Shown here piece after piece: positions 1-64,000 of a stretch of 64,000 bases of DNA. Under the pieces are notes generated by a model. That model had not been told where the DNA came from and searched no databases. It saw only the letters and a program-made list of their open reading frames with translations. Numbering within the stretch: the stretch's first letter is position 1; the number at the start of each line of letters is the position of its first letter. Position numbers and translations under genes: made by a program. This stretch comes from a virus, in IMG/VR virus record IMGVR_UViG_3300030117_007745, positions 48,655 to 112,654 of that record. The stretch is one strand, 5' to 3'.

Positions 1-3000
1 ATCGACAATGCAATCATTCGGCATTGTAACACTAACCCAGTATTCCCCATCAGCTCTGTGATAATATGGCTGATCCATATCTCTATACCAAGTTGGGATT
101 AGGGCCTCTGCCATTTCGGACATAAATGTCACAAGAGTTCCTTTAAGTGGCCGATTCGGAAATCTTTGCTCAAAGAATATTTTATAAGATGTTTTAGCGC
201 TGGGTGATATAGGTCTTAAAAACTTTGGATGTATGAAACCCTCTTTCCCATTGTGAGTAGAGGAGGGGTCTCTTACAACAATCTTGTTATACTCGCCTTT
301 GCCATTAACCCACTCTTTTAGAACTTTTACAGTTGTGTTATCATCTAAGTAGCCAACATTTGGCGCATTTGGGCCCGGGGCTTCTTTAAATCTAACTGTG
401 GGAACATTGAAATCTGAAAGGCAAATGTAACTAGTTACAGCAAATATGTCTTCTGGAGATTGTTCCAATATTTGGGTTGCTTTTTCTGTTACGACATCCG
501 GTGGGAATGGGGGGCAGTCAAAATCTGGATTTGATCCAAAAAGAGATGGAAAGTCATTCAAGTCCACTCCCAAAGAAGTAGAAAAATCATAATCTCCACT
601 TTCATAAGTTTCAATTAAATCGGCAGATGAAACATTTCCATTTGATTTTCCTAATAATTCTGTTATGACAAATCCTGCGTTCTCATACTCTTCTACAGTT
701 CCATCAAAAGAAGCAACCCCTTGCCCAACCATGTCCATTATAAGTTTTCTTTCGTCAATATCAAGTTCAACAACGTATCTTACTTCAACATAGCCGTAAT
801 GGCCGAAGCCAGCAAAAGAAGGCTCTGCAATAATCTTTACAGCCGCAGATGTAACTTCTTCCATAGGCTTGTTTTTGTAACTTCCCAGTTGGGCTATTCC
901 ACTAGTTGTCTGGGGTGTATTGGAGCCAGCGAACGGATCAACGCGAGTTGCTATAGTTTGATTATCTGTGCATGGGTAAATCCTCAATCCCGTCACCCAC
1001 TCTGGTATTCCATAGTTTACAATTGCCGTCAAAGATGGGTTCTGAGAAAAGGCTTCTTTTAATGCGTCTTCTTTATCTTTAAATTCGTTTAACTTTTTCC
1101 ATTCAATTTGGCTAATTTCTTGTTTAGTGCCAGCATCATATTTCCAAATTGGAAATGCCAAAGGAGATTCTTGATTAATTTTAAGATCAGGTTGATCGCC
1201 ACTGTCTCCATCTGTTTCATTGTAGTCCTTGATAACGAGGTTAGCGCTTTCACCAGTAAGGGAGCCAGTTTCCTTATAAATATCAATTTGATCTTGCTTA
1301 ATGGTACCATCTTCACCCATGGCGATAGCAGGGAGGCTCGCATCGGATAGGCCCAATTCTGAATATGTGAAGCCTTTAAGAAGAGCCTTTATCTCTTCAG
1401 ATGATAAGTTCGGATTCAAGATAGAGGGATAATACATTGGGGCCGCAGGTGCATTAAAAACATCGACATCCAGCTCATTTGCTAGGGTTGCGGCTGGATT
1501 AAGATAAGCTAAAACATTGCCGGTCTGATAGCCAGATGGCCTTTTTAAGAACATATAACTCAACAACTTTGTGGAAAAAAATACAGATTTTTCCAACATG
1601 TTAAAGCCATCGTCAGAATCTGCATGCTTGCTGTATTCTCCAACCATTTCACTCGGGATGTAATGAGATCCGCCGCCAGAAATATCTTCTGAATTAGGAA
1701 GAATTCCTTTTGTTTGCACCGGCAATTGTTCTTTTTGAAGTGGAGAAAAATACCCATTAACGGCAAATTGGTACTTATCGAAGTGGTATCCTCCTTTGCC
1801 TTGTGGATTTAAAAAATAGTCTAGGTGTAATTGTGTTTTAAATATGACTGAGAACTTATTTCTGAAATATCGTATAGTAGGATCTTCATTTTGATTCTTG
1901 ATGTCATAAAATGCTAGGGCTGCCTTTGTTTTGTCCAAAGAACCAATTATGTGTGTTGGCCCTAACTTATCATATTTATAAGATTCAATTGGTTGGCTAG
2001 AAATTTGCTTAAATTCTTGAAGTTCCCATCCTAGTCTAAATTTCCTTAAAAAACTCTTGTTCTGTAATCCATCCGGAGATTCTAGGGCTTCTGGAGTTAT
2101 TATGTCCGATGCATTAAGAGGTGTGCTAACTGTGCCACCTCCCGCCGGCGATGGTATGCGTCCCTGAGTCATAAACATAGGGACAACATCTCTAACATAT
2201 TTAAAAATTCTCGGATATATTTTATTAAGAGTTTTAGCTGGATCTTCTCTAAAAGGCAATAAATTTTGTGGTGCTACGTCTAAATTTGATGGCACAAGCT
2301 TATAAAGAGATGCTATGTTGGCTGTTTTAAAATCGATTGGAACTTGAGAATCTGGGTCGTCTACTTGCTCGATATAGCTCGCAGGATAGTGTTGCCAATC
2401 AGAAGAATTGTTAAAAGTGTCGCCTAATGTCAAGGACAAAGAGTTTAGCAAACTATCATCTATAAAAGCGTTTGGAGTCATTTGCTGTCTCCAAGTGTAG
2501 TTTCCTAGGGTTGTTTGGGCACTGCTATATAGATAGAACGCTTTTGTTCCGGGGATATATTCTCCCTGATAGTTGAAATTGCCGTCTGCCGTTGATGGAG
2601 CCCATGCTCTGCTGTATGTTCTATCTATAGGATTGCTTTCGTGACTCCATTTCCCGTAAAATCTAAGGTCCATTTGTTGAAATCCTTCGATTGTGGAATC
2701 GTTTTCTACTTTAAGGCCGGAAGCTTGGGCGTCAACACCTATTGGCTCAACATATGAAAACGACCCTCCTATGGAGGCTTGGGTCTCGCCATTGCCCAAG
2801 GATCCGTGAAGAAAATTAAAAAACTCTTTCACAGGATTATAAGATGGAGACTCGGTATTTATAGCAGTTGTGTTAAGTTTTTCAGGAATTGTTCCAAAAA
2901 TATTCTCGGGAGGAGATTGAGGGACATCATCAACAAAGGATGGCAATTCTCCAAGTTCCCCAAGTTGATATAGGCCCTTTGCGTATTCAATGAAAACAGC

Positions 3001-3591
3001 CTTGGGAGTTGCATCAAACTCAGAAGCTCCCAGCTCGTTTCCCGGTAGATCTGCGTTGTCTGCCATAAAAATACTAGTGGCTCCATCTTCAACTTGTACA
3101 GAATTAAGGCCAAAGGACTTATCTCTACTTGCGACTCTACGGCGTATCTGGAACCTATTGTCACCAAATTTTGTAGCATTTATTTGTAGATAATTCTCAT
3201 CAACAAATATTCCGGAATTAAGGTTTGCCACTGGAAATCCGAAATAGTTATACAATAAGCCATATCTGATTGCCTTGCTCAAGGCACCATTTTCAGTAAT
3301 TAATCTAGCAAAATCTTCAGGACCATAGTTTCTATAAACGTTTTGAAAAGACAACATCCCCTCTTTTCCCGGCACAGGAGAGGTTTCTTCAGCAACTGCA
3401 TCGTATAAAGGCAATCTAATGACAACCGACGACTTTATCTTTATTGGATTATTTGGTGGCTTTTGTTTGAAATAGAATTTATTTGGCAGAAATGAATTGC
3501 TGTCAACAAGGTAGTCTTCTACGAGGTCTTGGCCTGCTAGTTTAACTTCTTTATCGCCTATTACAACTATTTTAGGTGGTTTTATTGCCAT
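1..3591 (-). CDS. Large virion/tail-associated protein (>1,197 aa, runs off window start) with an SH3b-like domain; not in the supplied ORF track
   Basis: Hand translation from ATG at 3591 (MAIKPPKIVVIGDKEV...) is stop-free to base 1. The segment at ~220-400 (VRFKEAPGPNAPNVGYLDDNTTVKVLKEW...GKEGFIHPKFL) resembles a bacterial SH3 domain. Lies directly downstream of baseplate-like genes. Confidence 0.8.
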   Translation of the reverse strand, partial: MAIKPPKIVVIGDKEVKLAGQDLVEDYLVDSNSFLPNKFYFKQKPPNNPIKIKSSVVIRLPLYDAVAEETSPVPGKEGMLSFQNVYRNYGPEDFARLITENGALSKAIRYGLLYNYFGFPVANLNSGIFVDENYLQINATKFGDNRFQIRRRVASRDKSFGLNSVQVEDGATSIFMADNADLPGNELGASEFDATPKAVFIEYAKGLYQLGELGELPSFVDDVPQSPPENIFGTIPEKLNTTAINTESPSYNPVKEFFNFLHGSLGNGETQASIGGSFSYVEPIGVDAQASGLKVENDSTIEGFQQMDLRFYGKWSHESNPIDRTYSRAWAPSTADGNFNYQGEYIPGTKAFYLYSSAQTTLGNYTWRQQMTPNAFIDDSLLNSLSLTLGDTFNNSSDWQHYPASYIEQVDDPDSQVPIDFKTANIASLYKLVPSNLDVAPQNLLPFREDPAKTLNKIYPRIFKYVRDVVPMFMTQGRIPSPAGGGTVSTPLNASDIITPEALESPDGLQNKSFLRKFRLGWELQEFKQISSQPIESYKYDKLGPTHIIGSLDKTKAALAFYDIKNQNEDPTIRYFRNKFSVIFKTQLHLDYFLNPQGKGGYHFDKYQFAVNGYFSPLQKEQLPVQTKGILPNSEDISGGGSHYIPSEMVGEYSKHADSDDGFNMLEKSVFFSTKLLSYMFLKRPSGYQTGNVLAYLNPAATLANELDVDVFNAPAAPMYYPSILNPNLSSEEIKALLKGFTYSELGLSDASLPAIAMGEDGTIKQDQIDIYKETGSLTGESANLVIKDYNETDGDSGDQPDLKINQESPLAFPIWKYDAGTKQEISQIEWKKLNEFKDKEDALKEAFSQNPSLTAIVNYGIPEWVTGLRIYPCTDNQTIATRVDPFAGSNTPQTTSGIAQLGSYKNKPMEEVTSAAVKIIAEPSFAGFGHYGYVEVRYVVELDIDERKLIMDMVGQGVASFDGTVEEYENAGFVITELLGKSNGNVSSADLIETYESGDYDFSTSLGVDLNDFPSLFGSNPDFDCPPFPPDVVTEKATQILEQSPEDIFAVTSYICLSDFNVPTVRFKEAPGPNAPNVGYLDDNTTVKVLKEWVNGKGEYNKIVVRDPSSTHNGKEGFIHPKFLRPISPSAKTSYKIFFEQRFPNRPLKGTLVTFMSEMAEALIPTWYRDMDQPYYHRADGEYWVSVTMPNDCIVD

Positions 3592-3613
3592 TATTTACTT
3601 TACCTGTTCTTTA

Positions 3614-4585
3614 CTAGTTTACATGATTCGCTTTGCTATTTATATACCTAGCACCATATGGATTTAAAAATTCAATCTCTTCAGAAATATTATTAAAAGT
3701 TTGTACAATCTGAGATGGTATATCAGAAACTATTCTCTTTATCTGAGAATTGATTGTATAAATACCAAGTTCGATTGAAGGGATTGCTACTCCGGGACCT
3801 GCTGCGCCGCCTGTGGTGTGTGTATGGCAAGCTAGCATAGATTCTAGAGCTGCCTGACCTAGGGTTAGCGAATGAATCATCTGAGCCAGTCTTCTACTAT
3901 CGTCTACCATATACTTTAATAACTGCGCTAAATTTTCACCCTTTACCATTGGCTGCAAATCTGAATCATCATCTCCGGCGATGATGTCAACACCAAGTAT
4001 AACATCCATTCTTCCGCCCATTGAATTTTTTTCATCAGGTCTGGTAACCAATTTTATACCTTCTCTGGCCATAATTCTAACATTATCGGCCTTGATTCCT
4101 ATACCAGATCTACCTCTGGGGTTTCCAATTTTTCCGGGAACTAATCCAAAATTTAAATCTATGTCTGTTCTTTCTGAAATATATATTCTCGCTGAGTCTG
4201 CTACAAAATCATTATCGACTTTTAGTGTTTTATCTTTTTTGTCAACTCTCCTAGCATTTCTCCCTGATCTACCTACTACTAAATCAATTGCACTAGCGCC
4301 GCCAGCACCGATTCCGCCATATCCGCTGCCGGCCTCTCCGGGTCGGTCGCGGCCTAAAACTATGTAACTATTGTTTTGCCCTTCGTATACTGTCTCGCAT
4401 TCTACTTCATTAAAAATTGGTTTTGGTTCAATCTTTTTTTTACCCATCAAACCGCTAGCATGATAGAAGAATGGTTCTTCTGGAATCTGATCGAGTCTTT
4501 CTTTTAAGTTTTTAGACAGGGCTTCAATATAGGGTCCTTCATTAAGCTGAACTCTTTCCCCACCATCGTCATATGATATTCCCAT
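3614..4585 (-). CDS. Baseplate central spike-like protein (gpV/gp5 C-terminal type)
   Basis: Short beta-strand repeats plus an HxH (HTH) motif typical of metal-binding spike tips; structural-gene context. Confidence 0.55.
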   Translation of the reverse strand: MGISYDDGGERVQLNEGPYIEALSKNLKERLDQIPEEPFFYHASGLMGKKKIEPKPIFNEVECETVYEGQNNSYIVLGRDRPGEAGSGYGGIGAGGASAIDLVVGRSGRNARRVDKKDKTLKVDNDFVADSARIYISERTDIDLNFGLVPGKIGNPRGRSGIGIKADNVRIMAREGIKLVTRPDEKNSMGGRMDVILGVDIIAGDDDSDLQPMVKGENLAQLLKYMVDDSRRLAQMIHSLTLGQAALESMLACHTHTTGGAAGPGVAIPSIELGIYTINSQIKRIVSDIPSQIVQTFNNISEEIEFLNPYGARYINSKANHVN

Positions 4586-4599
4586 AGATCTACCTCCCC

Positions 4600-5988
4600 T
4601 TATGCAACCGCTTCTGATTTTGGAAGTGCTTTGTATTTTAATATCACTTCGTAGTCTTCCTTGCCATCACTACCTTTAACGCTTGCATAGGTACCATCCG
4701 CCAGATTCAAACGCAATTCTGCGGCAATTTTTCCTGTTGCTTTGCCGGATGGGCCCAAATTTCCCCCCGCTAATAATGCCCTGTCGCCCTCTATTTTATA
4801 AACCACATCGCCATGGCTGGCTGCCGGTTGTTTCTTATTGTTCTTTGGAAATCTTGGTTTTACTAGAATATCCCCAATGTTTGCCACAATTTTACCGGGC
4901 TGATCTCCTAATAATGAGTATGCTTTCCATGGACTACTTGCGGAGGTTTTTCCCTTTGTATCACCATTGGCACCAATATAAAAATAATGTGATTGCCTAC
5001 CAGAAAATTCTAAATCTCTAAAAATATAAGAAATAAATGCAGCGCTCCATGGTGCATCGTTTTTGTATTTCTTAGCTGGGTTTGCGTTTACGTTCTTCCA
5101 GTATTCTGCTATCCTGTCATACTCGGGCCGGCCGGGCTTATACTTTCCATTTCCCTCGTGCTTGCCATTCCAAAAATCTAATTCTTCTTGGGCTGCTTTG
5201 GTGACTTCTGTGTAATCTGTTCCCACTATAATCTTTCCTTCAGGGATTACTCTATCTTTATTAGCTAATCTCTCAGAGATTTTAGTTATAAAATTTTTAG
5301 CGTATCCGGGGGGAGGCGCTGTTCCAGTGTACTCTGAGCCGTCTCCTTCTTCCACTTCTTCTTCGCCGCCGGGGGCTGTCTCCTCCGGCGGTACAGTTTC
5401 TTCTTTTTTAAATGCCTCGGTAGATAAAATAGTTTCTCTTGCGGGAAGCTGGGGTGTTCTGCTATCAACGATATCAATATAGATTCCACCATTCATCGTT
5501 TCTTTATTCTGAAAGTCAACCCACACCAATTGCCCCCTAGATGGCACACTGACTTCAGCTGTTTGCGCTGTGAACAAAGGATATTGATTTATGATGTCAT
5601 GATCGGGACTAGAAGTAGAATCATTTGGTAAGTCTTGAGGTATTGGCAAGCATGCATGAATTTCAGGTACTCTGACTCTAATTTGCACGAGGGCCGGCCC
5701 ATCTGATGCTATATCGCCATGGATAATTGAATTTGTTGTCGCATGCCAACTAGTTGGGTCCATTGCAGCACCTTGATTTGTATACCCCTCAACTCTTAAA
5801 ACTATTCCAACCATCGGGCCCGGGTTTGCTAGGTCCTGTGTTCCAAGTGTATCTTTGGCAGTTTTCATCATCGTGCTAAAAAAACTGACTTCATCAGTAT
5901 CATAACTTTTTTTATGCTGACTATCAAAAGACGGGTTTAGGACTCCGTACCCTGCGTCAAGCATTTTATATCTACTAACCATCGCCAA
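4600..5988 (-). CDS. Baseplate hub-like protein with C-terminal DUF2272/CHAP-like peptidoglycan hydrolase domain
   Basis: N-terminal gp5/gpV OB-fold-like motifs (IRVRVPE, PSRGQLVWVDF); C-terminal PWSAAFISY...GDIL...SHGDVV...GGN. Confidence 0.6.
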   Translation of the reverse strand: MAMVSRYKMLDAGYGVLNPSFDSQHKKSYDTDEVSFFSTMMKTAKDTLGTQDLANPGPMVGIVLRVEGYTNQGAAMDPTSWHATTNSIIHGDIASDGPALVQIRVRVPEIHACLPIPQDLPNDSTSSPDHDIINQYPLFTAQTAEVSVPSRGQLVWVDFQNKETMNGGIYIDIVDSRTPQLPARETILSTEAFKKEETVPPEETAPGGEEEVEEGDGSEYTGTAPPPGYAKNFITKISERLANKDRVIPEGKIIVGTDYTEVTKAAQEELDFWNGKHEGNGKYKPGRPEYDRIAEYWKNVNANPAKKYKNDAPWSAAFISYIFRDLEFSGRQSHYFYIGANGDTKGKTSASSPWKAYSLLGDQPGKIVANIGDILVKPRFPKNNKKQPAASHGDVVYKIEGDRALLAGGNLGPSGKATGKIAAELRLNLADGTYASVKGSDGKEDYEVILKYKALPKSEAVA

Positions 5989-6265
5989 CCCCCTTTATAA
6001 GATCAAATAGTTCATTTTTATCTTGATCCGTCAGTCCCTGTTCTGCTCCGGCTTTCTTTTGTAGCAATGCACTAATCTTTACTAATTGCTCATTTGATCT
6101 TTGCAAAGTTTCAACGTATTTTGCTGCTATAGTGCCGACAGATCCCTTTTTGTCATCGTCTTTTTTCATATACTCCATCAACTCCATTAATAAAGTTGTG
6201 GTGATTGCTCTATCGCTACGTATGTTTTTAATTGCTTCGTCTATGTATGCTTCCAAATCTTTCAT
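5975..6265 (-). CDS. Hypothetical helical protein
   Basis: 96-aa ORF in the operon, preceded by the ACTATTTAT motif. Confidence 0.6.
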   Translation of the reverse strand: MKDLEAYIDEAIKNIRSDRAITTTLLMELMEYMKKDDDKKGSVGTIAAKYVETLQRSNEQLVKISALLQKKAGAEQGLTDQDKNELFDLIKGVGDG

Positions 6266-6272
6266 AACAAAA

Positions 6273-6281
6273 ATAAATAGT
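6273..6281 (-). promoter_or_regulatory. Candidate late promoter motif ACTATTTAT
   Basis: 7 nt upstream of the ATG at 6265; the motif recurs upstream of several genes. Confidence 0.5.
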
Positions 6282-6298
6282 TGTGCATTAAAAAAGTA

Positions 6299-6982
6299 TT
6301 ATAAATCGCCTCTGTCCCATTTCTTTTTAAAAACTCTATATTTTATTCTCATCTTGTTTAGATTGTTGACTACCTGTTTTGTATTAAGGCCAGTAATCTC
6401 TCTTATATAAAAATATATTGCTTTTTTATTAAAAATGTCTATTCGATCTGGGTTTGAGAAAATTAATCTAATTGCCTCGTATACCTTCTCTTCATTAGGC
6501 TTCATGTTAGAAGTTTCCCAAGAATTAACCTCTTGCCAAAAACTCATCCAAAATTCCTTTTCAACCCTCTTTGATTCATATTCATTTACAACAGTAAATT
6601 GTCTTATCTCTACATTTTTTGGTATTTGATCAAACTTTACTTCTCTTTTGTTTTCTAAAGTTGTTTTTTTAACCTTGTGGATAAACCAATTTTTAGTAAT
6701 AACACTAAAATATGAAAAAGCTTTAGAGCCTTTGTTTGGATCGTACTTATCTAATATGGTTGTAAGCCATATCTTACAATCATCTTTTAGCACTTCTATG
6801 TTTGGGAGGTTGGTAAATTTATAAGTGTAGATAATTTTATCTACCATTTCACTAAATGCAGGCTCTATATATTCAATATATAAATCAGTTCTTATCTTTA
6901 TATCATTTGTATTCGCATACTTAACGATTGCATCTTCATGAACCTGTGTAAAGTATAAGTTTTTCTTTTTTGCTTTTGGCAT
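6299..6982 (-). CDS. Phage late-transcription sigma factor (T4 gp55-like)
   Basis: NLYFT N-terminus and KYDPNKGSKAFSYFSVITKN, a sigma region-2 motif like that of gp55 homologues. Confidence 0.7.
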   Translation of the reverse strand: MPKAKKKNLYFTQVHEDAIVKYANTNDIKIRTDLYIEYIEPAFSEMVDKIIYTYKFTNLPNIEVLKDDCKIWLTTILDKYDPNKGSKAFSYFSVITKNWFIHKVKKTTLENKREVKFDQIPKNVEIRQFTVVNEYESKRVEKEFWMSFWQEVNSWETSNMKPNEEKVYEAIRLIFSNPDRIDIFNKKAIYFYIREITGLNTKQVVNNLNKMRIKYRVFKKKWDRGDL

Positions 6983-7281
6983 TATTCTTGTTCTTCATCT
7001 TCTAGGCCTTCGTTCGTTAGTGTATAGATGTCTTCAAATTCTTTTATATCTTCTATTACTTGCTTTGAGTGCCTGATCAAAGAACCTAGTGTTTCGTCTC
7101 CATAATATGTCTCCAAGGAATGTAAATTATCCAAGTGACTAGAGAAATTTTTGGCACTAACCAATAAAGATCCAATGCTATCAGAAACGTATAACAATTT
7201 TGCTAGCATCTTCCTAATATACCATATTAAAAGTGCGTTAATTCCCAAAGATAGAACTAGGGAAAAGATAAGTATACTCAA
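6982..7281 (-). CDS. Small protein with N-terminal transmembrane helix
   Basis: Hydrophobic first ~22 aa followed by a helical acidic tail. Confidence 0.6.
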   Translation of the reverse strand: MSILIFSLVLSLGINALLIWYIRKMLAKLLYVSDSIGSLLVSAKNFSSHLDNLHSLETYYGDETLGSLIRHSKQVIEDIKEFEDIYTLTNEGLEDEEQE

Positions 7282-7520
7282 TTTTTATACTCCTTTCTCA
7301 TTTGTTCTTTATCCTCACGAACTTGCTGCTTGGCATCTTCAATGTGCTGCTTAACAACTTTACCAGCGTTATTGCTATTTAAATAAATTGGGACTTCTGG
7401 TATTTTATTTAGTGCATTTTGGGCCCCGCATGCTTCGCAGTCAGTTCGGTCCTCACTCATTGAATGAAAAACCTCAAAAACCTCTTCACATTCAGAGCAC
7501 TCATACACATAGCTAGGCAT
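7278..7520 (-). CDS. FmdB-family zinc-ribbon protein
   Basis: MPSYVYECSEC...CEACG. Confidence 0.8.
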   Translation of the reverse strand: MPSYVYECSECEEVFEVFHSMSEDRTDCEACGAQNALNKIPEVPIYLNSNNAGKVVKQHIEDAKQQVREDKEQMRKEYKN

Positions 7521-7522
7521 TA

Positions 7523-7723
7523 CTATACCTCTTCAGCTACTTCTTCGCTGCCCATCTTTACAAGTGGAGGATTTTTTACGTAAAGTTGTGCCTCATCACC
7601 TTCTTTATCGGCTGCGGGTACAAATTCAAAACCCTTAATTACGGGAACAATATCGCTTTGCTCCAAAATGCTCTTTTGTAGTGCCATCATAACGGCCCCC
7701 ACTGCTTGATCTGAAAGTTTCAT
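7523..7723 (-). CDS. Hypothetical protein
   Basis: ATG at 7723 preceded by an AGGAG Shine-Dalgarno. Confidence 0.6.
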   Translation of the reverse strand: MKLSDQAVGAVMMALQKSILEQSDIVPVIKGFEFVPAADKEGDEAQLYVKNPPLVKMGSEEVAEEV

Positions 7724-7731
7724 ATATTCTC

Positions 7732-8688
7732 CTACCATTTAAAATTATCTATGTAGAATTTTACCATCTTTTCTACTTCTTCGTTAAATATTTTTTCAGG
7801 TTTCCAGCCCAAAGATCGCAACTTGTCATCATTTAGGGCATACCTTACGTCTTGTCCAAGCCTTTTGTAGCCAAGATCTACATATTGTTGCCAATTCTCG
7901 TCTGTTCCATGGTAAGCTTTGATGACTTTTCTAACAGTTTCCCTGTTTTCTTGCTCAAATCCGCCGGCGATGTTGTAAATTTCGTTTGTTTTTCCACTAT
8001 TTATGATAGTTACAACTGCATTTGCCGTATCTTCAGCATGTAACCAGTTTCTTATAGGCTTACCCTCATCATGAAGTCTAATTTTTTTACCTCTCATTAA
8101 AAGTTTGACTGTTAAAGGGACCAGTTTCTCTGGATACTGGTAAGAGCCATAGTTGTTTGTAGGTCGAAGGATAATATACTCTAATCCATAAGTTCTTGCC
8201 CAAGATTTTACAAGCATATCTGCGGCCGCTTTGGAGGCAGAGTATGGATTACTAGGGTTTAGGGGGTCAGTTTCTATGTGTTCTCCGTCTGCTATGTCAC
8301 CATACACTTCATCAGTACTAAATTGCAAAAATACGGGCCTTTCTACAACATTATTTGGCTTTTTTTTGATTAATTCTAATAAATTGTGCACTCCATCGAC
8401 ATTTGTTCTTAAAAATTCTTTACTATCAAGAATACTATTGCCAACATGAGTTTCTGCCGCAACATTAATGACATAATCGCAATCTGGTAAGCTCTTTAGC
8501 TCTGTTATATCCTCATCAATAAAAGTAAAGTTATCTTTATAATGAGTTTTGAATTTTCTGATCAAACTAGGGTTTGATGCGTATGTTTTGTTGTCTATAC
8601 CATACACTTTCCAGCCTTGACCTAAGCACTTATTCGTCACATGAGACCCAATAAACCCCAAACAACCTGTTATAACAACTAATTTCAT
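7732..8688 (-). CDS. rfbB: dTDP-glucose 4,6-dehydratase
   Basis: GCLGFIG, AAETHV, STDEVYG, YSASK, NNYG..QYPEK motifs. Confidence 0.85.
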   Translation of the reverse strand: MKLVVITGCLGFIGSHVTNKCLGQGWKVYGIDNKTYASNPSLIRKFKTHYKDNFTFIDEDITELKSLPDCDYVINVAAETHVGNSILDSKEFLRTNVDGVHNLLELIKKKPNNVVERPVFLQFSTDEVYGDIADGEHIETDPLNPSNPYSASKAAADMLVKSWARTYGLEYIILRPTNNYGSYQYPEKLVPLTVKLLMRGKKIRLHDEGKPIRNWLHAEDTANAVVTIINSGKTNEIYNIAGGFEQENRETVRKVIKAYHGTDENWQQYVDLGYKRLGQDVRYALNDDKLRSLGWKPEKIFNEEVEKMVKFYIDNFKW

Positions 8689-9066
8689 CTAATCTCCCTT
8701 GTGAATCCTGTGACTGTCACTATCGAAGTGTTGTGTTGAAAATTCAAACAATTCGGTGTCCTCTAAAGCTATCATTTGGTGCCTTAAACCTCTGTAAACA
8801 TGGAAGTTATCGCCTCTATTCAAGATTAACTCCTTTGCAGACTCAATATCATCTTCGTCAGAGTACTTAACCAACATTTTACCTGACTGAATATAAAATA
8901 CCTCGTCTTTTAACTCATGATAATGCCATGAACACCTCTTGCCCTTGACAAAATAGAGCAATTTTCCACAATATTCTTCATTATTTACGATCCACTTTTC
9001 AAATCCCCAACCTTTAGGGACAAATTTCATTGGTAAAGAAGTGTCCATCACTAATCCCCTTATCAT
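8689..9066 (-). CDS. Cupin-fold sugar isomerase (mannose-6-P isomerase/lyxose isomerase-like); true start probably 9030
   Basis: KGWGFE, SWHYH..KDE, H motif. Confidence 0.75.
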   Translation of the reverse strand: MIRGLVMDTSLPMKFVPKGWGFEKWIVNNEEYCGKLLYFVKGKRCSWHYHELKDEVFYIQSGKMLVKYSDEDDIESAKELILNRGDNFHVYRGLRHQMIALEDTELFEFSTQHFDSDSHRIHKGD

Positions 9067-9349
9067 CTATGTATAGGTCTCCGCTTGGTTTACCTAAAAT
9101 TAACTGGTGGTATTTAACTTTCCAAGAATTTAATTGATTTTCCGTCAAAGCGTAAAATTCTTGTATCGCTAAAGTAGCATTATTGTTATACCTGCCCATC
9201 CCTCGGGCCGTAAAGAAAACTATTTCATTTCCTTCATCATAAAGCCTATTTATAAATTCTATTCTGTGATCATAGGGCTCTGACTTGTCATAATCTTCAT
9301 TATCTTTTTTGTAACAAATTGTTCCGTCAATGTCAAAAACATATCTCAT
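9014..9349 (-). CDS. HAD-superfamily phosphatase (capsule-biosynthesis type)
   Basis: FDIDGTI, TARG, GKP, YIDDK. Confidence 0.8.
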   Translation of the reverse strand: MRYVFDIDGTICYKKDNEDYDKSEPYDHRIEFINRLYDEGNEIVFFTARGMGRYNNNATLAIQEFYALTENQLNSWKVKYHQLILGKPSGDLYIDDKGISDGHFFTNEICP

Positions 9350-9726
9350 AACTTACTCAACGTGCTAGTAGTGGAATAACCATCAATATAATTAAATATT
9401 TTAACATCACACAAGTCGCTACCAACAACTGTGCTGACTGTATAATCACCACCTTTAACTATTATATCAGGTTTTGTCTGTTTTATTAAGTTATAAGGAG
9501 TGTCTTCGTCAAATATATGCACTTCGTCAACATACTTACAAGAAAGAAGCATAAATATTCTGTCTTCCTGAGAAAAGACTGGCCTAGATGGGCCCTTTAA
9601 CTCCCTGACACTAGTGTCGCTATTTAGGCCAACGATAACATAGCCTAGAGATTTGCAATACCTAAGCAGTTCAAAGTGCCCTCGATGCAATACATCAAAG
9701 CACCCATTGGTAAAAATCTTCTTCAT
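9346..9726 (-). CDS. rfaE2: RfaE/HldE domain II-like nucleotidyltransferase (heptose-1-P adenylyltransferase-like)
   Basis: TNGCFDVLHRGH, GLNSD..V..LKG..RP, KGGDY, GYSTT. Confidence 0.8.
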   Translation of the reverse strand: MKKIFTNGCFDVLHRGHFELLRYCKSLGYVIVGLNSDTSVRELKGPSRPVFSQEDRIFMLLSCKYVDEVHIFDEDTPYNLIKQTKPDIIVKGGDYTVSTVVGSDLCDVKIFNYIDGYSTTSTLSKL

Positions 9727-10463
9727 ACAATGCTAACCCCTCGTTTTTGAACAACTTTTGTTGCACACTGATTAGCAAATTTAATTGCATCAACTATGTC
9801 TTTTGTCCGGACATACTCAAAGCACAGGCCGGATACAAATGTGTCTCCTGCTCCTGATGTATCCTTCACTTCAACTGTTGGGACTGAATAGATATTGTTT
9901 TGAAACTCTGAACCGTATTGCCCTTTTGTTAAAATCACTTTTTGCTTAAGGGTGTCTGTAAAATTATCTCGATTGTTCTCGTATTCTTTATGATTTAGCT
10001 TAATAAAATTAAATCCTTCGGCCCAATCAGATAAAAGTCTTTTTGTGTCAATAAAAGTTGTGTGATGCATTCCAGAGATAGCATGCAATACTTCTTCCGA
10101 CATATAACCTTTGTTATAATCAGACACAATCACAGCATCATAATCTTCAAAGTTTATTTCCTGTAGCTGATCCAGTGTCAGGGTTCCGTAAGAATTGTCG
10201 TTTTCATCAACACGCAGGAACATGTGATTTGTTCTGTTGTCCATGTACCTTGTTTTTGTTATTGAGTCGTTGGTAGCGTTGGTAATTAAATCTACTCTTG
10301 CACCCAAAGATAGTAGGTTTCTTTCAACGTTCTTGGCCATACCCCATGTTTCAACTGTATTTATCAGCTTAAAGACAGGGACAGGTGCATCAGGGCACAG
10401 ACGGCTACAATCTCCGTAATGAAATACATCTTTGCAGCTTTCACCAAAAACTAATATTTTCAT
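9723..10463 (-). CDS. rfaE1: RfaE/HldE domain I-like PfkB kinase (heptose-7-P kinase-like)
   Basis: RLCPDAPVPV, SDYNKG, DTSGAGDTF. Confidence 0.8.
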   Translation of the reverse strand: MKILVFGESCKDVFHYGDCSRLCPDAPVPVFKLINTVETWGMAKNVERNLLSLGARVDLITNATNDSITKTRYMDNRTNHMFLRVDENDNSYGTLTLDQLQEINFEDYDAVIVSDYNKGYMSEEVLHAISGMHHTTFIDTKRLLSDWAEGFNFIKLNHKEYENNRDNFTDTLKQKVILTKGQYGSEFQNNIYSVPTVEVKDTSGAGDTFVSGLCFEYVRTKDIVDAIKFANQCATKVVQKRGVSIV

Positions 10464-11467
10464 CGAGTTAAGAACCTTCTACCAGTTTTTATTTGTTGTC
10501 TCCAATATTCTAACAGATCTTTCATTGTTTTGTCAAATGAAATTTCAGGCTCCCACCCAGTATGCTCTTTAAACTTTGATGTATCAGGCACCTGAAGATC
10601 TGCATCAATTGGTCGAAGGCGATCAGGGTCGATCTCTACCTTAATATCTTTGACGGTAGATAATGATATAAGATGTTCTAACATTTCTCGAACAGTGCAG
10701 GTGTAAGACCCTCCAATGTTATAGTACTCTCCAGCTTGTGGATTCTCTGTAACCAATAAATAATAAGCTCGCACCGCATCTCTAACATCAGACCAAGTTC
10801 TAAGTGAATCTAAGTTTCCAACCTTAATAACAGGAGGTATCAAGCCTTCCTCAATCATTGCAATTTGCTTTGCAAATGTTGACTCTGCAAAAACATCTCC
10901 TCGTCTTGGCCCTGTGTGAGTAAACATTCTGGTTGTCATCACTGTCATACCATATGCTTCTCCATAGAAGCGGCCAACCAAATCTGTGCCGACTTTGGAA
11001 ATTGCATACGGAGAAGCTGGATGAAACGTTATGTCTTCGTGAATTGGCAAAAACTCTTTTGGCACTCTTCCAAACACTTCTGAAGATGCACAAACATGCA
11101 CCACTGGATTTTGTCCGAGAACTCTGATTGCTTCTAAAACCTTTGCAGTACCAAGCACATTTGTCTCTAGCGTTTCTAGCGGAGCAGAAAAGCTTGTCTT
11201 TGGATAACTTTGTGCTGCCAAGTGAAATACATAATCAGGCTTTGATTCCTCAAAGCATGTTATCAGCGAGGCCAAATCATTAATGTCAGCATTTAAAAGA
11301 TGTACCCTTTCTTTATTGTTGATTAAGGGCATAAGGTGCTCAATGTTATCCATCTTATCATTCCATCGAACTAATCCATAAACTTCCCAGTCCGTATTCT
11401 CAAGTAGATAATCGGCTAGATGAGAGCCAACCATACCAGTGATTCCAGTGATTACTGCTTTTTTCAT
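10460..11467 (-). CDS. GDP-sugar 4,6-dehydratase, WcbK/DmhA (GDP-heptose)-like
   Basis: GITGMVGS, HLAAQSYPKTSF, SSEVFG, SPYAISK, THTGPRR, GNLDSLR; recalled close resemblance to Campylobacter WcbK. Confidence 0.8.
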   Translation of the reverse strand: MKKAVITGITGMVGSHLADYLLENTDWEVYGLVRWNDKMDNIEHLMPLINNKERVHLLNADINDLASLITCFEESKPDYVFHLAAQSYPKTSFSAPLETLETNVLGTAKVLEAIRVLGQNPVVHVCASSEVFGRVPKEFLPIHEDITFHPASPYAISKVGTDLVGRFYGEAYGMTVMTTRMFTHTGPRRGDVFAESTFAKQIAMIEEGLIPPVIKVGNLDSLRTWSDVRDAVRAYYLLVTENPQAGEYYNIGGSYTCTVREMLEHLISLSTVKDIKVEIDPDRLRPIDADLQVPDTSKFKEHTGWEPEISFDKTMKDLLEYWRQQIKTGRRFLTR

Positions 11468-12252
11468 TTGTTTTTCTCCGCGTCATAACGATCTAAAAGG
11501 CGGCGTTGTGCAGTGAATCCGGGCCAGAATGGCTCTTTTTCTTTAATATACACTGAGTATATTGTTCTACGCCATCGTGTTGGATGCATATTCTTGTCAG
11601 CTTTATGAAGTAATAAGCCATTAACTACAAGAATATCTCCTGCATTGTACTTTAATTGTTTTGTTGGTAGCTCATCAGAAAGTATATTTCCATCAGAATC
11701 TCTATAATCACTTAACTTCTTAGCATCTCCAATGGGCGCAACCTGAACTATTCGACCCTCTTCGTCACGAGAAAAATTTGGGCTTGGATCAAAAGACAGC
11801 ATTCCAAACTTATGACTTTTTGGTACGACAATTAAAGATCCGTTTGTCTCATCTGCGTCGTCTACAATTATAGCCAAGTTTATGTAATTGTTCCCGTTTG
11901 GGGCCATTGGGGCAAAGTTATCTTGATGCCATATAGAACCATACTCCAATGGATTACTCGGCTTACAGAAAAAAGTAGTCGAGGCTATTGGAATTGCGCG
12001 GCCTTTACATATTGCATCACCAATATCACACATCTTCTTTCCCCTGTGTGCCTGTTTGATGCTTTTATGAAAATGCATATCTAAGCGAACCGTAAAGTGT
12101 CCATTAGCAGCGTCGTCCAAGTCTTTTCTGATGATGTCTACTTCTTCGCTGTTCCACACCTGTGGGATTAGCAAGTACCCATTTTCCTCATAAAAATCGA
12201 GCTGATCTGGACTTAGTTCATACGAGTCCATATGTGTCCTTAATTCACTCAC
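11464..12252 (-). CDS. Phytanoyl-CoA dioxygenase family 2OG-Fe(II) oxygenase
   Basis: FYEENGYL, WHQD, NGSLIVVPKSH, distal His, and RR motif. Confidence 0.8.
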   Translation of the reverse strand: MSELRTHMDSYELSPDQLDFYEENGYLLIPQVWNSEEVDIIRKDLDDAANGHFTVRLDMHFHKSIKQAHRGKKMCDIGDAICKGRAIPIASTTFFCKPSNPLEYGSIWHQDNFAPMAPNGNNYINLAIIVDDADETNGSLIVVPKSHKFGMLSFDPSPNFSRDEEGRIVQVAPIGDAKKLSDYRDSDGNILSDELPTKQLKYNAGDILVVNGLLLHKADKNMHPTRWRRTIYSVYIKEKEPFWPGFTAQRRLLDRYDAEKNK

Positions 12253-13198
12253 TACAGTTCTCCTGATACCACTTGATTGTTTTTTCCAAACCTCTCCCTA
12301 AAGTATGGGCTGGCTTCCAATCAAGCTCTTTCTCTGCTTTTGTGCAATCTAAAAATAAAGATGTTGGCACAGTCGGCTTTGTTAAATCGTGCCTAATCGC
12401 AAGATCTCTACCAGAGCATTGTATCACTTTCTCAACCAAATTTTTAATTTTTATTCCCTCTCCTAAGCCCACATTGTAAAGCTCATAGTTGCCTTCTTGC
12501 TTCGATAGAGCAGCCTCTATAAAAGAGATAAAATCTTCTACGTACAGCAAATCTCTTGCTTCTTCGCCTGTTCCCCATACATTAACAAGCCCATCCTGAG
12601 ATGTCATTACCTTAGTGATTGTTGCCCCTGTAACATGAGACTTCTCCAAATCGTACTTATCGTAGGGGCCATATAGATTAGAATGCCTGATCACTGTGTG
12701 CTTTGTTTTTCCAAAGCCAGCATAAAATTTACACATGTTCTCCAAGTATACCTTTGTGTGGCCTGCTCCGTAATAAAAAGGCAGAATATCATCTGATGGG
12801 TTGTAGTCACTTTCCTTTAAGGCTTTTTCTGATTTTTGGTACATTATTGTACAACTAGGGAAAATGAAATGCTCTATACCTTGCTCAAATGCCTCTCGTA
12901 AAAGATATGAATTCATTACAACATTGTCTGTTACGTGGATGTATGGCTTAGAAACAATATCTTTGGCTCCAGTTGTTGTGGCAGCAAACTGCATAACAAT
13001 ATCCACGTCTTTAAGAATATTTGATACCTGCTTTGGATCGCGCAGATCACACTGCACCCATTCGACATCTGCATATTCAGATAACGCTGGTCTTTTGAAG
13101 TGAGTGGCCCTAATTTTATATTTGTTAGTCTTAGAATAAAAATCTAATAAGTTTTTTCCTATAAACCCTGTTGCTCCACAAATCAAAATTCTTTTCAT
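12245..13198 (-). CDS. NAD-dependent epimerase/reductase (GDP-fucose synthase-like)
   Basis: GATGFIG, NLYGPYD, VWGTGEEARDLLYV. Confidence 0.8.
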   Translation of the reverse strand: MKRILICGATGFIGKNLLDFYSKTNKYKIRATHFKRPALSEYADVEWVQCDLRDPKQVSNILKDVDIVMQFAATTTGAKDIVSKPYIHVTDNVVMNSYLLREAFEQGIEHFIFPSCTIMYQKSEKALKESDYNPSDDILPFYYGAGHTKVYLENMCKFYAGFGKTKHTVIRHSNLYGPYDKYDLEKSHVTGATITKVMTSQDGLVNVWGTGEEARDLLYVEDFISFIEAALSKQEGNYELYNVGLGEGIKIKNLVEKVIQCSGRDLAIRHDLTKPTVPTSLFLDCTKAEKELDWKPAHTLGRGLEKTIKWYQENCSE

Positions 13199-13776
13199 TT
13201 CTTTCTCCCGTCCAGTATTAGCTCTTCTTTCTTTTCTATGAAAGCATTGTAGATCTTATCAACGACCATATCAATGTCCATAGCATTAACTCTATCTGGA
13301 GTTGTCTTTATGTTCGTGGGATACACATCTAATACCTGAATATTGTTTTCTTTTTTGAAACTATTTGAAAACCCTCGAAGGCCCCACTTAGTAGCAGAAT
13401 ACAGAGTTCTGGGTGTCTTTACTTCTAATCCTACCATCGAGTTTATATTTATAACCCCTTTAAGATTTTTCAATAATCTCTTGGTTAAAAGAACTGGGGC
13501 CTTTAAATTAACTTCTATCATGGAATTAATTAAATCATCTTCATATTCTTCCAAAGGAATGTTCGGACAGACAATCGCAGCGTTATTAACCAACACATTT
13601 ACCTGTAGTCTGTTGGCCTCTTGAGATAGTTTCTTAACCTCATCTGCATTTGTCAGGTCGTAATGTTTCCTTCCTTCGTGCCGAAAAACAAAATGGCCCT
13701 CGTTTTCAAATTTATTAGCTAAATGAAAACCAAGGCCAGAAGAGCATCCAGTTATTAAAATTCTAAACTTATTCAA
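13195..13776 (-). CDS. Short-chain dehydrogenase/reductase
   Basis: TGCSSGLG, VNNA, YSATK. Confidence 0.8.
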   Translation of the reverse strand: MNKFRILITGCSSGLGFHLANKFENEGHFVFRHEGRKHYDLTNADEVKKLSQEANRLQVNVLVNNAAIVCPNIPLEEYEDDLINSMIEVNLKAPVLLTKRLLKNLKGVININSMVGLEVKTPRTLYSATKWGLRGFSNSFKKENNIQVLDVYPTNIKTTPDRVNAMDIDMVVDKIYNAFIEKKEELILDGRKK

Positions 13777-14748
13777 TTATTTCTCCAATAATTTAAAAAC
13801 ATCCTTACCAGAGTCTGCCACTGCTTTATTCTCTAGGTACCATTGAATTGTTTCCTTCACACCCTCTTCAATTGAAATTTGAGGCTGAAATCCATAAGAC
13901 TTTGCCCTTTCCATATCGAAGACCCTCCTGTGATCGCCTGTCGGCTTGGAGGTATCCCACTCTATTTCTACGTTTGCTTCGGCTGCTACAGCTTCAGCAA
14001 TTCTTTTAATGCTAATTTCATCACCTGATCCGAGATTAAGCGGCTCTGTTATTTTGTTTTCAACTGCAAAAACCATTCCTCGTGCAACATCTCTAGCATG
14101 GATAAAATCCCGAATAGAAGATCCATCTCCCCACACTTCTAGAGTATTATTACTAAAGGCTTTTCTTATAAGAGAGGGAATCACCATTGCACTATCTAAA
14201 TCAAAATTATCATGAGGGCCATATACATTTGCAGGCCTAACAATGCTGCACTTTCCTTCGCCATATTGCTTTTGGTATGCCTGACATTGAAGCTCGCCCA
14301 TTCTTTTTGCCCAACCGCCGAACCAATCATTTCTTGACGGCTGTGTTTGCCATACATCATCCTCTCTTAGTACCTCTGCTGGCTGATATACTCCAACAGT
14401 GCTTGTATACAAATACCACTCTACATTGTGATACATGGCCGCTTCTAGCATATTTGTGTTAAACTGCATCATTGGTCCCATGATTTTTGCCGGCTCTTCA
14501 ATGCAGACGCGAGGTGAACATTTGATGCCAACTAAATTAAAAACATAGTCCATTCCCTCACAAATTTTTAAACACGAAGAGTATTCTCTTAAGTCTACTT
14601 TGACAAATGTGACCTTTTCTTTTAAATCTTCTGGCTGTTTTAAGTCTGCAACATGAACATCTGCACCTTTGTCTAAAAGAATCGTTACCAGTTCACGGCC
14701 GATCATTCCTGCTCCGCCTGTTACTAATACTTTTTTATTCTCAAACAT
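13777..14748 (-). CDS. NAD-dependent epimerase/reductase (Fcl/ColC-like)
   Basis: TGGAGMIG, RPANVYGP, VWGDGSSIRDFIH. Confidence 0.8.
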   Translation of the reverse strand: MFENKKVLVTGGAGMIGRELVTILLDKGADVHVADLKQPEDLKEKVTFVKVDLREYSSCLKICEGMDYVFNLVGIKCSPRVCIEEPAKIMGPMMQFNTNMLEAAMYHNVEWYLYTSTVGVYQPAEVLREDDVWQTQPSRNDWFGGWAKRMGELQCQAYQKQYGEGKCSIVRPANVYGPHDNFDLDSAMVIPSLIRKAFSNNTLEVWGDGSSIRDFIHARDVARGMVFAVENKITEPLNLGSGDEISIKRIAEAVAAEANVEIEWDTSKPTGDHRRVFDMERAKSYGFQPQISIEEGVKETIQWYLENKAVADSGKDVFKLLEK

Positions 14749-15898
14749 TGTTTAACCTCTTGCAAAGCTCTAAAATCTGCTCTTCTCTAAGCTCGGGGTG
14801 ATTTCCTATGTAAAGTCCGTAGTCTTGTATGTAATCAGAAACTTCCAACTTTCCAACTACCTTATGATCGTATCTTTCAAGGTATGGCTGCCTAGCTTGG
14901 TTGCCGCCGCCTGCCGTGCCGAGACGATATTCTACCTTTTCTTCTTCCAAAATCTCACAAACTAGCTTAATTTTATCGTTATCTTTTGTTAAGATCAAAG
15001 GTAGTGCATAATTGCTGCTACCCTCTACATTATACTCTGTATAATACAACATATTGTCCAAGTTTGTCAACCAAACATTTAGATTTTCTTGCCTTTTTTC
15101 AATATTATAATCAAGACGTTGGATCTGTTCGAGTCCCAAAACTGCATTAATCTCGCTTGATCGCATGTTATATCCCGGTACTGCAAAAGTAAACAGCGGA
15201 TTTACATCTGGCTTTGCGTATTTCTCATGTGTTTCTTGGCTAGCTTCCCTTGTCATACCATGAGACCTAAACATTCGCGCCAACTGATAAATTTCTTCGT
15301 TATTTGTGCAAAGCATGCCACCTTCAATTGTTGTCATGTGATGTCCAAAATAGAAAGAAAAACAAGACATATCTCCGTAAGAGCCCACTTTCTTGTCTTT
15401 GTATGTTGCTCCATGAGATTCGCAACAATCCTCAATTAAAATCAAATCATGCTCTTTTGCCAACTCAATAATCTTATCGTTAATTCCATTAAATCCCAAA
15501 GCATGAACAAGAACTATAGCTTTTGTATTCTCATTTATTGCTTTTTTTATGTTTTCATAGGAAATAGCCATTGTATCCAAATCAACGTCTACAAAAACAG
15601 GCAAGAAACCAGTGTTTATTACTGAAGAAATGTCAGACACCCAGCCGATTGGAGGCACAATAATTTCCCCTTTTTGACCTTTTAATTCTCTTACAATAGA
15701 TGTTGTTATGTAGTTGGACGCTGCTCCAGATCCAACCATTACACTATACTTCACGCCAAGCCATTCGGACCACTTTTTTTCAAACTCTTTTACTTTTGGA
15801 CCGTTTGTGAAGCGGTTAGTGTTCAAAACAAAGTCTGCGAGGGCTCTCTTGTCATCATTTGTTATATTATCGTTAATTAATGGCCAATCAAACACCAC
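14741..15898 (-). CDS. DegT-family PLP enzyme, ColD/RfbH-type 3-dehydratase
   Basis: EDCCESHG; SFYFGHHMTTIEGG has His in place of the Schiff-base Lys. Confidence 0.8.
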   Translation of the reverse strand: MVFDWPLINDNITNDDKRALADFVLNTNRFTNGPKVKEFEKKWSEWLGVKYSVMVGSGAASNYITTSIVRELKGQKGEIIVPPIGWVSDISSVINTGFLPVFVDVDLDTMAISYENIKKAINENTKAIVLVHALGFNGINDKIIELAKEHDLILIEDCCESHGATYKDKKVGSYGDMSCFSFYFGHHMTTIEGGMLCTNNEEIYQLARMFRSHGMTREASQETHEKYAKPDVNPLFTFAVPGYNMRSSEINAVLGLEQIQRLDYNIEKRQENLNVWLTNLDNMLYYTEYNVEGSSNYALPLILTKDNDKIKLVCEILEEEKVEYRLGTAGGGNQARQPYLERYDHKVVGKLEVSDYIQDYGLYIGNHPELREEQILELCKRLNNV

Positions 15899-16793
15899 AT
15901 ACCTCCCTTACTTTAGCCTCAATTTCACTTGCATTCGGCGGCAAGTTGTCCACTGTTGGGTAAAATCCTGCTGTTCGATGTCTTAAGCAGAATGTTCTCA
16001 CCCTCTTATCCACATCCATCATCATTTGGTGGGCGATGCTACTTGCGGCACCCTCTTCATAGTCATCATCTAGCACAATTCCTCCATGTTTTGAGGAGGA
16101 TAGAGCTTTTTTCCAGTCTTCTTTGAAATCAAACGGCTTGATCCACAGTTGGTGGATTACATTAACTTTTAGGCCCATAGACTCCAAGTTTTTAGATGCC
16201 TCTTGAGCGGCAAATCTGGTAATGGAAATAGGGAACAATGTGATATCGGCATCTTCATGTACGATATTCTCTAGTTCCTCTGTGTTATCATAGCTTTTTC
16301 TATGCTCTGAAATGTAATATACATCATCTTCTTTCATAAACTGATCGTATGCATACTGCCATTCTACTGGCGTCATTGGGGAAATAATTTTTGCTCCGGG
16401 CATTCTCTGGTAGATTGAGTGGTGTGATGATCCAGCAACGGGGCCGATGCCACCTTCCATTGCAATACTTCTTATGAATAGGGGGCATGGGCGTTGCCAA
16501 ATTTCCTTTGATTTCATAGCATAGTTTGCGATGATTGGCGAATTGTACCATTGGAAACCTTGATACCTGACTACATAGAAGGGCCTTTCGCCAGCCAGTG
16601 CAGCGCCAACAACGATACCAGAGCCGGCAACGTCAGCCATTGATAGCTCAACCATTCCATCTTCTTCGTATAGTTCTGGCAGAGTACCCCCAACCCAACC
16701 AACTGCTGTGAGGCACTGGCCGTAGCACTTGGATCCCCCTTTCAGGTGTTCTCTGGTGATGTCTTTTATTGTTTGTCTAACTGTTTTTGCCAT
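15888..16793 (-). CDS. TPP-dependent E1 beta / transketolase C-terminal-like subunit
   Basis: Pyrimidine-binding-like motifs (GAALAGERP, SSHH); paired with the alpha subunit. Confidence 0.7.
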   Translation of the reverse strand: MAKTVRQTIKDITREHLKGGSKCYGQCLTAVGWVGGTLPELYEEDGMVELSMADVAGSGIVVGAALAGERPFYVVRYQGFQWYNSPIIANYAMKSKEIWQRPCPLFIRSIAMEGGIGPVAGSSHHSIYQRMPGAKIISPMTPVEWQYAYDQFMKEDDVYYISEHRKSYDNTEELENIVHEDADITLFPISITRFAAQEASKNLESMGLKVNVIHQLWIKPFDFKEDWKKALSSSKHGGIVLDDDYEEGAASSIAHQMMMDVDKRVRTFCLRHRTAGFYPTVDNLPPNASEIEAKVREVCGV

Positions 16794-17599
16794 GCTCTTT
16801 CCACTTTAATTTTAGTTTCATTGTGAATTTTATCAGCGATATCACCAAGCTTAGACATCTCGTGCTCATACCTATCAAAGGTATTTGGATCATCAATGCC
16901 AGCGCCAGAGTGCCAATATTTCCTATGGGTGTTTACATTCAATAACATTGGCTTTTCAAAAACATTCTCTAGACACTTCTTAATCTCTAGCGGATCGTCA
17001 GAGGTTTGCATGCCCTCCATTCCAAAAGCTTTTGCTACATCATCCATTTCCCACTTTCTTCTTACTCTTTTTTCTGTCAAGATAGAAAGATTATTGTCCT
17101 CGACAATGAAAAGTATAGGCAAGTTTTTAGTAGAAGCCCACCCCATAGCGCCCAAAACATAATCTTCTTCGGCGGAGGCGTCACCCATATAAACAATTGT
17201 TGGATGCTTTGTTTTATAACAATGACCAACGGCAATCGGTACTTGACTACCCATAAGGCCATCGTGTCCATAAATATTTTTTACTTTAGATTGTATAGAA
17301 GCAGAACCCCCCATGCCATGAGCACACCCTGTTTTTCGACCTAACAATTCATCAATTAGCTCCTCAATAGGTGCTTTAAAGGACAAGTAAGTTGAGTGCC
17401 CTCGATGCTGAATAAATATGTTTGGTTGGATATTCTTCTCTGACATGACCTCTGCAATAGAAGCAGAGATATATTCTTGTCCTGCTGATAAATAAATTGG
17501 AAACTTAAACATTTTATTTTGAATGCCTTCAAAAACGTATTGCTCAAAGTTTCTGTTTAAAGATGCCCTCTTAAAAACATTTACTCTATAATCTTGCAT
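16766..17599 (-). CDS. TPP-dependent dehydrogenase E1 alpha-like subunit
   Basis: YLSAGQE, HRGH, GMGGS, GDA...EDNN TPP motif. Confidence 0.8.
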   Translation of the reverse strand: MQDYRVNVFKRASLNRNFEQYVFEGIQNKMFKFPIYLSAGQEYISASIAEVMSEKNIQPNIFIQHRGHSTYLSFKAPIEELIDELLGRKTGCAHGMGGSASIQSKVKNIYGHDGLMGSQVPIAVGHCYKTKHPTIVYMGDASAEEDYVLGAMGWASTKNLPILFIVEDNNLSILTEKRVRRKWEMDDVAKAFGMEGMQTSDDPLEIKKCLENVFEKPMLLNVNTHRKYWHSGAGIDDPNTFDRYEHEMSKLGDIADKIHNETKIKVERAWQKQLDKQ

Positions 17600-17605
17600 G
17601 TAACC

Positions 17606-17995
17606 TCAAAAGTTTTCATTTAAATATTTTAGAGTGTCTTTCCAATTTTGAAAATGATACCCCTTGTCATCGATATAAATTTGGGAGCGTGGCTTTTCTG
17701 AAGTTATATCTGAAACATACTGCATAACATTATGTTTTTCAAGCCACTCTTGAACCAACTCAGTCCCCGTTTTTCCATTGACTAATGGCCTAGATGGCTT
17801 GGCTTTAGCTGTAAAAATAATTATATTATAATTTTCTGATAGGGTTTTTATAGCTTGAAGCGACCCCTTGATTGGATCGCCATAACAAGTTCCATCGTGA
17901 TATCCCTTATCAAAATTGTGAATTACTCCATCAAAATCAATAGCAAGATTGTTTGCATCTTTTTCAAAACCGGGAGGATAATCTTTTGCAGTCAT
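17606..17995 (-). CDS. HAD-superfamily phosphatase
   Basis: IDFDGVI, KP, YIDDK. Confidence 0.75.
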   Translation of the reverse strand: MTAKDYPPGFEKDANNLAIDFDGVIHNFDKGYHDGTCYGDPIKGSLQAIKTLSENYNIIIFTAKAKPSRPLVNGKTGTELVQEWLEKHNVMQYVSDITSEKPRSQIYIDDKGYHFQNWKDTLKYLNENF

Positions 17996-18657
17996 TATTC
18001 AAACACCATTACAATTGTTTCTATTTTAACCTTGTTAAATACTTTTGTCAACTCTTTTATTACTTTGCTTGAAACAATATCGCCGGGGCCAGCTACATTA
18101 ATACCATATTCAGTTACAATTCCGCCCTTTAAAAACATTATGTTTTTGTTGTCGTCTAAATTGTCAAAAAACTTTATATCTTCTATGTTGCAAACTCGAA
18201 GGGTTGCTTGACCAGACTTATATATGTTTTCTTGTCCAATCAAAGGCTCTTCAATCTTTAAGCACTCTTCAAGTTTTGGATATTCATAGCTAACATCTTC
18301 GTATGGCTTTCCCTCTCGACCATAGCTGTCTTTGAGTCTGACTAAATCAAATTTATCTACGGGAGTTTCTATTTCAAATAAGCTAATGCCATCTTTACTT
18401 GTCGCTTTTGTAGAATGAAAGAGGCCTTTTCTTATCATAATTTTATGATTCGGATTAAGAACAAACGAATCACTTATAAAAGAAACCTCTGCTGTACCCT
18501 CCAACAAGATAAGACCAGTTGTTTTATTGGGGTGACAATGCATTGACGTGCTGTGTTGATTTTTTATATGCAAAAACCACAAGGCACAATGTTCGTTTTC
18601 ATAAGCAACATATTCATATCCCCATGGCTTTTTAACAATATTGTCAAACTTTCTCAC
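17995..18657 (-). CDS. Cupin-fold protein (mannose-6-P isomerase-like)
   Basis: KPWGYE, TSMHCH, DLVRLKDSYGR. Confidence 0.7.
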   Translation of the reverse strand: MRKFDNIVKKPWGYEYVAYENEHCALWFLHIKNQHSTSMHCHPNKTTGLILLEGTAEVSFISDSFVLNPNHKIMIRKGLFHSTKATSKDGISLFEIETPVDKFDLVRLKDSYGREGKPYEDVSYEYPKLEECLKIEEPLIGQENIYKSGQATLRVCNIEDIKFFDNLDDNKNIMFLKGGIVTEYGINVAGPGDIVSSKVIKELTKVFNKVKIETIVMVFE

Positions 18658-18660
18658 AAA

Positions 18661-19200
18661 TTACTTGCCTCTTTCCTCAAGTGTCTGATATCCGGTCCTC
18701 ATCCATTCTCCCATGAAATCATAGTGAGGGGAGGAGACTATATTGCTATCGACTACAACTGGGCCACGATGGTAAGTTGCTCCAGCATTATTAATATCTG
18801 CTTCAATGGCATAATAACCAGAAACAGTTTTTCCCCTAATAACGTCTGCTGTGATTAGCAACTGTGCGCCGTTACACAAGGAGAAAATAGTTTTATCCAA
18901 CTCATTCCATTCGCGAACAAACTGCACTACACCCTCTTCTAGTCTTAACTTTTCCAGTGCTTTGACTCCTCCGGGAACAACCAGCAGATCATATTCTAAG
19001 TATTTTTTTCTGTTTTCGGCGTCGTTGAAATCGGTTGTTAACACATCGCCCACCATGTGGCAGCCCAAAATACCATAAAATCTACCTAATTGATTTGCAA
19101 CAATAGTAACTTCAAAGTTGTTTTCCTTTAGGCTATGGTACGGGTAAATCACCTCGTGGTCTTGAAAGCCTGCATATGTCAGAATAAGTGCTTTTTTCAT
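18661..19200 (-). CDS. DJ-1/PfpI family protein
   Basis: FQDHE, VPGG, SLCNGAQLL nucleophile elbow. Confidence 0.8.
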   Translation of the reverse strand: MKKALILTYAGFQDHEVIYPYHSLKENNFEVTIVANQLGRFYGILGCHMVGDVLTTDFNDAENRKKYLEYDLLVVPGGVKALEKLRLEEGVVQFVREWNELDKTIFSLCNGAQLLITADVIRGKTVSGYYAIEADINNAGATYHRGPVVVDSNIVSSPHYDFMGEWMRTGYQTLEERGK

Positions 19201-19209
19201 TGTTTCTCC

Positions 19210-19686
19210 TTATTTATCTCTTAACTGAAGTATTGGCTTATCTATAGGCCAGTTTATATTAATATCTTTGTCATTCCACTTTATTGTGAATTGCTGATCT
19301 ACATCCGGATATTCTCCTTCGTAAGACCATTTGTAATGGAACACGGAGTTTTCTGATAATACCAAAAACCCATTCCCTACTCCGGGCGGTACTAGTACTT
19401 GTTTTCTAGTTTTATCATTTAAGATTAGCCAGTCCCATTGCTTGTATGTTGAGGAATCAGGCCTGTTATCAACAACCACAAAATATATTTCTCCATGTAA
19501 ACATGTTATAAGCTTGTGTGATTTACGATCTCCATGGATGCCGCGTAGAACGTTCTTTCTGCTAGTTGAAACCTTGTCATGATTAAATTCTAAATCATGA
19601 TCCCCAGATTTCCACAAAGTCCAAAGATCTCCCCTGTAGTCTACAAAGACATCCGGTTCGATAACTTTGACATCATGAATTTTCAT
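19210..19686 (-). CDS. rfbC: dTDP-4-dehydrorhamnose 3,5-epimerase family
   Basis: DYRG, NVLRGIH, VVVDNR, WND. Confidence 0.8.
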   Translation of the reverse strand: MKIHDVKVIEPDVFVDYRGDLWTLWKSGDHDLEFNHDKVSTSRKNVLRGIHGDRKSHKLITCLHGEIYFVVVDNRPDSSTYKQWDWLILNDKTRKQVLVPPGVGNGFLVLSENSVFHYKWSYEGEYPDVDQQFTIKWNDKDININWPIDKPILQLRDK

Positions 19687-20095
19687 CCCAACTAATTTCC
19701 CAATCTTTAAATTCTGCCGCTAAACAGTCAATTTTATAATCTTTTCGGCCGCCTACAATCTCTTGGATCTTATTCTTGGCAGTGTTTCTTATGCCATTTA
19801 ATCCATGTGTAAGCTCTAGATTGTTGCCGTCTTTAATGCCTTTTCTGTAATTTGACTCGTTGTGCCAAATATGCAAATTCATCTGTGATAATACCACAAT
19901 TGCGCGGATTGTTTCAGCATTTATTTGCCCTTTATTCTCGTCTAGACAGAGCTGGATATCATGCACAATGTCACTTATTTCTTGTGCATACTCTTCTCTA
20001 TGGTCCGAGATAAATACTTCTTTTAACTGTGCAATGGATAGTCTGTCTATAAGTTCAGAGAGGGTTGGTAAGTATTTTCTATTTTTCACAAGCAT
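19673..20095 (-). CDS. Hypothetical helical protein
   Basis: ELIDRLSI.QLK start; tightly packed in the operon. Confidence 0.6.
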   Translation of the reverse strand: MLVKNRKYLPTLSELIDRLSIAQLKEVFISDHREEYAQEISDIVHDIQLCLDENKGQINAETIRAIVVLSQMNLHIWHNESNYRKGIKDGNNLELTHGLNGIRNTAKNKIQEIVGGRKDYKIDCLAAEFKDWEISWDENS

Positions 20096-21075
20096 TCCTT
20101 TTTAATTTTTTCTACAAAATGTTCTGTTGAATAATTGTTTACTGCCTTATTAAAGGCATTTTCAACTATTTGTTCATAGTTTTTCCAATTAATTTTAACA
20201 TCTTCTAGAATAGAATGCAATTCTTTTTTGTCGTTATAATAAATAAATTCCTTATCAGGCTCGAAAAAATCCTCTTGAATATTCCACGGGTCCTTTTTCA
20301 CAACCATCAAGCATCTATTAACAGCAGTCTCTATTGGTCTAGATTTTATTTGTGGCATAATAAATTGATCTAAGTTTTCAAACGCTTCGTGTTTTTCCCA
20401 ATGATCATGCTGTCTTATATTGTTGTTTATTTTTTCATCTGTGTAAAGAAGATTGGACATAACGTTAACCTTAGTCTTTCTGAGTAGCTGCCACATCAAT
20501 GTTCTCTTTACATTAATTCCGGTTATGTAAGAAGCATATTGATCAATGGGAGGCAAAGAACTTTCCCTGCCCCACCATAAATTCCAAGTTTGAGGTCCAA
20601 CAGTTAAGAAGTTGTAATTATAATCTCTTATTGAATCAATTATGTCTTTGTGATCTAAACCATGCATTCCTCCCCAGTAGAGTGCATCAAACTGTTTATC
20701 TTCTTTTTTATCAACAACAAAGTCTTTATTAAATGGTGTAAATATGTATTTAAACCTATCATTTTCTTCTATAAAATTTGCCCACTTGGCAGTATAAGGA
20801 CAGAGTGTATAAACTGTATTAAAAACCTTATTTGAGTCCATCGACAGAGAAATTGAATTGGGGTCTGAAGTTTGGAGAAGGCATGGGTGCTCGTTATTTA
20901 AATAAACTCTATTTTTGTATTGAATTATGGTAGACATATGCCTTGCTAGATTGTCCATATAGGCCCAGCCCATAAACAATGCATTGTTGGAGTCCTCCTC
21001 TGAATGTTTTGATAAATTCCAATAATGGTTTAGTGCATCAGGATATGTTGAGCTGTAATCCTCATAAATTTTCAT
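20086..21075 (-). CDS. Putative glycosyltransferase (GT-B C-terminal, CgeB-like)
   Basis: KSRPIE...FFEPDKEFIYY...IVENAF pattern. Confidence 0.55.
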   Translation of the reverse strand: MKIYEDYSSTYPDALNHYWNLSKHSEEDSNNALFMGWAYMDNLARHMSTIIQYKNRVYLNNEHPCLLQTSDPNSISLSMDSNKVFNTVYTLCPYTAKWANFIEENDRFKYIFTPFNKDFVVDKKEDKQFDALYWGGMHGLDHKDIIDSIRDYNYNFLTVGPQTWNLWWGRESSLPPIDQYASYITGINVKRTLMWQLLRKTKVNVMSNLLYTDEKINNNIRQHDHWEKHEAFENLDQFIMPQIKSRPIETAVNRCLMVVKKDPWNIQEDFFEPDKEFIYYNDKKELHSILEDVKINWKNYEQIVENAFNKAVNNYSTEHFVEKIKKECL

Positions 21076-22075
21076 TTTTAATTTGTTCCTTAATCCATTT
21101 AAAAGTTTTTTCCATTCCAACCCTTAGTGGCTGTTCATAATCCCAGCCAAGCTTTTCTCTAATCAAATTATTATCAGAGTTTCGACCCATCACACCTATT
21201 GGGCATGGAAAGCCGTACTTGTTTTGAAATTCTTGCCCTTGTATGTTATGTATTTTAACAGACTTGCCAGAGATGTCAATAGCCATTTGTGCAAAATCAT
21301 TAATAGCAATCATCTCCTCGGAACCAATGTTAACAGGACCTTGGAAGCTCTCATTATCCATAAATCTTCTAGTTGCTTCAATGCATTCATCAATATACAA
21401 AAAAGATCTGGTTTGCTTGCCATCGCCCCAAACCTCAATCTCACCACCGTCTTCAGCTAGTGCAGCTTTTCTACAAAAGGCTGCTGGTGCTTTTTCTCGG
21501 CCGCCATCCCATGTTCCCTCTGGTCCAAAGATATTGTGATACCTAGCCACTCTTACGTTTAAGCGATAATTTCTAGCAAATGCAAACCAAAGTCTTTCAC
21601 TAAATAATTTTTCCCAACCATATTCACTATCTGGCGCGGCTGGATATGCAGAGTCCTCAGTGCATGTTGGATTATCAGGATCTAACTGATTGTGCTCTGG
21701 GTACATACAGGCAGAAGATGAATAGAATATCTTACTTATCCCCTTTTTAACACATTGTTCAGCAATATTCAAATTAATCATTGCTGAATTGTGCATAATA
21801 TCAGCATCATTTTCTCCTGTAAAAACAAAACCAGCGCCGCCCATATCTGCTGCAAATTGGTATATTTCATCAATATCCATTGATACAACTTTATTACACA
21901 CTTCAGGATCCCTAAGATCACCAACTATGAATTCATCAGCGATGTCATAGCAATTAAAATATTCATGCTCTTTAATATCTACACCTCGAACCCAGTGGCC
22001 TTCACTTTTTAATCTTTTTACCATGGCACCTCCGATAAAACCTCCAGCGCCACAAACTAATATTCTTTTCATCAT
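21062..22075 (-). CDS. GDP-mannose 3,5-epimerase-like NAD-dependent epimerase
   Basis: GAGGFIG, AADMGG, SSACMYP, YGWEK, GGREKAPAAFCRK, GRNSDN. Confidence 0.85.
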   Translation of the reverse strand: MMKRILVCGAGGFIGGAMVKRLKSEGHWVRGVDIKEHEYFNCYDIADEFIVGDLRDPEVCNKVVSMDIDEIYQFAADMGGAGFVFTGENDADIMHNSAMINLNIAEQCVKKGISKIFYSSSACMYPEHNQLDPDNPTCTEDSAYPAAPDSEYGWEKLFSERLWFAFARNYRLNVRVARYHNIFGPEGTWDGGREKAPAAFCRKAALAEDGGEIEVWGDGKQTRSFLYIDECIEATRRFMDNESFQGPVNIGSEEMIAINDFAQMAIDISGKSVKIHNIQGQEFQNKYGFPCPIGVMGRNSDNNLIREKLGWDYEQPLRVGMEKTFKWIKEQIKNENL

Positions 22076-23298
22076 TTCTCCTTAACTCCCCATAAATCTA
22101 TAAGCTCAACATTGTCATAATTTAATTTTGAAAAATCTTTATCCGGATGCATAATAACCACAACATCACTTTTATCAATGCAATCTTGTGCCGTCACGCA
22201 CTCGACTGTGTTGAGACTTAAATTTGTATGAGTTTCCTTTAATTTATCATAAGTATTAACAATTTTTTTCTCTTTCAACAAAGAATTAATAAGTGTCTTT
22301 GAGGGAGACCCAACGGTTACTGGGGATGTTGGCTTAAAAGATACTCCCAGAACACCAACCTTTTTAAAACTCTTGCATTTATCAAAAATAAGCTGCTGAA
22401 GTTCTTCATTAACTTCCTCTGCAAACATTAAATTTTTTGCTTTCAAGCCTCTGTCCTTGGCAAACTTAATAAACGCCAGAGCATCCCTAGGAAAGCATGT
22501 GCCCCCATAGGGTGTCCCACTTCTAAAAAAATGAGGAGATATGCGCCTATCTAAGCCAATTACACTAGAGACGTTATGAACACTAACATTGTCCATTTCA
22601 TCGCACATCATGCCTAAAAAATTAGCAAAAGTAATTTTATTTACAATAAAAGCATTTAAGCTAACTTTGGCAACTTCAGTCTCCTCTAGGGTCAATTTAA
22701 ACTCTTGACATCCGTTTTTGTGAACTCCTTTAAATATTTTATGAGTTGTATTGTAATCCTTCTCTTTGTTTGCTCCTATGGCAAAAAATTCAGGGTTTTC
22801 AAAATCATGTATAACGCTTCCTAGTTTTACAAAATCTGGCACGTATGAAAATCCAAATCCTGTTCCATATTTCCTGCCTGATATTTTTTCAAACAGTGGT
22901 ATCAGTTCGTCAACAATTGTTCCGGGAAGAACAGTTGAAGAGAGTATAATTGTAAAATATTTTTTATCAGACTTCTTAAGATTAATAGCCAGATCAGTGA
23001 TGGCTGATTCAACAAACTCTGCTGAGTATCCGTTGTCTCCTAGCTGCGTATTGACCAAAATAACTGCTGCATCGGTTTCTATAATGGCCCTCTTATACGA
23101 GTCAGTATAATCAATAATGTTGTTAGAAACCGTAAGTAATAATTCTTTTAGGCCGGCCTCATAAAAAGGGAGGGTGCCCTCACTTAATTGGTTTAAAACA
23201 TATTCATTTTTATCAATACAAAGGACTTTATTATTTTTTGCTAATAGTCCAGCTAAAGGCAGTCCTAATTTCCCTAGGCCTATAAAAGATATGTTCAT
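22072..23298 (-). CDS. ugd: UDP-glucose/GDP-mannose 6-dehydrogenase family
   Basis: GLGKLG, STVLPGT, YGGTCFPRD, LGVSFKP. Confidence 0.8.
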   Translation of the reverse strand: MNISFIGLGKLGLPLAGLLAKNNKVLCIDKNEYVLNQLSEGTLPFYEAGLKELLLTVSNNIIDYTDSYKRAIIETDAAVILVNTQLGDNGYSAEFVESAITDLAINLKKSDKKYFTIILSSTVLPGTIVDELIPLFEKISGRKYGTGFGFSYVPDFVKLGSVIHDFENPEFFAIGANKEKDYNTTHKIFKGVHKNGCQEFKLTLEETEVAKVSLNAFIVNKITFANFLGMMCDEMDNVSVHNVSSVIGLDRRISPHFFRSGTPYGGTCFPRDALAFIKFAKDRGLKAKNLMFAEEVNEELQQLIFDKCKSFKKVGVLGVSFKPTSPVTVGSPSKTLINSLLKEKKIVNTYDKLKETHTNLSLNTVECVTAQDCIDKSDVVVIMHPDKDFSKLNYDNVELIDLWGVKEK

Positions 23299-24347
23299 TT
23301 CGTGCTCTCCAATACTTCAATAATTCTTTTTGTAGTTTCTAACGATCCAACAGTTATTCTAATACAATTGTTTAAATTTTTAAAAGAACTTCTGTCTCTA
23401 ATTGAAATTTTATTCTCGATCATTTTTTTTATTACTCTTTCTGAGCTATTTGTTTTAACTAAAACAAAATTTGAATGGCTTTTTGCACAAGAAAGGTGTT
23501 CTGATTTATCAATGTAATCCTCTAAAAGTTTTCTTGATTGCTTTGTTTCTGCCACACATTTGTTTAAATAATTTAAATCTTTCAAACAAGCGATAGCTGC
23601 CACTTGGGCAATAGAATTTATGCTTTTAACATTTTTAATTTTATTCAAAAATGATATTTTTTCTTTTGGACCCAGTGCATATCCAATCCTAAGTGAAGCT
23701 AAACCAAAAGCCTTAGAAAATGTTCTGGTGATTATTATATTATCATATTTTAAAACCAAATCAGAACAAGAGACTTGAGAAAACTCATAATAAGCCTCGT
23801 CAATAATAAAAATAGTATTGGGATTACTAGAAATAATTTGTTCAATTACATCTTTTTCAATGATATGACCTGTCGGATTGTTTGGGTTGGCCAGATATGC
23901 TATATCATAGTTTTTTAAAACTTCAAAATCGTATTCATGGTCTCCAAGAGGATCTTTTATAGGATGTTTTTGATGAATATTTGTAGACATTGCAATAAAT
24001 GTGTCTACCTGAGTATACGATGGGCAATAAGTTACAATTTTTGTTTGTTGATCAGCAAAAGAAAGAAAAATATCTTTTAGGGCATCATCTGATCCATTAT
24101 AAACTGTTATGTTCTCTGTTTGTAAGCCCGTGTAATCACTCAATAGCTCCAAAAGCTCTTTGTTGTTCGTACAAGGATATTTTTCAATGTTTCCATTCAG
24201 TAAAAAGTCTTCAATACTCGATATTACTAGTGGTGACGGAGAGAACTGAGACTCATTCCAGTCGCAATAAGACCAATTTTTAGAATCAAAATCTCGATTA
24301 CTAGGAATATATGGATCTAATTTAGATATTCTATCAACTACATTCAT
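23295..24347 (-). CDS. HisC-like class I/II PLP aminotransferase
   Basis: NPNNPTG, DEAYYEF, RTFSKAFGLASLRIGY. Confidence 0.85.
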   Translation of the reverse strand: MNVVDRISKLDPYIPSNRDFDSKNWSYCDWNESQFSPSPLVISSIEDFLLNGNIEKYPCTNNKELLELLSDYTGLQTENITVYNGSDDALKDIFLSFADQQTKIVTYCPSYTQVDTFIAMSTNIHQKHPIKDPLGDHEYDFEVLKNYDIAYLANPNNPTGHIIEKDVIEQIISSNPNTIFIIDEAYYEFSQVSCSDLVLKYDNIIITRTFSKAFGLASLRIGYALGPKEKISFLNKIKNVKSINSIAQVAAIACLKDLNYLNKCVAETKQSRKLLEDYIDKSEHLSCAKSHSNFVLVKTNSSERVIKKMIENKISIRDRSSFKNLNNCIRITVGSLETTKRIIEVLESTK

Positions 24348-25677
24348 TGAATATACACCTTATCTTGCCTGTTGTTCTGTTCCTTTCAATAGAGTCTTTT
24401 ATTAAGATATTGACTTTTATGTTTCCTAGGCGTTGTTGAAGGCCAGTCCTAATCTGGTCGATGGTTTTATCAGAGAAAAGTTCATTTGGTACCAAATAAA
24501 AATCTATAGTTTTTCGATCAATCTGTCTGATTTGGAACATTTTAACACCATCTATCTTATACATCATTGTATAAAAATTGACCCCGGGTAGGCGGCAGCC
24601 GTCTTCTGATATTAGTATATCGTCACATCTCCCATTAATATCCTTAACTCTAAATAAAGTATTTTTTTCTTTGGATAAAATAGCAGTGTCGTTTGTCTTA
24701 TATCTAATAAAGGGCATGTAATGATTTATAAATCCTGTTCCAACAATAATGTTTTGATCGTCTTCTTCAACGAATTCAGTTACCCCATATTCTAAATTTT
24801 CATAGTATAAACTACTATCTGATATTTGGTGGTGAAAGCATACTTTTTCTTGCATTCCGTAATGGCTTTTTGGTTCAATTCCAAAAACATCACTTATTTT
24901 TCTTTCCCACTCTGGTAGCATTTTTTCGGATGCAGTGTGAATCGCCTTTATGTGTTCTAGGCCTAGGGAGGCCTCTTCGCACAAGCATGCCAAAACATAT
25001 ATGCTAGAGGGATATCCAACTAAAGTGTGATATTTTTTTGAATTAATCTCATCAACATATTTTTTTGCGCTCTTCAAGTTAAGATGATAGGCAGACATAT
25101 ATAATCTTTTTAACTCATAATCATAGTACCACAATTTTTCTTTAGTTGATGGAACAAACCTTCTTAGCCACACACTAGGCTTATCATACATGGTTGCTCC
25201 ATGGTCCCTAAATGCTCTCAATACAAATGCAGCTTCTTTCTTATACACATCATCGGTACCTAAGAAGATTAATTTTTTACCAGTTGACCCGCTTGTTCTG
25301 AATTCAACTGGCTTTACATGTTTCATGTTTTGCGCGATTAGATCATCAAAATTATTTGTTATAATTTCTTTTGTCAAAAAAGGCAACAAGGATATGTCTT
25401 CTACAGATTTAAATGATTCAGGAGTTAATTGTCTATCAATCATAATTTTTCTATAATATGGAACATTTTTGTAAGCGTGTTCAATAAGGTTCCTGAATTT
25501 AATGTATTGATAATCTTGTAAATTCTGAATTGGTAGGTCCCTCAACTTGCTAATATTATTAAATGTTTCTTGAAAAACTTTTCCATATCTTCGCTCAAAA
25601 GGAACAAGATTGTAATATAACTTCTTGATAAAAAAGGGGCTTTTTTTTATTATCTTATTAACACTACCCATCTTCAA
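24334..25677 (-). CDS. CapK/phenylacetate-CoA ligase-like adenylate-forming enzyme
   Basis: TSGSTG, GYPS, YGMQE, MPFIRYKTND, GRCDD, TGK. Confidence 0.8.
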   Translation of the reverse strand: MKMGSVNKIIKKSPFFIKKLYYNLVPFERRYGKVFQETFNNISKLRDLPIQNLQDYQYIKFRNLIEHAYKNVPYYRKIMIDRQLTPESFKSVEDISLLPFLTKEIITNNFDDLIAQNMKHVKPVEFRTSGSTGKKLIFLGTDDVYKKEAAFVLRAFRDHGATMYDKPSVWLRRFVPSTKEKLWYYDYELKRLYMSAYHLNLKSAKKYVDEINSKKYHTLVGYPSSIYVLACLCEEASLGLEHIKAIHTASEKMLPEWERKISDVFGIEPKSHYGMQEKVCFHHQISDSSLYYENLEYGVTEFVEEDDQNIIVGTGFINHYMPFIRYKTNDTAILSKEKNTLFRVKDINGRCDDILISEDGCRLPGVNFYTMMYKIDGVKMFQIRQIDRKTIDFYLVPNELFSDKTIDQIRTGLQQRLGNIKVNILIKDSIERNRTTGKIRCIFNECS

Positions 25678-25990
25678 AAAAGTCCTTATCGCTTACACCT
25701 TTGTCATCGATGTAATAATCTGCAACAAGTTTTACGCCCACTCTTAATTGATGAAATTTTAATCCCCATGAAATCAATTGATTGTGAGTTTCCATATACC
25801 AATTGTTTTTAGAACTGGATCCCCTAGCAGTTTCAATGTAAATTGTATTACCTTTTTCAAACAAATCATTTACTTTTGCTATTCTATCCCTGTAAGGTTC
25901 TGCACCAAAGTAATCCCAGTCTCCATTTTCTTTCTTTAAGGTGTTGCAGAGAGTATGGTCTAGATCAAATACGTATGTTTTATTCTTCAT
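25664..25990 (-). CDS. HAD-superfamily phosphatase
   Basis: FDLDHTL, TARG, YIDDK. Confidence 0.75.
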   Translation of the reverse strand: MKNKTYVFDLDHTLCNTLKKENGDWDYFGAEPYRDRIAKVNDLFEKGNTIYIETARGSSSKNNWYMETHNQLISWGLKFHQLRVGVKLVADYYIDDKGVSDKDFFEDG

Positions 25991-25993
25991 GTA

Positions 25994-26893
25994 TCACTCA
26001 ATAATAGTCCAGTTTGAAGGAAATGTGCCATTAGATATTCTAGCATCACTTTTTTCTTTTGGCATCTCAAAATAATAATGTTCTGGTGCGGTTACGATTC
26101 TGCCCTTGTTATCATTCATATAAGAGGCCCACCAACCAAAGCTAGTTTGATGACAAGAAATATTGTGGTCACAAGACATTATCAAAGAAAAATCTTGCAT
26201 TGGATCATTTGAATCAGAGATTATAAATCTGTCATCGTTAAATACTTTTTTTATATATTGAATATCACTAGAGTCATCTGCACTTCTATTTCCACCCGAA
26301 AATACTAAGTACTTAACTTTCTTGTTCTCGAACAAAGACATGGCCTTATTTAAATAATTGCCATATATTGTATTGTCATCAAAGATATTTTCTGGTCCAT
26401 AAACTTGGTCTGGGTGTATTCCTGTGGCCGGATACATGACAGTCATCATATCTCCTCTCCTAATATGTATGCTAACTATTTCGTGACCATCTTGTTTATA
26501 TAAGTCTAGTTTTTTCTTAGCGTCTAATAAGAACTCTTCTTTTGGTTTAAGCTCTTGCCTTATCAATTCCTCGCAGTGATCAAAATATTTAGTAAATTGA
26601 AAAAAACCATGAATATTAGAATTGCTAGGAATGTTGAAAAAATCTTGATAAAACATGTTTGGATCTGGTTCGATCACATTTCTTTCTATGGATTTAATTT
26701 CTTGTTCATCATAAAAATCTGCTTTAATATTAAAATTACTTAGCAAGCATTTTTGTCCATGCCATAGAAAGTTTTCAAAGTCTGGTATTTTGCATTTTAT
26801 ACCAGTTTTTTCGCTTATTCCTCGGAGCGCTGCATACTGATAAAGCTGGTTGCCTAATCGTCCATGCTTTCCAAGTTGAACAAAAGTGATCAT
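25994..26893 (-). CDS. GT11 alpha-1,2-fucosyltransferase-like glycosyltransferase
   Basis: GRLGNQLYQYA, HIRRGD, TSFGWWASY. Confidence 0.85.
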   Translation of the reverse strand: MITFVQLGKHGRLGNQLYQYAALRGISEKTGIKCKIPDFENFLWHGQKCLLSNFNIKADFYDEQEIKSIERNVIEPDPNMFYQDFFNIPSNSNIHGFFQFTKYFDHCEELIRQELKPKEEFLLDAKKKLDLYKQDGHEIVSIHIRRGDMMTVMYPATGIHPDQVYGPENIFDDNTIYGNYLNKAMSLFENKKVKYLVFSGGNRSADDSSDIQYIKKVFNDDRFIISDSNDPMQDFSLIMSCDHNISCHQTSFGWWASYMNDNKGRIVTAPEHYYFEMPKEKSDARISNGTFPSNWTIIE

Positions 26894-27618
26894 TTTTTCC
26901 TCAATACTTGAATAGGTTGATAAGGGGTGCCATTTACGCCATTAACATCATTGGTGTAGGATTGTTCGAAGAAGCCAAATTTGTCAACCACTTCCCACCC
27001 TGTCAGGATTTTTGGCATTCTGTTTTCTCCATAAACTCTGTGTACATTAAAGACAGTCTTATCTAGGCCAACAGGGACGGCAAAGTATACAAAGGCGTCA
27101 TCTTTTATGAAGTTTTTAAGGCTTTTCATTGCTTTTAAATCTCCGTCAGGATCAAGAGGGTCGCCATACCTTCCCAAGCCATCATGTTCAACAGAAGAGA
27201 TAGAAAAACAAGCATCAAAATTGCCCTCAGTAATCTCATGTGGCTGTAAATATGTGATCTTTTCGTGGAAAGATTCGCGCTTAGAATATTCAATGACAGT
27301 GCATGATTTAGCTCCAAAAGAAACGGCGATGGCCTCATACCATGGATTGGCAGAGCCAATAATGCAAATATCTTTTCCCTCAATAGGATACTTTGTTAAG
27401 GCCTCATAGAGCCAGCCGTCTGTTGGGCCGTAATAAAAATTCTCTCTTTTTGATGCCTTTTGCAGATATTCTTCAAATATTTCTGACTTAAAATTGTCGT
27501 TGAAAAGCTTTTGTATTTCATCAGAACAGTCATTCGCATATTTGTATTCTAAAGCTGCTTCTCCATCCATTGTATAACCATCAAAAAGTTTTGATGGAAT
27601 TCTTTCTGGGGCCTTCAT
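26890..27618 (-). CDS. DUF268-like SAM-dependent methyltransferase
   Basis: IIGSANPWYE, SISSVEHDGLGRYGDPLDPDGD, FNVHRVYG. Confidence 0.75.
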   Translation of the reverse strand: MKAPERIPSKLFDGYTMDGEAALEYKYANDCSDEIQKLFNDNFKSEIFEEYLQKASKRENFYYGPTDGWLYEALTKYPIEGKDICIIGSANPWYEAIAVSFGAKSCTVIEYSKRESFHEKITYLQPHEITEGNFDACFSISSVEHDGLGRYGDPLDPDGDLKAMKSLKNFIKDDAFVYFAVPVGLDKTVFNVHRVYGENRMPKILTGWEVVDKFGFFEQSYTNDVNGVNGTPYQPIQVLRKK

Positions 27619-28239
27619 TTATCTCACCTCGATGTTTTTAAATAATTCAAATTCTGTTAAGTCTCTATAGGGCGGAGACTCTGGAATATCTGGTACATTT
27701 TCAGGGTAATTTTGCATTAACATTAACCCCCTAACTGCTTGCTCGGGTGTCATGTACATGTTCCACCCCTCTTCATCAATCATATCTTCATGATATCTCA
27801 TGCCATCGGTTCGGCCTTCATATCGCCTTGCCTTAAGCCATTTTACTGCTTCTAGATCATCGCAAAGTATCATACCACCTTTACCAATTTTAAGATGTTT
27901 TTTAATATGAAACGATAAGCACATCATTGTTCCGGGAATGTACATATTTGATGTAAGTCGCTTTGCTGCGTCATATATTGGAAATGGTTTGAATTGATAT
28001 ATGCCTTCCCATTCTATATCTTCAAAAATTAATTTTCCGCCGGCCTGTATAACAGACTGCGGTGGGGAAAGGTAAGTCCTCTTTGGGAGTATGACCTCTT
28101 TTCCTTCTATTTTATGCCATTTGCATGCAAGAAATAAAGCATTTGTGCAGCTATTGACCGATACAGCGTATGGGGCTCCGGTGTAGTGGGCTATTTCTTC
28201 CTCAAACATTTGCACTACCTTATAAGGATTGTGAAGCAC
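27619..28239 (-). CDS. Short DegT/DnrJ-family aminotransferase
   Basis: VNSCTNAL, DAA, SFHIKKHL..GKGG. Confidence 0.75.
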   Translation of the reverse strand: MLHNPYKVVQMFEEEIAHYTGAPYAVSVNSCTNALFLACKWHKIEGKEVILPKRTYLSPPQSVIQAGGKLIFEDIEWEGIYQFKPFPIYDAAKRLTSNMYIPGTMMCLSFHIKKHLKIGKGGMILCDDLEAVKWLKARRYEGRTDGMRYHEDMIDEEGWNMYMTPEQAVRGLMLMQNYPENVPDIPESPPYRDLTEFELFKNIEVR

Positions 28240-28622
28240 TATTCTTTCTCCATTATATAATATTTCTTTTTAAATCCGCAAGATTCAAATAATCTCATAC
28301 TTGCATTATTTTCTAATTTAACTTTAGCATATGCACTAGGGTGCATGTCCATCAATTTCTTGATCATAAATTTTCCAACTCCACGGCCTTGAAAATCCGG
28401 ATGTGTTGCTACTCTGATATCTTCATCGATAACTCCCACGTATCCTGCTGGTTGGTCATCTATTAGGCAAACATAGAAGAATAGGCCGTATCTAAGCATA
28501 TACTTTTCGTGACAATCTTTTCTAATTGCTTCTTGTTGAATAAACCCTCTTTTAACATCTGGGTGATTGCGAAGATTTCTAATGAATTCCCAATATTTTG
28601 GCTTGTTTTGTACTAATTCCAT
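28239..28622 (-). CDS. GNAT N-acetyltransferase (PseH-like)
   Basis: HPDFQGRGVG, NNASMRLFESCGF. Confidence 0.8.
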   Translation of the reverse strand: MELVQNKPKYWEFIRNLRNHPDVKRGFIQQEAIRKDCHEKYMLRYGLFFYVCLIDDQPAGYVGVIDEDIRVATHPDFQGRGVGKFMIKKLMDMHPSAYAKVKLENNASMRLFESCGFKKKYYIMEKE

Positions 28623-29399
28623 TTACACACACGATTTGAATAGGTCAGGGTGAGGGAAGTTGTTATGATAAGCTCTCAAATAATCCCTCTCTATGCTTAA
28701 CCCAATATAAGGATGAAGAGTTGTTCCAATGTCGATGTACGTATTTTTATCACTGTGTTTAAACAACTCATATATAAGAACTTCACTTAAGCTGCTAGCA
28801 GACAACAAAAATACATGATCTTCTACATTATTATCGTCTATCCATTGCTTAATGTCAACAACTAAATGATGATCATTAACAATACAATTTTTTCCAACTT
28901 TAAAAGATTTTACAACATCAAACTCAGTATTGGATAAGTCAGCATTCTCACTACAAACAAAAACAACTTTTTTCTTCTTGAGTTCTGGTACGAAATGGCC
29001 AATGAATAAAGGATAGTTTGAATTTACCAAGAGATTAGCAGAAGTGAGATTATCGTCTACTTGGCCATATAATTCATGCATCCAAGGGGCAAATTCCATA
29101 GAGGCGCAGGTACAATCTTTGCAAATGCCGCCAACAAAATAGTTTTCTTTTTTGTATTTATAGGCTTCGATTAAAATATCTTTTAAGAAGCCATGCTGAT
29201 TTGGATCGTAGTGTTTATGGTCGTCTGAAGAATATCCAAAATTATAATGAGTCTCGCCCATTACAACATGATCATTCGCTAGCTTAAGCTCTTTGTCTTG
29301 CATAACACAGATTTCGCCATCAGAAAAACGAGTGTATGCAAAGTGTTCATTTCTTTTTAATTTACCGAGCAGATTGAAAAAATCTTCTTCAAACTTCAT
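28623..29399 (-). CDS. GT-D fold (DUF1792-like) glycosyltransferase
   Basis: RFSDGE and IDIG motifs. Confidence 0.6.
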   Translation of the reverse strand: MKFEEDFFNLLGKLKRNEHFAYTRFSDGEICVMQDKELKLANDHVVMGETHYNFGYSSDDHKHYDPNQHGFLKDILIEAYKYKKENYFVGGICKDCTCASMEFAPWMHELYGQVDDNLTSANLLVNSNYPLFIGHFVPELKKKKVVFVCSENADLSNTEFDVVKSFKVGKNCIVNDHHLVVDIKQWIDDNNVEDHVFLLSASSLSEVLIYELFKHSDKNTYIDIGTTLHPYIGLSIERDYLRAYHNNFPHPDLFKSCV

Positions 29400-30384
29400 C
29401 CTTCAGGACCTCATATACTTTTTCAGCAGCGTGTCCGTCGCCATATGGGCAGTCGCCTTCAGGTATATGATCTTCATTGAGTTGATTGAAAATACCTTCC
29501 AGAGACTTTGGCTCAAAACACATAAAAGCAAAAGTATTGACGCCTTCAACTCTCTCTGTCTTCTTTCGACAGACAATGCACTTCTTTTTTAGGAATGAAG
29601 TTTCTTCTTGTAATCCGCCAGAATCAGTTATAACGAGCCTTGTTTTCGCCAACAACTTTATAAATTCATTATACTCCATTGGCTCAACAATTTTAAGGTT
29701 TTTTAGCAAATGTTTATGCTTTTGAACATTCGGATTTGGGTGAAGAGGGATGATGAATTCTAGTTCTTTGTTACCTTCTGCTATCTTATTAATTGCCTTG
29801 AACCACTCATCCATATTGTGGTGGTTTTCTCTGCGGTGCATTGTTACAACAACTTTATTTGTATACTCTGTCTTGGTTCCCAACAGGTTATCTAACACAG
29901 TATTTCCGACAACTTCGATTCTTCCCTCTGTATTTTCATTCCTTAAAAATATTTCAGACAATTCAGTTGGGCACAAATGTACATCAGCTATTCTGGATAT
30001 AGCTTGGCGATTGAACTCTTCTGGATAGGGCTGATTTTTATCGTAAGTTCTCAGGCCTGCCTCTAGATGCATCACTTTTATTCTGCGATGAAAAGCAGCA
30101 AGGGCAATAGAGAAAGCAGAGGTCGTATCGCCCTGTACTAAAACAGAAGTTACGCCTTCAAAAATCTCTTCCAAATTCATAACGGAACTGACAATAGAGT
30201 CAAGTCGATTTGGCCCGTCTTTGATCTCTAGCTTAATCAAATCCTTGCCTTCTCCAACTTTTGATAGCAGGTCTGTGTGTTGGCCTGTAAACAAAAGCCG
30301 ATAAGGAATTTTGCCTTCCATTTGGTCTAGCAAAGGCTTAATCTTAATCCATTCTGGTCTTGTGCCAAAGCTTAATAAAATCAT
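29389..30384 (-). CDS. wecB: UDP-N-acetylglucosamine 2-epimerase (non-hydrolysing)
   Basis: GTRPE, TGQH, QGDT, HLEAGLR, PEEFNR, HRREN, TDSGGLQEE. Confidence 0.9.
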   Translation of the reverse strand: MILLSFGTRPEWIKIKPLLDQMEGKIPYRLLFTGQHTDLLSKVGEGKDLIKLEIKDGPNRLDSIVSSVMNLEEIFEGVTSVLVQGDTTSAFSIALAAFHRRIKVMHLEAGLRTYDKNQPYPEEFNRQAISRIADVHLCPTELSEIFLRNENTEGRIEVVGNTVLDNLLGTKTEYTNKVVVTMHRRENHHNMDEWFKAINKIAEGNKELEFIIPLHPNPNVQKHKHLLKNLKIVEPMEYNEFIKLLAKTRLVITDSGGLQEETSFLKKKCIVCRKKTERVEGVNTFAFMCFEPKSLEGIFNQLNEDHIPEGDCPYGDGHAAEKVYEVLKDEV

Positions 30385-31988
30385 ACCTTTATACCTCGCA
30401 CGGTTTTCCAACCGCCTTTAATCGCTGTCTGAACACACACGTCTCTTTCGTTAAAAAACTGTTGATGTGATACAGCTTGATTTGTTGAGGTCGCTTTCAC
30501 ATCAATTCCCAATTCATTGCCCAACACTGAACCGTGCATCGATTTATCTTCGGGAGGATGTGGAGGGCAGTATGTTTGAATGTTGCCATATTTCTGGGCA
30601 AGGTAAGAAAACTGAATATCTTCTCCGTTATCCCAAGTTGTTGGCTTTTCTCTCCACAAATATTGTAGCCATTCTCGTTTAAAAAACCAAGCGTGTCCAA
30701 CTAAGTCAACCCTTGTTGTTTCACTATTTTGTGTTGGCCATCCGCAACGATCATGCTTAACATAAAATTTATCATTCAATGTAACTCCGGCAGATCCCAA
30801 GATTCCTTCATTAGTTTTCATTGTTTCTAGGCAGTTATCAAACCACTTTTCTCCGGGTATTGTATCGTCGTCAAATATGGCTACATATTCAGTGTCAGCC
30901 AACAAAGCAGCGGCAAACCTTCCATAGAACTTCCAGTTGTAATCATTGTGGAATATTCTATCAAGGTCAAGTTCTTTAAAATTGAATCCATCATTATCCT
31001 CGTGTTGATTTACCCACAGCCAAATCTGTGTTGGTCTAGTTGTCTGCTTTCTGATTGCATCAATCTGCATTTTAAGATTGTATGGGCGTCGATAAGCATT
31101 GAGAATCACAGTGATTGGAGCTTTTTTGGCCTCGGGCCTTTTGTCACTTTCTAGAACCTCTATAACTTTGTCAATAACCTTTGTTTTTTGAGACCTTACA
31201 AAATCTAGAAGCTCTTGTCCTTTATATTTAGAGAACCATTCCTCGCTAGCACAGCCGAGGTTATTATTGGTCTTAAGTTTGCAATTTACAATACGAGCTT
31301 CAACGGCCAAACGGCAGAAAGTTTCGAGAACCTGAGAAAAGAAAACCAACCCGTCGTGTTCTGCAAGTTGTTTGATAAAATTGTTATAATCTAGTGAGAC
31401 AATAAGGTTGTAAGGAATCTTGTTTTGTTCGCAGAAACTTTTAGCTTGCTCTGTTCCTTTAATTTGATTAGTGCTGTTCAAAACAGCCATCTTCCCATTC
31501 TTCTTGCTGTTCACATGTTGTTGTAGCGTATCGAACTCTTCGTCAGACCATAGAGAACATCCCAGATTGATTACATTTGCTTCTCTAATGTTTTTACTGA
31601 TTACTTCAGCGTGTAATTTAGATTGAGCAAAGACTGCTTTCGCGCTTCTGTAAAAATCAAGATTAAGCAATCTGTTGGGTGGTACTTTGTAATCTTTGTA
31701 CGGGGAAGGATCTCTGCCAACAATGTATTTGTGGTCGTGTTCGTATATCACGTAGTCGCAAGACTTAAGTAAGTTGATGCACATGCCGGGAAGCATAACA
31801 AAATTAGAAACAATAAAAAGCTTATCTGCGTTATCCTTGATTAGTTTTTCTGTGACATGTTTTGATTTAACTCGCGCTACTTTATAGCCCCTTTTAACGA
31901 GCGAAGAGACGACAATCTCGTCTACGAGTTCACCGCCTCCTCTAATCTCTGAAGCATAAAAATCCGCTATGTGAATAATTTGTTTCAT
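30381..31988 (-). CDS. Two-domain glycosyltransferase (GT4-like + GT2-like)
   Basis: N-terminal ETFCRLAVEA; C-terminal IFDDD DxD motif and GED. Confidence 0.7.
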   Translation of the reverse strand: MKQIIHIADFYASEIRGGGELVDEIVVSSLVKRGYKVARVKSKHVTEKLIKDNADKLFIVSNFVMLPGMCINLLKSCDYVIYEHDHKYIVGRDPSPYKDYKVPPNRLLNLDFYRSAKAVFAQSKLHAEVISKNIREANVINLGCSLWSDEEFDTLQQHVNSKKNGKMAVLNSTNQIKGTEQAKSFCEQNKIPYNLIVSLDYNNFIKQLAEHDGLVFFSQVLETFCRLAVEARIVNCKLKTNNNLGCASEEWFSKYKGQELLDFVRSQKTKVIDKVIEVLESDKRPEAKKAPITVILNAYRRPYNLKMQIDAIRKQTTRPTQIWLWVNQHEDNDGFNFKELDLDRIFHNDYNWKFYGRFAAALLADTEYVAIFDDDTIPGEKWFDNCLETMKTNEGILGSAGVTLNDKFYVKHDRCGWPTQNSETTRVDLVGHAWFFKREWLQYLWREKPTTWDNGEDIQFSYLAQKYGNIQTYCPPHPPEDKSMHGSVLGNELGIDVKATSTNQAVSHQQFFNERDVCVQTAIKGGWKTVRGIKV

Positions 31989-33250
31989 TAGTCAAAGCTC
32001 ACAACTGATTCTTCTCTTTCCTGTTCTTCCTGCATAACAGCGTTTGCAAACATGTCATATTGTTTGCTTGGCTCATATTCTTTCTTAACAAATTTTTTCA
32101 AATTTTGTGCGAGCTTTTTGTAATGATCGTAATTGTTATACATGCTGTTTAAGCTTTTTTGGTAACTATCTTTTTCTGGATATGCCCACATTGAATCTGG
32201 TACCAAGACTCCTTGCCATGCAGCCTCCGGCTGAATTGGCCCAATTGTGTATTCAACTTCACAAAAATGTGGCTTATAAACAGTTGTAGTTTTGCTTTTT
32301 GATCCTTTCTTTCTTTGTTTAGTGGGAACATTCAAAAAGTCACATTGTCCACCCCAATTTATGCTAATAATTGGCAGTCCCGTGTAAGACGCCTCATACA
32401 TTGGTAGCCCCCATCCTTCCGCATTTGAAATACAAATCAATGACTTAACTTTTTCATGATCATATAAGCCAACCATTTGCTCATCTGACAGATCTCCATG
32501 GAGCAAGTATATTTTACATTTTGCATCTGGTGGGACCAGCGCTTTCATCATTGATTCTGCTCGCAACCTATCACTAGTTGCATTGTTTTTTACAAAACCT
32601 TTGACAATTAGTCCAACATCTGGGTTGTCTTTGAAATTGTCCACAAACCAAGAAATAGTATTGTTCATGTTTTTTCTTGGGCCCCACTGAGACACGGTAA
32701 GAAAATTAAAATCGGTTTCTAAATCTAAATCAATTTTTTCTTTTTTTAGATCTTTTGCTGGATATCCAACAAACTTCACAGGCGTTGTTACAGATGCCTT
32801 TCCAACCGGCTGATTTGTATTTCTATCAATCATATCATAGGATGTCTTAACCATACTTGTTCTTGCATGATTACTAATAACAATGATTCTATCCATTATA
32901 TTACATTTTTCAATCCACTCTGGTGCGATCTTTGTTGACTCGATGCCGGCAGTATAGCCTATATTTACTGGAGCTAATTTTTCCCATTCATTAGGTATTG
33001 TTATTTGCAAAGACAGGTCAAATTGTCCCTTGCTTTGAATGAAGTGGAAAGTCTTTTGTATGAGAAAGTCAATATATTTTCTTTCTTCGTTATCTTGAGA
33101 GGCCCATCCAGTTTGGCCCCAAGATGTATTAATCAGATAAATATCATATCTATGCTCATGTTTTTTTAAAGATCTTAGTGCAAATCTTGACTGCTCTCCA
33201 TAGCCTGACCTGCTCAATACTGGTCCTCGGAGGATTATTTTTTTTCTCAT
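31988..33250 (-). CDS. GT4 glycosyltransferase
   Basis: SGYG, RKN, EGWGLPMYEA. Confidence 0.8.
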   Translation of the reverse strand: MRKKIILRGPVLSRSGYGEQSRFALRSLKKHEHRYDIYLINTSWGQTGWASQDNEERKYIDFLIQKTFHFIQSKGQFDLSLQITIPNEWEKLAPVNIGYTAGIESTKIAPEWIEKCNIMDRIIVISNHARTSMVKTSYDMIDRNTNQPVGKASVTTPVKFVGYPAKDLKKEKIDLDLETDFNFLTVSQWGPRKNMNNTISWFVDNFKDNPDVGLIVKGFVKNNATSDRLRAESMMKALVPPDAKCKIYLLHGDLSDEQMVGLYDHEKVKSLICISNAEGWGLPMYEASYTGLPIISINWGGQCDFLNVPTKQRKKGSKSKTTTVYKPHFCEVEYTIGPIQPEAAWQGVLVPDSMWAYPEKDSYQKSLNSMYNNYDHYKKLAQNLKKFVKKEYEPSKQYDMFANAVMQEEQEREESVVSFD

Positions 33251-33259
33251 AAAAATTCC

Positions 33260-34522
33260 TTAGTTTATTTTCTTAAGCGTCCATGGGGAGTAAACTTTTC
33301 TATTTTCCCATGACCCATGCTTTTCATGTATTTCATCTAAAAGTTCTACCCATTTTTCTTGATATTGATCAAAAGAATAGTTGTTGGTAACATGTTCTCT
33401 TCCCATATCTCCGAGCTTTTTCAAATCTTCTTTTTTCATGTTATACATTTTTTCACATGCATCCATAAAATCTTTTTCGGAGATCCTATCTTCAAAAATA
33501 TAAGGAACCTGTTGAGAGCCAATAAGCGCCTTTGAAGCTGGCTCCAAACCAATACCAAACCAATTTTCTCCATCGGTAACCTGCTCTTGCAATCCTCCGG
33601 TCATTGTGGCGATGATGGGTGTACCGCAAGAAAGAGATTCTAGAGTCGCTAAACCAAACCCCTCTGCATCTGATATATTAATCGTGCAATCGGAAATATT
33701 ATACATTGCTGATAATTCTTCTGGTCCAACTTTTTCCCTAGATATTCTTACTTGGCCCTCGTTTGCTCCAAAATGTTGTATTAGGTGATCTAGAGGCTGA
33801 CCATATGGATCGTTTGGATCAGTGTGCATAATCAAGACACATTTATCTTTGCCTACTTTATCACAAAACTTTTTAAACCAATAAACTAAACTTCCGCTTT
33901 GTTTTCTTCTAGCATTTCTATTGTTCCAAAAGAAAATAAATTTATCTTTCAGGCCATGGTGTTCTTTTAAATTATCAATTGCTTCTTGAGACATCGGCTT
34001 GAATACTTCTGAGTCTACAGCATGTGGTAGATACAATGATTCAACTTTGTCTGTAACTTCTTTAACAATTGAATGTGTTACTTTTGAAATACAAGCTACA
34101 ACATCATTAGATTCATAAAAACCTTTATTGAAAACTGGTGCTGGATAATTGTCCCAAACGTGATAATAGATCATAGGAGCATGGGCCCTCACTTCGTTAT
34201 CAATATCCCATAACCATTCATAAAACCTAGGATCTGTCATAAACCAAACCATATCAGGCTTTTGAGTTCTCAGGATTGATCTAACCTGATCTTGGGTTCC
34301 ATAGCCATCTACTGGTAATATAACCCAGTCGTCTCCAAATTTGTCAACTTTCATTGGCTCATAATTTTCATGCTTGACTGCACCGCCTAAAGAAAAAACT
34401 TGATACCTTCCAGTTTTAAGGAGTGCTTCAATCATGTATCTTGTTTGGTTTGCTACCCCGGAAGGAGAAAGGGGGTGATCGCTAATGGTAAGTAATTTTA
34501 TCTTTTTATCTGTCATGGACAA
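33260..34522 (-). CDS. GT4 glycosyltransferase
   Basis: NRNARRK, EGFGLATLES. Confidence 0.8.
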   Translation of the reverse strand: MSMTDKKIKLLTISDHPLSPSGVANQTRYMIEALLKTGRYQVFSLGGAVKHENYEPMKVDKFGDDWVILPVDGYGTQDQVRSILRTQKPDMVWFMTDPRFYEWLWDIDNEVRAHAPMIYYHVWDNYPAPVFNKGFYESNDVVACISKVTHSIVKEVTDKVESLYLPHAVDSEVFKPMSQEAIDNLKEHHGLKDKFIFFWNNRNARRKQSGSLVYWFKKFCDKVGKDKCVLIMHTDPNDPYGQPLDHLIQHFGANEGQVRISREKVGPEELSAMYNISDCTINISDAEGFGLATLESLSCGTPIIATMTGGLQEQVTDGENWFGIGLEPASKALIGSQQVPYIFEDRISEKDFMDACEKMYNMKKEDLKKLGDMGREHVTNNYSFDQYQEKWVELLDEIHEKHGSWENRKVYSPWTLKKIN

Positions 34523-35286
34523 TGTTCCGTTCTGTGAAATTCACACTTGCGACAAGCAAGTCTGTTCTTTATGAAGTTTTTCTTCTCAATATTATAAACA
34601 GCTTTTTCTAAAAATTTAAGAGCGTTTTGAGTTTTTTTTGGGCCGCTAGTCACTCGGAAAATTTCAACTCTATCGCTTTTTGCTGTCCTTTTAAGTAATG
34701 CAAAATGAGTTTCTACTGTTTTTGGATCGACATTATGCTTCTTTGCCCAATAGTGTTTGTAGAATGTAAGCTGATATGTCATCATTGGGTCGGATTTCTT
34801 TCGAGCATCCCATCCCCATGAGCACGTTTTCCAATCAATGATGTGAACTTTGTCGTCTGGGGTCTTTATTACTAAATCGATGAACCCTTTAAACTTGTTT
34901 TTCTCTTTACAAGGGAAGTCTTCCATCATTTCCATCAGATCTTCCTCTGCTGCTAACACTTCGTAGTCTCCAAAGTGCTCTTTCATAGCCGGGAGCACCT
35001 CATCAAGGATCAAAGGGCCCTGATTTTGCATAGAATTGACTAATTTTGGGTCTTTATTGGCGTTTTCAGGTAGATTTTGCAGTATTTCTTTGAATTTTAG
35101 GGCAAAAAACGTCTTTTTATCGTCTAAACCCTCCGTCATCATCTTTTCACATGTGTCGTGGATAGCGTTACCAAAAGCAGTAAAAGCGTTGCCTTCAAAG
35201 CCTTTTACCTTGTCAATGTTCATTAATTTGTGATAAAAAGGGCAAAAATTCCAGTTTTTTGCTTCAGAAAAGCTAATGTGACCCAT
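34513..35286 (-). CDS. PD-(D/E)XK nuclease, Cas4/AddB-like with Fe-S cysteines
   Basis: N-terminal CP, GFID, IIDWKT, QLTFY, C-terminal CxxC...C. Confidence 0.8.
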   Translation of the reverse strand: MGHISFSEAKNWNFCPFYHKLMNIDKVKGFEGNAFTAFGNAIHDTCEKMMTEGLDDKKTFFALKFKEILQNLPENANKDPKLVNSMQNQGPLILDEVLPAMKEHFGDYEVLAAEEDLMEMMEDFPCKEKNKFKGFIDLVIKTPDDKVHIIDWKTCSWGWDARKKSDPMMTYQLTFYKHYWAKKHNVDPKTVETHFALLKRTAKSDRVEIFRVTSGPKKTQNALKFLEKAVYNIEKKNFIKNRLACRKCEFHRTEHCP

Positions 35287-35288
35287 TA

Positions 35289-36029
35289 TTACTCCATATC
35301 TGCTAAAGTTTCTATCCTATTATACAGTATGGGGCTCACAGATGCAAGTGTTTTTAGGTCTTTGTACAAAAAGAATGCCTCAAAACCTCTTGCGAAGTAT
35401 TCTCTAACAGAGGTGGCTGAATAAGGTGAGTAAAATAGACCACTTGTATAAGAAGAAAGGAGGGGGTATCCTAAAACAGTATACAAATATTCATCAAACT
35501 CTTCATCGTACATTGGATTCTTAAAAAAAGAAAAATCCACCAATGGCTCATTGTATGCTTTGAGTAATTGAAACAACTTTTCTCTTTTACCTAAAAATTC
35601 ATTCTCTACTCTGCCGTCTCCGTAGATATTATCATAGAATTTTTCTTCTACAGCATGTGCTATCTCATGTACAATATCGTCGGCCATGTCCACAGCATTA
35701 TCTTGAACATTTATAACGTAAATTGCGCCATTTTCATATGCTGCGTTGGTTTCACGCTCTTCAAAATGAGAAAAGTCTCCAACATAGATTACATCCACAT
35801 TGGAAACAAAGAAGGAAGGAAGTGAATTTTCTATAATTTTTATGACTTCTTCTAAAGAACTTTTTTGATCAGTAAAAATTAAATCATCTTTAATATAAAT
35901 CGGTATTTGAGAACCGTATAAAGAGTAGTGATTAAAAGTTTTAGATTTTTTCAAACTTTCTTTTATGTAATCACTTTTGCTCATTTGATTGCTGCTCTTC
36001 TTCCCAAGCCTTTCTTCCGATATCAACAT
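35289..36029 (-). CDS. HExxH zinc metallopeptidase-like protein
   Basis: VHEIAH...REYFA. Confidence 0.65.
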   Translation of the reverse strand: MLISEERLGKKSSNQMSKSDYIKESLKKSKTFNHYSLYGSQIPIYIKDDLIFTDQKSSLEEVIKIIENSLPSFFVSNVDVIYVGDFSHFEERETNAAYENGAIYVINVQDNAVDMADDIVHEIAHAVEEKFYDNIYGDGRVENEFLGKREKLFQLLKAYNEPLVDFSFFKNPMYDEEFDEYLYTVLGYPLLSSYTSGLFYSPYSATSVREYFARGFEAFFLYKDLKTLASVSPILYNRIETLADME

Positions 36030-36267
36030 CTGTCAAAGCTTGGCGATAACCTCTCATAAAGTTTTCTTCTGCAACTGCTAAAACAAATTCAGGAAACTCA
36101 TCTGCTAATTGATCTACAATCATTTCAACGGTAACACTATCATCTTCGGGAGACTTTTTTTCCCCAACATAGTTTACCAACATTTTCTTAAGATCATTTT
36201 CTGGGTGAACAACTTCGTCTAGCACTTCGTTAGTATCTTCGCTGTTTTCTTTAAATTCAATATCCAT
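35971..36267 (-). CDS. Hypothetical acidic protein
   Basis: ORF with a GGAG Shine-Dalgarno downstream of the tRNA. Confidence 0.6.
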   Translation of the reverse strand: MDIEFKENSEDTNEVLDEVVHPENDLKKMLVNYVGEKKSPEDDSVTVEMIVDQLADEFPEFVLAVAEENFMRGYRQALTDVDIGRKAWEEEQQSNEQK

Positions 36268-36281
36268 TTTTTCTCCATATT

Positions 36282-36358
36282 TGGTGGACCCCCTCGGACT
36301 CGAACCGAGGACCTAACCGTTATGAGCGGTGTGCTCTAACCAACTGAGCTAGAGGTCC
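36282..36358 (-). tRNA. tRNA with CAU anticodon, most likely tRNA-Ile2 (lysidine; reads AUA); CCA encoded
   Basis: GGACCTC TAGCTCAGTTGGTTAGAGC...CT-CAT-AA...GGTTCGAGTCC...GGGGTCC-A-CCA cloverleaf; resembles bacterial Ile2 rather than initiator Met. Confidence 0.9.
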
Positions 36359-36370
36359 TTAATATATAAT

Positions 36371-36399
36371 AATATAATATAATGTTTAAATTTTGTCAA
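36371..36399 (-). promoter_or_regulatory. Sigma70-type promoter for tRNA-Ile2
   Basis: TTGACA-N17-TATATT. Confidence 0.7.
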
Positions 36400-36407
36400 G
36401 AAAAAAA

Positions 36408-37715
36408 TTACAAAATCTTTGCTGCTAGAGTAGCAACCTTTGATCGCTCACCTTTTTGGAGTGTAATATGACCTGAAATATCATAATTCTTAAATTTCTC
36501 AACTGCATAAGTTAGGCCATTTGAAGTTTCGTCAATATAAATGTTATCAATTTGTTCGATATCCCCGGTTAAAATTATTTTTGTTCCCTCGCCAACACGG
36601 GTCAGAATTGTTTTTAATTCGTGCCTTGTAAGGTTTTGTGCTTCATCTATAATAATAAAGGCATTCGTAATAGATCTGCCGCGAATATAAGTGATGGCCT
36701 CTATCTCTATAACTCCCTTTTCAAAATAATCCTGAACAACATATCTATCATTTCCCATTAAAAATTCTAGATTATCTTTAATTGGCATAAGCCATGGATC
36801 CATTTTCTCCTCTAGTGTTCCCGGCAAGAAACCAATATCTTTTCCTAGGGGCTGGACTGGTCTAGATACAATAAGTTTTTTATACTTTGATTCTTCTCCC
36901 AATACTTGCTCCAAACCTGCGGCGACCGCCAAAAGAGTTTTCCCAGATCCAGCTTGTCCAATTAGAGAAACAACCTCGACACCAGAGTCCATTAAAAGAT
37001 CTAATGCAAATGTTTGTTCTTTATTTCTTGCAGAAATCCCCCAAACATCTTCATTTTTGTACAATTTTTTTAGTGGGCTATTGTAACCGAAAAATCTGGC
37101 CAATGCAGTTTTTTTATCATTAGAGTTTGAAACAAGCATCACATATTGATTTGGATTGAGACTTATTTCTTCCTCATATGCATATATTTCATCTCCAGAA
37201 TAAAAAGAATCGATCACTTGCTCATCAACAAGGTACTGGGAAAATCCAGTAAATACTTCATCTTTGCTGTCAACCGTGTCATGTGCAATATAATCCTCAC
37301 ACAAAAGACCCAAAGCATCACACTTGACTCTCATGTTTATATCTTGCGATACAACAATTATTTTTTTTCTTTTATAATTTGATTTTTCAGTTAAAGCAGT
37401 AGCTATAATTTGATTGTCTGGAACTGTGAGATCAAAATCATGTGGCAGGTTTTCAGTATCGTAGTGTTTTACAAATAGCTTACCCTTGTCATCTCCTAAA
37501 GATACACCTTTTACTAAGCTTCCCTTCGTTCTATAAACATCTAGAATTCTTATAATATATCTAGCATTAAACCCAGCACCATCTTGTCTGGCTTTGTTTT
37601 TATCAATTTCATCTAAAACCTTAAGGGGTATAATGATATCATTATTATCAAAGTGCTTAAGGCAACTAGGGTCTGACAAAAAAACACAAGTATCTAGAAC
37701 AAAAGTTTTTTTCAC
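36408..37715 (-). CDS. phoH: PIN-domain PhoH-family ATPase (PhoH2/YlaK type)
   Basis: VLDT PIN start; GQAGSGKT, IGFLPG, RGRS, IIDEAQN, GD..QID. Confidence 0.9.
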   Translation of the reverse strand: MKKTFVLDTCVFLSDPSCLKHFDNNDIIIPLKVLDEIDKNKARQDGAGFNARYIIRILDVYRTKGSLVKGVSLGDDKGKLFVKHYDTENLPHDFDLTVPDNQIIATALTEKSNYKRKKIIVVSQDINMRVKCDALGLLCEDYIAHDTVDSKDEVFTGFSQYLVDEQVIDSFYSGDEIYAYEEEISLNPNQYVMLVSNSNDKKTALARFFGYNSPLKKLYKNEDVWGISARNKEQTFALDLLMDSGVEVVSLIGQAGSGKTLLAVAAGLEQVLGEESKYKKLIVSRPVQPLGKDIGFLPGTLEEKMDPWLMPIKDNLEFLMGNDRYVVQDYFEKGVIEIEAITYIRGRSITNAFIIIDEAQNLTRHELKTILTRVGEGTKIILTGDIEQIDNIYIDETSNGLTYAVEKFKNYDISGHITLQKGERSKVATLAAKIL

Positions 37716-37770
37716 GGAGGCTCCTTATAACATAAATACAACTTTAAAAAATAAAAGTTTATTTTTCTAA

Positions 37771-37779
37771 ACTAGTTAA
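37771..37779 (+). promoter_or_regulatory. Candidate late promoter motif ACTAGTTAA
   Basis: 4 nt upstream of the ATG at 37784; variant of the recurring motif. Confidence 0.4.
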
Positions 37780-37783
37780 AAAT

Positions 37784-38614
37784 ATGGCCAATAGAATTTA
37801 TTACATATTATCATGTTTATTGCTTAGTATTTTAACTCTTTCTTGTGCATCTACAAATTTAAATTTTTCAAATGATGCTAGAGATACATTTGTAAAAATT
37901 AAACAAAATGTCAAAATAACTATTTGCAATCCAGAAAATAAAAAAGAATGTGTTAGCAAAAGTAGTGTTTCAAGTGGATCTGGAGCTGTTGTTTATTTGA
38001 CAGATGAGGGTTCTTATGTGCTAACTGCTGGACATGTCTGCACATTTGATAGAGAGTTGCAAATAGCAGCAGAACTGAACGCTGATAGGATGGATGTTCA
38101 GATGAAAGCTATAAATTTTAAAATGGGAGAATATGTTGCAGATATTATTGCGGTTGACGAAACAATAGATGCATGTATACTGTTCGCTCATAATTTATAC
38201 ACAACAAAAGTAGCCAAATTGGCCCCTAAAATAAAAAAATTAGAAGTTGGAGAAAGAGTGTACAATGCGGCCGCTCCAGTTGGAATATTTTATGAAAATG
38301 TAGTTCCTTTGTTAGAAGGATTTTTTATGGGGAATAGGGATACTAGGGCTTATTATTCTATACCTGCAATGGGTGGCAGCTCTGGATCTCCTATATTTAA
38401 TTCAGATGATGAAATAGTCGGTATGATTCATTCTGTTAATGTTTATTTCCCAGTTGTGTCTGTCTCTCCCCCCTTGGATGAATTAAGAGAATTTACAAAA
38501 AATAGTATAAAAAAGGGAGAGAGACTAAGGCTTAAGAACGAAACGGATCCAGAATCTTTTTGGGATTCTTTGAGATTATCTCCAATGAGCAAGCCAAGCA
38601 ATTCTAGTCTTTAG
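37784..38614 (+). CDS. Trypsin-like serine protease, predicted lipoprotein
   Basis: Signal ending LTLS-C; TAGHV, D, and GGSSGSP catalytic triad. Confidence 0.85.
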   Translation: MANRIYYILSCLLLSILTLSCASTNLNFSNDARDTFVKIKQNVKITICNPENKKECVSKSSVSSGSGAVVYLTDEGSYVLTAGHVCTFDRELQIAAELNADRMDVQMKAINFKMGEYVADIIAVDETIDACILFAHNLYTTKVAKLAPKIKKLEVGERVYNAAAPVGIFYENVVPLLEGFFMGNRDTRAYYSIPAMGGSSGSPIFNSDDEIVGMIHSVNVYFPVVSVSPPLDELREFTKNSIKKGERLRLKNETDPESFWDSLRLSPMSKPSNSSL

Positions 38615-38700
38615 TGTCGAGAGGGGGATTCGAACCCCCACACACGCTTTAGTGCGGCAGATTTTAAGTCTGCTGTGTCTACCAGTTCCACCACCCCGAC
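38615..38700 (-). tRNA. tRNA-Leu(UAA), CCA not encoded
   Basis: GTCGGGG...GCAGA-CT-TAA-AA-TCTGC, long variable arm, GGTTCGAATCC; followed by CTA. Confidence 0.9.
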
Positions 38701-38713
38701 ATATTTTTTTATT

Positions 38714-38742
38714 ATTATATTAAAATATATTTTATTTGTCAA
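38714..38742 (-). promoter_or_regulatory. Perfect-consensus sigma70 promoter for tRNA-Leu
   Basis: TTGACA-N17-TATAAT. Confidence 0.8.
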
Positions 38743-38797
38743 CAAAATTTAACATAAGAATAAACCTAGCCTTATAGTTATAACTAAGGACAAACAA

Positions 38798-39196
38798 ATG
38801 GTATCAATAGGTCTTTTTAGTTATATTTTATTTTTACACTATCTTGGAGATTATATTCTCCAGCCATATAGTATGTCTGTTCAGAAATCAGAAAATAATA
38901 TTATGTTGCTATATCATACAATAATATATTCCATTACAATTTATTTTGGGTTATTGTTTGTAGTTGAGGTATATGATGCAATGCTATTTTTTGCATTGAC
39001 TTTTATTACTCATTTTGCAGTTGATTTTGCTACTAGTAGAGTTATTTCTGATAATTCTTCTGAGCTTAGATTGGACCCTGATGTATCAAAGCCTATACAC
39101 AAAAGGCTTAAACTTTGGGGTCCAATCAGTTTGCTTGGATTTGACCAACTTCTTCATCAAGCCTGTCTCTTGATAACAGCTTACATAGTTTTTTAA
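38798..39196 (+). CDS. DUF3307-like membrane protein
   Basis: HYLGDYILQ, THFAVD, DQLLH; several TM segments. Confidence 0.75.
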   Translation: MVSIGLFSYILFLHYLGDYILQPYSMSVQKSENNIMLLYHTIIYSITIYFGLLFVVEVYDAMLFFALTFITHFAVDFATSRVISDNSSELRLDPDVSKPIHKRLKLWGPISLLGFDQLLHQACLLITAYIVF

Positions 39197-39699
39197 TCTT
39201 CTGCAAGTGTAGCTCTATGTATTTCTCTGTATCTATCTAATTTTTCTAACTCTGGTATTGCAGTTCTTTGAATTGTATCTTGAACAAGAATTAAATACTT
39301 CTCTTCTATCGAATCGCTATTTTCTCCTAAACTAAAAATAGGAACAATGTCTAATTCCGAACAAGTGTCTAGTTCTTTTTTTGGGATTGTTGTGTTTTTT
39401 GCTGTACCACCATTACCAAAGAAAGTTGGCCTAACCTTTTTAAGAGCATCGCAAACAGTGCCGTCTGAGTCATCAAATTCCACTACTTCGCTGACATATG
39501 GGACATCTTCTAGGGTTATTTTACGAACATCAAAATCAAAAAGTAAATAACCTTTATTTTTTATGACCCATTCGTCACTATTTAGGGCTACAACAACGTC
39601 ACCGTATGAACTGGCATGTTTGAGTAATAATAAATGCCCGAGATGGAGAGGATTAAAAGCTCCGCTTATTAATATTTTTGGTTTTCTATCAAAGTTCAT
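39193..39699 (-). CDS. Cytidylyltransferase-like (HxGH) nucleotidyltransferase
   Basis: SGAFNPLHLGH, LNSD, FGNGG. Confidence 0.75.
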   Translation of the reverse strand: MNFDRKPKILISGAFNPLHLGHLLLLKHASSYGDVVVALNSDEWVIKNKGYLLFDFDVRKITLEDVPYVSEVVEFDDSDGTVCDALKKVRPTFFGNGGTAKNTTIPKKELDTCSELDIVPIFSLGENSDSIEEKYLILVQDTIQRTAIPELEKLDRYREIHRATLAED

Positions 39700-40316
39700 G
39701 GAGTGATAATATCATCAACGAGACCATACTTTAAACAAGTTTTTGCATCCCACCATAAATCTCTCTTTAGGATATCTTTAATTTTTGTTTTTGGAATTTT
39801 TGTATGCTCTTCATAAATCTTAATAATCCTTTTCATTAACATTTCATTGTTTTTCATATCATCTTTCATGTCTTCAAATTTTCCCCACATGCCTGATGAT
39901 AATTGATGAATTAACATAAAAGCATGCTCATTGATATATCTTTCATTAGCGACGACACTCATGATTGTCGCAGCGGAAGCTGCACATCCATCTATGATCG
40001 AGACGACAGGTGCTGGACAGTTTCTAATATAATCAACAGATCCAAATCCTGCAAAAACAGACCCTCCATAAGAATTAATATGAAGATTTACTTTTGGAGT
40101 CTCGGACAAATGGTACAATTGCTGTATATTTTTAAGCTTGTGGCCAGTTGTATGCAAAAGTTTATTTAAAACTAAATTATCTTGCCTTGTTACGCCAGAA
40201 TAAAAATAAATTTTATTATATTCTACAGATACTCTACTATCATCAGCTGATCCAGCAGACATTGTGGGCTCTCCTTTTTCAATATCTTTTAATTTTGTGT
40301 TCCAATATTCGTTCAT
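39696..40316 (-). CDS. clpP: ClpP-family protease
   Basis: INSYGGSV, AASAAT (catalytic Ser), MLIHQ (His), YGLVD. Confidence 0.85.
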   Translation of the reverse strand: MNEYWNTKLKDIEKGEPTMSAGSADDSRVSVEYNKIYFYSGVTRQDNLVLNKLLHTTGHKLKNIQQLYHLSETPKVNLHINSYGGSVFAGFGSVDYIRNCPAPVVSIIDGCAASAATIMSVVANERYINEHAFMLIHQLSSGMWGKFEDMKDDMKNNEMLMKRIIKIYEEHTKIPKTKIKDILKRDLWWDAKTCLKYGLVDDIITP

Positions 40317-40335
40317 GTTTACCTCTTTTATTTAG

Positions 40336-40409
<74 letters not shown>

Positions 40410-40410
40410 T

Positions 40411-40761
40411 TTATAATATAATATTCTTCTGGAGATGGTCTCCTGCCTTTCTCATATCAGTTTCTAATTTATGAAGATAAGCTGCTATTAATATAAATCT
40501 AGCAACAAAATCTATTTCAGTTTTTGATAGGATTGTACCAAAAATTCTACCTTCTTTGTTTTCATGATAATAAACAGTATTGAACATATACTGCTCTGTT
40601 TGAATTCCCACTCTCTCAGCTAAATCTTTATAAGATTGATGGCAAAATTTGCATTCATTCACCCAGACATTAGAATGCCTTCTTACTTGTGAATAATCTT
40701 GTGCTTGTGCAGCAAAAGGAAGGAAAAAAAGAATAGAAATAAATTTTACAATGTTCTTCAT
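40411..40761 (-). CDS. Exported cytochrome c-like protein
   Basis: Signal peptide ending AQA; CKFCH haem-binding motif; LSKTEIDFVARFI C-terminal helix. Confidence 0.55.
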   Translation of the reverse strand: MKNIVKFISILFFLPFAAQAQDYSQVRRHSNVWVNECKFCHQSYKDLAERVGIQTEQYMFNTVYYHENKEGRIFGTILSKTEIDFVARFILIAAYLHKLETDMRKAGDHLQKNIIL

Positions 40762-40781
40762 TAGAACATAATAACCTATTT

Positions 40782-41933
40782 TTATTTTAATTTCAAGAAC
40801 TTTTTTAATTCTTCTATTCTTTTCTTTGGAGACTTTAATCCTCCAACAATTGTATAAGCAACCAACTTTTCTCTTTCAGGATCTTCATAGATTCCCCTGT
40901 GAATGATTGCTCCACCAGTTAAGGTAGCCAAAGTATCGAACCCATATTCAATATTATCCATGAGGCCGGGAACTGTTTCATATAGCTCTGTACCACCAAC
41001 AATAATAGATGCGGCACCCTTTGCAGAGGTTAAATCAAAACCGCTAGCGAGGAGTGTTTTTTCTAAGTTATTACGGAGGCCCTGAGAAACTGAAGTTGGG
41101 CTTTCTGGATCTTTGATTGTTGTAGCGCCAAAAATCATGCAACCAGCTGTTTTCATAATACTTTCATAGTCCGCTGGATCAAACACTGTATAATCAGAGT
41201 TTTTTGTGCATAACAAATTAAAAATATGAAAAAGGCCGGCAACTGTATTGTTGAGCGTTGGCCAAAATTGCTTAACTGTTAGTTTAGAGTATAATTTTTT
41301 AATTTTATCATTATCGATAATTATTAAAGGAGCGAACTTTCCTTTTTCTGCTTGATCACAAAGTTCTGTCATCCTATTGTAAGAATTTTCAGCCACAATT
41401 GGGGATGCACATTCTCCTGTCGTTGGAAGAGAGGCAATAACTCCAACTCTTTCATTTGGATTTTCCACTCCAATATAAGTGAAATATCTTTTTGCGGTAT
41501 CCAATAGAGACATGACACTACCGCCGCCTGTTCCACCGCCAACACCAACGCAAATTAAAATACGGTCGATGTTATCTCCAAAAATTTCTTTGAATTTATT
41601 AAATATTTCTTGGCTTCTGTCATCGAATGCTTCCTTTGAGACGGCATGATTCTTGCCGGCACCGGAAGCGCCTTCATAAACCAAATGGTGTTTGTGGTTT
41701 TCTGGAAGTCCTAAGTGTGTAAGATCAGATTTGGCCAAATTAAATGCAATTGTCTTTCTATATCCTAAATCAAAGAATGCTTTTGCCATTCTTCCGCCAC
41801 CTTGACCGGATCCAACAATACCATAGCGAATGGCTCCTCCGCTTTCGTCTTCCACAAGATCCATCTTTGATTGTTCAATCTCTTCAACATCAATATCTTC
41901 AATATCTAAAGTAGGCAAATTTAAATCATTCAT
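40782..41933 (-). CDS. Tubulin/FtsZ-family GTPase (PhuZ/TubZ/CetZ-like)
   Basis: GSGQGGGR, GAGK, GGGTGGG signature, IIDND, FDPADY T7 loop. Confidence 0.85.
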   Translation of the reverse strand: MNDLNLPTLDIEDIDVEEIEQSKMDLVEDESGGAIRYGIVGSGQGGGRMAKAFFDLGYRKTIAFNLAKSDLTHLGLPENHKHHLVYEGASGAGKNHAVSKEAFDDRSQEIFNKFKEIFGDNIDRILICVGVGGGTGGGSVMSLLDTAKRYFTYIGVENPNERVGVIASLPTTGECASPIVAENSYNRMTELCDQAEKGKFAPLIIIDNDKIKKLYSKLTVKQFWPTLNNTVAGLFHIFNLLCTKNSDYTVFDPADYESIMKTAGCMIFGATTIKDPESPTSVSQGLRNNLEKTLLASGFDLTSAKGAASIIVGGTELYETVPGLMDNIEYGFDTLATLTGGAIIHRGIYEDPEREKLVAYTIVGGLKSPKKRIEELKKFLKLK

Positions 41934-41961
41934 AGTAATCTCCTAATGATAATATAGTACA

Positions 41962-41970
41962 ATAAATAGT
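41962..41970 (-). promoter_or_regulatory. Candidate late promoter motif ACTATTTAT
   Basis: 28 nt upstream of the tubulin ATG, with an AGGAG SD in between. Confidence 0.5.
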
Positions 41971-41987
41971 TTGAAATTTTAAAATAA

Positions 41988-42464
41988 TTATTTTGAATGC
42001 TTATCTGCAATTGAAGCAGCAGCGAAAGCGTAAGGCTTTATTCTACATTCGTAACCAGAGCCTTTAACATAGCCAACCAACATGTTGGCGAGATGACTAG
42101 TTCCTTCGTTATTTTCTTGAGGACTTATATCTAGATGAAGTTCTAATTTTGCAGAGGGTATCAATTCTATAATGTTATTTGCTAAAATTATGGTATTTTC
42201 TGCTTCTTTTATCATTCTAATGCTTAATTCTGGAAATTTCTTCTTATTTAGTCTAGTTTTTGTATAGAAATATCTACCACCTTGTTGATTATCTGCTCCA
42301 TATAAACAGATAGCAGTAGAAAATATACATTTATTTTTTATAAAAAAAGAATCAGTACCAATATAAACAGTACCATTATACTTGCAGTGTATTTTAATCT
42401 GTTCTATAATATCATTAAATTGTATGATATCTTTAGAACCAGTATTCCAAGTAGTTTTTAACAT
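41988..42464 (-). CDS. RNase H-like YkuK/DUF458 family protein
   Basis: YIGTDS, ELHLDI, KPYAFAAASIAD. Confidence 0.75.
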   Translation of the reverse strand: MLKTTWNTGSKDIIQFNDIIEQIKIHCKYNGTVYIGTDSFFIKNKCIFSTAICLYGADNQQGGRYFYTKTRLNKKKFPELSIRMIKEAENTIILANNIIELIPSAKLELHLDISPQENNEGTSHLANMLVGYVKGSGYECRIKPYAFAAASIADKHSK

Positions 42465-42471
42465 GCTAATA

Positions 42472-42480
42472 ATAACTAGT
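42472..42480 (-). promoter_or_regulatory. Candidate late promoter motif ACTAGTTAT
   Basis: 7 nt upstream of the ATG at 42464. Confidence 0.4.
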
Positions 42481-42530
42481 AATTAGTTGTTTTGAGGGTA
42501 ACACAGTAATTTTCCAAAGTCAAATAAAAA

Positions 42531-42875
42531 ATGAAAAAACAATCAAAAAATAAAAAAAGTTACAGCATTATTAGAAAGTTACGCAACGAAGGAAAACTAC
42601 CAGAAGAAGCTGAAATATTTCTCTCTAACATATCATTAGAAGATTTGATCGGTTTAAAATTAGAATTGGCCAGTAAACCAATCGGAGGAAAGCTGTTTGG
42701 AATTCCAATTTGGAAATCAATACCATTTATTGTTAGAGATGCTCTTCTAAAAACTGCTATTTCAGTTTGCAAAACAAAAATAGAAGCTGCTAATTTCTTA
42801 GGAATGGATGTCGATAAATTAGACAAACTCCTCAGAAAGTATAATACAAAAGATTTTTTTGAAAAAAACGATTGA
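42531..42875 (+). CDS. Fis-like helix-turn-helix protein
   Basis: C-terminal KTKIEAANFLGMDVDKLDKLLRKY resembles the Fis HTH. Confidence 0.5.
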   Translation: MKKQSKNKKSYSIIRKLRNEGKLPEEAEIFLSNISLEDLIGLKLELASKPIGGKLFGIPIWKSIPFIVRDALLKTAISVCKTKIEAANFLGMDVDKLDKLLRKYNTKDFFEKND

Positions 42876-42899
42876 CATATTATCATAAACCTGTATAGT
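42872..42899 (+). promoter_or_regulatory. Sigma70-type promoter upstream of the structured RNA and tmRNA
   Basis: TTGACA-N16-TATAGT. Confidence 0.6.
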
Positions 42900-42907
42900 T
42901 ATGATTA

Positions 42908-43066
42908 GGAAGTTGAAAGGCGTTACTTATAACAATAATAGAGGTTAACCTTCCAAGCCCTTAACGAAGGGGATAAATATTGAAGAAGGGATAGCACGAC
43001 GGCTCTGCGAGTATCCGTTCGCTTTTTAACAATGCCCCCTCGTTGGCTTAGGATGGCGAGGGGGCA
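42908..43066 (+). ncRNA. Unidentified structured RNA or leader (four predicted hairpins)
   Basis: GGAAG/CTTCC, CCCTT/AAGGG, GGATA/TATCC, and a 10-bp TGCCCCCTCG/CGAGGGGGCA stem in a non-coding gap. Confidence 0.4.
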
Positions 43067-43082
43067 AAGTTCTTTGAAATAT

Positions 43083-43407
43083 GGGGGTGTACAGGTTTCG
43101 ACTGGGTAGTGAAACTAATGTGTGCAAGGCAGAGGGCAGCGAAGGTCTCTGTAAAAACGCTGAAATTAATAAGTGCAAATACTGACACTTACTCTGAATA
43201 CGCACTAGCTGCGTAATCGGGGGTAGCCATACCTTCTTAACCAAAATGGCATATGGTTTCTTATTTCCTAAAAATGAGTGGTGCGAAAGAAGGCTTGTGG
43301 AAAATAAATTGTCTGTGTTGTTTTCCAGTATTTTACAGACTAACCTTGTGAACGACTCATTAGCAGAGTTATTTAGGACGGGGGTTCGATTCCCCCCACC
43401 TCCACCA
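43083..43407 (+). ncRNA. ssrA: tmRNA; tag reading frame 43175-43216 encodes ANTDTYSEYALAA*
   Basis: GGGGGTG/CACCTCC-A-CCA acceptor stem with G3.U70, GGTTTCGAC, T-arm GGTTCGATTCC, resume codon GCA, tag ending YALAA. Confidence 0.95.
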
Positions 43408-43425
43408 ACTTTTTATATTTTATCA

Positions 43426-43434
43426 ACTATTTAC
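43426..43434 (+). promoter_or_regulatory. Candidate late promoter motif ACTATTTAC
   Basis: 4 nt upstream of the ATG at 43439. Confidence 0.5.
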
Positions 43435-43438
43435 ATTC

Positions 43439-44575
43439 ATGAGCAATATACACAAAAATTGGAAAGAATTTATTATAAATGAGGCTGGTTTAAATAAAAT
43501 TAGGCAAGATATGTCTGATTATGATACAGCCTTTATTACAGCATTTCGTGGCGATATAAATGACAAAACTATGTGCGTTTATACACCTCCTTCAGAAGAA
43601 GAACTATCCGAAAGAGATAAAATGGGAAAAAGAGGCAAGAGCAACAAAAGAAACAATAAAGAACTCTCAGCTTTTCTTCTTAGTCAAGGATACGGTATCA
43701 AGAATGTTCAAGGTTCTTATATTGAGAATTTTGGATCTATTGACCCAGAAAAGATCCCCAGAGAAGTTAAAGAAGCAAGTTTCTTTGTTACTAACTTAAA
43801 AAATGACCCTGAATTTGCGGAACAAATAATAAATCTTGGAAAAAGATTTTGTCAGGATTCGGTCATTGTTGTTCCAAAGGGAGAAGAAGGATACATTTAT
43901 GGAACAAACAAAAGTAAATACCCCGGACTAGACCAAAAAGAAACTGTTGGTAAATTTATGGGCGGCGAAACTGGAGAATTTATGTCTCGTATAGGTGGCC
44001 GGCCCTTTGTTATGAAGGAAGATGAAGAAACGCAGACATATGAGGATTTTCCCGGAAAACAGAGGCAAGCCATAAAAATTATGGCCAATAGAACAGATAG
44101 AGAAATAAACGAAATGCACATGGTGTATAATATAAGTGAAGCAGATTTATCAGCCTATGATAATAGCGGAAAGACCACTCTATATCATTACGCACCAGTT
44201 GATTCTGAAGATATAAAAGTTGATCCTAGTATGTTTGGAAAGCAATCTTATTCTAGAAGAGAAAAAGAAAGGTCCACATATCCTAGATCTTTCTTTTATG
44301 TAAATTTAGATCAAGCCGAGAGTCAAGTAAAACAGGGCAGTACTCTATATTCCCTTAACATTCCAACCAATAAGTTGTATAGTATAAAAAGTGATCCAGA
44401 TGGGCTGGTAAAATCTATAAGGCATCCCACGTATGGTTTTAGAAATGATATCGAATGGACTGAACTTTTTGAAACAATACATGAAAATTACCTTGGCGCT
44501 TATTATTCTACCCCCTCTATGGACCTTGTGGTTCTGTTTGAGCCAATTACAGCGAGCAAGATGGAGAAAGAATGA
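43439..44575 (+). CDS. Two-domain hypothetical protein; C-terminal domain possibly ADP-ribosyltransferase-like
   Basis: Leader WKEFIINE; domain 1 has FITAFRG...QDSV; after ISE, TLYHY...RSFFYV. Confidence 0.55.
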   Translation: MSNIHKNWKEFIINEAGLNKIRQDMSDYDTAFITAFRGDINDKTMCVYTPPSEEELSERDKMGKRGKSNKRNNKELSAFLLSQGYGIKNVQGSYIENFGSIDPEKIPREVKEASFFVTNLKNDPEFAEQIINLGKRFCQDSVIVVPKGEEGYIYGTNKSKYPGLDQKETVGKFMGGETGEFMSRIGGRPFVMKEDEETQTYEDFPGKQRQAIKIMANRTDREINEMHMVYNISEADLSAYDNSGKTTLYHYAPVDSEDIKVDPSMFGKQSYSRREKERSTYPRSFFYVNLDQAESQVKQGSTLYSLNIPTNKLYSIKSDPDGLVKSIRHPTYGFRNDIEWTELFETIHENYLGAYYSTPSMDLVVLFEPITASKMEKE

Positions 44576-44850
44576 AAACAGGTGACATAGTATTTCAGAA
44601 TTACTCTGGGATACACAGATACGGAAAAGTTATCGAAAAAAAAGAAAATCTAAAAGGTGATGGCTGGGCTTGGTTTTCTATTAATTGGGTTAATGATGAA
44701 AAATATATTGATGCTCAAAAATGGAAAGCGAGACTAAGAGGTTTGAATGATAACGCATACCTTCCAAAGTATTATCGCGCAGACGATATCCAACTAATAG
44801 ACCTTAACAAAACACTAAGAACTCTAATAAATTTAAAAGAAGCGTCATGA
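44572..44850 (+). CDS. Hypothetical protein (SH3/KOW-like start)
   Basis: MKTGDIV...YGKV; ATGA overlaps with both neighbours. Confidence 0.55.
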   Translation: MKTGDIVFQNYSGIHRYGKVIEKKENLKGDGWAWFSINWVNDEKYIDAQKWKARLRGLNDNAYLPKYYRADDIQLIDLNKTLRTLINLKEAS

Positions 44851-45707
44851 AACAATATACACTTAGAAGCGGAGACAAAGGCCAAGAAGTTAAGAAATTA
44901 CAGTTGGCCATCGGAAACCTATTAGCAGATGGTGATTTTGGCCCCGCTACCGAAAATGCTGTAAAAAACTATCAATCAAGCCACAACTTAGTTGCTGATG
45001 GAATTGCAGGAGTTAAAACTTTAACTTCATTAGAAATTCCAGTGGAAATAGGAGTAGATCTTAGCCGCCACAATGGCGATGTTGACTTCGAGACCATGGC
45101 AAGAGCAGGCGTAAAATACGCTTGGATTAAGTGCTCAGAGGGTACAACGCACGTAAATCCGGGTTACGAATTAAAGTTTAGACAAGCTAGAGAAGCCGGC
45201 ATACAGGTCGGTGGATATCATTTTTCTAGACCAGATACATATCCTAGTTTACAGGATGCTATTGATGAATCCCTCAACTTCCTAGGCGCTCTTTCAAAAG
45301 TTGGCTTTTATAAAGGAGACTTACTGCCTGTTTTAGACGTTGAAGATGGATTAAAGACTGATGATAAGTATAATGTTGAATGGACGCTAAAATGGCTTGC
45401 ATCTGTTGAAAAATCTTTAGGTGTTCGACCTGTAATATATACTGGAAAATGGGCCTACGATCTTTATTTAAGAAATGGAGACCCTGACCATCTACAAGAA
45501 TTGAAGACTTATCCTCTTTGGGTAGCATCTTACAATGATGGAATAGAACCAGAAAGAATGGTTAGCCTTTGGGATGAATGGGATGTGTGGCAGTGGACAG
45601 GAGAAGGTCAAGTTCCCGGTGTTAAAGGAAAATGTGATATAAACTGGGCTGCTGGAGGTGTTTTGCCAACGCTGACTTATAAAAGAGAAATTAATATATG
45701 CGGCTAA
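44847..45707 (+). CDS. Endolysin: PG-binding domain + GH25 muramidase
   Basis: LRSGDKG..VKKLQ...DGDFGPATENAV; GVDLSRHNG, IKCSEG, GGYHF, LDVE, WQWT. Confidence 0.9.
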   Translation: MKQYTLRSGDKGQEVKKLQLAIGNLLADGDFGPATENAVKNYQSSHNLVADGIAGVKTLTSLEIPVEIGVDLSRHNGDVDFETMARAGVKYAWIKCSEGTTHVNPGYELKFRQAREAGIQVGGYHFSRPDTYPSLQDAIDESLNFLGALSKVGFYKGDLLPVLDVEDGLKTDDKYNVEWTLKWLASVEKSLGVRPVIYTGKWAYDLYLRNGDPDHLQELKTYPLWVASYNDGIEPERMVSLWDEWDVWQWTGEGQVPGVKGKCDINWAAGGVLPTLTYKREINICG

Positions 45708-45976
45708 CATCTAAGAGAATAAGCAAACAAGATATAGACGAAGTTAAAGATTGGTCAGAGGATCACGCTCTTTATTGTTCTAAAATATGGGGAGTTGATT
45801 TTAATTTTGAGAAATATGATTCAGAGGTCCAAACTTTTTATATAAGAGACTTGCAGATAAAAGGTAGAGAAGAGTTACAATTTCGTCACTTATTTGAGCT
45901 AGAAGAGAAGATTCAAGCTAAGTTTGGCAAGAGATACAGAGTCGGCATAATATACGAGAATGCGCCACTAGAATAG
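45698..45976 (+). CDS. Hypothetical protein
   Basis: 92-aa ORF overlapping the endolysin stop. Confidence 0.5.
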   Translation: MRLTSKRISKQDIDEVKDWSEDHALYCSKIWGVDFNFEKYDSEVQTFYIRDLQIKGREELQFRHLFELEEKIQAKFGKRYRVGIIYENAPLE

Positions 45977-45988
45977 AAATGTGGGATA

Positions 45989-46726
45989 CTATAAGTCTGC
46001 GATGTCTGCTAAGTCTGTATCATCAGCTTCAGGAGGAGTTGTCTCGCCAGAAGGAATTCCGCCCGGAGCCTCAACAGATGGCTGGATTTCGTCTTCAAAC
46101 TTCTTGAAATAAAGATCCAAGTTCATAAGTAGTCCATCATAAAATGCTTTAATATCTGATGAATTGTGCAAAGTCTTATAGGCTTCAACGATTTGAGTTT
46201 CAACTTTGTTAAACGTTTCATATGCCTTATCACGTCCAGTTAAATCTTCGCCCTCAATACCAAAGTCCTCTTTTCCTAATTCATCTTTATCTTTTCTTAC
46301 ATCTTTCATATCTTCCGGACTGTCAGAACCTATATCTATATCTATATCTTCGCTCATTTGATCTGAGTTGTCCAAGGCCCTAAGAGGTGCTAATGTATTC
46401 TCAACGGCTTTTAGCATGTGTGCAGAGAAAGAATCTCTTTGTTCTTTTGAAGATGCCAATTCCTTATATCCCGTTTCTATTGTTTTGAGGATATTGTCAA
46501 ATAATGTATTAAGAGTATTGAGACCAGTGTTGTCATAAGGAGAATCCTCAGTATCCCCAATTTCATCTTCCATAATAAGATTTCTTACGATTTTACGAAG
46601 TCTCATTTCTTCAGCTAAATATTGATCAGACTCTTTTTGTCTTCTAGATTCTACAATTTTTATAGCTTTGCGAACAAGCTTGCGAAGTCTGAGTTCTTCA
46701 ACTATCTCTTCTCTATCAATATACAT
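45989..46726 (-). CDS. Acidic hypothetical protein (prohead core/internal-protein-like)
   Basis: Duplicated EE[L/M]RLRK[L/I]VR motif; AGGAG SD; upstream ACTATTTAG. Confidence 0.55.
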   Translation of the reverse strand: MYIDREEIVEELRLRKLVRKAIKIVESRRQKESDQYLAEEMRLRKIVRNLIMEDEIGDTEDSPYDNTGLNTLNTLFDNILKTIETGYKELASSKEQRDSFSAHMLKAVENTLAPLRALDNSDQMSEDIDIDIGSDSPEDMKDVRKDKDELGKEDFGIEGEDLTGRDKAYETFNKVETQIVEAYKTLHNSSDIKAFYDGLLMNLDLYFKKFEDEIQPSVEAPGGIPSGETTPPEADDTDLADIADL

Positions 46727-46747
46727 TTATTAGTTCTCCTTAATAAC

Positions 46748-46756
46748 CTAAATAGT
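46748..46756 (-). promoter_or_regulatory. Candidate late promoter motif ACTATTTAG
   Basis: 21 nt upstream of the ATG at 46726, with an SD in between. Confidence 0.45.
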
Positions 46757-46761
46757 GTTGA

Positions 46762-49602
46762 TTATTTGCTTTTGTTCATCCTTTGTGTTTTTCTTTTGGA
46801 TGCCTCTTTTCTTGTCTTGGCATAATCATACGCTTTTTTTAGGCGAGATTTAACCTTTGGGTCTTTTGCATTGTTGTAGGCAGCTCTTGACCTTTGGTGA
46901 ATAAGATTAATAATTTGTGACTGTCTTTTGTGAGACTTGGATTTAAAACTAGCTTTTGAAAGAGTATCTTTTATATCTTGAACGGTGCTAAATTTCACAG
47001 ATACAGTATCGGATGGATCTTCATCTGTGTATAATCTTCTACCGGATCCCTTTGGTTTTTTGCCAGTTCCCTTTTTTGGTTCCTTGGCCTCATCTTGATG
47101 CATATGGGGCTCCATATAAGGTTTTCCGGACTTTTTATTCTTCTTTCTTTTCTTTGGCTTTGCCCCTAACGGCAATGAATAACCAGCTACAGAACCTCCA
47201 GCCATTGATGAAATCTCCCCTAATTCAATTTCGGTAGGCTCTAAAATGTCTGGATTTACAACAAAAATCTTTTCAAACCCTTGTTTATAATCAGGAATGT
47301 CCCAAACTATATCAATATTCCTGTATGTAAAATCGTCCCACCTATCTCTTAGATAACCTAGAGTGTCTAAATTGTAAGGTAACATGCGTTTCATTTCTTC
47401 ATCAGCGCCAAGATCAAACCACTTAGCTTGGGGTTTAATGTTAAAAGCATGAACATGCTTGCCCATCATTTCTGCTGTTTCTCTGCTTGGCACAAGATAC
47501 ATTGGCTTGAGATCTCCCAATTCTGATTCATCAGATGAAAAATACCAAGTCTCATCTTTTATCCCTTCAGATATCCTGTGTTCTTCTTCTAGTGCTCCCC
47601 CAAATCCGGGAGGAGCAGATTTAGATCTTGCCTTGGGGGGGTTTTTGTCAAAAGGTGCACCACCCTTCTTTCTTTCTCCCTTTGTAGACATTCTTTTTTT
47701 TGCATGATCTTTTGCATAAAACTTTTGAACAGGCTCCATTTCATTCAGAACCTCTTCAATTAGCCGAAAAAACAAAGGGAGGGCGACGTGTTCATTGGTT
47801 TCTTCAACCTCGCCCTGAACATTTAAAATGTCTAACACGTTTTCTGGATTTATTCCGCTAGGTAGAAATTTTCTTATTTCACCACTCTCAAGAGCTGCTC
47901 TAAAATCAGTAGCACTTAATTCTTCGCCAACTGGGTCGAATGCAAATTTCATTGGATCTAAAACTGTTACGTCATCTTTTGCATATTTTTGAACGTTTTT
48001 TGCGAATCTGCTTTGATCACCGCCCTTGGTGCTCGTCCCTAAAATAACTAACTCTCCGGGTTTGGCATCTTCGCCAACATATTCATATGCAGATCTAACT
48101 GGAGAAGGGTGAGGAGAAGGAATAACATCCACGTTATTTAAATTAGCTACATCAAAATAGTGATTCCAAAGATCTAACGAATTTTCCTGTGTAATTTCTG
48201 TTCCTTTGGGAGTTTTTCGGGGATTTGGTGACACCATTACGACAACTCGGTCTGATTTGTCAGAATAATGTTTAACCATATCTAAATGGCCTCTATGCGG
48301 AGGCTTAAATGCTCCGGGTATAATGGCCACAGTCTCAGTTCTTTCCATTGCTTCGTCAACTCTTGGTATTTTCACACCTCCTCGACCAAACCTGAACAGG
48401 CCCAAAATTTGATTAATCGGAGCAAAGTTTCCTGTAAATTTATATAACTGGCCATCATATTCAAAAACAAAGCCCTCTGCGACAGATGTAATGTTGTCTA
48501 AATGCTTTATTTTTCGCAACTGTTTGGCCAAAATTTCATGTGCCATCTCTTGGCCCGGCCCTTGGTATGCCTGAATTGATTTAATGGCTGTTTCCACTTC
48601 TTTTTTAAGGCGATCAAGTTCTTTAGCATTGTCAAGAACATAAGCACTTTCCATACCTTCCAACATCGCGACGGCAAAGTCATGAATTGCATCTTCAATA
48701 GGCCAGATTAGTTTAGAGATAGTCTTGTTACCGCTTTGAACATATTTTTTAACTTGTTCTCTCATTTGCTGGTCTTTGCCGAGACTGCGGTAAATTTGCG
48801 TAAGAGTTGGAGCGCCTTCCAACTTTAAAGTTCGAGCAACAATTTTATCTTTTACATCATCGCCCAAGGAAGGAAACTTTTCATTTATATCTTCAAGAAG
48901 ATTATCTGTTAGAAATTCTTCAACAGTTATGTCTCCCTCAAGACCAACTTTCTTAATTCTTTCTAAAGCTATTTTTAAATCACTTTTATTATCTATTTTT
49001 TGAAGATTAACAAATGCAGTTCTTTGAACATCAAACTTCTTTCCTTGATTTGCTTGCTCAAATCGATCAATAACACTATCTAAAGCTTTTGATTGTTGTT
49101 CAGTGTTGGCATTCACAACCTTATCTGTTTCTGAGTCGTATTTTTTATGGCCGGCCCCATGAATTGTGATTATGTCTGCATCGTAATTTACTACATTCGA
49201 TGCTCCCGGTCCCATAATTTCAGAATTGTAAAATATTTCTCCATCAGGACCAAATATGGACTCTTTTTCTTCGGGTGACAGTGTTGCAACAGCATTCTCA
49301 AAAGCTGTAAATGCATCTACATACACTTTTTTGACTCTTTCGCCGCCTTGAAATTCTCTCATTGCAAGATCAACAGCGTTCATGCCGCCTTTCTGCATGT
49401 CGCCTTTATTTCTGGCAGCGCGAGCTTCACCGTTTTTAACGCCCAAATAAACATTAAACCCGTCAGTCTTTTCAGTCCCAACGAGTTCTCCTCTACTTGC
49501 AGCCGTCAAAATTTCTGCTATTTTATTGAAAGTTAAGCTTCTGTTATCATATATGTGAGCTAGATGACCAGCTACTCCACCTTCAGCTATCAGTTTTACC
49601 AT
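46762..49602 (-). CDS. Multidomain protein: RNA-ligase-like nucleotidyltransferase + HxGH nucleotidyltransferase + further modules
   Basis: EKTDG, SEI, EGFVF...YK ligase-type motifs; PGAFKPPHRGH...SATDFR; basic C-terminal module with LYTDEDP. Confidence 0.65.
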   Translation of the reverse strand: MVKLIAEGGVAGHLAHIYDNRSLTFNKIAEILTAASRGELVGTEKTDGFNVYLGVKNGEARAARNKGDMQKGGMNAVDLAMREFQGGERVKKVYVDAFTAFENAVATLSPEEKESIFGPDGEIFYNSEIMGPGASNVVNYDADIITIHGAGHKKYDSETDKVVNANTEQQSKALDSVIDRFEQANQGKKFDVQRTAFVNLQKIDNKSDLKIALERIKKVGLEGDITVEEFLTDNLLEDINEKFPSLGDDVKDKIVARTLKLEGAPTLTQIYRSLGKDQQMREQVKKYVQSGNKTISKLIWPIEDAIHDFAVAMLEGMESAYVLDNAKELDRLKKEVETAIKSIQAYQGPGQEMAHEILAKQLRKIKHLDNITSVAEGFVFEYDGQLYKFTGNFAPINQILGLFRFGRGGVKIPRVDEAMERTETVAIIPGAFKPPHRGHLDMVKHYSDKSDRVVVMVSPNPRKTPKGTEITQENSLDLWNHYFDVANLNNVDVIPSPHPSPVRSAYEYVGEDAKPGELVILGTSTKGGDQSRFAKNVQKYAKDDVTVLDPMKFAFDPVGEELSATDFRAALESGEIRKFLPSGINPENVLDILNVQGEVEETNEHVALPLFFRLIEEVLNEMEPVQKFYAKDHAKKRMSTKGERKKGGAPFDKNPPKARSKSAPPGFGGALEEEHRISEGIKDETWYFSSDESELGDLKPMYLVPSRETAEMMGKHVHAFNIKPQAKWFDLGADEEMKRMLPYNLDTLGYLRDRWDDFTYRNIDIVWDIPDYKQGFEKIFVVNPDILEPTEIELGEISSMAGGSVAGYSLPLGAKPKKRKKNKKSGKPYMEPHMHQDEAKEPKKGTGKKPKGSGRRLYTDEDPSDTVSVKFSTVQDIKDTLSKASFKSKSHKRQSQIINLIHQRSRAAYNNAKDPKVKSRLKKAYDYAKTRKEASKRKTQRMNKSK

Positions 49603-49867
49603 TATCTAAATCCTCTTTTATTTCTTCAAGGACATTAACTCTCTCTTCAAGAACATTAATTTGCTCATTCATTTTCTTGGCCATTTTTTTAATTTCTTTA
49701 AGCTGTTGTTTTGCCATTGATAAGCGTCTGCTTTCAACTTGCGTTCTAGGCCTCATATTATCAATAACCTCAGAAAGTGCTTGAATATAAGTTAGTATAT
49801 TAGCGTCAGGAATCTGACCCTCGTGAAGTAAGAAATTTTTTGTCATTCTATAATAATCTGTAGACAT
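49583..49867 (-). CDS. Hypothetical coiled-coil protein
   Basis: 94-aa ORF in the operon. Confidence 0.55.
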   Translation of the reverse strand: MSTDYYRMTKNFLLHEGQIPDANILTYIQALSEVIDNMRPRTQVESRRLSMAKQQLKEIKKMAKKMNEQINVLEERVNVLEEIKEDLDNGKTDS

Positions 49868-49878
49868 ATTTCATAATC

Positions 49879-50088
49879 CTAATTATTTGTTGTTTTCCCC
49901 TTCTTTACAACGTAAGCCTGCGAACTGCCTCTTATTAAAAATGGTATGATACCATTCATTCCAACACTGAAAGGGACTTGATCAACACCATCTTTCTGAT
50001 AGTTAGAAGATGCATTTTCAAATTGATTAATTGTAAAATCAGAACCTATGTCAGGTTTAGGCTCATTGCTAAACGGTCCAAAAGCCAT
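49879..50088 (-). CDS. Hypothetical protein
   Basis: 69-aa ORF in the operon. Confidence 0.5.
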   Translation of the reverse strand: MAFGPFSNEPKPDIGSDFTINQFENASSNYQKDGVDQVPFSVGMNGIIPFLIRGSSQAYVVKKGKTTNN

Positions 50089-50090
50089 AA

Positions 50091-50297
50091 TTATTTATCC
50101 TTTTTTGCAGCTTTCTTTGCCTTCTTTGGCTCTGCCTTCTTTGGCTCTGCTTTCTTTACTTCCTCGACAACTGGCTCATCGAGCAAGGGGGCTACTTTTT
50201 CTACAACCTCTTCCACAATTTCTTGAACGACAGCTTTTGCTCGCGCTGCTGCTGCTCTAAGTTTTTTCTTTAATCTTCTTCTTCTTGGGCTTGGCAT
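50091..50297 (-). CDS. Small basic Lys/Ala/Arg-rich protein
   Basis: MPSPRRRRLKKK...KKAEPKKAEPKKAKKAAKK; preceded by GGAG. Confidence 0.55.
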   Translation of the reverse strand: MPSPRRRRLKKKLRAAAARAKAVVQEIVEEVVEKVAPLLDEPVVEEVKKAEPKKAEPKKAKKAAKKDK

Positions 50298-50298
50298 T

Positions 50299-51105
50299 TT
50301 ATTGCTCTCCTTTTTTTGTCCATTTGGACACTAGTTTATTATAAAGACTTGTATTATACCAAGCCTTGTTGGTTTCTTTAACTTCTTTTTGTTGCCTTGG
50401 TGTTTCTGTTACGATTTGCTTAGACTCTTCTAGCTTGCCGGCAAGCTTCGCTCCAAGTTCTTTAGCATCGTCATGCTCTTTGTCTTGGCTCTTGGCGTAT
50501 TTAGGCTTATCTTTTCCTGAGCCATGTTTTTCTTCCTTAACCTCTTTTTCTTTTTTATCCTTGGCCGCCTTTTTCATCGGCTCTTTTTTATCACCATCTT
50601 TATCTAAATCAAGAAAATCAGGCTTGGCTGCTTTTTCGGCCATAACTTGCTTAAAAGTTTCCGCCACCACTTTCTTTAACTCTTCTTTTGCTATTTGATA
50701 ATGCTCGTTCATTTGGTTTTCTCCTTTAAACTTTAACTGATCTTCATAATCTCTTACATTTAAATTACCTTGTAAATAGGCTTCTTCTTCAATTTCTCTG
50801 CCTTTTCCATCTTTTGCATAATGTCCATCGGTAGTCATATCATCTAAATCACCTCGACAATTTTGTGCGTGGTGAACCAATTCGTGTGAAAAAGAACGCA
50901 AAACATCTTTTGGATGCCTGTTCGTAACATATAAAACTATTAGATTTTGTTCTGGATCATAGTATGCTGTTTTTCCCAAAGGATTTTCAGCATTCTCAGC
51001 ATCTTTACGCATAATAACACGCACTGGGTGATCAAAACCCAAAGCGTTTTTTGCGTGTGGATAGAACTTTTGAACTAGATCTTTAATGTTTTGAGTATTT
51101 TCCAT
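50299..51105 (-). CDS. HExxH metallopeptidase-like domain fused to charged modules
   Basis: SHELVHHAQ...EEEAY; DLDKDGD EF-hand-like loop. Confidence 0.65.
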   Translation of the reverse strand: MENTQNIKDLVQKFYPHAKNALGFDHPVRVIMRKDAENAENPLGKTAYYDPEQNLIVLYVTNRHPKDVLRSFSHELVHHAQNCRGDLDDMTTDGHYAKDGKGREIEEEAYLQGNLNVRDYEDQLKFKGENQMNEHYQIAKEELKKVVAETFKQVMAEKAAKPDFLDLDKDGDKKEPMKKAAKDKKEKEVKEEKHGSGKDKPKYAKSQDKEHDDAKELGAKLAGKLEESKQIVTETPRQQKEVKETNKAWYNTSLYNKLVSKWTKKGEQ

Positions 51106-51111
51106 CACTTA

Positions 51112-51120
51112 ATAAATAGT
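51112..51120 (-). promoter_or_regulatory. Candidate late promoter motif ACTATTTAT
   Basis: 6 nt upstream of the ATG at 51105. Confidence 0.5.
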
Positions 51121-51131
51121 GATGAAAAAGT

Positions 51132-52127
51132 TTAAATTCTATCTTTATTTCCGGAAAAGTAGACGTTGGTGACTGGCGAAGAAAGTGAGATGTGGGAGGT
51201 GAGATATCTTTTCACTTGGTCTTCTTCTTCAAACTTTATAAGTTGATTGCCATTGTAGAATTTCCATTGGCCGACTTCCCTTAAAACATCCATCTTATTA
51301 AAAACAAGATCTGTTACACCATTCATGCGAACTGCTTTTAAGAGATTATCAAGATCCATCCAATTACATTGTCTTTTTCTGCCAGTTGTAGCGCCAAATT
51401 CTTCTCCGATTAGTTGCAGAGCATTAAAGACATCACCGTCTGGTTGGAAACGCTTTGCACCGACATAAGTCTCATAAATCTTAGCAACTCCCCACACTTT
51501 GCGAATAGCCTGTGGGGGTACTCCGTTTAAAAGAGCGGCAGCAGTTGTGCAATGAGAAGAGGTTACATAAGGATAATCTCCATGATCAATATCCAATCCA
51601 AAGCCCTGAGCGCCTTCAAAAAGAATTTCTACATTTGGTTTTGAATATAATTCCTCATACATATCAACAAGATAAGGCTTTAAGCAAGGCATGTCTTCTG
51701 CTCTAAATCCGCTTCTATTGTATTTATCGCGATAGGCCGGCCCATTTCCGCGTTTAGTGGTGCCAATTTTTGAGTCTTTACCATCTTCTTCTTTATGCGA
51801 TTTAGTAATTACATGGGCATTTTTTGCAATCGAAACTAAAGTAGATGCTGGAATACCTGCGTCTTCTAGTTCTTCTATTTCTTTAAAGAATTGATCTGGG
51901 TCTACAACACAGCCCGGTCCAATAATTGATTCAATTCCATAGAAAACTCCGGCCGGGATGTGGTGAGTTACAAATTTTTTACCTTCGTGATAGATGGTAT
52001 GGCCGGCATTGCAACCTCCATTAAATCTAATGACATGTGTGTAATTTCCCTTTGAACATAGGTGGTGGGTAATCTTACCCTTGGCTTCGTCTCCGTGCTG
52101 AAGACCAAGGACAACATCTGCGATCAT
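51132..52127 (-). CDS. purA: Adenylosuccinate synthetase (short form)
   Basis: GLQHGDEAKGK, NAGHT, IGTTKRGNGPAY, EGAQG, YPYVTSS, GATTGRKR. Confidence 0.95.
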   Translation of the reverse strand: MIADVVLGLQHGDEAKGKITHHLCSKGNYTHVIRFNGGCNAGHTIYHEGKKFVTHHIPAGVFYGIESIIGPGCVVDPDQFFKEIEELEDAGIPASTLVSIAKNAHVITKSHKEEDGKDSKIGTTKRGNGPAYRDKYNRSGFRAEDMPCLKPYLVDMYEELYSKPNVEILFEGAQGFGLDIDHGDYPYVTSSHCTTAAALLNGVPPQAIRKVWGVAKIYETYVGAKRFQPDGDVFNALQLIGEEFGATTGRKRQCNWMDLDNLLKAVRMNGVTDLVFNKMDVLREVGQWKFYNGNQLIKFEEEDQVKRYLTSHISLSSPVTNVYFSGNKDRI

Positions 52128-52158
52128 AGTTCCTCTCTTTGTTTGGGTTTGTGATATG

Positions 52159-52187
52159 ACTATACCACATTGAGTATATAAAGTAAA
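52159..52187 (-). promoter_or_regulatory. Sigma70-type promoter for purA
   Basis: TTTACT-N17-TATAGT with an extended TG. Confidence 0.55.
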
Positions 52188-52189
52188 GA

Positions 52190-54364
52190 TTATTCACAAG
52201 CATTATCATCAATAATTTGCATTAAGTTTTCATATAATTGAGCAGGATTACTCACAAGCTCAAACCATTGTCCACCATATATGGTTAGCGGCTCAAATCC
52301 AGCTGGTGCACCCATGAAGTTAGCAGGCCCTTTGTGTGCCTGCAATGTAAAAGTATACACATTTAAATCAACACAGCTTGAGATAAGTTGTTGCAAGTCT
52401 AATTGAGATATACCTTCGTGATATAGAGAGGATAAAACGTTTAATTGTTCAAGCATTGAAAGATAGCTTTGTCCAGCCTCATCTGTAAAGACAATTACAA
52501 CATGTTGAGCATCCTCTCTCCAGTTAATTTCAAAATTTTGAGGAGCAGGATCAGAATAAACATTATATATTGTCCCAAAGTTTTCTAAAAAGCTAAGGTC
52601 TGATATGGGCCATGGCAAAGCAGAAGGAGGTGCAAGATTCCATAAAGAGAGATAAATTATGTCATATATCGGCTCAAGACTAACATTCCAATCAATAGTG
52701 ATGCCGGATAAAGAGCTTATGAAATCGCTAAATGGAGATAAATTAGATAATATTTTTACTACTTGATTATACCCCCAGCCCTGTTCCTTTGGTTCAACAA
52801 ATGGTCCCATTATCAAGCCCCACTGTATCACCTCTTCATCTTTGTAAAATGTAGCGAACTGATTCATGGCCACAAGAACAGCATCAATTTCATCTTGCAT
52901 GGAGGCTGAAGCGTCAATAATAAAAAGAATATCTGTGTCTTTTAGTTCTTTTCCATCATCTACAATACCATCACAATTATCGTCTTCTCCATTACATTCA
53001 TCTGTTTCATTGGGAATAATCTCTCCCATACAATAGTCATTTATAAAAGTATTCCCATCTTCATAGTAATTTCCCCAAGATCCTTTTTCGCATGTCATTT
53101 GGCCGGGCACACAAACGCCAACATACAAGGTTTCAGGATCTCCCGTATAACAACCTTTGAAAAGATCTTCATCTATGGACTGGTTACAGTTGTCATCATG
53201 ATTATTGCAAATTTCATCTACAATAAGACCTTTGAATTTATCGCAATTTTCTGGAACTGGATTTTGATAGGAGCACATAGCAAAGCATTCTGTCATAAAA
53301 ATTTGTTCACAGTCCTCATCAAAACACTCACAAGTTTTATATCCCTGACCGCAAATCAGGGGGGATTCATAACAGGGGAATAGTGCACCTACCATTTGCT
53401 CTGTGCAGAGACACTCCAAGTCCTCATCTACACTTCCATCGCAATCATCATCTAGTCCATTACAGATCTCCATAAATGGAACCTGCGCTGTGCATCCAAT
53501 CCAAGACCCCGCAGCGCAAAATTCAACTCCAGTTTCACAATCTGTTTCACAAAGCTGTTCTAGCTCTTCGTCCGTTTTTCCATCACAATCATTATCAAAG
53601 CCATCGCAGACTTCCTCCGGCACATCCCCGCAGGTTCCACAAGCATTAGTCTGGCCTTCATCAATTAAGCCATCGCAATCATTATCTTTGTAATCGCAAA
53701 TTTCTTCTTGAGGCTCCTCCCCAAAACAAATTTCTTCCCCATCGACACATACTAATTCACCAGCACCACACTCATTTTCGCACTCTTGTATTGGTAAATT
53801 ATCTATTTCTCCGTCGCAATCATCATCTTTCCCATTGCACACTTCTGGCTCACATATTATGCAATCTGTATACTTCCATACACCTTTGTCACACCACTTT
53901 TCTTGAGACCCGTATGCATTACCCCCTGTTTCAACAGGAACTGAACACATAACCACCTCTGCTTCTGTTATAGAAGGGTCACATTCGAATTTTTGTTCGC
54001 AAGGGCCTTTATAAACAACCTCTTCAGGATTTTTACAAGTATCTGTTATTAATTGAAATTCCCATATTTCATTCAAAAATAAGGAAGGAGGGCAGAAAAA
54101 ATACTCTATTTTGTAGCAATCTTGTTGATATTGTTTTTCTAATTGAAAAAGAGTATTAATATTGTCCTTTTCTAATTCACGAGGAGAATATTCTTGATTG
54201 GTTACAATATCATTATCTAAATCATATTTTGGCTCTTCTTCAATTTCTAAATGACCGGGCCAAGGATATGGATTTTCATATATATCCGAGCATCCCATGA
54301 AATTTACCATTACAATAATGGCCATAATGATGAAGAATATTGCTGTTATGAAATGTTTAACCAT
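52190..54364 (-). CDS. Cys-rich lipoprotein with six ExC(N/D)xxD(D/N)(D/N)C repeats (MopE-like) and a C-terminal vWA domain
   Basis: Lipobox FMG-C; repeats such as EVCNGKDDDCDG; DILFIIDASASM MIDAS and VFTDE. Confidence 0.75.
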   Translation of the reverse strand: MVKHFITAIFFIIMAIIVMVNFMGCSDIYENPYPWPGHLEIEEEPKYDLDNDIVTNQEYSPRELEKDNINTLFQLEKQYQQDCYKIEYFFCPPSLFLNEIWEFQLITDTCKNPEEVVYKGPCEQKFECDPSITEAEVVMCSVPVETGGNAYGSQEKWCDKGVWKYTDCIICEPEVCNGKDDDCDGEIDNLPIQECENECGAGELVCVDGEEICFGEEPQEEICDYKDNDCDGLIDEGQTNACGTCGDVPEEVCDGFDNDCDGKTDEELEQLCETDCETGVEFCAAGSWIGCTAQVPFMEICNGLDDDCDGSVDEDLECLCTEQMVGALFPCYESPLICGQGYKTCECFDEDCEQIFMTECFAMCSYQNPVPENCDKFKGLIVDEICNNHDDNCNQSIDEDLFKGCYTGDPETLYVGVCVPGQMTCEKGSWGNYYEDGNTFINDYCMGEIIPNETDECNGEDDNCDGIVDDGKELKDTDILFIIDASASMQDEIDAVLVAMNQFATFYKDEEVIQWGLIMGPFVEPKEQGWGYNQVVKILSNLSPFSDFISSLSGITIDWNVSLEPIYDIIYLSLWNLAPPSALPWPISDLSFLENFGTIYNVYSDPAPQNFEINWREDAQHVVIVFTDEAGQSYLSMLEQLNVLSSLYHEGISQLDLQQLISSCVDLNVYTFTLQAHKGPANFMGAPAGFEPLTIYGGQWFELVSNPAQLYENLMQIIDDNACE

Positions 54365-54390
54365 AATATAAATATATGGAAAAATTTTAT

Positions 54391-54759
54391 TTAGGAAAGT
54401 TTTTCTGGGCGGCTTTGAATATCTTGAATATCAATGCCTTGAATATCTCGAATACCGGGTACCAATGTTTTCTTTAGATAAGTTATTGGATTGGAGTTTT
54501 TACCGACTAGCTCAAACTTTATTTCATACATAACAAAGTTAAATGTATCGGTTTTTCTGGCATAATCTGAAAGGTGTATTACAGTTGTAACCCCAGCTAT
54601 GCCTCTTATTTCATTTAAAATTTGTGTCGTTTCACCAGCTCTTGAATTGTTGGTTCTTAATTTTACAGAAGTTTTATAAATACTTTGTACGTTATCTTGT
54701 TCGGATAAAACAAGTTGATTTTCAACCATTTCTACGAGTTTGTCTAAGCCAATGTTCAT
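54391..54759 (-). CDS. Hypothetical protein
   Basis: Helical leader ending LSE; EIRGIAGVTTV ferredoxin-like motif. Confidence 0.55.
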   Translation of the reverse strand: MNIGLDKLVEMVENQLVLSEQDNVQSIYKTSVKLRTNNSRAGETTQILNEIRGIAGVTTVIHLSDYARKTDTFNFVMYEIKFELVGKNSNPITYLKKTLVPGIRDIQGIDIQDIQSRPEKLS

Positions 54760-55560
54760 TTACCACTTCCTGCAAGACCAATACCTTGCCTTTGTTTTGG
54801 GACCCGGATTATCACAGTTGTGCCTAGCCCTGAATGATTTGCGTCTTGCTGGGTTTGATTTTTTGATTCTCATATTTGGGTCACCAAAATTAACTTTCTT
54901 AACATTGCCTGTTTTTGGGTCTTTTACAAAAACTTTAAACTTTTTTACGTCACCACGCATTGGCTTGTTAAGTTTCACTTTTCTGCCTCTATATTCTGCC
55001 TCAACAACAACATCGTCCCAAAACTCAAGCACAAAGTCAACAACATTGCCATCATCATAAGTTGCATCACTAGGATGAATATAATTGTATTCAATTTCTT
55101 CTATTTGTTCTTTTTTTTGTAGATTGGAGCCTCTGCGTTTGTAGCCTTTGCATTGCGCTGGGGTAGGTCTACATCTGGGATACTTCGATCTCTTTTCTCC
55201 TTTTTGTCTTCCGCAGGATTTACATTTCTTTTTTCCGGTTTTTTTGTCTTTTCGGCAAGTATTGCAATCAACCCATCCTCCTTTTTTACCGGGGGCTCCT
55301 TGACGCTTAAACCATTTCCTTAAGCTCTCATCCTCCTCTAAGGCCTCCATCTGTTCATTTTCTGTGTTTTCATCCAGATTATCATCCGTTTCTTTGAGAC
55401 CTTTCCAGATCTTTCCAGCCCTGCAACGGACAACAGCGCCGGAAGCATAAGCCGAAGGCCAAGCATCATACTTGCGCTTTGCAATACGAGTGCAACGGTC
55501 ATCCTTCTCCTGTAATGAATCTACTTTTTGCCTAAGCCTTTCAACCAATCCTTTGATCAT
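54760..55560 (-). CDS. Modular basic phage protein (Cys/Lys/Arg-rich modules)
   Basis: Modules WPSAYASG, SLRKWF..WVDC..YPRCRP, and KVNFGDPNM...SFRARHNC...YWSC separated by acidic Glu linkers. Confidence 0.65.
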   Translation of the reverse strand: MIKGLVERLRQKVDSLQEKDDRCTRIAKRKYDAWPSAYASGAVVRCRAGKIWKGLKETDDNLDENTENEQMEALEEDESLRKWFKRQGAPGKKGGWVDCNTCRKDKKTGKKKCKSCGRQKGEKRSKYPRCRPTPAQCKGYKRRGSNLQKKEQIEEIEYNYIHPSDATYDDGNVVDFVLEFWDDVVVEAEYRGRKVKLNKPMRGDVKKFKVFVKDPKTGNVKKVNFGDPNMRIKKSNPARRKSFRARHNCDNPGPKTKARYWSCRKW

Positions 55561-56192
55561 TTTTTGTTGTCCTTGTCATCTAGATAAGCTGCTATTGCCA
55601 TTTTTTGTTTCTTTTTATCGCTCTTTCCCTTGAATTGAGGAGCTTTTGATTTACGAAAATCATCAACATAGGCACCTGCACCCATGCTAGGTTTTAGTTT
55701 TTCTTCCATTTCCTGCGATGGGACAAGAAGATAGTCTCTCATTTTATTTAACATTGAGGCAGATACAGCCATCTTGTTCGTCCACCAAGTTGGAAGATGG
55801 CCATCCATTTGCTCTAAAGCTTGAAGCATTTGGCCGGCATCTTCAATAATTGTCTTCATTGCTCGAACAGCAGAGGGAATATCTGTATGACCATCTTCGT
55901 TTAATTCAACTTCTGATTTCATAGCATCCTCTATCGCATCAGATACCATAGACATGATCACCTTTACAGCCTCTTCATGCATATCTTTAGGATCTTTAGA
56001 TACTGGCTCATCTGTATCAGCATACACTTGATCTTGCTTAACTGGGATCATCATCTCTTTATATGCCGCCTGAACAGCAGAATCAATGTTTTCCATTGTT
56101 TCCACATCAATACCTTCGTTTAGTTGCGAAGCTTTATAAGAATTAATTTCTTCTTGGATAATCTGTTGTAATCTTTGCTTTGTAATTTTCAT
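55557..56192 (-). CDS. Leader-tagged modular protein (MKITKQRLQQIIQEE)
   Basis: Shared leader; modules after LNE and MEE junctions. Confidence 0.75.
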   Translation of the reverse strand: MKITKQRLQQIIQEEINSYKASQLNEGIDVETMENIDSAVQAAYKEMMIPVKQDQVYADTDEPVSKDPKDMHEEAVKVIMSMVSDAIEDAMKSEVELNEDGHTDIPSAVRAMKTIIEDAGQMLQALEQMDGHLPTWWTNKMAVSASMLNKMRDYLLVPSQEMEEKLKPSMGAGAYVDDFRKSKAPQFKGKSDKKKQKMAIAAYLDDKDNKK

Positions 56193-56416
56193 TCTGATTC
56201 GCTTTCCTTTAAAGCTTTATGAAGCGCTTGAATAACTCCACCATCTAAATGAGGATACTTACCCTCTAGAGCATCTTCGGCGGCCTCTTTCAACATTTCA
56301 GCTAACTTTCTTCTAACTTGCCCTTTAAGAAGCTTTCCATAGCCGGGAACCATAATAATATCATCATCGAGTTCCTCTTTAATTATTTCTTTTAATCTTT
56401 GTTTTGTAATTTTCAC
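56189..56416 (-). CDS. Leader-tagged small protein (MKITKQRLKEIIKEE)
   Basis: GTG start with the shared leader. Confidence 0.7.
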   Translation of the reverse strand: MKITKQRLKEIIKEELDDDIIMVPGYGKLLKGQVRRKLAEMLKEAAEDALEGKYPHLDGGVIQALHKALKESESE

Positions 56417-57331
56417 TTATCTTTGACCTTTTTTTCTTTTTTTAAGTTCTCTGTCTGTTCCTCCAAAGTCTGAAGGACTTGGATTGTCAAAGTTTACTTT
56501 TCCTGTTGATAGAGCTTTGTTGACTGTATCTTGCGACACACCAGAATCTCCAGCTTGAGGCATAACCTTTTCTCTTGAGAATTTACCTTTTGCTCTTTTG
56601 ATAACAGGAAGGTTACCTGCAATGTATTTTGCTGCTAATGTTTTGTCTGGCTTTTCTATTTTACCAGCTTGAGCAAGAAGTTGCAAAACTTCATCGCTTA
56701 CGTTTTTCATTACAAATTGTGCAACCTGTTCTGGGCTAGCTCCCATGAGGTTTTCTCCCTCGAATGGCTTAGTAACAACTTTATCGGCAGTTGCAGCGAT
56801 TGCAAACTGCATAGCCTTTAAGGCTTCTTCTTCATTTTCTAAGCCCGGGCCTTGTATATTATCTACTTTTACCTTTCCAGTCGGATTGACCATCATTATT
56901 TGAGACCACCTGTGGTGACCATCCAAAACATACTTTCCATTATAAACAAGAATTGGCACTGGGCCTGATTTTGAACTCATTACAATCGGAGACCCATTCA
57001 GTCCCAAGGCTGTTTTTGTAGCATCATACTTATTTTGAACTTGATCTGCTAGGCTATTTCCAAATCCAATTTCAGCTTGTGTAGCGATCAAATCAGATGC
57101 CTGAACCTCTCCTGAAGCCACGGATATCTTTTCGTCTTGAGGGCTTCCATCTGTTTGGCCAGCGGCTGCAACCTTGTCAAAGACAGGATCGTTAGCATAT
57201 TTTTTAAGAATAGCTACGTAAGTTTCTATGGGAGTTGATTCGTCTGCCAATGCGCGGAATACACCTTTATCAGCCTTTTCGTTTAAAACATCTGCGCTAA
57301 ATTTTCTCCAAGATTCCATCAATTCTTTCAT
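56417..57331 (-). CDS. ParB/sulfiredoxin-like domain protein
   Basis: Probable start MKELMESWRKF...VLNE; L.ATQ.EI, PILV, VLDGHHRW. Confidence 0.65.
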   Translation of the reverse strand: MKELMESWRKFSADVLNEKADKGVFRALADESTPIETYVAILKKYANDPVFDKVAAAGQTDGSPQDEKISVASGEVQASDLIATQAEIGFGNSLADQVQNKYDATKTALGLNGSPIVMSSKSGPVPILVYNGKYVLDGHHRWSQIMMVNPTGKVKVDNIQGPGLENEEEALKAMQFAIAATADKVVTKPFEGENLMGASPEQVAQFVMKNVSDEVLQLLAQAGKIEKPDKTLAAKYIAGNLPVIKRAKGKFSREKVMPQAGDSGVSQDTVNKALSTGKVNFDNPSPSDFGGTDRELKKRKKGQR

Positions 57332-57332
57332 T

Positions 57333-57575
57333 TTATTTTTTTTCCTTTCTTTTTGGATCATCGTCTCTTTTTGGAGTGTGACCATGTTCTTTTACGACAA
57401 TCTGCTCAATATCAGATTCGGTTAAGTTGCGAATAACAGTATCGCCAAATTTCATATCATAAACGCCAATCTCGCCGCTTTCGTTAAGAGAATGCCAAAG
57501 AACAGTTCCAATAGCATCTTCTTCGTTGATGCCATATCTTTCTTGTAAAGCTGAACTCAGCTTTCCTTCCTTCAT
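57333..57575 (-). CDS. Hypothetical protein
   Basis: 80-aa ORF in the array. Confidence 0.55.
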   Translation of the reverse strand: MKEGKLSSALQERYGINEEDAIGTVLWHSLNESGEIGVYDMKFGDTVIRNLTESDIEQIVVKEHGHTPKRDDDPKRKEKK

Positions 57576-58268
57576 TCACTTGTGCTTGAGAGTGTCAAGT
57601 TCTTTTTCAAGTTTTTTCTTTCTAGCCTTTTCTGTTTTTGTAAGCTCTTCTGCTATTAAAGACTTAAGATCTCTTCTTGTGATTTTACCTTCTTCCATAC
57701 GAGTCATATAGTTGTAGTTATCGCCTTCACCAGACTGCCATTTATCAAAACCAGACTTCCTAGATGAGCCACGCTCTCCGCTATTCGCATGATCCCTAGC
57801 TTGTTGAGCCCTTCTACTTCTTCGGGCCCGTCTTTCATAGTCTGCTTCTCTTTCTGCTCGCTCCCTTGCTTCTCTCTCAGCCTTTTCAGCAGCTTCTTTG
57901 GCTTCTCTAGCTCCCATTTGTTCCGCATAATCAGCTACATTTTCTAGTTCACTTCTGTACATCCTTACCGTGCTGTCGGTAGCGCTCTGCTGATCTTTTG
58001 TTAAATCTTCATCAGCCAATGCGTCCATATATTCATTATAGTTCGCTTCCATTGCTTTGATTGCTGCTTCTAGCTCTGCGCCTGTTTTCATGTCAAATTG
58101 TGCTCTATACAACCTAGTATTTTCTTTCTCAAATTTATCTGTAAGAGGTTTCCACTTTTTGCTTCCAAAACCCAGCTTCGCTTTCAGCTTACCAAATAAG
58201 CCCTCGTTCTGCGAGTTTTCCAACTCTTCTTTAATTATTTCTTTCAATCTTTGTTTTGTGATTTTCAT
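57576..58268 (-). CDS. Leader-tagged coiled-coil protein with a second internal leader-like copy
   Basis: MKITKQRLKEIIKEE; internal KITRRDLKSLIAEEL at ~57642-57686. Confidence 0.75.
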   Translation of the reverse strand: MKITKQRLKEIIKEELENSQNEGLFGKLKAKLGFGSKKWKPLTDKFEKENTRLYRAQFDMKTGAELEAAIKAMEANYNEYMDALADEDLTKDQQSATDSTVRMYRSELENVADYAEQMGAREAKEAAEKAEREARERAEREADYERRARRSRRAQQARDHANSGERGSSRKSGFDKWQSGEGDNYNYMTRMEEGKITRRDLKSLIAEELTKTEKARKKKLEKELDTLKHK

Positions 58269-58319
58269 CTTAATGTCTCCTGTAACATTATAATTATTAA
58301 CTCGTTTTAGTTTAAGCCC

Positions 58320-58661
58320 TTAAACTTTAAATTGTTTCCAAGCATATTTTTCTCTGTATTCTAAATAGTGTGGATCTGCCTCAAATGAGTACGCTTCTCT
58401 TTCAAACCTGATTGATCTATAGGCGTCATCATAGTTTTTATATTTTATAAATCCATGAACAAAATCCCATAGATAAAGAAAAAGAAATCCAACGACAAAC
58501 AATTCAGCGTATTGAACAATGTGAATTGACTCGTGATTTATTAATCTAGCATCCCCTTCGCCTCTAATAAAAATAAATGGAAATAGAGTTATACCTCCCA
58601 CCTCCATAAACCAACTTAACATTTTTGGTATTCTACTGTTTTTTACAATAATTGGTTTCAT
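58320..58661 (-). CDS. Small membrane-associated HExxH protein
   Basis: ITLFPFIF, NHESIH, FEREAY. Confidence 0.65.
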   Translation of the reverse strand: MKPIIVKNSRIPKMLSWFMEVGGITLFPFIFIRGEGDARLINHESIHIVQYAELFVVGFLFLYLWDFVHGFIKYKNYDDAYRSIRFEREAYSFEADPHYLEYREKYAWKQFKV

Positions 58662-59219
58662 TTAACAAATCCTCTTCCCTTTTAAAAGTTGTTGTAACAT
58701 GTTGCTCTTGCTAAAAAATATAAATGACGTTGCGATCTTATCTTCATCAATTCCTAGTCTTTCGGACCAAGTTTTAGAAGACTTATTTAAGCATAGGGCG
58801 ACGGGCTTAGTGATTAAATCACCTCCTTGGCTGCCTAACAAATGGTTCCAGAGATGGTATTCAAACTCAGTGACTCTGAAACGGTCGGCTATAAGCCCAT
58901 CATTGTTTTTAGAGGCCCACTCAATAGCTATTTTTAACAATAGGGGGCCCCACTCATTATCTGATTCTATAATTTTTGCTATGTAAGCACCCTCACATTC
59001 GCCTTCAAATTCACTTGGCTTTGATATTGTTACATATCCCCAAGGCTTATCTTCGCCTTTTTCTGTGGCAGTGCAAATAGCATCATTAACATAGCGAAAA
59101 GTTCTTCTTCCACCAGCACCCCTCTCTATGCGAACAGCGATATTGGAGGGTAAATCATCAAAAGATTTTACGTTTTTTAATACAATATTCTTGTATACTT
59201 TTTTCTTTTTTCTTGGCAA
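58662..59219 (-). CDS. GNAT-like acetyltransferase (divergent)
   Basis: WGPLLLKIAIEW...GLIADR...LW pattern. Confidence 0.45.
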   Translation of the reverse strand: MPRKKKKVYKNIVLKNVKSFDDLPSNIAVRIERGAGGRRTFRYVNDAICTATEKGEDKPWGYVTISKPSEFEGECEGAYIAKIIESDNEWGPLLLKIAIEWASKNNDGLIADRFRVTEFEYHLWNHLLGSQGGDLITKPVALCLNKSSKTWSERLGIDEDKIATSFIFFSKSNMLQQLLKGKRIC

Positions 59220-59223
59220 GCAT

Positions 59224-60033
59224 TTATTTCCTTAAAAACTCTTTCCAAGTCTTTACAGTCTCAGACAGTTTTATCCTGATTAAGCCATCAGATTGTCTAG
59301 ACATTAACTTGTCATAGGCCATATGCTTAAGGTTACTCAGTTTTTCCAAGTATCCGTTTCTTCTTAGGACTTTAAAAGCGATATTCTCTCCCGAAAACTC
59401 TCCTGCTCTGTCTAGTCCTGTCTTTCTAAACTTGCGTATTTTTTCTTTTAACTTATCAATATATTGGAGGGAATCTGTATATTTTTTATCTTTGTATATT
59501 TTGACTGCTCTATCGATTTGGTCCATGATTCCTTCTGCTTTTTTCGTAATATCATTCCAGTCAAAAGAAGGCTCAACCCTATTTGGTTCTGTAAGCCACT
59601 CATCATTCATCACAGAGTATACTCCGGTTGATGTGTGGGGTTCGTTATCATCTTGCACATAAACTTCAACTTCAAATCCATCAATACGAATGTCATGTAT
59701 TCTGTTCCAAAGAGATTTTTTAGCATTAAAATAGTCTTTAGCTAGATCTGGATCTGCTTCTACTTCTGTATAATCAACGATTAGATGAAGATCAACATCA
59801 GAATATGGAGACCAGTTATAATTTGCGAGAGACCCAGTAAAGGTAATATCTTTTAACTCTGCGTCAATTTCGAGACTGTCATAGAAATCTTTAGCAATCT
59901 CAATAAGACGCTTGCGAATAGACGGTCTCAACTTCTTGCCCAAAGGCCAAAAGTTAGGCTCAAGGGTTTCCTGCGTGTTGAAGGTTCCCCTGAGTTCATC
60001 ATCTATTTCGCTCATTATTTGTTTAATGTTCAT
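59224..60033 (-). CDS. Pol-beta superfamily nucleotidyltransferase
   Basis: FTGSLANY...SDVDLH...EVEVY. Confidence 0.8.
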   Translation of the reverse strand: MNIKQIMSEIDDELRGTFNTQETLEPNFWPLGKKLRPSIRKRLIEIAKDFYDSLEIDAELKDITFTGSLANYNWSPYSDVDLHLIVDYTEVEADPDLAKDYFNAKKSLWNRIHDIRIDGFEVEVYVQDDNEPHTSTGVYSVMNDEWLTEPNRVEPSFDWNDITKKAEGIMDQIDRAVKIYKDKKYTDSLQYIDKLKEKIRKFRKTGLDRAGEFSGENIAFKVLRRNGYLEKLSNLKHMAYDKLMSRQSDGLIRIKLSETVKTWKEFLRK

Positions 60034-60460
60034 TTATTTTTTTACCCTTAGCATATACACGTTGACCATCTGGCCTATCAATATAGGCACCAGCGTGTGC
60101 TGGTTTTTTATCTTTTAGCGTCAAAGGCTCGTCTGGCGCTAAGGACTGTATAGCTTTTTCAATGGCTTTTGATGCCATTCCTACGAGCATATCTGGAATT
60201 TTAGGAGCACCGCCAATTGGCATAAGCTTGTTTTTCATTGGATCGGAAAAGTGTTTTAGATAAAAATAGAGACCTTGATTGCCTAAAGTAACTTTATAAA
60301 CTTTATATGATCTAGGAATCGGTCCTAAATCTAGCAAATCTGGATCCCCCGACATTGCCAATTCAACGTTGGCAATATCACCGAAATCAAATTTTTCATT
60401 GACTGTATTGTCCACTTCCTCTTTAATAATTTGTTTTAATCTTTGTTTTGTAATTTTCAT
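60023..60460 (-). CDS. Leader-tagged protein (MKITKQRLKQIIKEE)
   Basis: Shared leader followed by a VNE junction. Confidence 0.7.
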   Translation of the reverse strand: MKITKQRLKQIIKEEVDNTVNEKFDFGDIANVELAMSGDPDLLDLGPIPRSYKVYKVTLGNQGLYFYLKHFSDPMKNKLMPIGGAPKIPDMLVGMASKAIEKAIQSLAPDEPLTLKDKKPAHAGAYIDRPDGQRVYAKGKKINEH

Positions 60461-61193
60461 TTTTTACTCCTGCGATAATTTTCCATCTATCGTATTGTTT
60501 TGACTCGGCAACCATGGCTAATTCTTCTTCTGGTTCTGCGCTCCCTTGGGCTTGTTCCTTCGCTTCTTCATTCAACCTTTTTAGCACTTCGTCCATAGCT
60601 TGATCAAGATCACGAGTTAGTCTTATGATATCAAGTTCGTTATTCTCTTCTGACTTGATCATTTCTTTCATTTCATCACCAATTGCTCGAACTTTTTCAT
60701 CGACAGAGATGCTGTGCAGAACTAGTCCTATAAAAGTATCTATCTCGTCTTCAGTCATTTCTGTCTTTTCTGCTAACTTAATCTGGAGGGTGTTGACGAA
60801 TTCTTGTACTTGTTCTCCGGGTGTCATATCTATTTTTGCAATTTCCTTATATTTTTCTGGAAAGGCTTTTTTCATAAACTTATCAAATATTTTTCCTAAT
60901 AATTTTCCTCTTTGCCTATACAGATAGATTGCTAAACCAGCCCCAACAAAAGGTGTCCAGAGCGGATAAGTGATTATTGCTGCGATTGAAATTGCGGTGG
61001 TGAAGGCACCGATTCCGAGGACAATGTGTTTTAGGTCTTTTCTTTCGTCGTCGCTAATTCCTTCTACGGAAAAGCGAACTTTTCCTTTTTCACTTGCGTC
61101 AGCGGTAGCTTGCAATTCATCTAAATTCTGCTTTTTCTCTGCTGCTATCTTCTCTGATGTTTCTAGGAACACCTGTAAATTGCTTTTTTTCAT
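60423..61193 (-). CDS. Protein with a central two-TM hairpin and C-terminal RWKIIAG motif
   Basis: Hydrophobic IVLGIGAF...GLAIYLY segment. Confidence 0.65.
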   Translation of the reverse strand: MKKSNLQVFLETSEKIAAEKKQNLDELQATADASEKGKVRFSVEGISDDERKDLKHIVLGIGAFTTAISIAAIITYPLWTPFVGAGLAIYLYRQRGKLLGKIFDKFMKKAFPEKYKEIAKIDMTPGEQVQEFVNTLQIKLAEKTEMTEDEIDTFIGLVLHSISVDEKVRAIGDEMKEMIKSEENNELDIIRLTRDLDQAMDEVLKRLNEEAKEQAQGSAEPEEELAMVAESKQYDRWKIIAGVKNENYKTKIKTNY

Positions 61194-61199
61194 TTTATT

Positions 61200-61571
61200 T
61201 TAATCCTTATTTTCCTCTTCTGGTTCGTCTTGAAACATGTCAACCGTAGAAATTTCTACAGAAACCCTAGGGGCAATTTGTCTAATGAAACCAACAATCG
61301 CCTTTTTAACATTATCTACTGACCCAAATTTACCTTCTTCGGTAGCAGCTATAAGAGCGTCATCGAGAAGTGACATAAACTCAACCACTTCATCTGGGCT
61401 ATTAATTAATTGAAAAAAATAATCCAAGCCCTTTTCAACGTCGAATGATGTATCTTCTCCTTTTTCTTTACTGGTTTTTAAGTTATAGGTAAACTTTTCC
61501 AATCCTTTCTTCTTAGAGGATTCAAATTCTTCCTTGATGATCTGTTTTAATCTTTGTTTTGTAATTTTCAT
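61200..61571 (-). CDS. Leader-tagged protein (MKITKQRLKQIIKEE)
   Basis: Shared leader; ATGA overlap with the upstream gene. Confidence 0.7.
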   Translation of the reverse strand: MKITKQRLKQIIKEEFESSKKKGLEKFTYNLKTSKEKGEDTSFDVEKGLDYFFQLINSPDEVVEFMSLLDDALIAATEEGKFGSVDNVKKAIVGFIRQIAPRVSVEISTVDMFQDEPEEENKD

Positions 61572-64000
61572 TTTAGCTTGATCCTAATTCTTCTTTTTGG
61601 CCTCATCCCGCAATGCTTTTCTCTCAACCCTGACTTGGGTCTTTGGTCTCTCGCTCGCTTGGCAAACTCTGCGTCTTTTAGATCTGCAAATCCGGGGTTG
61701 GTCTCAAATTGTTTTGCTATAGGCACAATCTTACTTGATATCCACTCGCCAACAAAATCTGAGACCTCTTGCCAGTTATCATCTAACCATTTAAAACCAT
61801 TAATATAAGCGTAGTATACCTCTGGGTTTGATTTGCGGACGGCTCGCAGGTCCTTTAGTGGTATTGCATCAAAACCCATCGTTGCTACACCGTATGCTCC
61901 TTCAATCTTTCTATCGCCAATTTCTGATTCAAAAGAATCTTTGTGACTTTGCTTTATTGTATCTATCAAACGAAGTTCAGGTCTGAACCTAAAGTTAGGT
62001 CTAAAGAAATCAACACCCTGCTGCTTCATTATACTCCCATACTCTTCAGCACCCCTGCCTTGTTGAGTGCCCATCTCTGGCTTGTCCTCCAATCCGGGGA
62101 TTTCTATTTGCTTTCTCTTGTCCCTAGTTTTTTCAATAGGGGCTGCTAATTTATCTGTAATGTCTCTTAGGAGATCTCCACGGAGCGGTCTGGATCCAAA
62201 ACGAGTATCCAGCGCATCTTCAAGTTGCTTTACATAGCCATGCTGTCTATTAAAGATTTCTTTTTCCTCATCGGGTATGCTTATACCAACAGCCTGACCA
62301 TCGGGTAGGGCAGGGAAGAACTTTTGCATTTCCTTGAAGTTTCTCATCATATTTGGAATTTCAAAAACAGATGTGCCATAAAGATTTAACTTCCCTTGGT
62401 TAACATCGTATTTCATATACTTGAGGTTTGATAGCATTTCTTTTATGTTGCCTCTGCCTCCTGCTCCTTCATCCTCCAAAGCATTTCGTGGATCAATAGC
62501 AACCCCGTCATCAACAAGGTCGTTAAAGGTCTTTTCTATTGCTTCCTCAAAATGCTGATCGTATCTCTTCATCCTATCCAAGAACTGACGGAAGCCTTCA
62601 AGACCTTCTCTCGGAGATTCGTCATAATCAGGCGTCATACGCAAATAAAATTCATAATCACTACCATCCTGAACTTCATCAACATACATACCAGCAGAGT
62701 CAAATGCGCTTTGGATAAGATCTCTTACCATTTCTCTGTCAGAATACGCTCCATAAGCCTCTTCAAAGTCATCTGTGAGTTCTTTAGAGCCATCTACATT
62801 TTCCACTTCATAACGAAGTTGATCAAAGGGAGCGTCGTCTAGCTGAACACTTATGTTGCCTTCCCAATTCCACTCGTCGTCACCGTAATCATCGTAATAC
62901 ACACTAATATGTTCAAGGTCAGCGTCTTCAACCATTTGTCGGAGTTCTTCTGAACTAAAAGTGCCGGGAGGATCGTCTATTGTGCTTTGGTATGCTTCAT
63001 TAGCAATAAGACTCCAAGTATCCTGTGCTAACTCTATAAACTCCGAAGCGGCTTCTTCACCGTTATACAGCGTTGTATCACCAATTTTTGGAGGATCAAC
63101 TTCATAAGCCAAGTCTCCCTGACCTTGAAGATACTTTATAATATCTTCATAAAGCTTCACATCTTCCTCGTTCATTTCTTCTGGGTCGTCACTTCCTAAA
63201 AAGTCTTCTAATGAGTCGCCGTCCAATAAAGCACCAGCAATCATATCAACAAACTCGTCTTTTAGTGGATAATCAGGATTCTGCTTGATCGCAGGAGCAA
63301 TAAGATTATAAAACAAGATTCTTATAAGTTCATAATCATCAGTATATCCCTCATCTTCCACATCGAAGAACTCTTCAAACTCGCCGTTCTTATCATAGAC
63401 AAGAGCAATCTTTCTGTATTTGGAGTCATCGTTCAAATTTTTGTTGAGGATAAAATAGAAAGCCTTTCCTTGTCTTGTATAGGAATCATAATAATTTTGT
63501 GATCGGGTTGCTGAAATGCACCACTTGGTTTTCTTACCAAAAAAGCATGAGGCTTCTTGTGTTTCAGGGCGAATAATAAAAAAGTCTTCGTCGTCCTGTA
63601 GAATAGAAGCGCCACCAAGGGCCACTTCCTTTTCTTTTCTTTTTTCTTCAGAACTAGATAAACCAATGTCATCGATAAAGTTCTCAAGTTGATCAAGAGT
63701 TCTGAACTGATTAATATCGTTTGGGTATGGAGCTTTGCCTTCTTTCTTTCTATTCTTATTTAGTTGGCTGATTCTTTGCTTGGCTTTGTGAAAGTCAGTA
63801 ACAATAGGAACAATATCAAATATGCGTTCGTTTGCCAAGCCCGGAACATCATAGACACCAGCACCAGAGTCTTTCATTGCTCTTGTCATCCACATCAAGT
63901 AAGCGTTCTTGCCTGATGGGTCACTAGCCGAAAGTTGCTTGATGATTGGCTCGGCTATTTCAGGAAACTTTTTCATAGTATCCTGTAATCTGCCCTCTAT
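61568..64000 (-). CDS. Large acidic protein with N-terminal PcfJ-like domain; frame remains open past the window end
   Basis: DPSGKNAYLMWM, DINQF, ASCFFGKKTKWCISA..NYYDSY; upstream codons IEGRLQDT are stop-free to 64000. Confidence 0.65.
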   Translation of the reverse strand: MEGRLQDTMKKFPEIAEPIIKQLSASDPSGKNAYLMWMTRAMKDSGAGVYDVPGLANERIFDIVPIVTDFHKAKQRISQLNKNRKKEGKAPYPNDINQFRTLDQLENFIDDIGLSSSEEKRKEKEVALGGASILQDDEDFFIIRPETQEASCFFGKKTKWCISATRSQNYYDSYTRQGKAFYFILNKNLNDDSKYRKIALVYDKNGEFEEFFDVEDEGYTDDYELIRILFYNLIAPAIKQNPDYPLKDEFVDMIAGALLDGDSLEDFLGSDDPEEMNEEDVKLYEDIIKYLQGQGDLAYEVDPPKIGDTTLYNGEEAASEFIELAQDTWSLIANEAYQSTIDDPPGTFSSEELRQMVEDADLEHISVYYDDYGDDEWNWEGNISVQLDDAPFDQLRYEVENVDGSKELTDDFEEAYGAYSDREMVRDLIQSAFDSAGMYVDEVQDGSDYEFYLRMTPDYDESPREGLEGFRQFLDRMKRYDQHFEEAIEKTFNDLVDDGVAIDPRNALEDEGAGGRGNIKEMLSNLKYMKYDVNQGKLNLYGTSVFEIPNMMRNFKEMQKFFPALPDGQAVGISIPDEEKEIFNRQHGYVKQLEDALDTRFGSRPLRGDLLRDITDKLAAPIEKTRDKRKQIEIPGLEDKPEMGTQQGRGAEEYGSIMKQQGVDFFRPNFRFRPELRLIDTIKQSHKDSFESEIGDRKIEGAYGVATMGFDAIPLKDLRAVRKSNPEVYYAYINGFKWLDDNWQEVSDFVGEWISSKIVPIAKQFETNPGFADLKDAEFAKRARDQRPKSGLREKHCGMRPKRRIRIKLK

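Follow-up and report, generated by a model that had tools for sequence, protein, structure and literature searches.

A sugar-gene island with a conserved glycosyltransferase core and no recognizable export genes in marine T4-related myophages

Introduction

On what does a virus build a complex glycan when its sugar genes include no means of carrying that glycan across a membrane? The question is raised by a 64,000-nucleotide stretch of viral DNA (hereafter, the window) from a linear IMG/VR record, a 112.6-kb contig that CheckV rates as 44% complete. Because the contig holds only about 44% of the phage genome, the absence of a gene from it is weak evidence. An earlier note on the window had described a run of about 30 sugar genes without export machinery and had supposed a cytoplasmic acceptor, most likely a virion protein or, alternatively, DNA. 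Our analysis supports this overall reading in part. As the best reading, we infer cytoplasmic glycosylation of virion proteins, to which we would give about an even chance.

Gene content of the island

The block (positions 7732–34522, ~27 kb) consists of 33 co-oriented minus-strand ORFs encoding sugar enzymes and glycosyltransferases (GTs). Neighbours abut or overlap by 1–59 nt and the biggest gap is 9 nt, which bears out the tight gene run described earlier. By Pfam and NCBIfam, the block comprises families of nucleotide-sugar synthesis and tailoring, including six extended SDR dehydratase/epimerase/reductases and one short SDR, plus six GT genes (Table 1). Of the GT assignments made in the earlier note, Pfam upholds GT4 (two genes), GT2 (one gene, in which it is fused to a compact GT-B domain), GT11 and the CgeB-like type (Glyco_trans_1_2). 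The putative GT-D is a 258-aa protein without a Pfam or PDB match, for which a language-model lead points to viral clusters where 14–18% of members carry GT-D families. The block is not an assembly chimera: its GC content (33–40%) is similar to that of the flanks, the island occupies the same position in 17 relatives, and one of these, G012, is almost collinear with the window.

Table 1. Features of the island and its anchors, in window coordinates, listed in the direction of the genes.
Feature	Position	Strand	Support
PD-(D/E)XK nuclease, left anchor	34513..35286	-	Pfam PF12705 E 2e-17
GT4a, B736L-like GT-B, first core enzyme	33260..34522	-	Pfam Glycos_transf_1, GT4-conflict
GT4b, second conserved GT-B, predicted GT4a partner	31988..33250	-	Pfam Glycos_transf_1 E 1.6e-8
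Module X (residues 1-280, compact GT-B) + GT2 domain (residues 293-413)	30381..31988	-	Pfam GT2
WecB, non-hydrolysing UDP-GlcNAc 2-epimerase	29389..30411	-	TIGR00236 244.7 bits (cut-off 210, exceeded)
258-aa protein, possibly GT-D-like	28623..29399	-	Language-model feature match only
GNAT acetyltransferase	28239..28622	-	Pfam PF00583 E 7e-12
Short DegT-family protein, 206 aa	27619..28239	-	Pfam PF01041 E 4e-24
DUF268 protein, methyltransferase function assumed	26890..27618	-	Pfam PF03269 E 1.5e-30
GT11, fucosyltransferase family	25994..26893	-	Pfam PF01531 E 9e-17
Window-only cassette: nucleotide-sugar dehydrogenase, HisC/CobD-like PLP enzyme, PaaK/CapK-like adenylating enzyme, small HAD phosphatase	22072..25990	-	
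Fcl-like SDR epimerase/reductase	21062..22075	-	Pfam Epimerase E 2e-42; NCBIfam
CgeB-like glycosyltransferase	20086..21120	-	Pfam PF13524 E 9e-9
140-aa protein without assignment, RmlC-like 3,5-epimerase, DJ-1/PfpI, cupin, 129-aa protein without assignment	17606..20095	-	Pfam; TIGR01221 E 6e-34
ThDP E1 alpha/beta pair, stand-alone	15888..17599	-	Pfam E1_dh + Transketolase domains
Gmd-like 4,6-dehydratase, PhyH dioxygenase, two Fcl-like SDRs, short SDR, RfbH/PseC-type PLP enzyme	10460..15898	-	Pfam, NCBIfam
Heptose-7-P kinase (RfaE domain I), heptose-1-P adenylyltransferase (RfaE domain II), HAD phosphatase	9014..10463	-	
RmlB-like 4,6-dehydratase + cupin, final sugar genes of the island	7732..9066	-	TIGR01181 305.6 bits (cut-off 365, below); Pfam Cupin_2
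Right anchor: three small conserved ORFs + T4 gp55-like late sigma (6299-6982)	6299..7738	-	phrog_234 E 4e-6

In the window-only cassette, TIGR03026 is matched above its cut-off (255 bits) and TIGR01141 just below (270 bits), while the PaaK/CapK-like enzyme matches PDB PaaK (2y4o, E 1e-12). For three of its four genes, none of 16 related islands has a counterpart, and the cassette may make an amidated uronic acid. The ThDP E1 pair, matching the NCBIfam PDH E1 alpha and beta models far below cut-off, is a candidate sugar C-branching enzyme, and the genes from the Gmd-like dehydratase to the RfbH/PseC-type enzyme probably form a deoxy/dideoxy-sugar branch. Members of the heptose trio match TIGR02198 (E 3.5e-35), TIGR02199 (E 3e-41) and TIGR01689 (E 4e-11), each below its equivalog cut-off. 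The short DegT-family protein keeps its length at ~78% identity in 21 loci and is thus not a recent pseudogene.

The block had also been said to run on into late sigma and baseplate genes. The sigma gene, labelled from a weak PHROG match, does adjoin the island. No gene within the window is shown to be baseplate; a 2824-aa protein precedes the gp25-like and gp6-like baseplate genes, which lie just past the window start. The supposed feed into late structural genes is, in this sense, a matter of gene order only.

The island in related phages

The lineage is one of abundant, uncultured marine T4-related myophages with genomes of 170–204 kb; by TerL, the nearest is Flavobacterium phage immuto (46%), with cyanophages at ~34%. 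Seventeen long genomes of relatives were compared; 14 have a completeness of at least 90%, and two carry terminal repeats. A new observation is that the site of the island is fixed between the nuclease gene and the T4-type late sigma gene. A nuclease homologue occurs in 80 of 80 related loci; it adjoins the GT pair in phage immuto and is separated from it by one gene in Microcystis phage Mel-JY01. On the other side, all 17 relatives have a sigma homologue (48–66% identity). Of the 17 islands in the comparison, that of the window among them, every one has the 7278 ORF, 14 have the 7523 ORF and 13 the 6982 ORF.

The 16 full islands of the relatives measure 7.1–27.2 kb and hold 9–34 co-oriented genes; at 28.2 kb, measured from GT4a as far as the sigma gene, that of the window is the largest seen. 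Together with the window, 17 islands yield 159 protein clusters, 101 of them singletons; the only genes common to all are GT4a, GT4b, the sigma gene and a single small ORF. The nuclease, GT4a and GT4b are present in 76–80 of the 80 loci, and the smallest islands (L066, L070 and L072) contain no more than GT4a, GT4b and one ORF. The comparison of cassettes among related phages, as proposed in the earlier note, therefore reveals a conserved core with the rest exchanged: beyond the core, the island is swapped like a serotype locus, a pattern newly described here. Similar hypervariable sugar islands have been published for marine myophages (PMC7029224, PMC12801897).

The conserved glycosyltransferase core

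Three conserved GT-B enzymes, namely GT4a, GT4b and module X, stand at the start of the island as its core, which is a further new observation. GT4a matches chlorovirus B736L in the PDB (3oy2, residues 9–314, E 2e-7) and has at least 8000 homologues, with 62–81% identity in the top 120 clusters. Its mean column identity over 44 aligned sequences is 65%, and in related loci it is about as conserved as PhoH (median 60% vs 62% identity). GT4b, found in 77 of the 80 loci, also has B736L as the top Foldseek match of its AF2 model (pLDDT 93, E 9e-16); its fold matches include GtfA and SdgB, and its closest viral models are giant-virus and archaeal-virus GTs. Since it retains an E-x7-E-type motif, GT4b looks catalytic rather than like a chaperone. 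A model of the GT4a–GT4b complex scored 0.82, the best control standing at 0.00; 58 of 80 solved complexes attain this value, as do 2 of 110 mismatched pairs. Its runs, made with self-supplied alignments, had at least 95% of contacts in common and a partner pLDDT of at least 88. The two enzymes are thus predicted to form a heterodimer, the model supporting binding without proving it.

Module X is an N-terminal half that is conserved and occurs as a stand-alone protein or fused to varied C-terminal halves, to GT2 or to GT4b; the Foldseek neighbours of its AF2 model (pLDDT 95.9) are BshA, Gtf3/GtfC and T4 AGT. BshA, MshA, TreT and sucrose-phosphate synthase, the cellular proteins structurally closest to the core enzymes, glycosylate small molecules. 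Such likeness would speak for some other cytoplasmic acceptor, whether a small molecule or lipid or else a protein, either of the host or a non-structural one of the phage, so that the phage would, for example, sequester host nucleotide sugars or make a soluble glycoconjugate freed at lysis. We know of no precedent for this, and a complex glycan that differs from strain to strain would sooner be expected on an exposed surface under selection than in an internal metabolite. We consider such an acceptor distinctly improbable.

Cultured phages of Flavobacterium and Microcystis also carry the GT4a/GT4b pair, and a Rhodothermus phage has weaker counterparts. The first two core enzymes thus recur in cultured phages of three host phyla, again a new observation. 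Such a distribution suggests that the acceptor travels with the phage, as opposed to a host-specific envelope glycan.

Export functions and candidate acceptors

All 33 block products are predicted to be soluble, none having more than one membrane helix, and a Kyte-Doolittle scan of the whole contig found no protein with more than two hydrophobic segments. The contig has no Bac_transf (initiating transferase) match either. At ~44% completeness, the window phage's own genome could still carry membrane genes. Among the 17 relatives, Bac_transf, WecA-type (Glycos_transf_4), Wzx-type (Polysacc_synt) and Wzy_C families are absent; no ORF in their 16 complete islands has more than two hydrophobic segments, and G012 (100% complete, read whole) has no protein with more than five anywhere. 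The claimed lack of export machinery now rests on the relatives as well as on the contig. As no relative carries export genes, the glycan probably coats the phage's own particle.

The main rival is remodelling of the host surface. At the inner membrane face, phage enzymes would build or lengthen the glycan on a host intermediate, either linked to undecaprenyl phosphate or of the lipid A-core type; the host would then use its initiating transferase, flippase, polymerase or ligase to display it on the cell, where it would block superinfection or the re-adsorption of progeny to debris. It is normal for O-antigen loci to encode soluble GTs whose substrates are lipid-linked intermediates on that membrane face, so that lipid carrier, flippase and ligase could come from the host. 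The soluble GT4, GT2 and GT11 enzymes and the sugar pathways found here are typical of O-antigen and capsule loci, and the mosaic, serotype-like turnover of cassettes is a host-surface pattern that speaks against virion glycosylation. The upstream end of the island also speaks against virion glycosylation, being bordered by the nuclease and PhoH genes (in RM378, replication genes) and not by structural genes. Furthermore, 4 of the 17 relatives encode a membrane phosphatase of the PAP2 family, which includes undecaprenyl-pyrophosphate and lipid A phosphatases, so that some envelope manipulation in the lineage is possible; however, the PAP2 gene lies elsewhere in the genome, unlinked to the island, and is missing from the other 13. 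Published readings of similar pelagimyophage (PMC7029224) and cyanomyophage (PMC12801897) islands likewise favour modification of the host O-chain. Nevertheless, a membrane step is found in none of the 17 relatives, the highly conserved core pair recurs in phages whose hosts belong to three phyla and differ greatly in their envelopes, and host flippases and ligases would have to accept at least 17 different phage-specified glycans. Overall, we regard host-surface remodelling as rather unlikely.

A further rival is DNA hypermodification, in which the GTs would place a mono- to oligosaccharide on a modified phage base as a defence against restriction. Precedents are T4 and the MT/5mYOX/GT clusters, which add hexose, HexNAc or heptose to 5hmC. 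The nuclease and replication genes upstream, and T4 alpha-glucosyltransferase among the structural neighbours of module X, agree with such a role, and heptose-bearing DNA glycans have been reported (bioRxiv 10.1101/2023.12.21.572611). However, six-frame searches of the contig and 17 relatives revealed no Thymidylat_synt-type hydroxymethylase, C5 DNA methyltransferase or Tet_JBP match—the TET negative being soft, since the TET control matched nowhere—and thus no known route to a glycosylatable base. Nucleoside LC-MS of immuto DNA yielded only dA, dC, dT and fdPreQ1, with no sugar-bearing nucleoside reported (PMC10516641), and no known DNA sugar system comes near 33 genes with at least six GTs. 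The alternative of a DNA acceptor is weakened accordingly: DNA glycosylation is unlikely, and its chance seems to us very small.

Returning to virion glycosylation, the order of action that we propose is as follows. The soluble GT-B enzymes GT4a, GT4b (these two perhaps together, as the modelled heterodimer) and module X would start the glycan on an acceptor conserved in the lineage. Swappable downstream cassettes would provide rare nucleotide sugars—in the window, probably a modified, possibly C-branched deoxy-heptose, ManNAc-derived sugars, an amidated uronic acid and 6-deoxy or fucose-type sugars—and lengthen the glycan by further soluble GTs, wholly in the cytoplasm. The acceptor would most likely be one or more virion proteins, and each phage strain would then wear its own sugar coat. 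Thus, the soluble enzymes and missing export functions behind the earlier proposal of a cytoplasmic acceptor stand, while the acceptor itself is something that we infer.

Comparison with known systems

Cyanophages P-SSM2, S-SCSM1 and S-SCSM2R and the pelagimyophage "host recognition cluster" have hypervariable LPS-like islands of unproven function (PMC7029224, PMC12801897). Like the island described here, they are non-syntenic and rich in GTs and nucleotide-sugar enzymes (rfaE, UDP-glucose dehydrogenase, epimerases). However, the present lineage stands apart by TerL, and our island lies between the nuclease and late sigma genes rather than between VrlC and gp14, holds no tail-fibre genes and is anchored by the three-GT core, which tblastn did not find in cyanomyophages.

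Bacterial O-antigen and capsule loci (Wzx/Wzy or ABC) share the enzyme families and the cassette-style diversification, but they have an initiating phosphoglycosyl transferase, a flippase or ABC transporter, and a polymerase or ligase, all missing here and in the near-complete relatives. The GtfA/GtfB/GtfC (Gtf3) systems act in the cytoplasm on protein, namely serine-rich repeat adhesins, and offer a parallel in two adjacent GT-Bs predicted to pair and a compact GT-B with Gtf3/GtfC neighbours. This likeness is at the level of fold only (TM ~0.5), small-molecule and DNA GTs scoring equally; moreover, GtfB is a non-catalytic chaperone, whereas GT4b looks catalytic by its motif, and the island has no serine-rich substrate gene beside it.

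Giant viruses glycosylate their own virions (capsid glycans in chloroviruses, with NY-2A B736L and PBCV-1 A546L; fibril sugar clusters in mimivirus) and likewise combine virus-encoded sugar pathways and soluble GTs without membrane export. B736L is the closest match of GT4a and GT4b in both sequence and fold, yet at an identity of only ~14%, and giant viruses infect eukaryotes; for B736L itself, neither donor nor acceptor has been settled in the literature (PMC9614988). Finally, phage GTs are reported to glycosylate the capsid and tail-tube subunits of mycobacteriophages (Freeman et al. 2023, as cited in PMC12619734). Although these phages, as far as that account describes them, carry few GT genes and no large sugar-synthesis island, they provide a precedent for tailed phages that glycosylate their own particles.

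The phage contig

The source contig is a single sequence of 112,654 bp without a terminal repeat, and the window makes up its final 64 kb; IMG/VR classes the record as a linear virus, while CheckV puts its completeness at 44%. It belongs to a phage and encodes a portal protein, the large terminase, a tail fibre, an SbcC-like protein and a primase, together with gp25-like and gp6-like baseplate wedge proteins, an endolysin and PhoH; its RNA genes are three tRNAs plus a tmRNA. Among catalogued terminases, the nearest are those of Flavobacterium phage immuto (46%) and Microcystis phage Mel-JY01 (42%), then that of a 484-kb uncultured phage, with T4-like cyanophages following at ~34%. In a megablast comparison with 50,697 phage records, the sugar and glycosyltransferase (GT) island had no match, and a tRNA was the sole match in the right half of the window.

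Several genes outside of the island should also be mentioned. The stretch from PhoH to the lysis genes holds a TubZ/PhuZ-like tubulin, ClpP, a trypsin-like protease and a SAM-lyase-domain protein, and the phage-borne tmRNA carries the tag ANTDTYSEYALAA. A 724-aa protein carries a putative metal-binding motif of the MopE type (Pfam E 5e-15) and, at its N-terminus, a hydrophobic segment. A short adenylosuccinate synthetase homologue (331 aa), seen in just 2 of the 80 related loci, matches a PHROG labelled '2-aminooxy adenylosuccinate synthetase'; we rejected its assignment to PurZ, cellular PurA being far closer (E 4e-56) than PurZ structures (E 1e-13 to 1e-18).

Gene content and expression signals of the island

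Between positions 7732 and 34522 there are 33 minus-strand ORFs, abutting or overlapping, with gaps of 9 nt at most. They were named from Pfam and NCBIfam, with a PDB match for the PaaK/CapK-type gene. This bears out the claim of the earlier note that nucleotide-sugar genes and several GTs form one co-oriented block. Of the about six GT genes proposed there, five have Pfam support (one carries two GT domains), while the sixth, a candidate GT-D, comes from a soft lead.

Features of the window, with coordinates and strand where assigned
Feature	Coordinates	Strand	Remark
4,6-dehydratases, one RmlB-like and one Gmd-like		(-)	
Extended SDR, GalE/Fcl-type epimerase/reductases (four more); one short SDR		(-)	
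RmlC and two cupins; DJ-1		(-)	
Split RfaE: heptose-7-P kinase and heptose-1-P adenylyltransferase		(-)	with HAD phosphatase
PhyH dioxygenase; RfbH/PseC-type PLP enzyme		(-)	
ThDP E1 alpha/beta pair		(-)	stand-alone
Nucleotide-sugar dehydrogenase		(-)	score above cut-off
HisC/CobD-like PLP enzyme		(-)	
Phenylacetate-CoA ligase relative, PaaK/CapK type		(-)	PDB E 1e-12
Small HAD-like proteins (two more)		(-)	
GT11; DUF268 methyltransferase; GNAT		(-)	
DegT-family protein	27619-28239	(-)	206 aa
WecB		(-)	score above cut-off
Candidate sixth GT	28623-29399		GT-D lead soft
GT2-containing protein	30381-31988	(-)	535 aa; upstream end
GT4b	31988-33250	(-)	420 aa; upstream end
GT4a	33260-34522	(-)	420 aa; upstream end
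PD-(D/E)XK nuclease	34513-35286		left anchor
tRNA-Met-CAT	36282-36358	(-)	
Sigma-70-like site	36399-36371	(-)	11/12
Trypsin-like protease	37784-38614	(+)	
tRNA-Leu-TAA	38614-38700	(-)	
Sigma-70-like site	38742-38714	(-)	12/12
ClpP	39696-40316	(-)	
tRNA-Arg-TCT	40335-40409	(-)	83-91% identity to tRNA-Arg genes in other phages, those of Klebsiella included
TubZ/PhuZ-like tubulin	40782-41933	(-)	
tmRNA	43083-43407	(+)	
SAM-lyase-domain protein	43439-44575	(+)	
Adenylosuccinate synthetase homologue	51132-52127	(-)	
MopE-type motif protein	52190-54364	(-)	

From the family names, the majority of which scored under equivalog cut-offs, we infer that the sugars may comprise a modified, perhaps C-branched deoxy-heptose, a ManNAc-derived sugar, an amidated uronic acid and a 6-deoxy or fucose-type sugar. 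Homologues of the PaaK-like gene are marine sequences, some on long contigs, and give no clue to the host. The DegT-family protein keeps its length and ~78% identity in 21 related loci, always within a cassette of WecB, a 258-aa protein and GNAT, and is therefore a stable short form, not a pseudogene. Overall, such islands are a big reservoir of rare-sugar enzymes yet to be studied.

The T4 late-promoter motif TATAAATA is present in 10 copies (6.9 expected); since these are mostly within genes and none lies upstream of the island, the timing of island expression is not readable from them. Scans for sigma-70-like promoters and terminators stayed at chance level overall. The only strong intergenic sigma-70-like sites, both near-perfect, are found directly 5' of tRNA-Met and tRNA-Leu, in the only sizeable intergenic gaps. 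The site at tRNA-Met heads the gapless gene run that holds the island, and from 36267 to 3591 there are no minus-strand terminator-like sites between genes.

A fixed site with a small core and a variable remainder

GT4a has at least 8000 homologues; the best 120 clusters are 62-81% identical to it, many of them from ocean surveys. A scan of viral contigs gave 80 related loci, with flanks of only 10 kb, 17 of which are on long contigs. PhoH, a 246-aa protein, the nuclease and the two GT4 enzymes each occur in 74-80 of the 80 loci and the 535-aa protein in 55, while genes farther downstream are each present in 0-29 within the 10-kb flanks. The end of the island is also constant: three small ORFs lead to the gp55-like sigma gene and then to large structural genes. 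Measured from GT4a to the sigma gene, 16 complete islands span 7.1-27.2 kb, hold 9-34 co-oriented genes and are 95-100% coding. The smallest islands of all, in loci L066, L070 and L072, are made up of GT4a, GT4b and one 220-aa ORF.

Cassette variability among related phages, which the earlier note had proposed for comparison, was assessed by clustering the 419 proteins of 17 islands (that of the window included): they fell into 159 clusters, 101 of them singletons, and the universal members were limited to GT4a, GT4b, a single small ORF and the sigma gene. The island of the complete relative G012 is near-collinear with ours, the main difference being a dehydrogenase/HisC-like/PaaK-like/HAD cassette (22072-25990) acquired by the window. 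We rejected the idea of an assembly chimera or a host insert, since 17 relatives have the island at this very site and its GC content agrees with that of the flanks.

The core glycosyltransferases

In the 535-aa protein, the conserved portion comprises the first 280 residues (module X), which occur stand-alone, fused to varied C-terminal halves, or fused to the GT4b C-terminus; this last fusion suggests that module X and GT4b work together. The AF2 model of module X is a compact GT-B fold (pLDDT 95.9), whose structural neighbours include BshA, Gtf3/GtfC and T4 alpha-glucosyltransferase (TM 0.5-0.64). GT4b (pLDDT 93) is closest in fold to chlorovirus NY-2A B736L (Foldseek 3oy2, E 9e-16, TM 0.62-0.66), and GT4a matches the same structure in phmmer (E 2e-7) over residues 9-314, most of its length. 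The fold searches with GT4b and module X did not tell protein, DNA and small-molecule acceptors apart.

The predicted GT4a-GT4b complex scored 0.82 against 0.00 for the best control; 58 of 80 solved complexes reached this value, as did 2 of 110 mismatched pairs. The model used author-supplied alignments, and its score may partly reflect resemblance to GT-B pairs of solved structure. The runs agreed in at least 95% of contacts, partner pLDDT was at least 88, and the C-terminal tail of GT4a (413-420) pairs in the model with residues 246-254 of GT4b. Short of proof, the prediction supports binding between the two proteins.

The pair also exists in cultured phages, which makes the acceptor question directly testable. 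Synteny in immuto covers the nuclease and both GTs (gp183, gp181, gp180), which head an 11-kb GT/sugar island; Mel-JY01 has the pair with GT4a in two parts; and Rhodothermus phage RM378 carries the pair next to replication genes, with no sugar genes alongside. The BLASTP matches are clear for immuto and Mel-JY01 and weak for GT4b of RM378. The hosts of these phages belong to three phyla. In the Mel-JY01 locus (L005, 14998-16489), two adjacent genes of 190 and 302 aa jointly cover the window protein, so that either the gene is split or the record contains a frameshift; a literature search found no paper on Mel-JY01.

Absence of membrane steps and the acceptor of the glycan

According to a hydrophobicity scan of the whole contig, every product has two hydrophobic segments at most, and a six-frame search of the contig found no Bac_transf (PF02397). 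As the contig is a fragment, the absence tests were extended to the lineage, namely to the 17 relatives (contigs of 144-204 kb, 14 of them with a CheckV completeness of at least 90% and two with direct terminal repeats). The search covered four families: the initiating transferases PF02397 and PF00953 (Glycos_transf_4, WecA-type), and the flippase and polymerase-ligase families PF01943 (Polysacc_synt) and PF04932 (Wzy_C). None had a match in the 17 relatives, while positive controls matched in 10-13 of the 14 genomes of bacteria and archaea used, and in 10-12 for the initiating transferases. In the 16 complete islands of relatives, too, two hydrophobic segments per ORF are never exceeded. Within these searches, the claim that export machinery is missing held both on the contig and across the 17 relatives.

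Among all 246 ORFs of G012, the maximum was five segments, in a PAP2 phosphatase (G012:C1:169479-170135) 100 kb away from the island. Such PAP2-superfamily membrane phosphatases were found in four of the 17 relatives (G003, G007, G012 and G013), far from the glycan island, and none was seen on the source contig. In two relatives, the sole multi-segment ORFs near the island encode an M50-family peptidase (L023:2349-2975, from G005) and a DoxX-like protein (L064:7497-7931, from G013); both lie upstream of PhoH, outside the island.

One conceivable acceptor is DNA. Known DNA-sugar systems are defined by a hydroxymethylase or by a C5 methyltransferase with TET (bioRxiv 10.1101/2023.12.21.572611). 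Neither a Thymidylat_synt-type hydroxymethylase (PF00303) nor a C5 DNA methyltransferase (PF00145) was found in the 18 records formed by the contig and its 17 relatives; TET (PF12851) had no match in them either, a soft negative, since its control matched 0 genomes. Moreover, LC-UV-MS of immuto DNA revealed dA, dC, dT and fdPreQ1 only (PMC10516641). Both lines of evidence speak against DNA, and we regard it as a highly improbable acceptor.

Alternatively, the glycan could be built on the host surface, with the host supplying the membrane steps. Comparable islands of pelagimyophages and cyanomyophages have been read this way (PMC7029224; PMC12801897), and the soluble GTs and serotype-like turnover agree with it. 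However, every membrane step would be needed from the host, for many different glycans, and a core pair common to phages of unrelated hosts fits badly, so that we consider the host surface unlikely.

Virion proteins fit best as the acceptor because membrane steps are absent lineage-wide, the conserved core is initiator-like, its GTs are kin to those of giant viruses, and there is a precedent in the glycosylated particles of mycobacteriophages, as cited in PMC12619734; we infer that this reading has about an even chance of being correct. Compared with composition shuffles, the motif [ST]G[ST] is over-represented in three proteins of the structural region, before the window: a 3248-aa protein (source contig G000:C1 29798-39544; 29 copies, 6.5 expected, z 9.1), a 381-aa protein (18992-20137; z 5.7) and a 418-aa protein (17715-18971; z 4.0). 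These could be glycosylation sites or merely motifs of repeated domains.

A fuller scenario, to which we give slightly less than an even chance, is as follows. An abundant ocean lineage would put strain-specific, serotype-like glycans with rare sugars (branched deoxy-heptose, amidated uronic acid) on its own virion proteins in the cytoplasm, using a conserved heterodimeric B736L-like initiator and a third GT-B, while diversifying selection on the outside of the particle would act on the cassettes. If true, this would be a bacteriophage counterpart to giant-virus autonomous glycosylation. With the glycan on the virion, open-ocean tailed phages would wear individual sugar coats encoded by as much as a seventh of the genome; adsorption, stickiness to particles or grazers and recognition by host defences could be affected, and the 'LPS genes' that marine myophages have long been known to carry would be recast.

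Comparison with known systems

Large marine myophages with hypervariable sugar/GT islands have been described before. The present analysis adds the island's constant position, bounded by the nuclease and the late sigma gene, and a core of three GT-B enzymes with its fusion evidence and predicted heterodimer; further additions are the lineage-wide absence tests and the link to a published nucleoside analysis. The host recognition cluster of pelagimyophages and cyanomyophages is likewise non-syntenic among close relatives and rich in GTs and LPS-type sugar genes. That cluster, however, is a hypervariable region between VrlC and gp14 with tail-fibre genes (PMC7029224), whereas the present island runs from the PD-(D/E)XK nuclease to the late sigma gene and has no tail-fibre gene inside.

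O-antigen and capsule loci (Wzx/Wzy or ABC) also combine sugar-nucleotide synthesis and several GTs in one co-oriented block, but they include an initiating phosphoglycosyl transferase, a flippase or exporter and a polymerase or ligase, none of which the above family searches and hydrophobicity scans found here or in the relatives. Sugar hypermodification of phage DNA (T4 alpha/beta-GT; MT + 5mYOX + GT) has a source of 5-hydroxymethyl-pyrimidine, while none was found here, the TET part being a soft negative. In GtfA/GtfB/GtfC O-glycosylation there is a GT-B heterodimer; for GT4a-GT4b such a dimer is a prediction (score 0.82). Among the annotated genes of the contig there is neither a serine-rich repeat substrate nor accessory Sec genes. 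With regard to giant-virus glycosylation, GT4a and GT4b are kin to the viral GTs of B736L/A546L type. Finally, as in the autonomous virion glycosylation of phages and giant viruses, where sugar-nucleotide pathways may or may not be present, the GTs here are soluble and encoded by the virus, and no export step was found.
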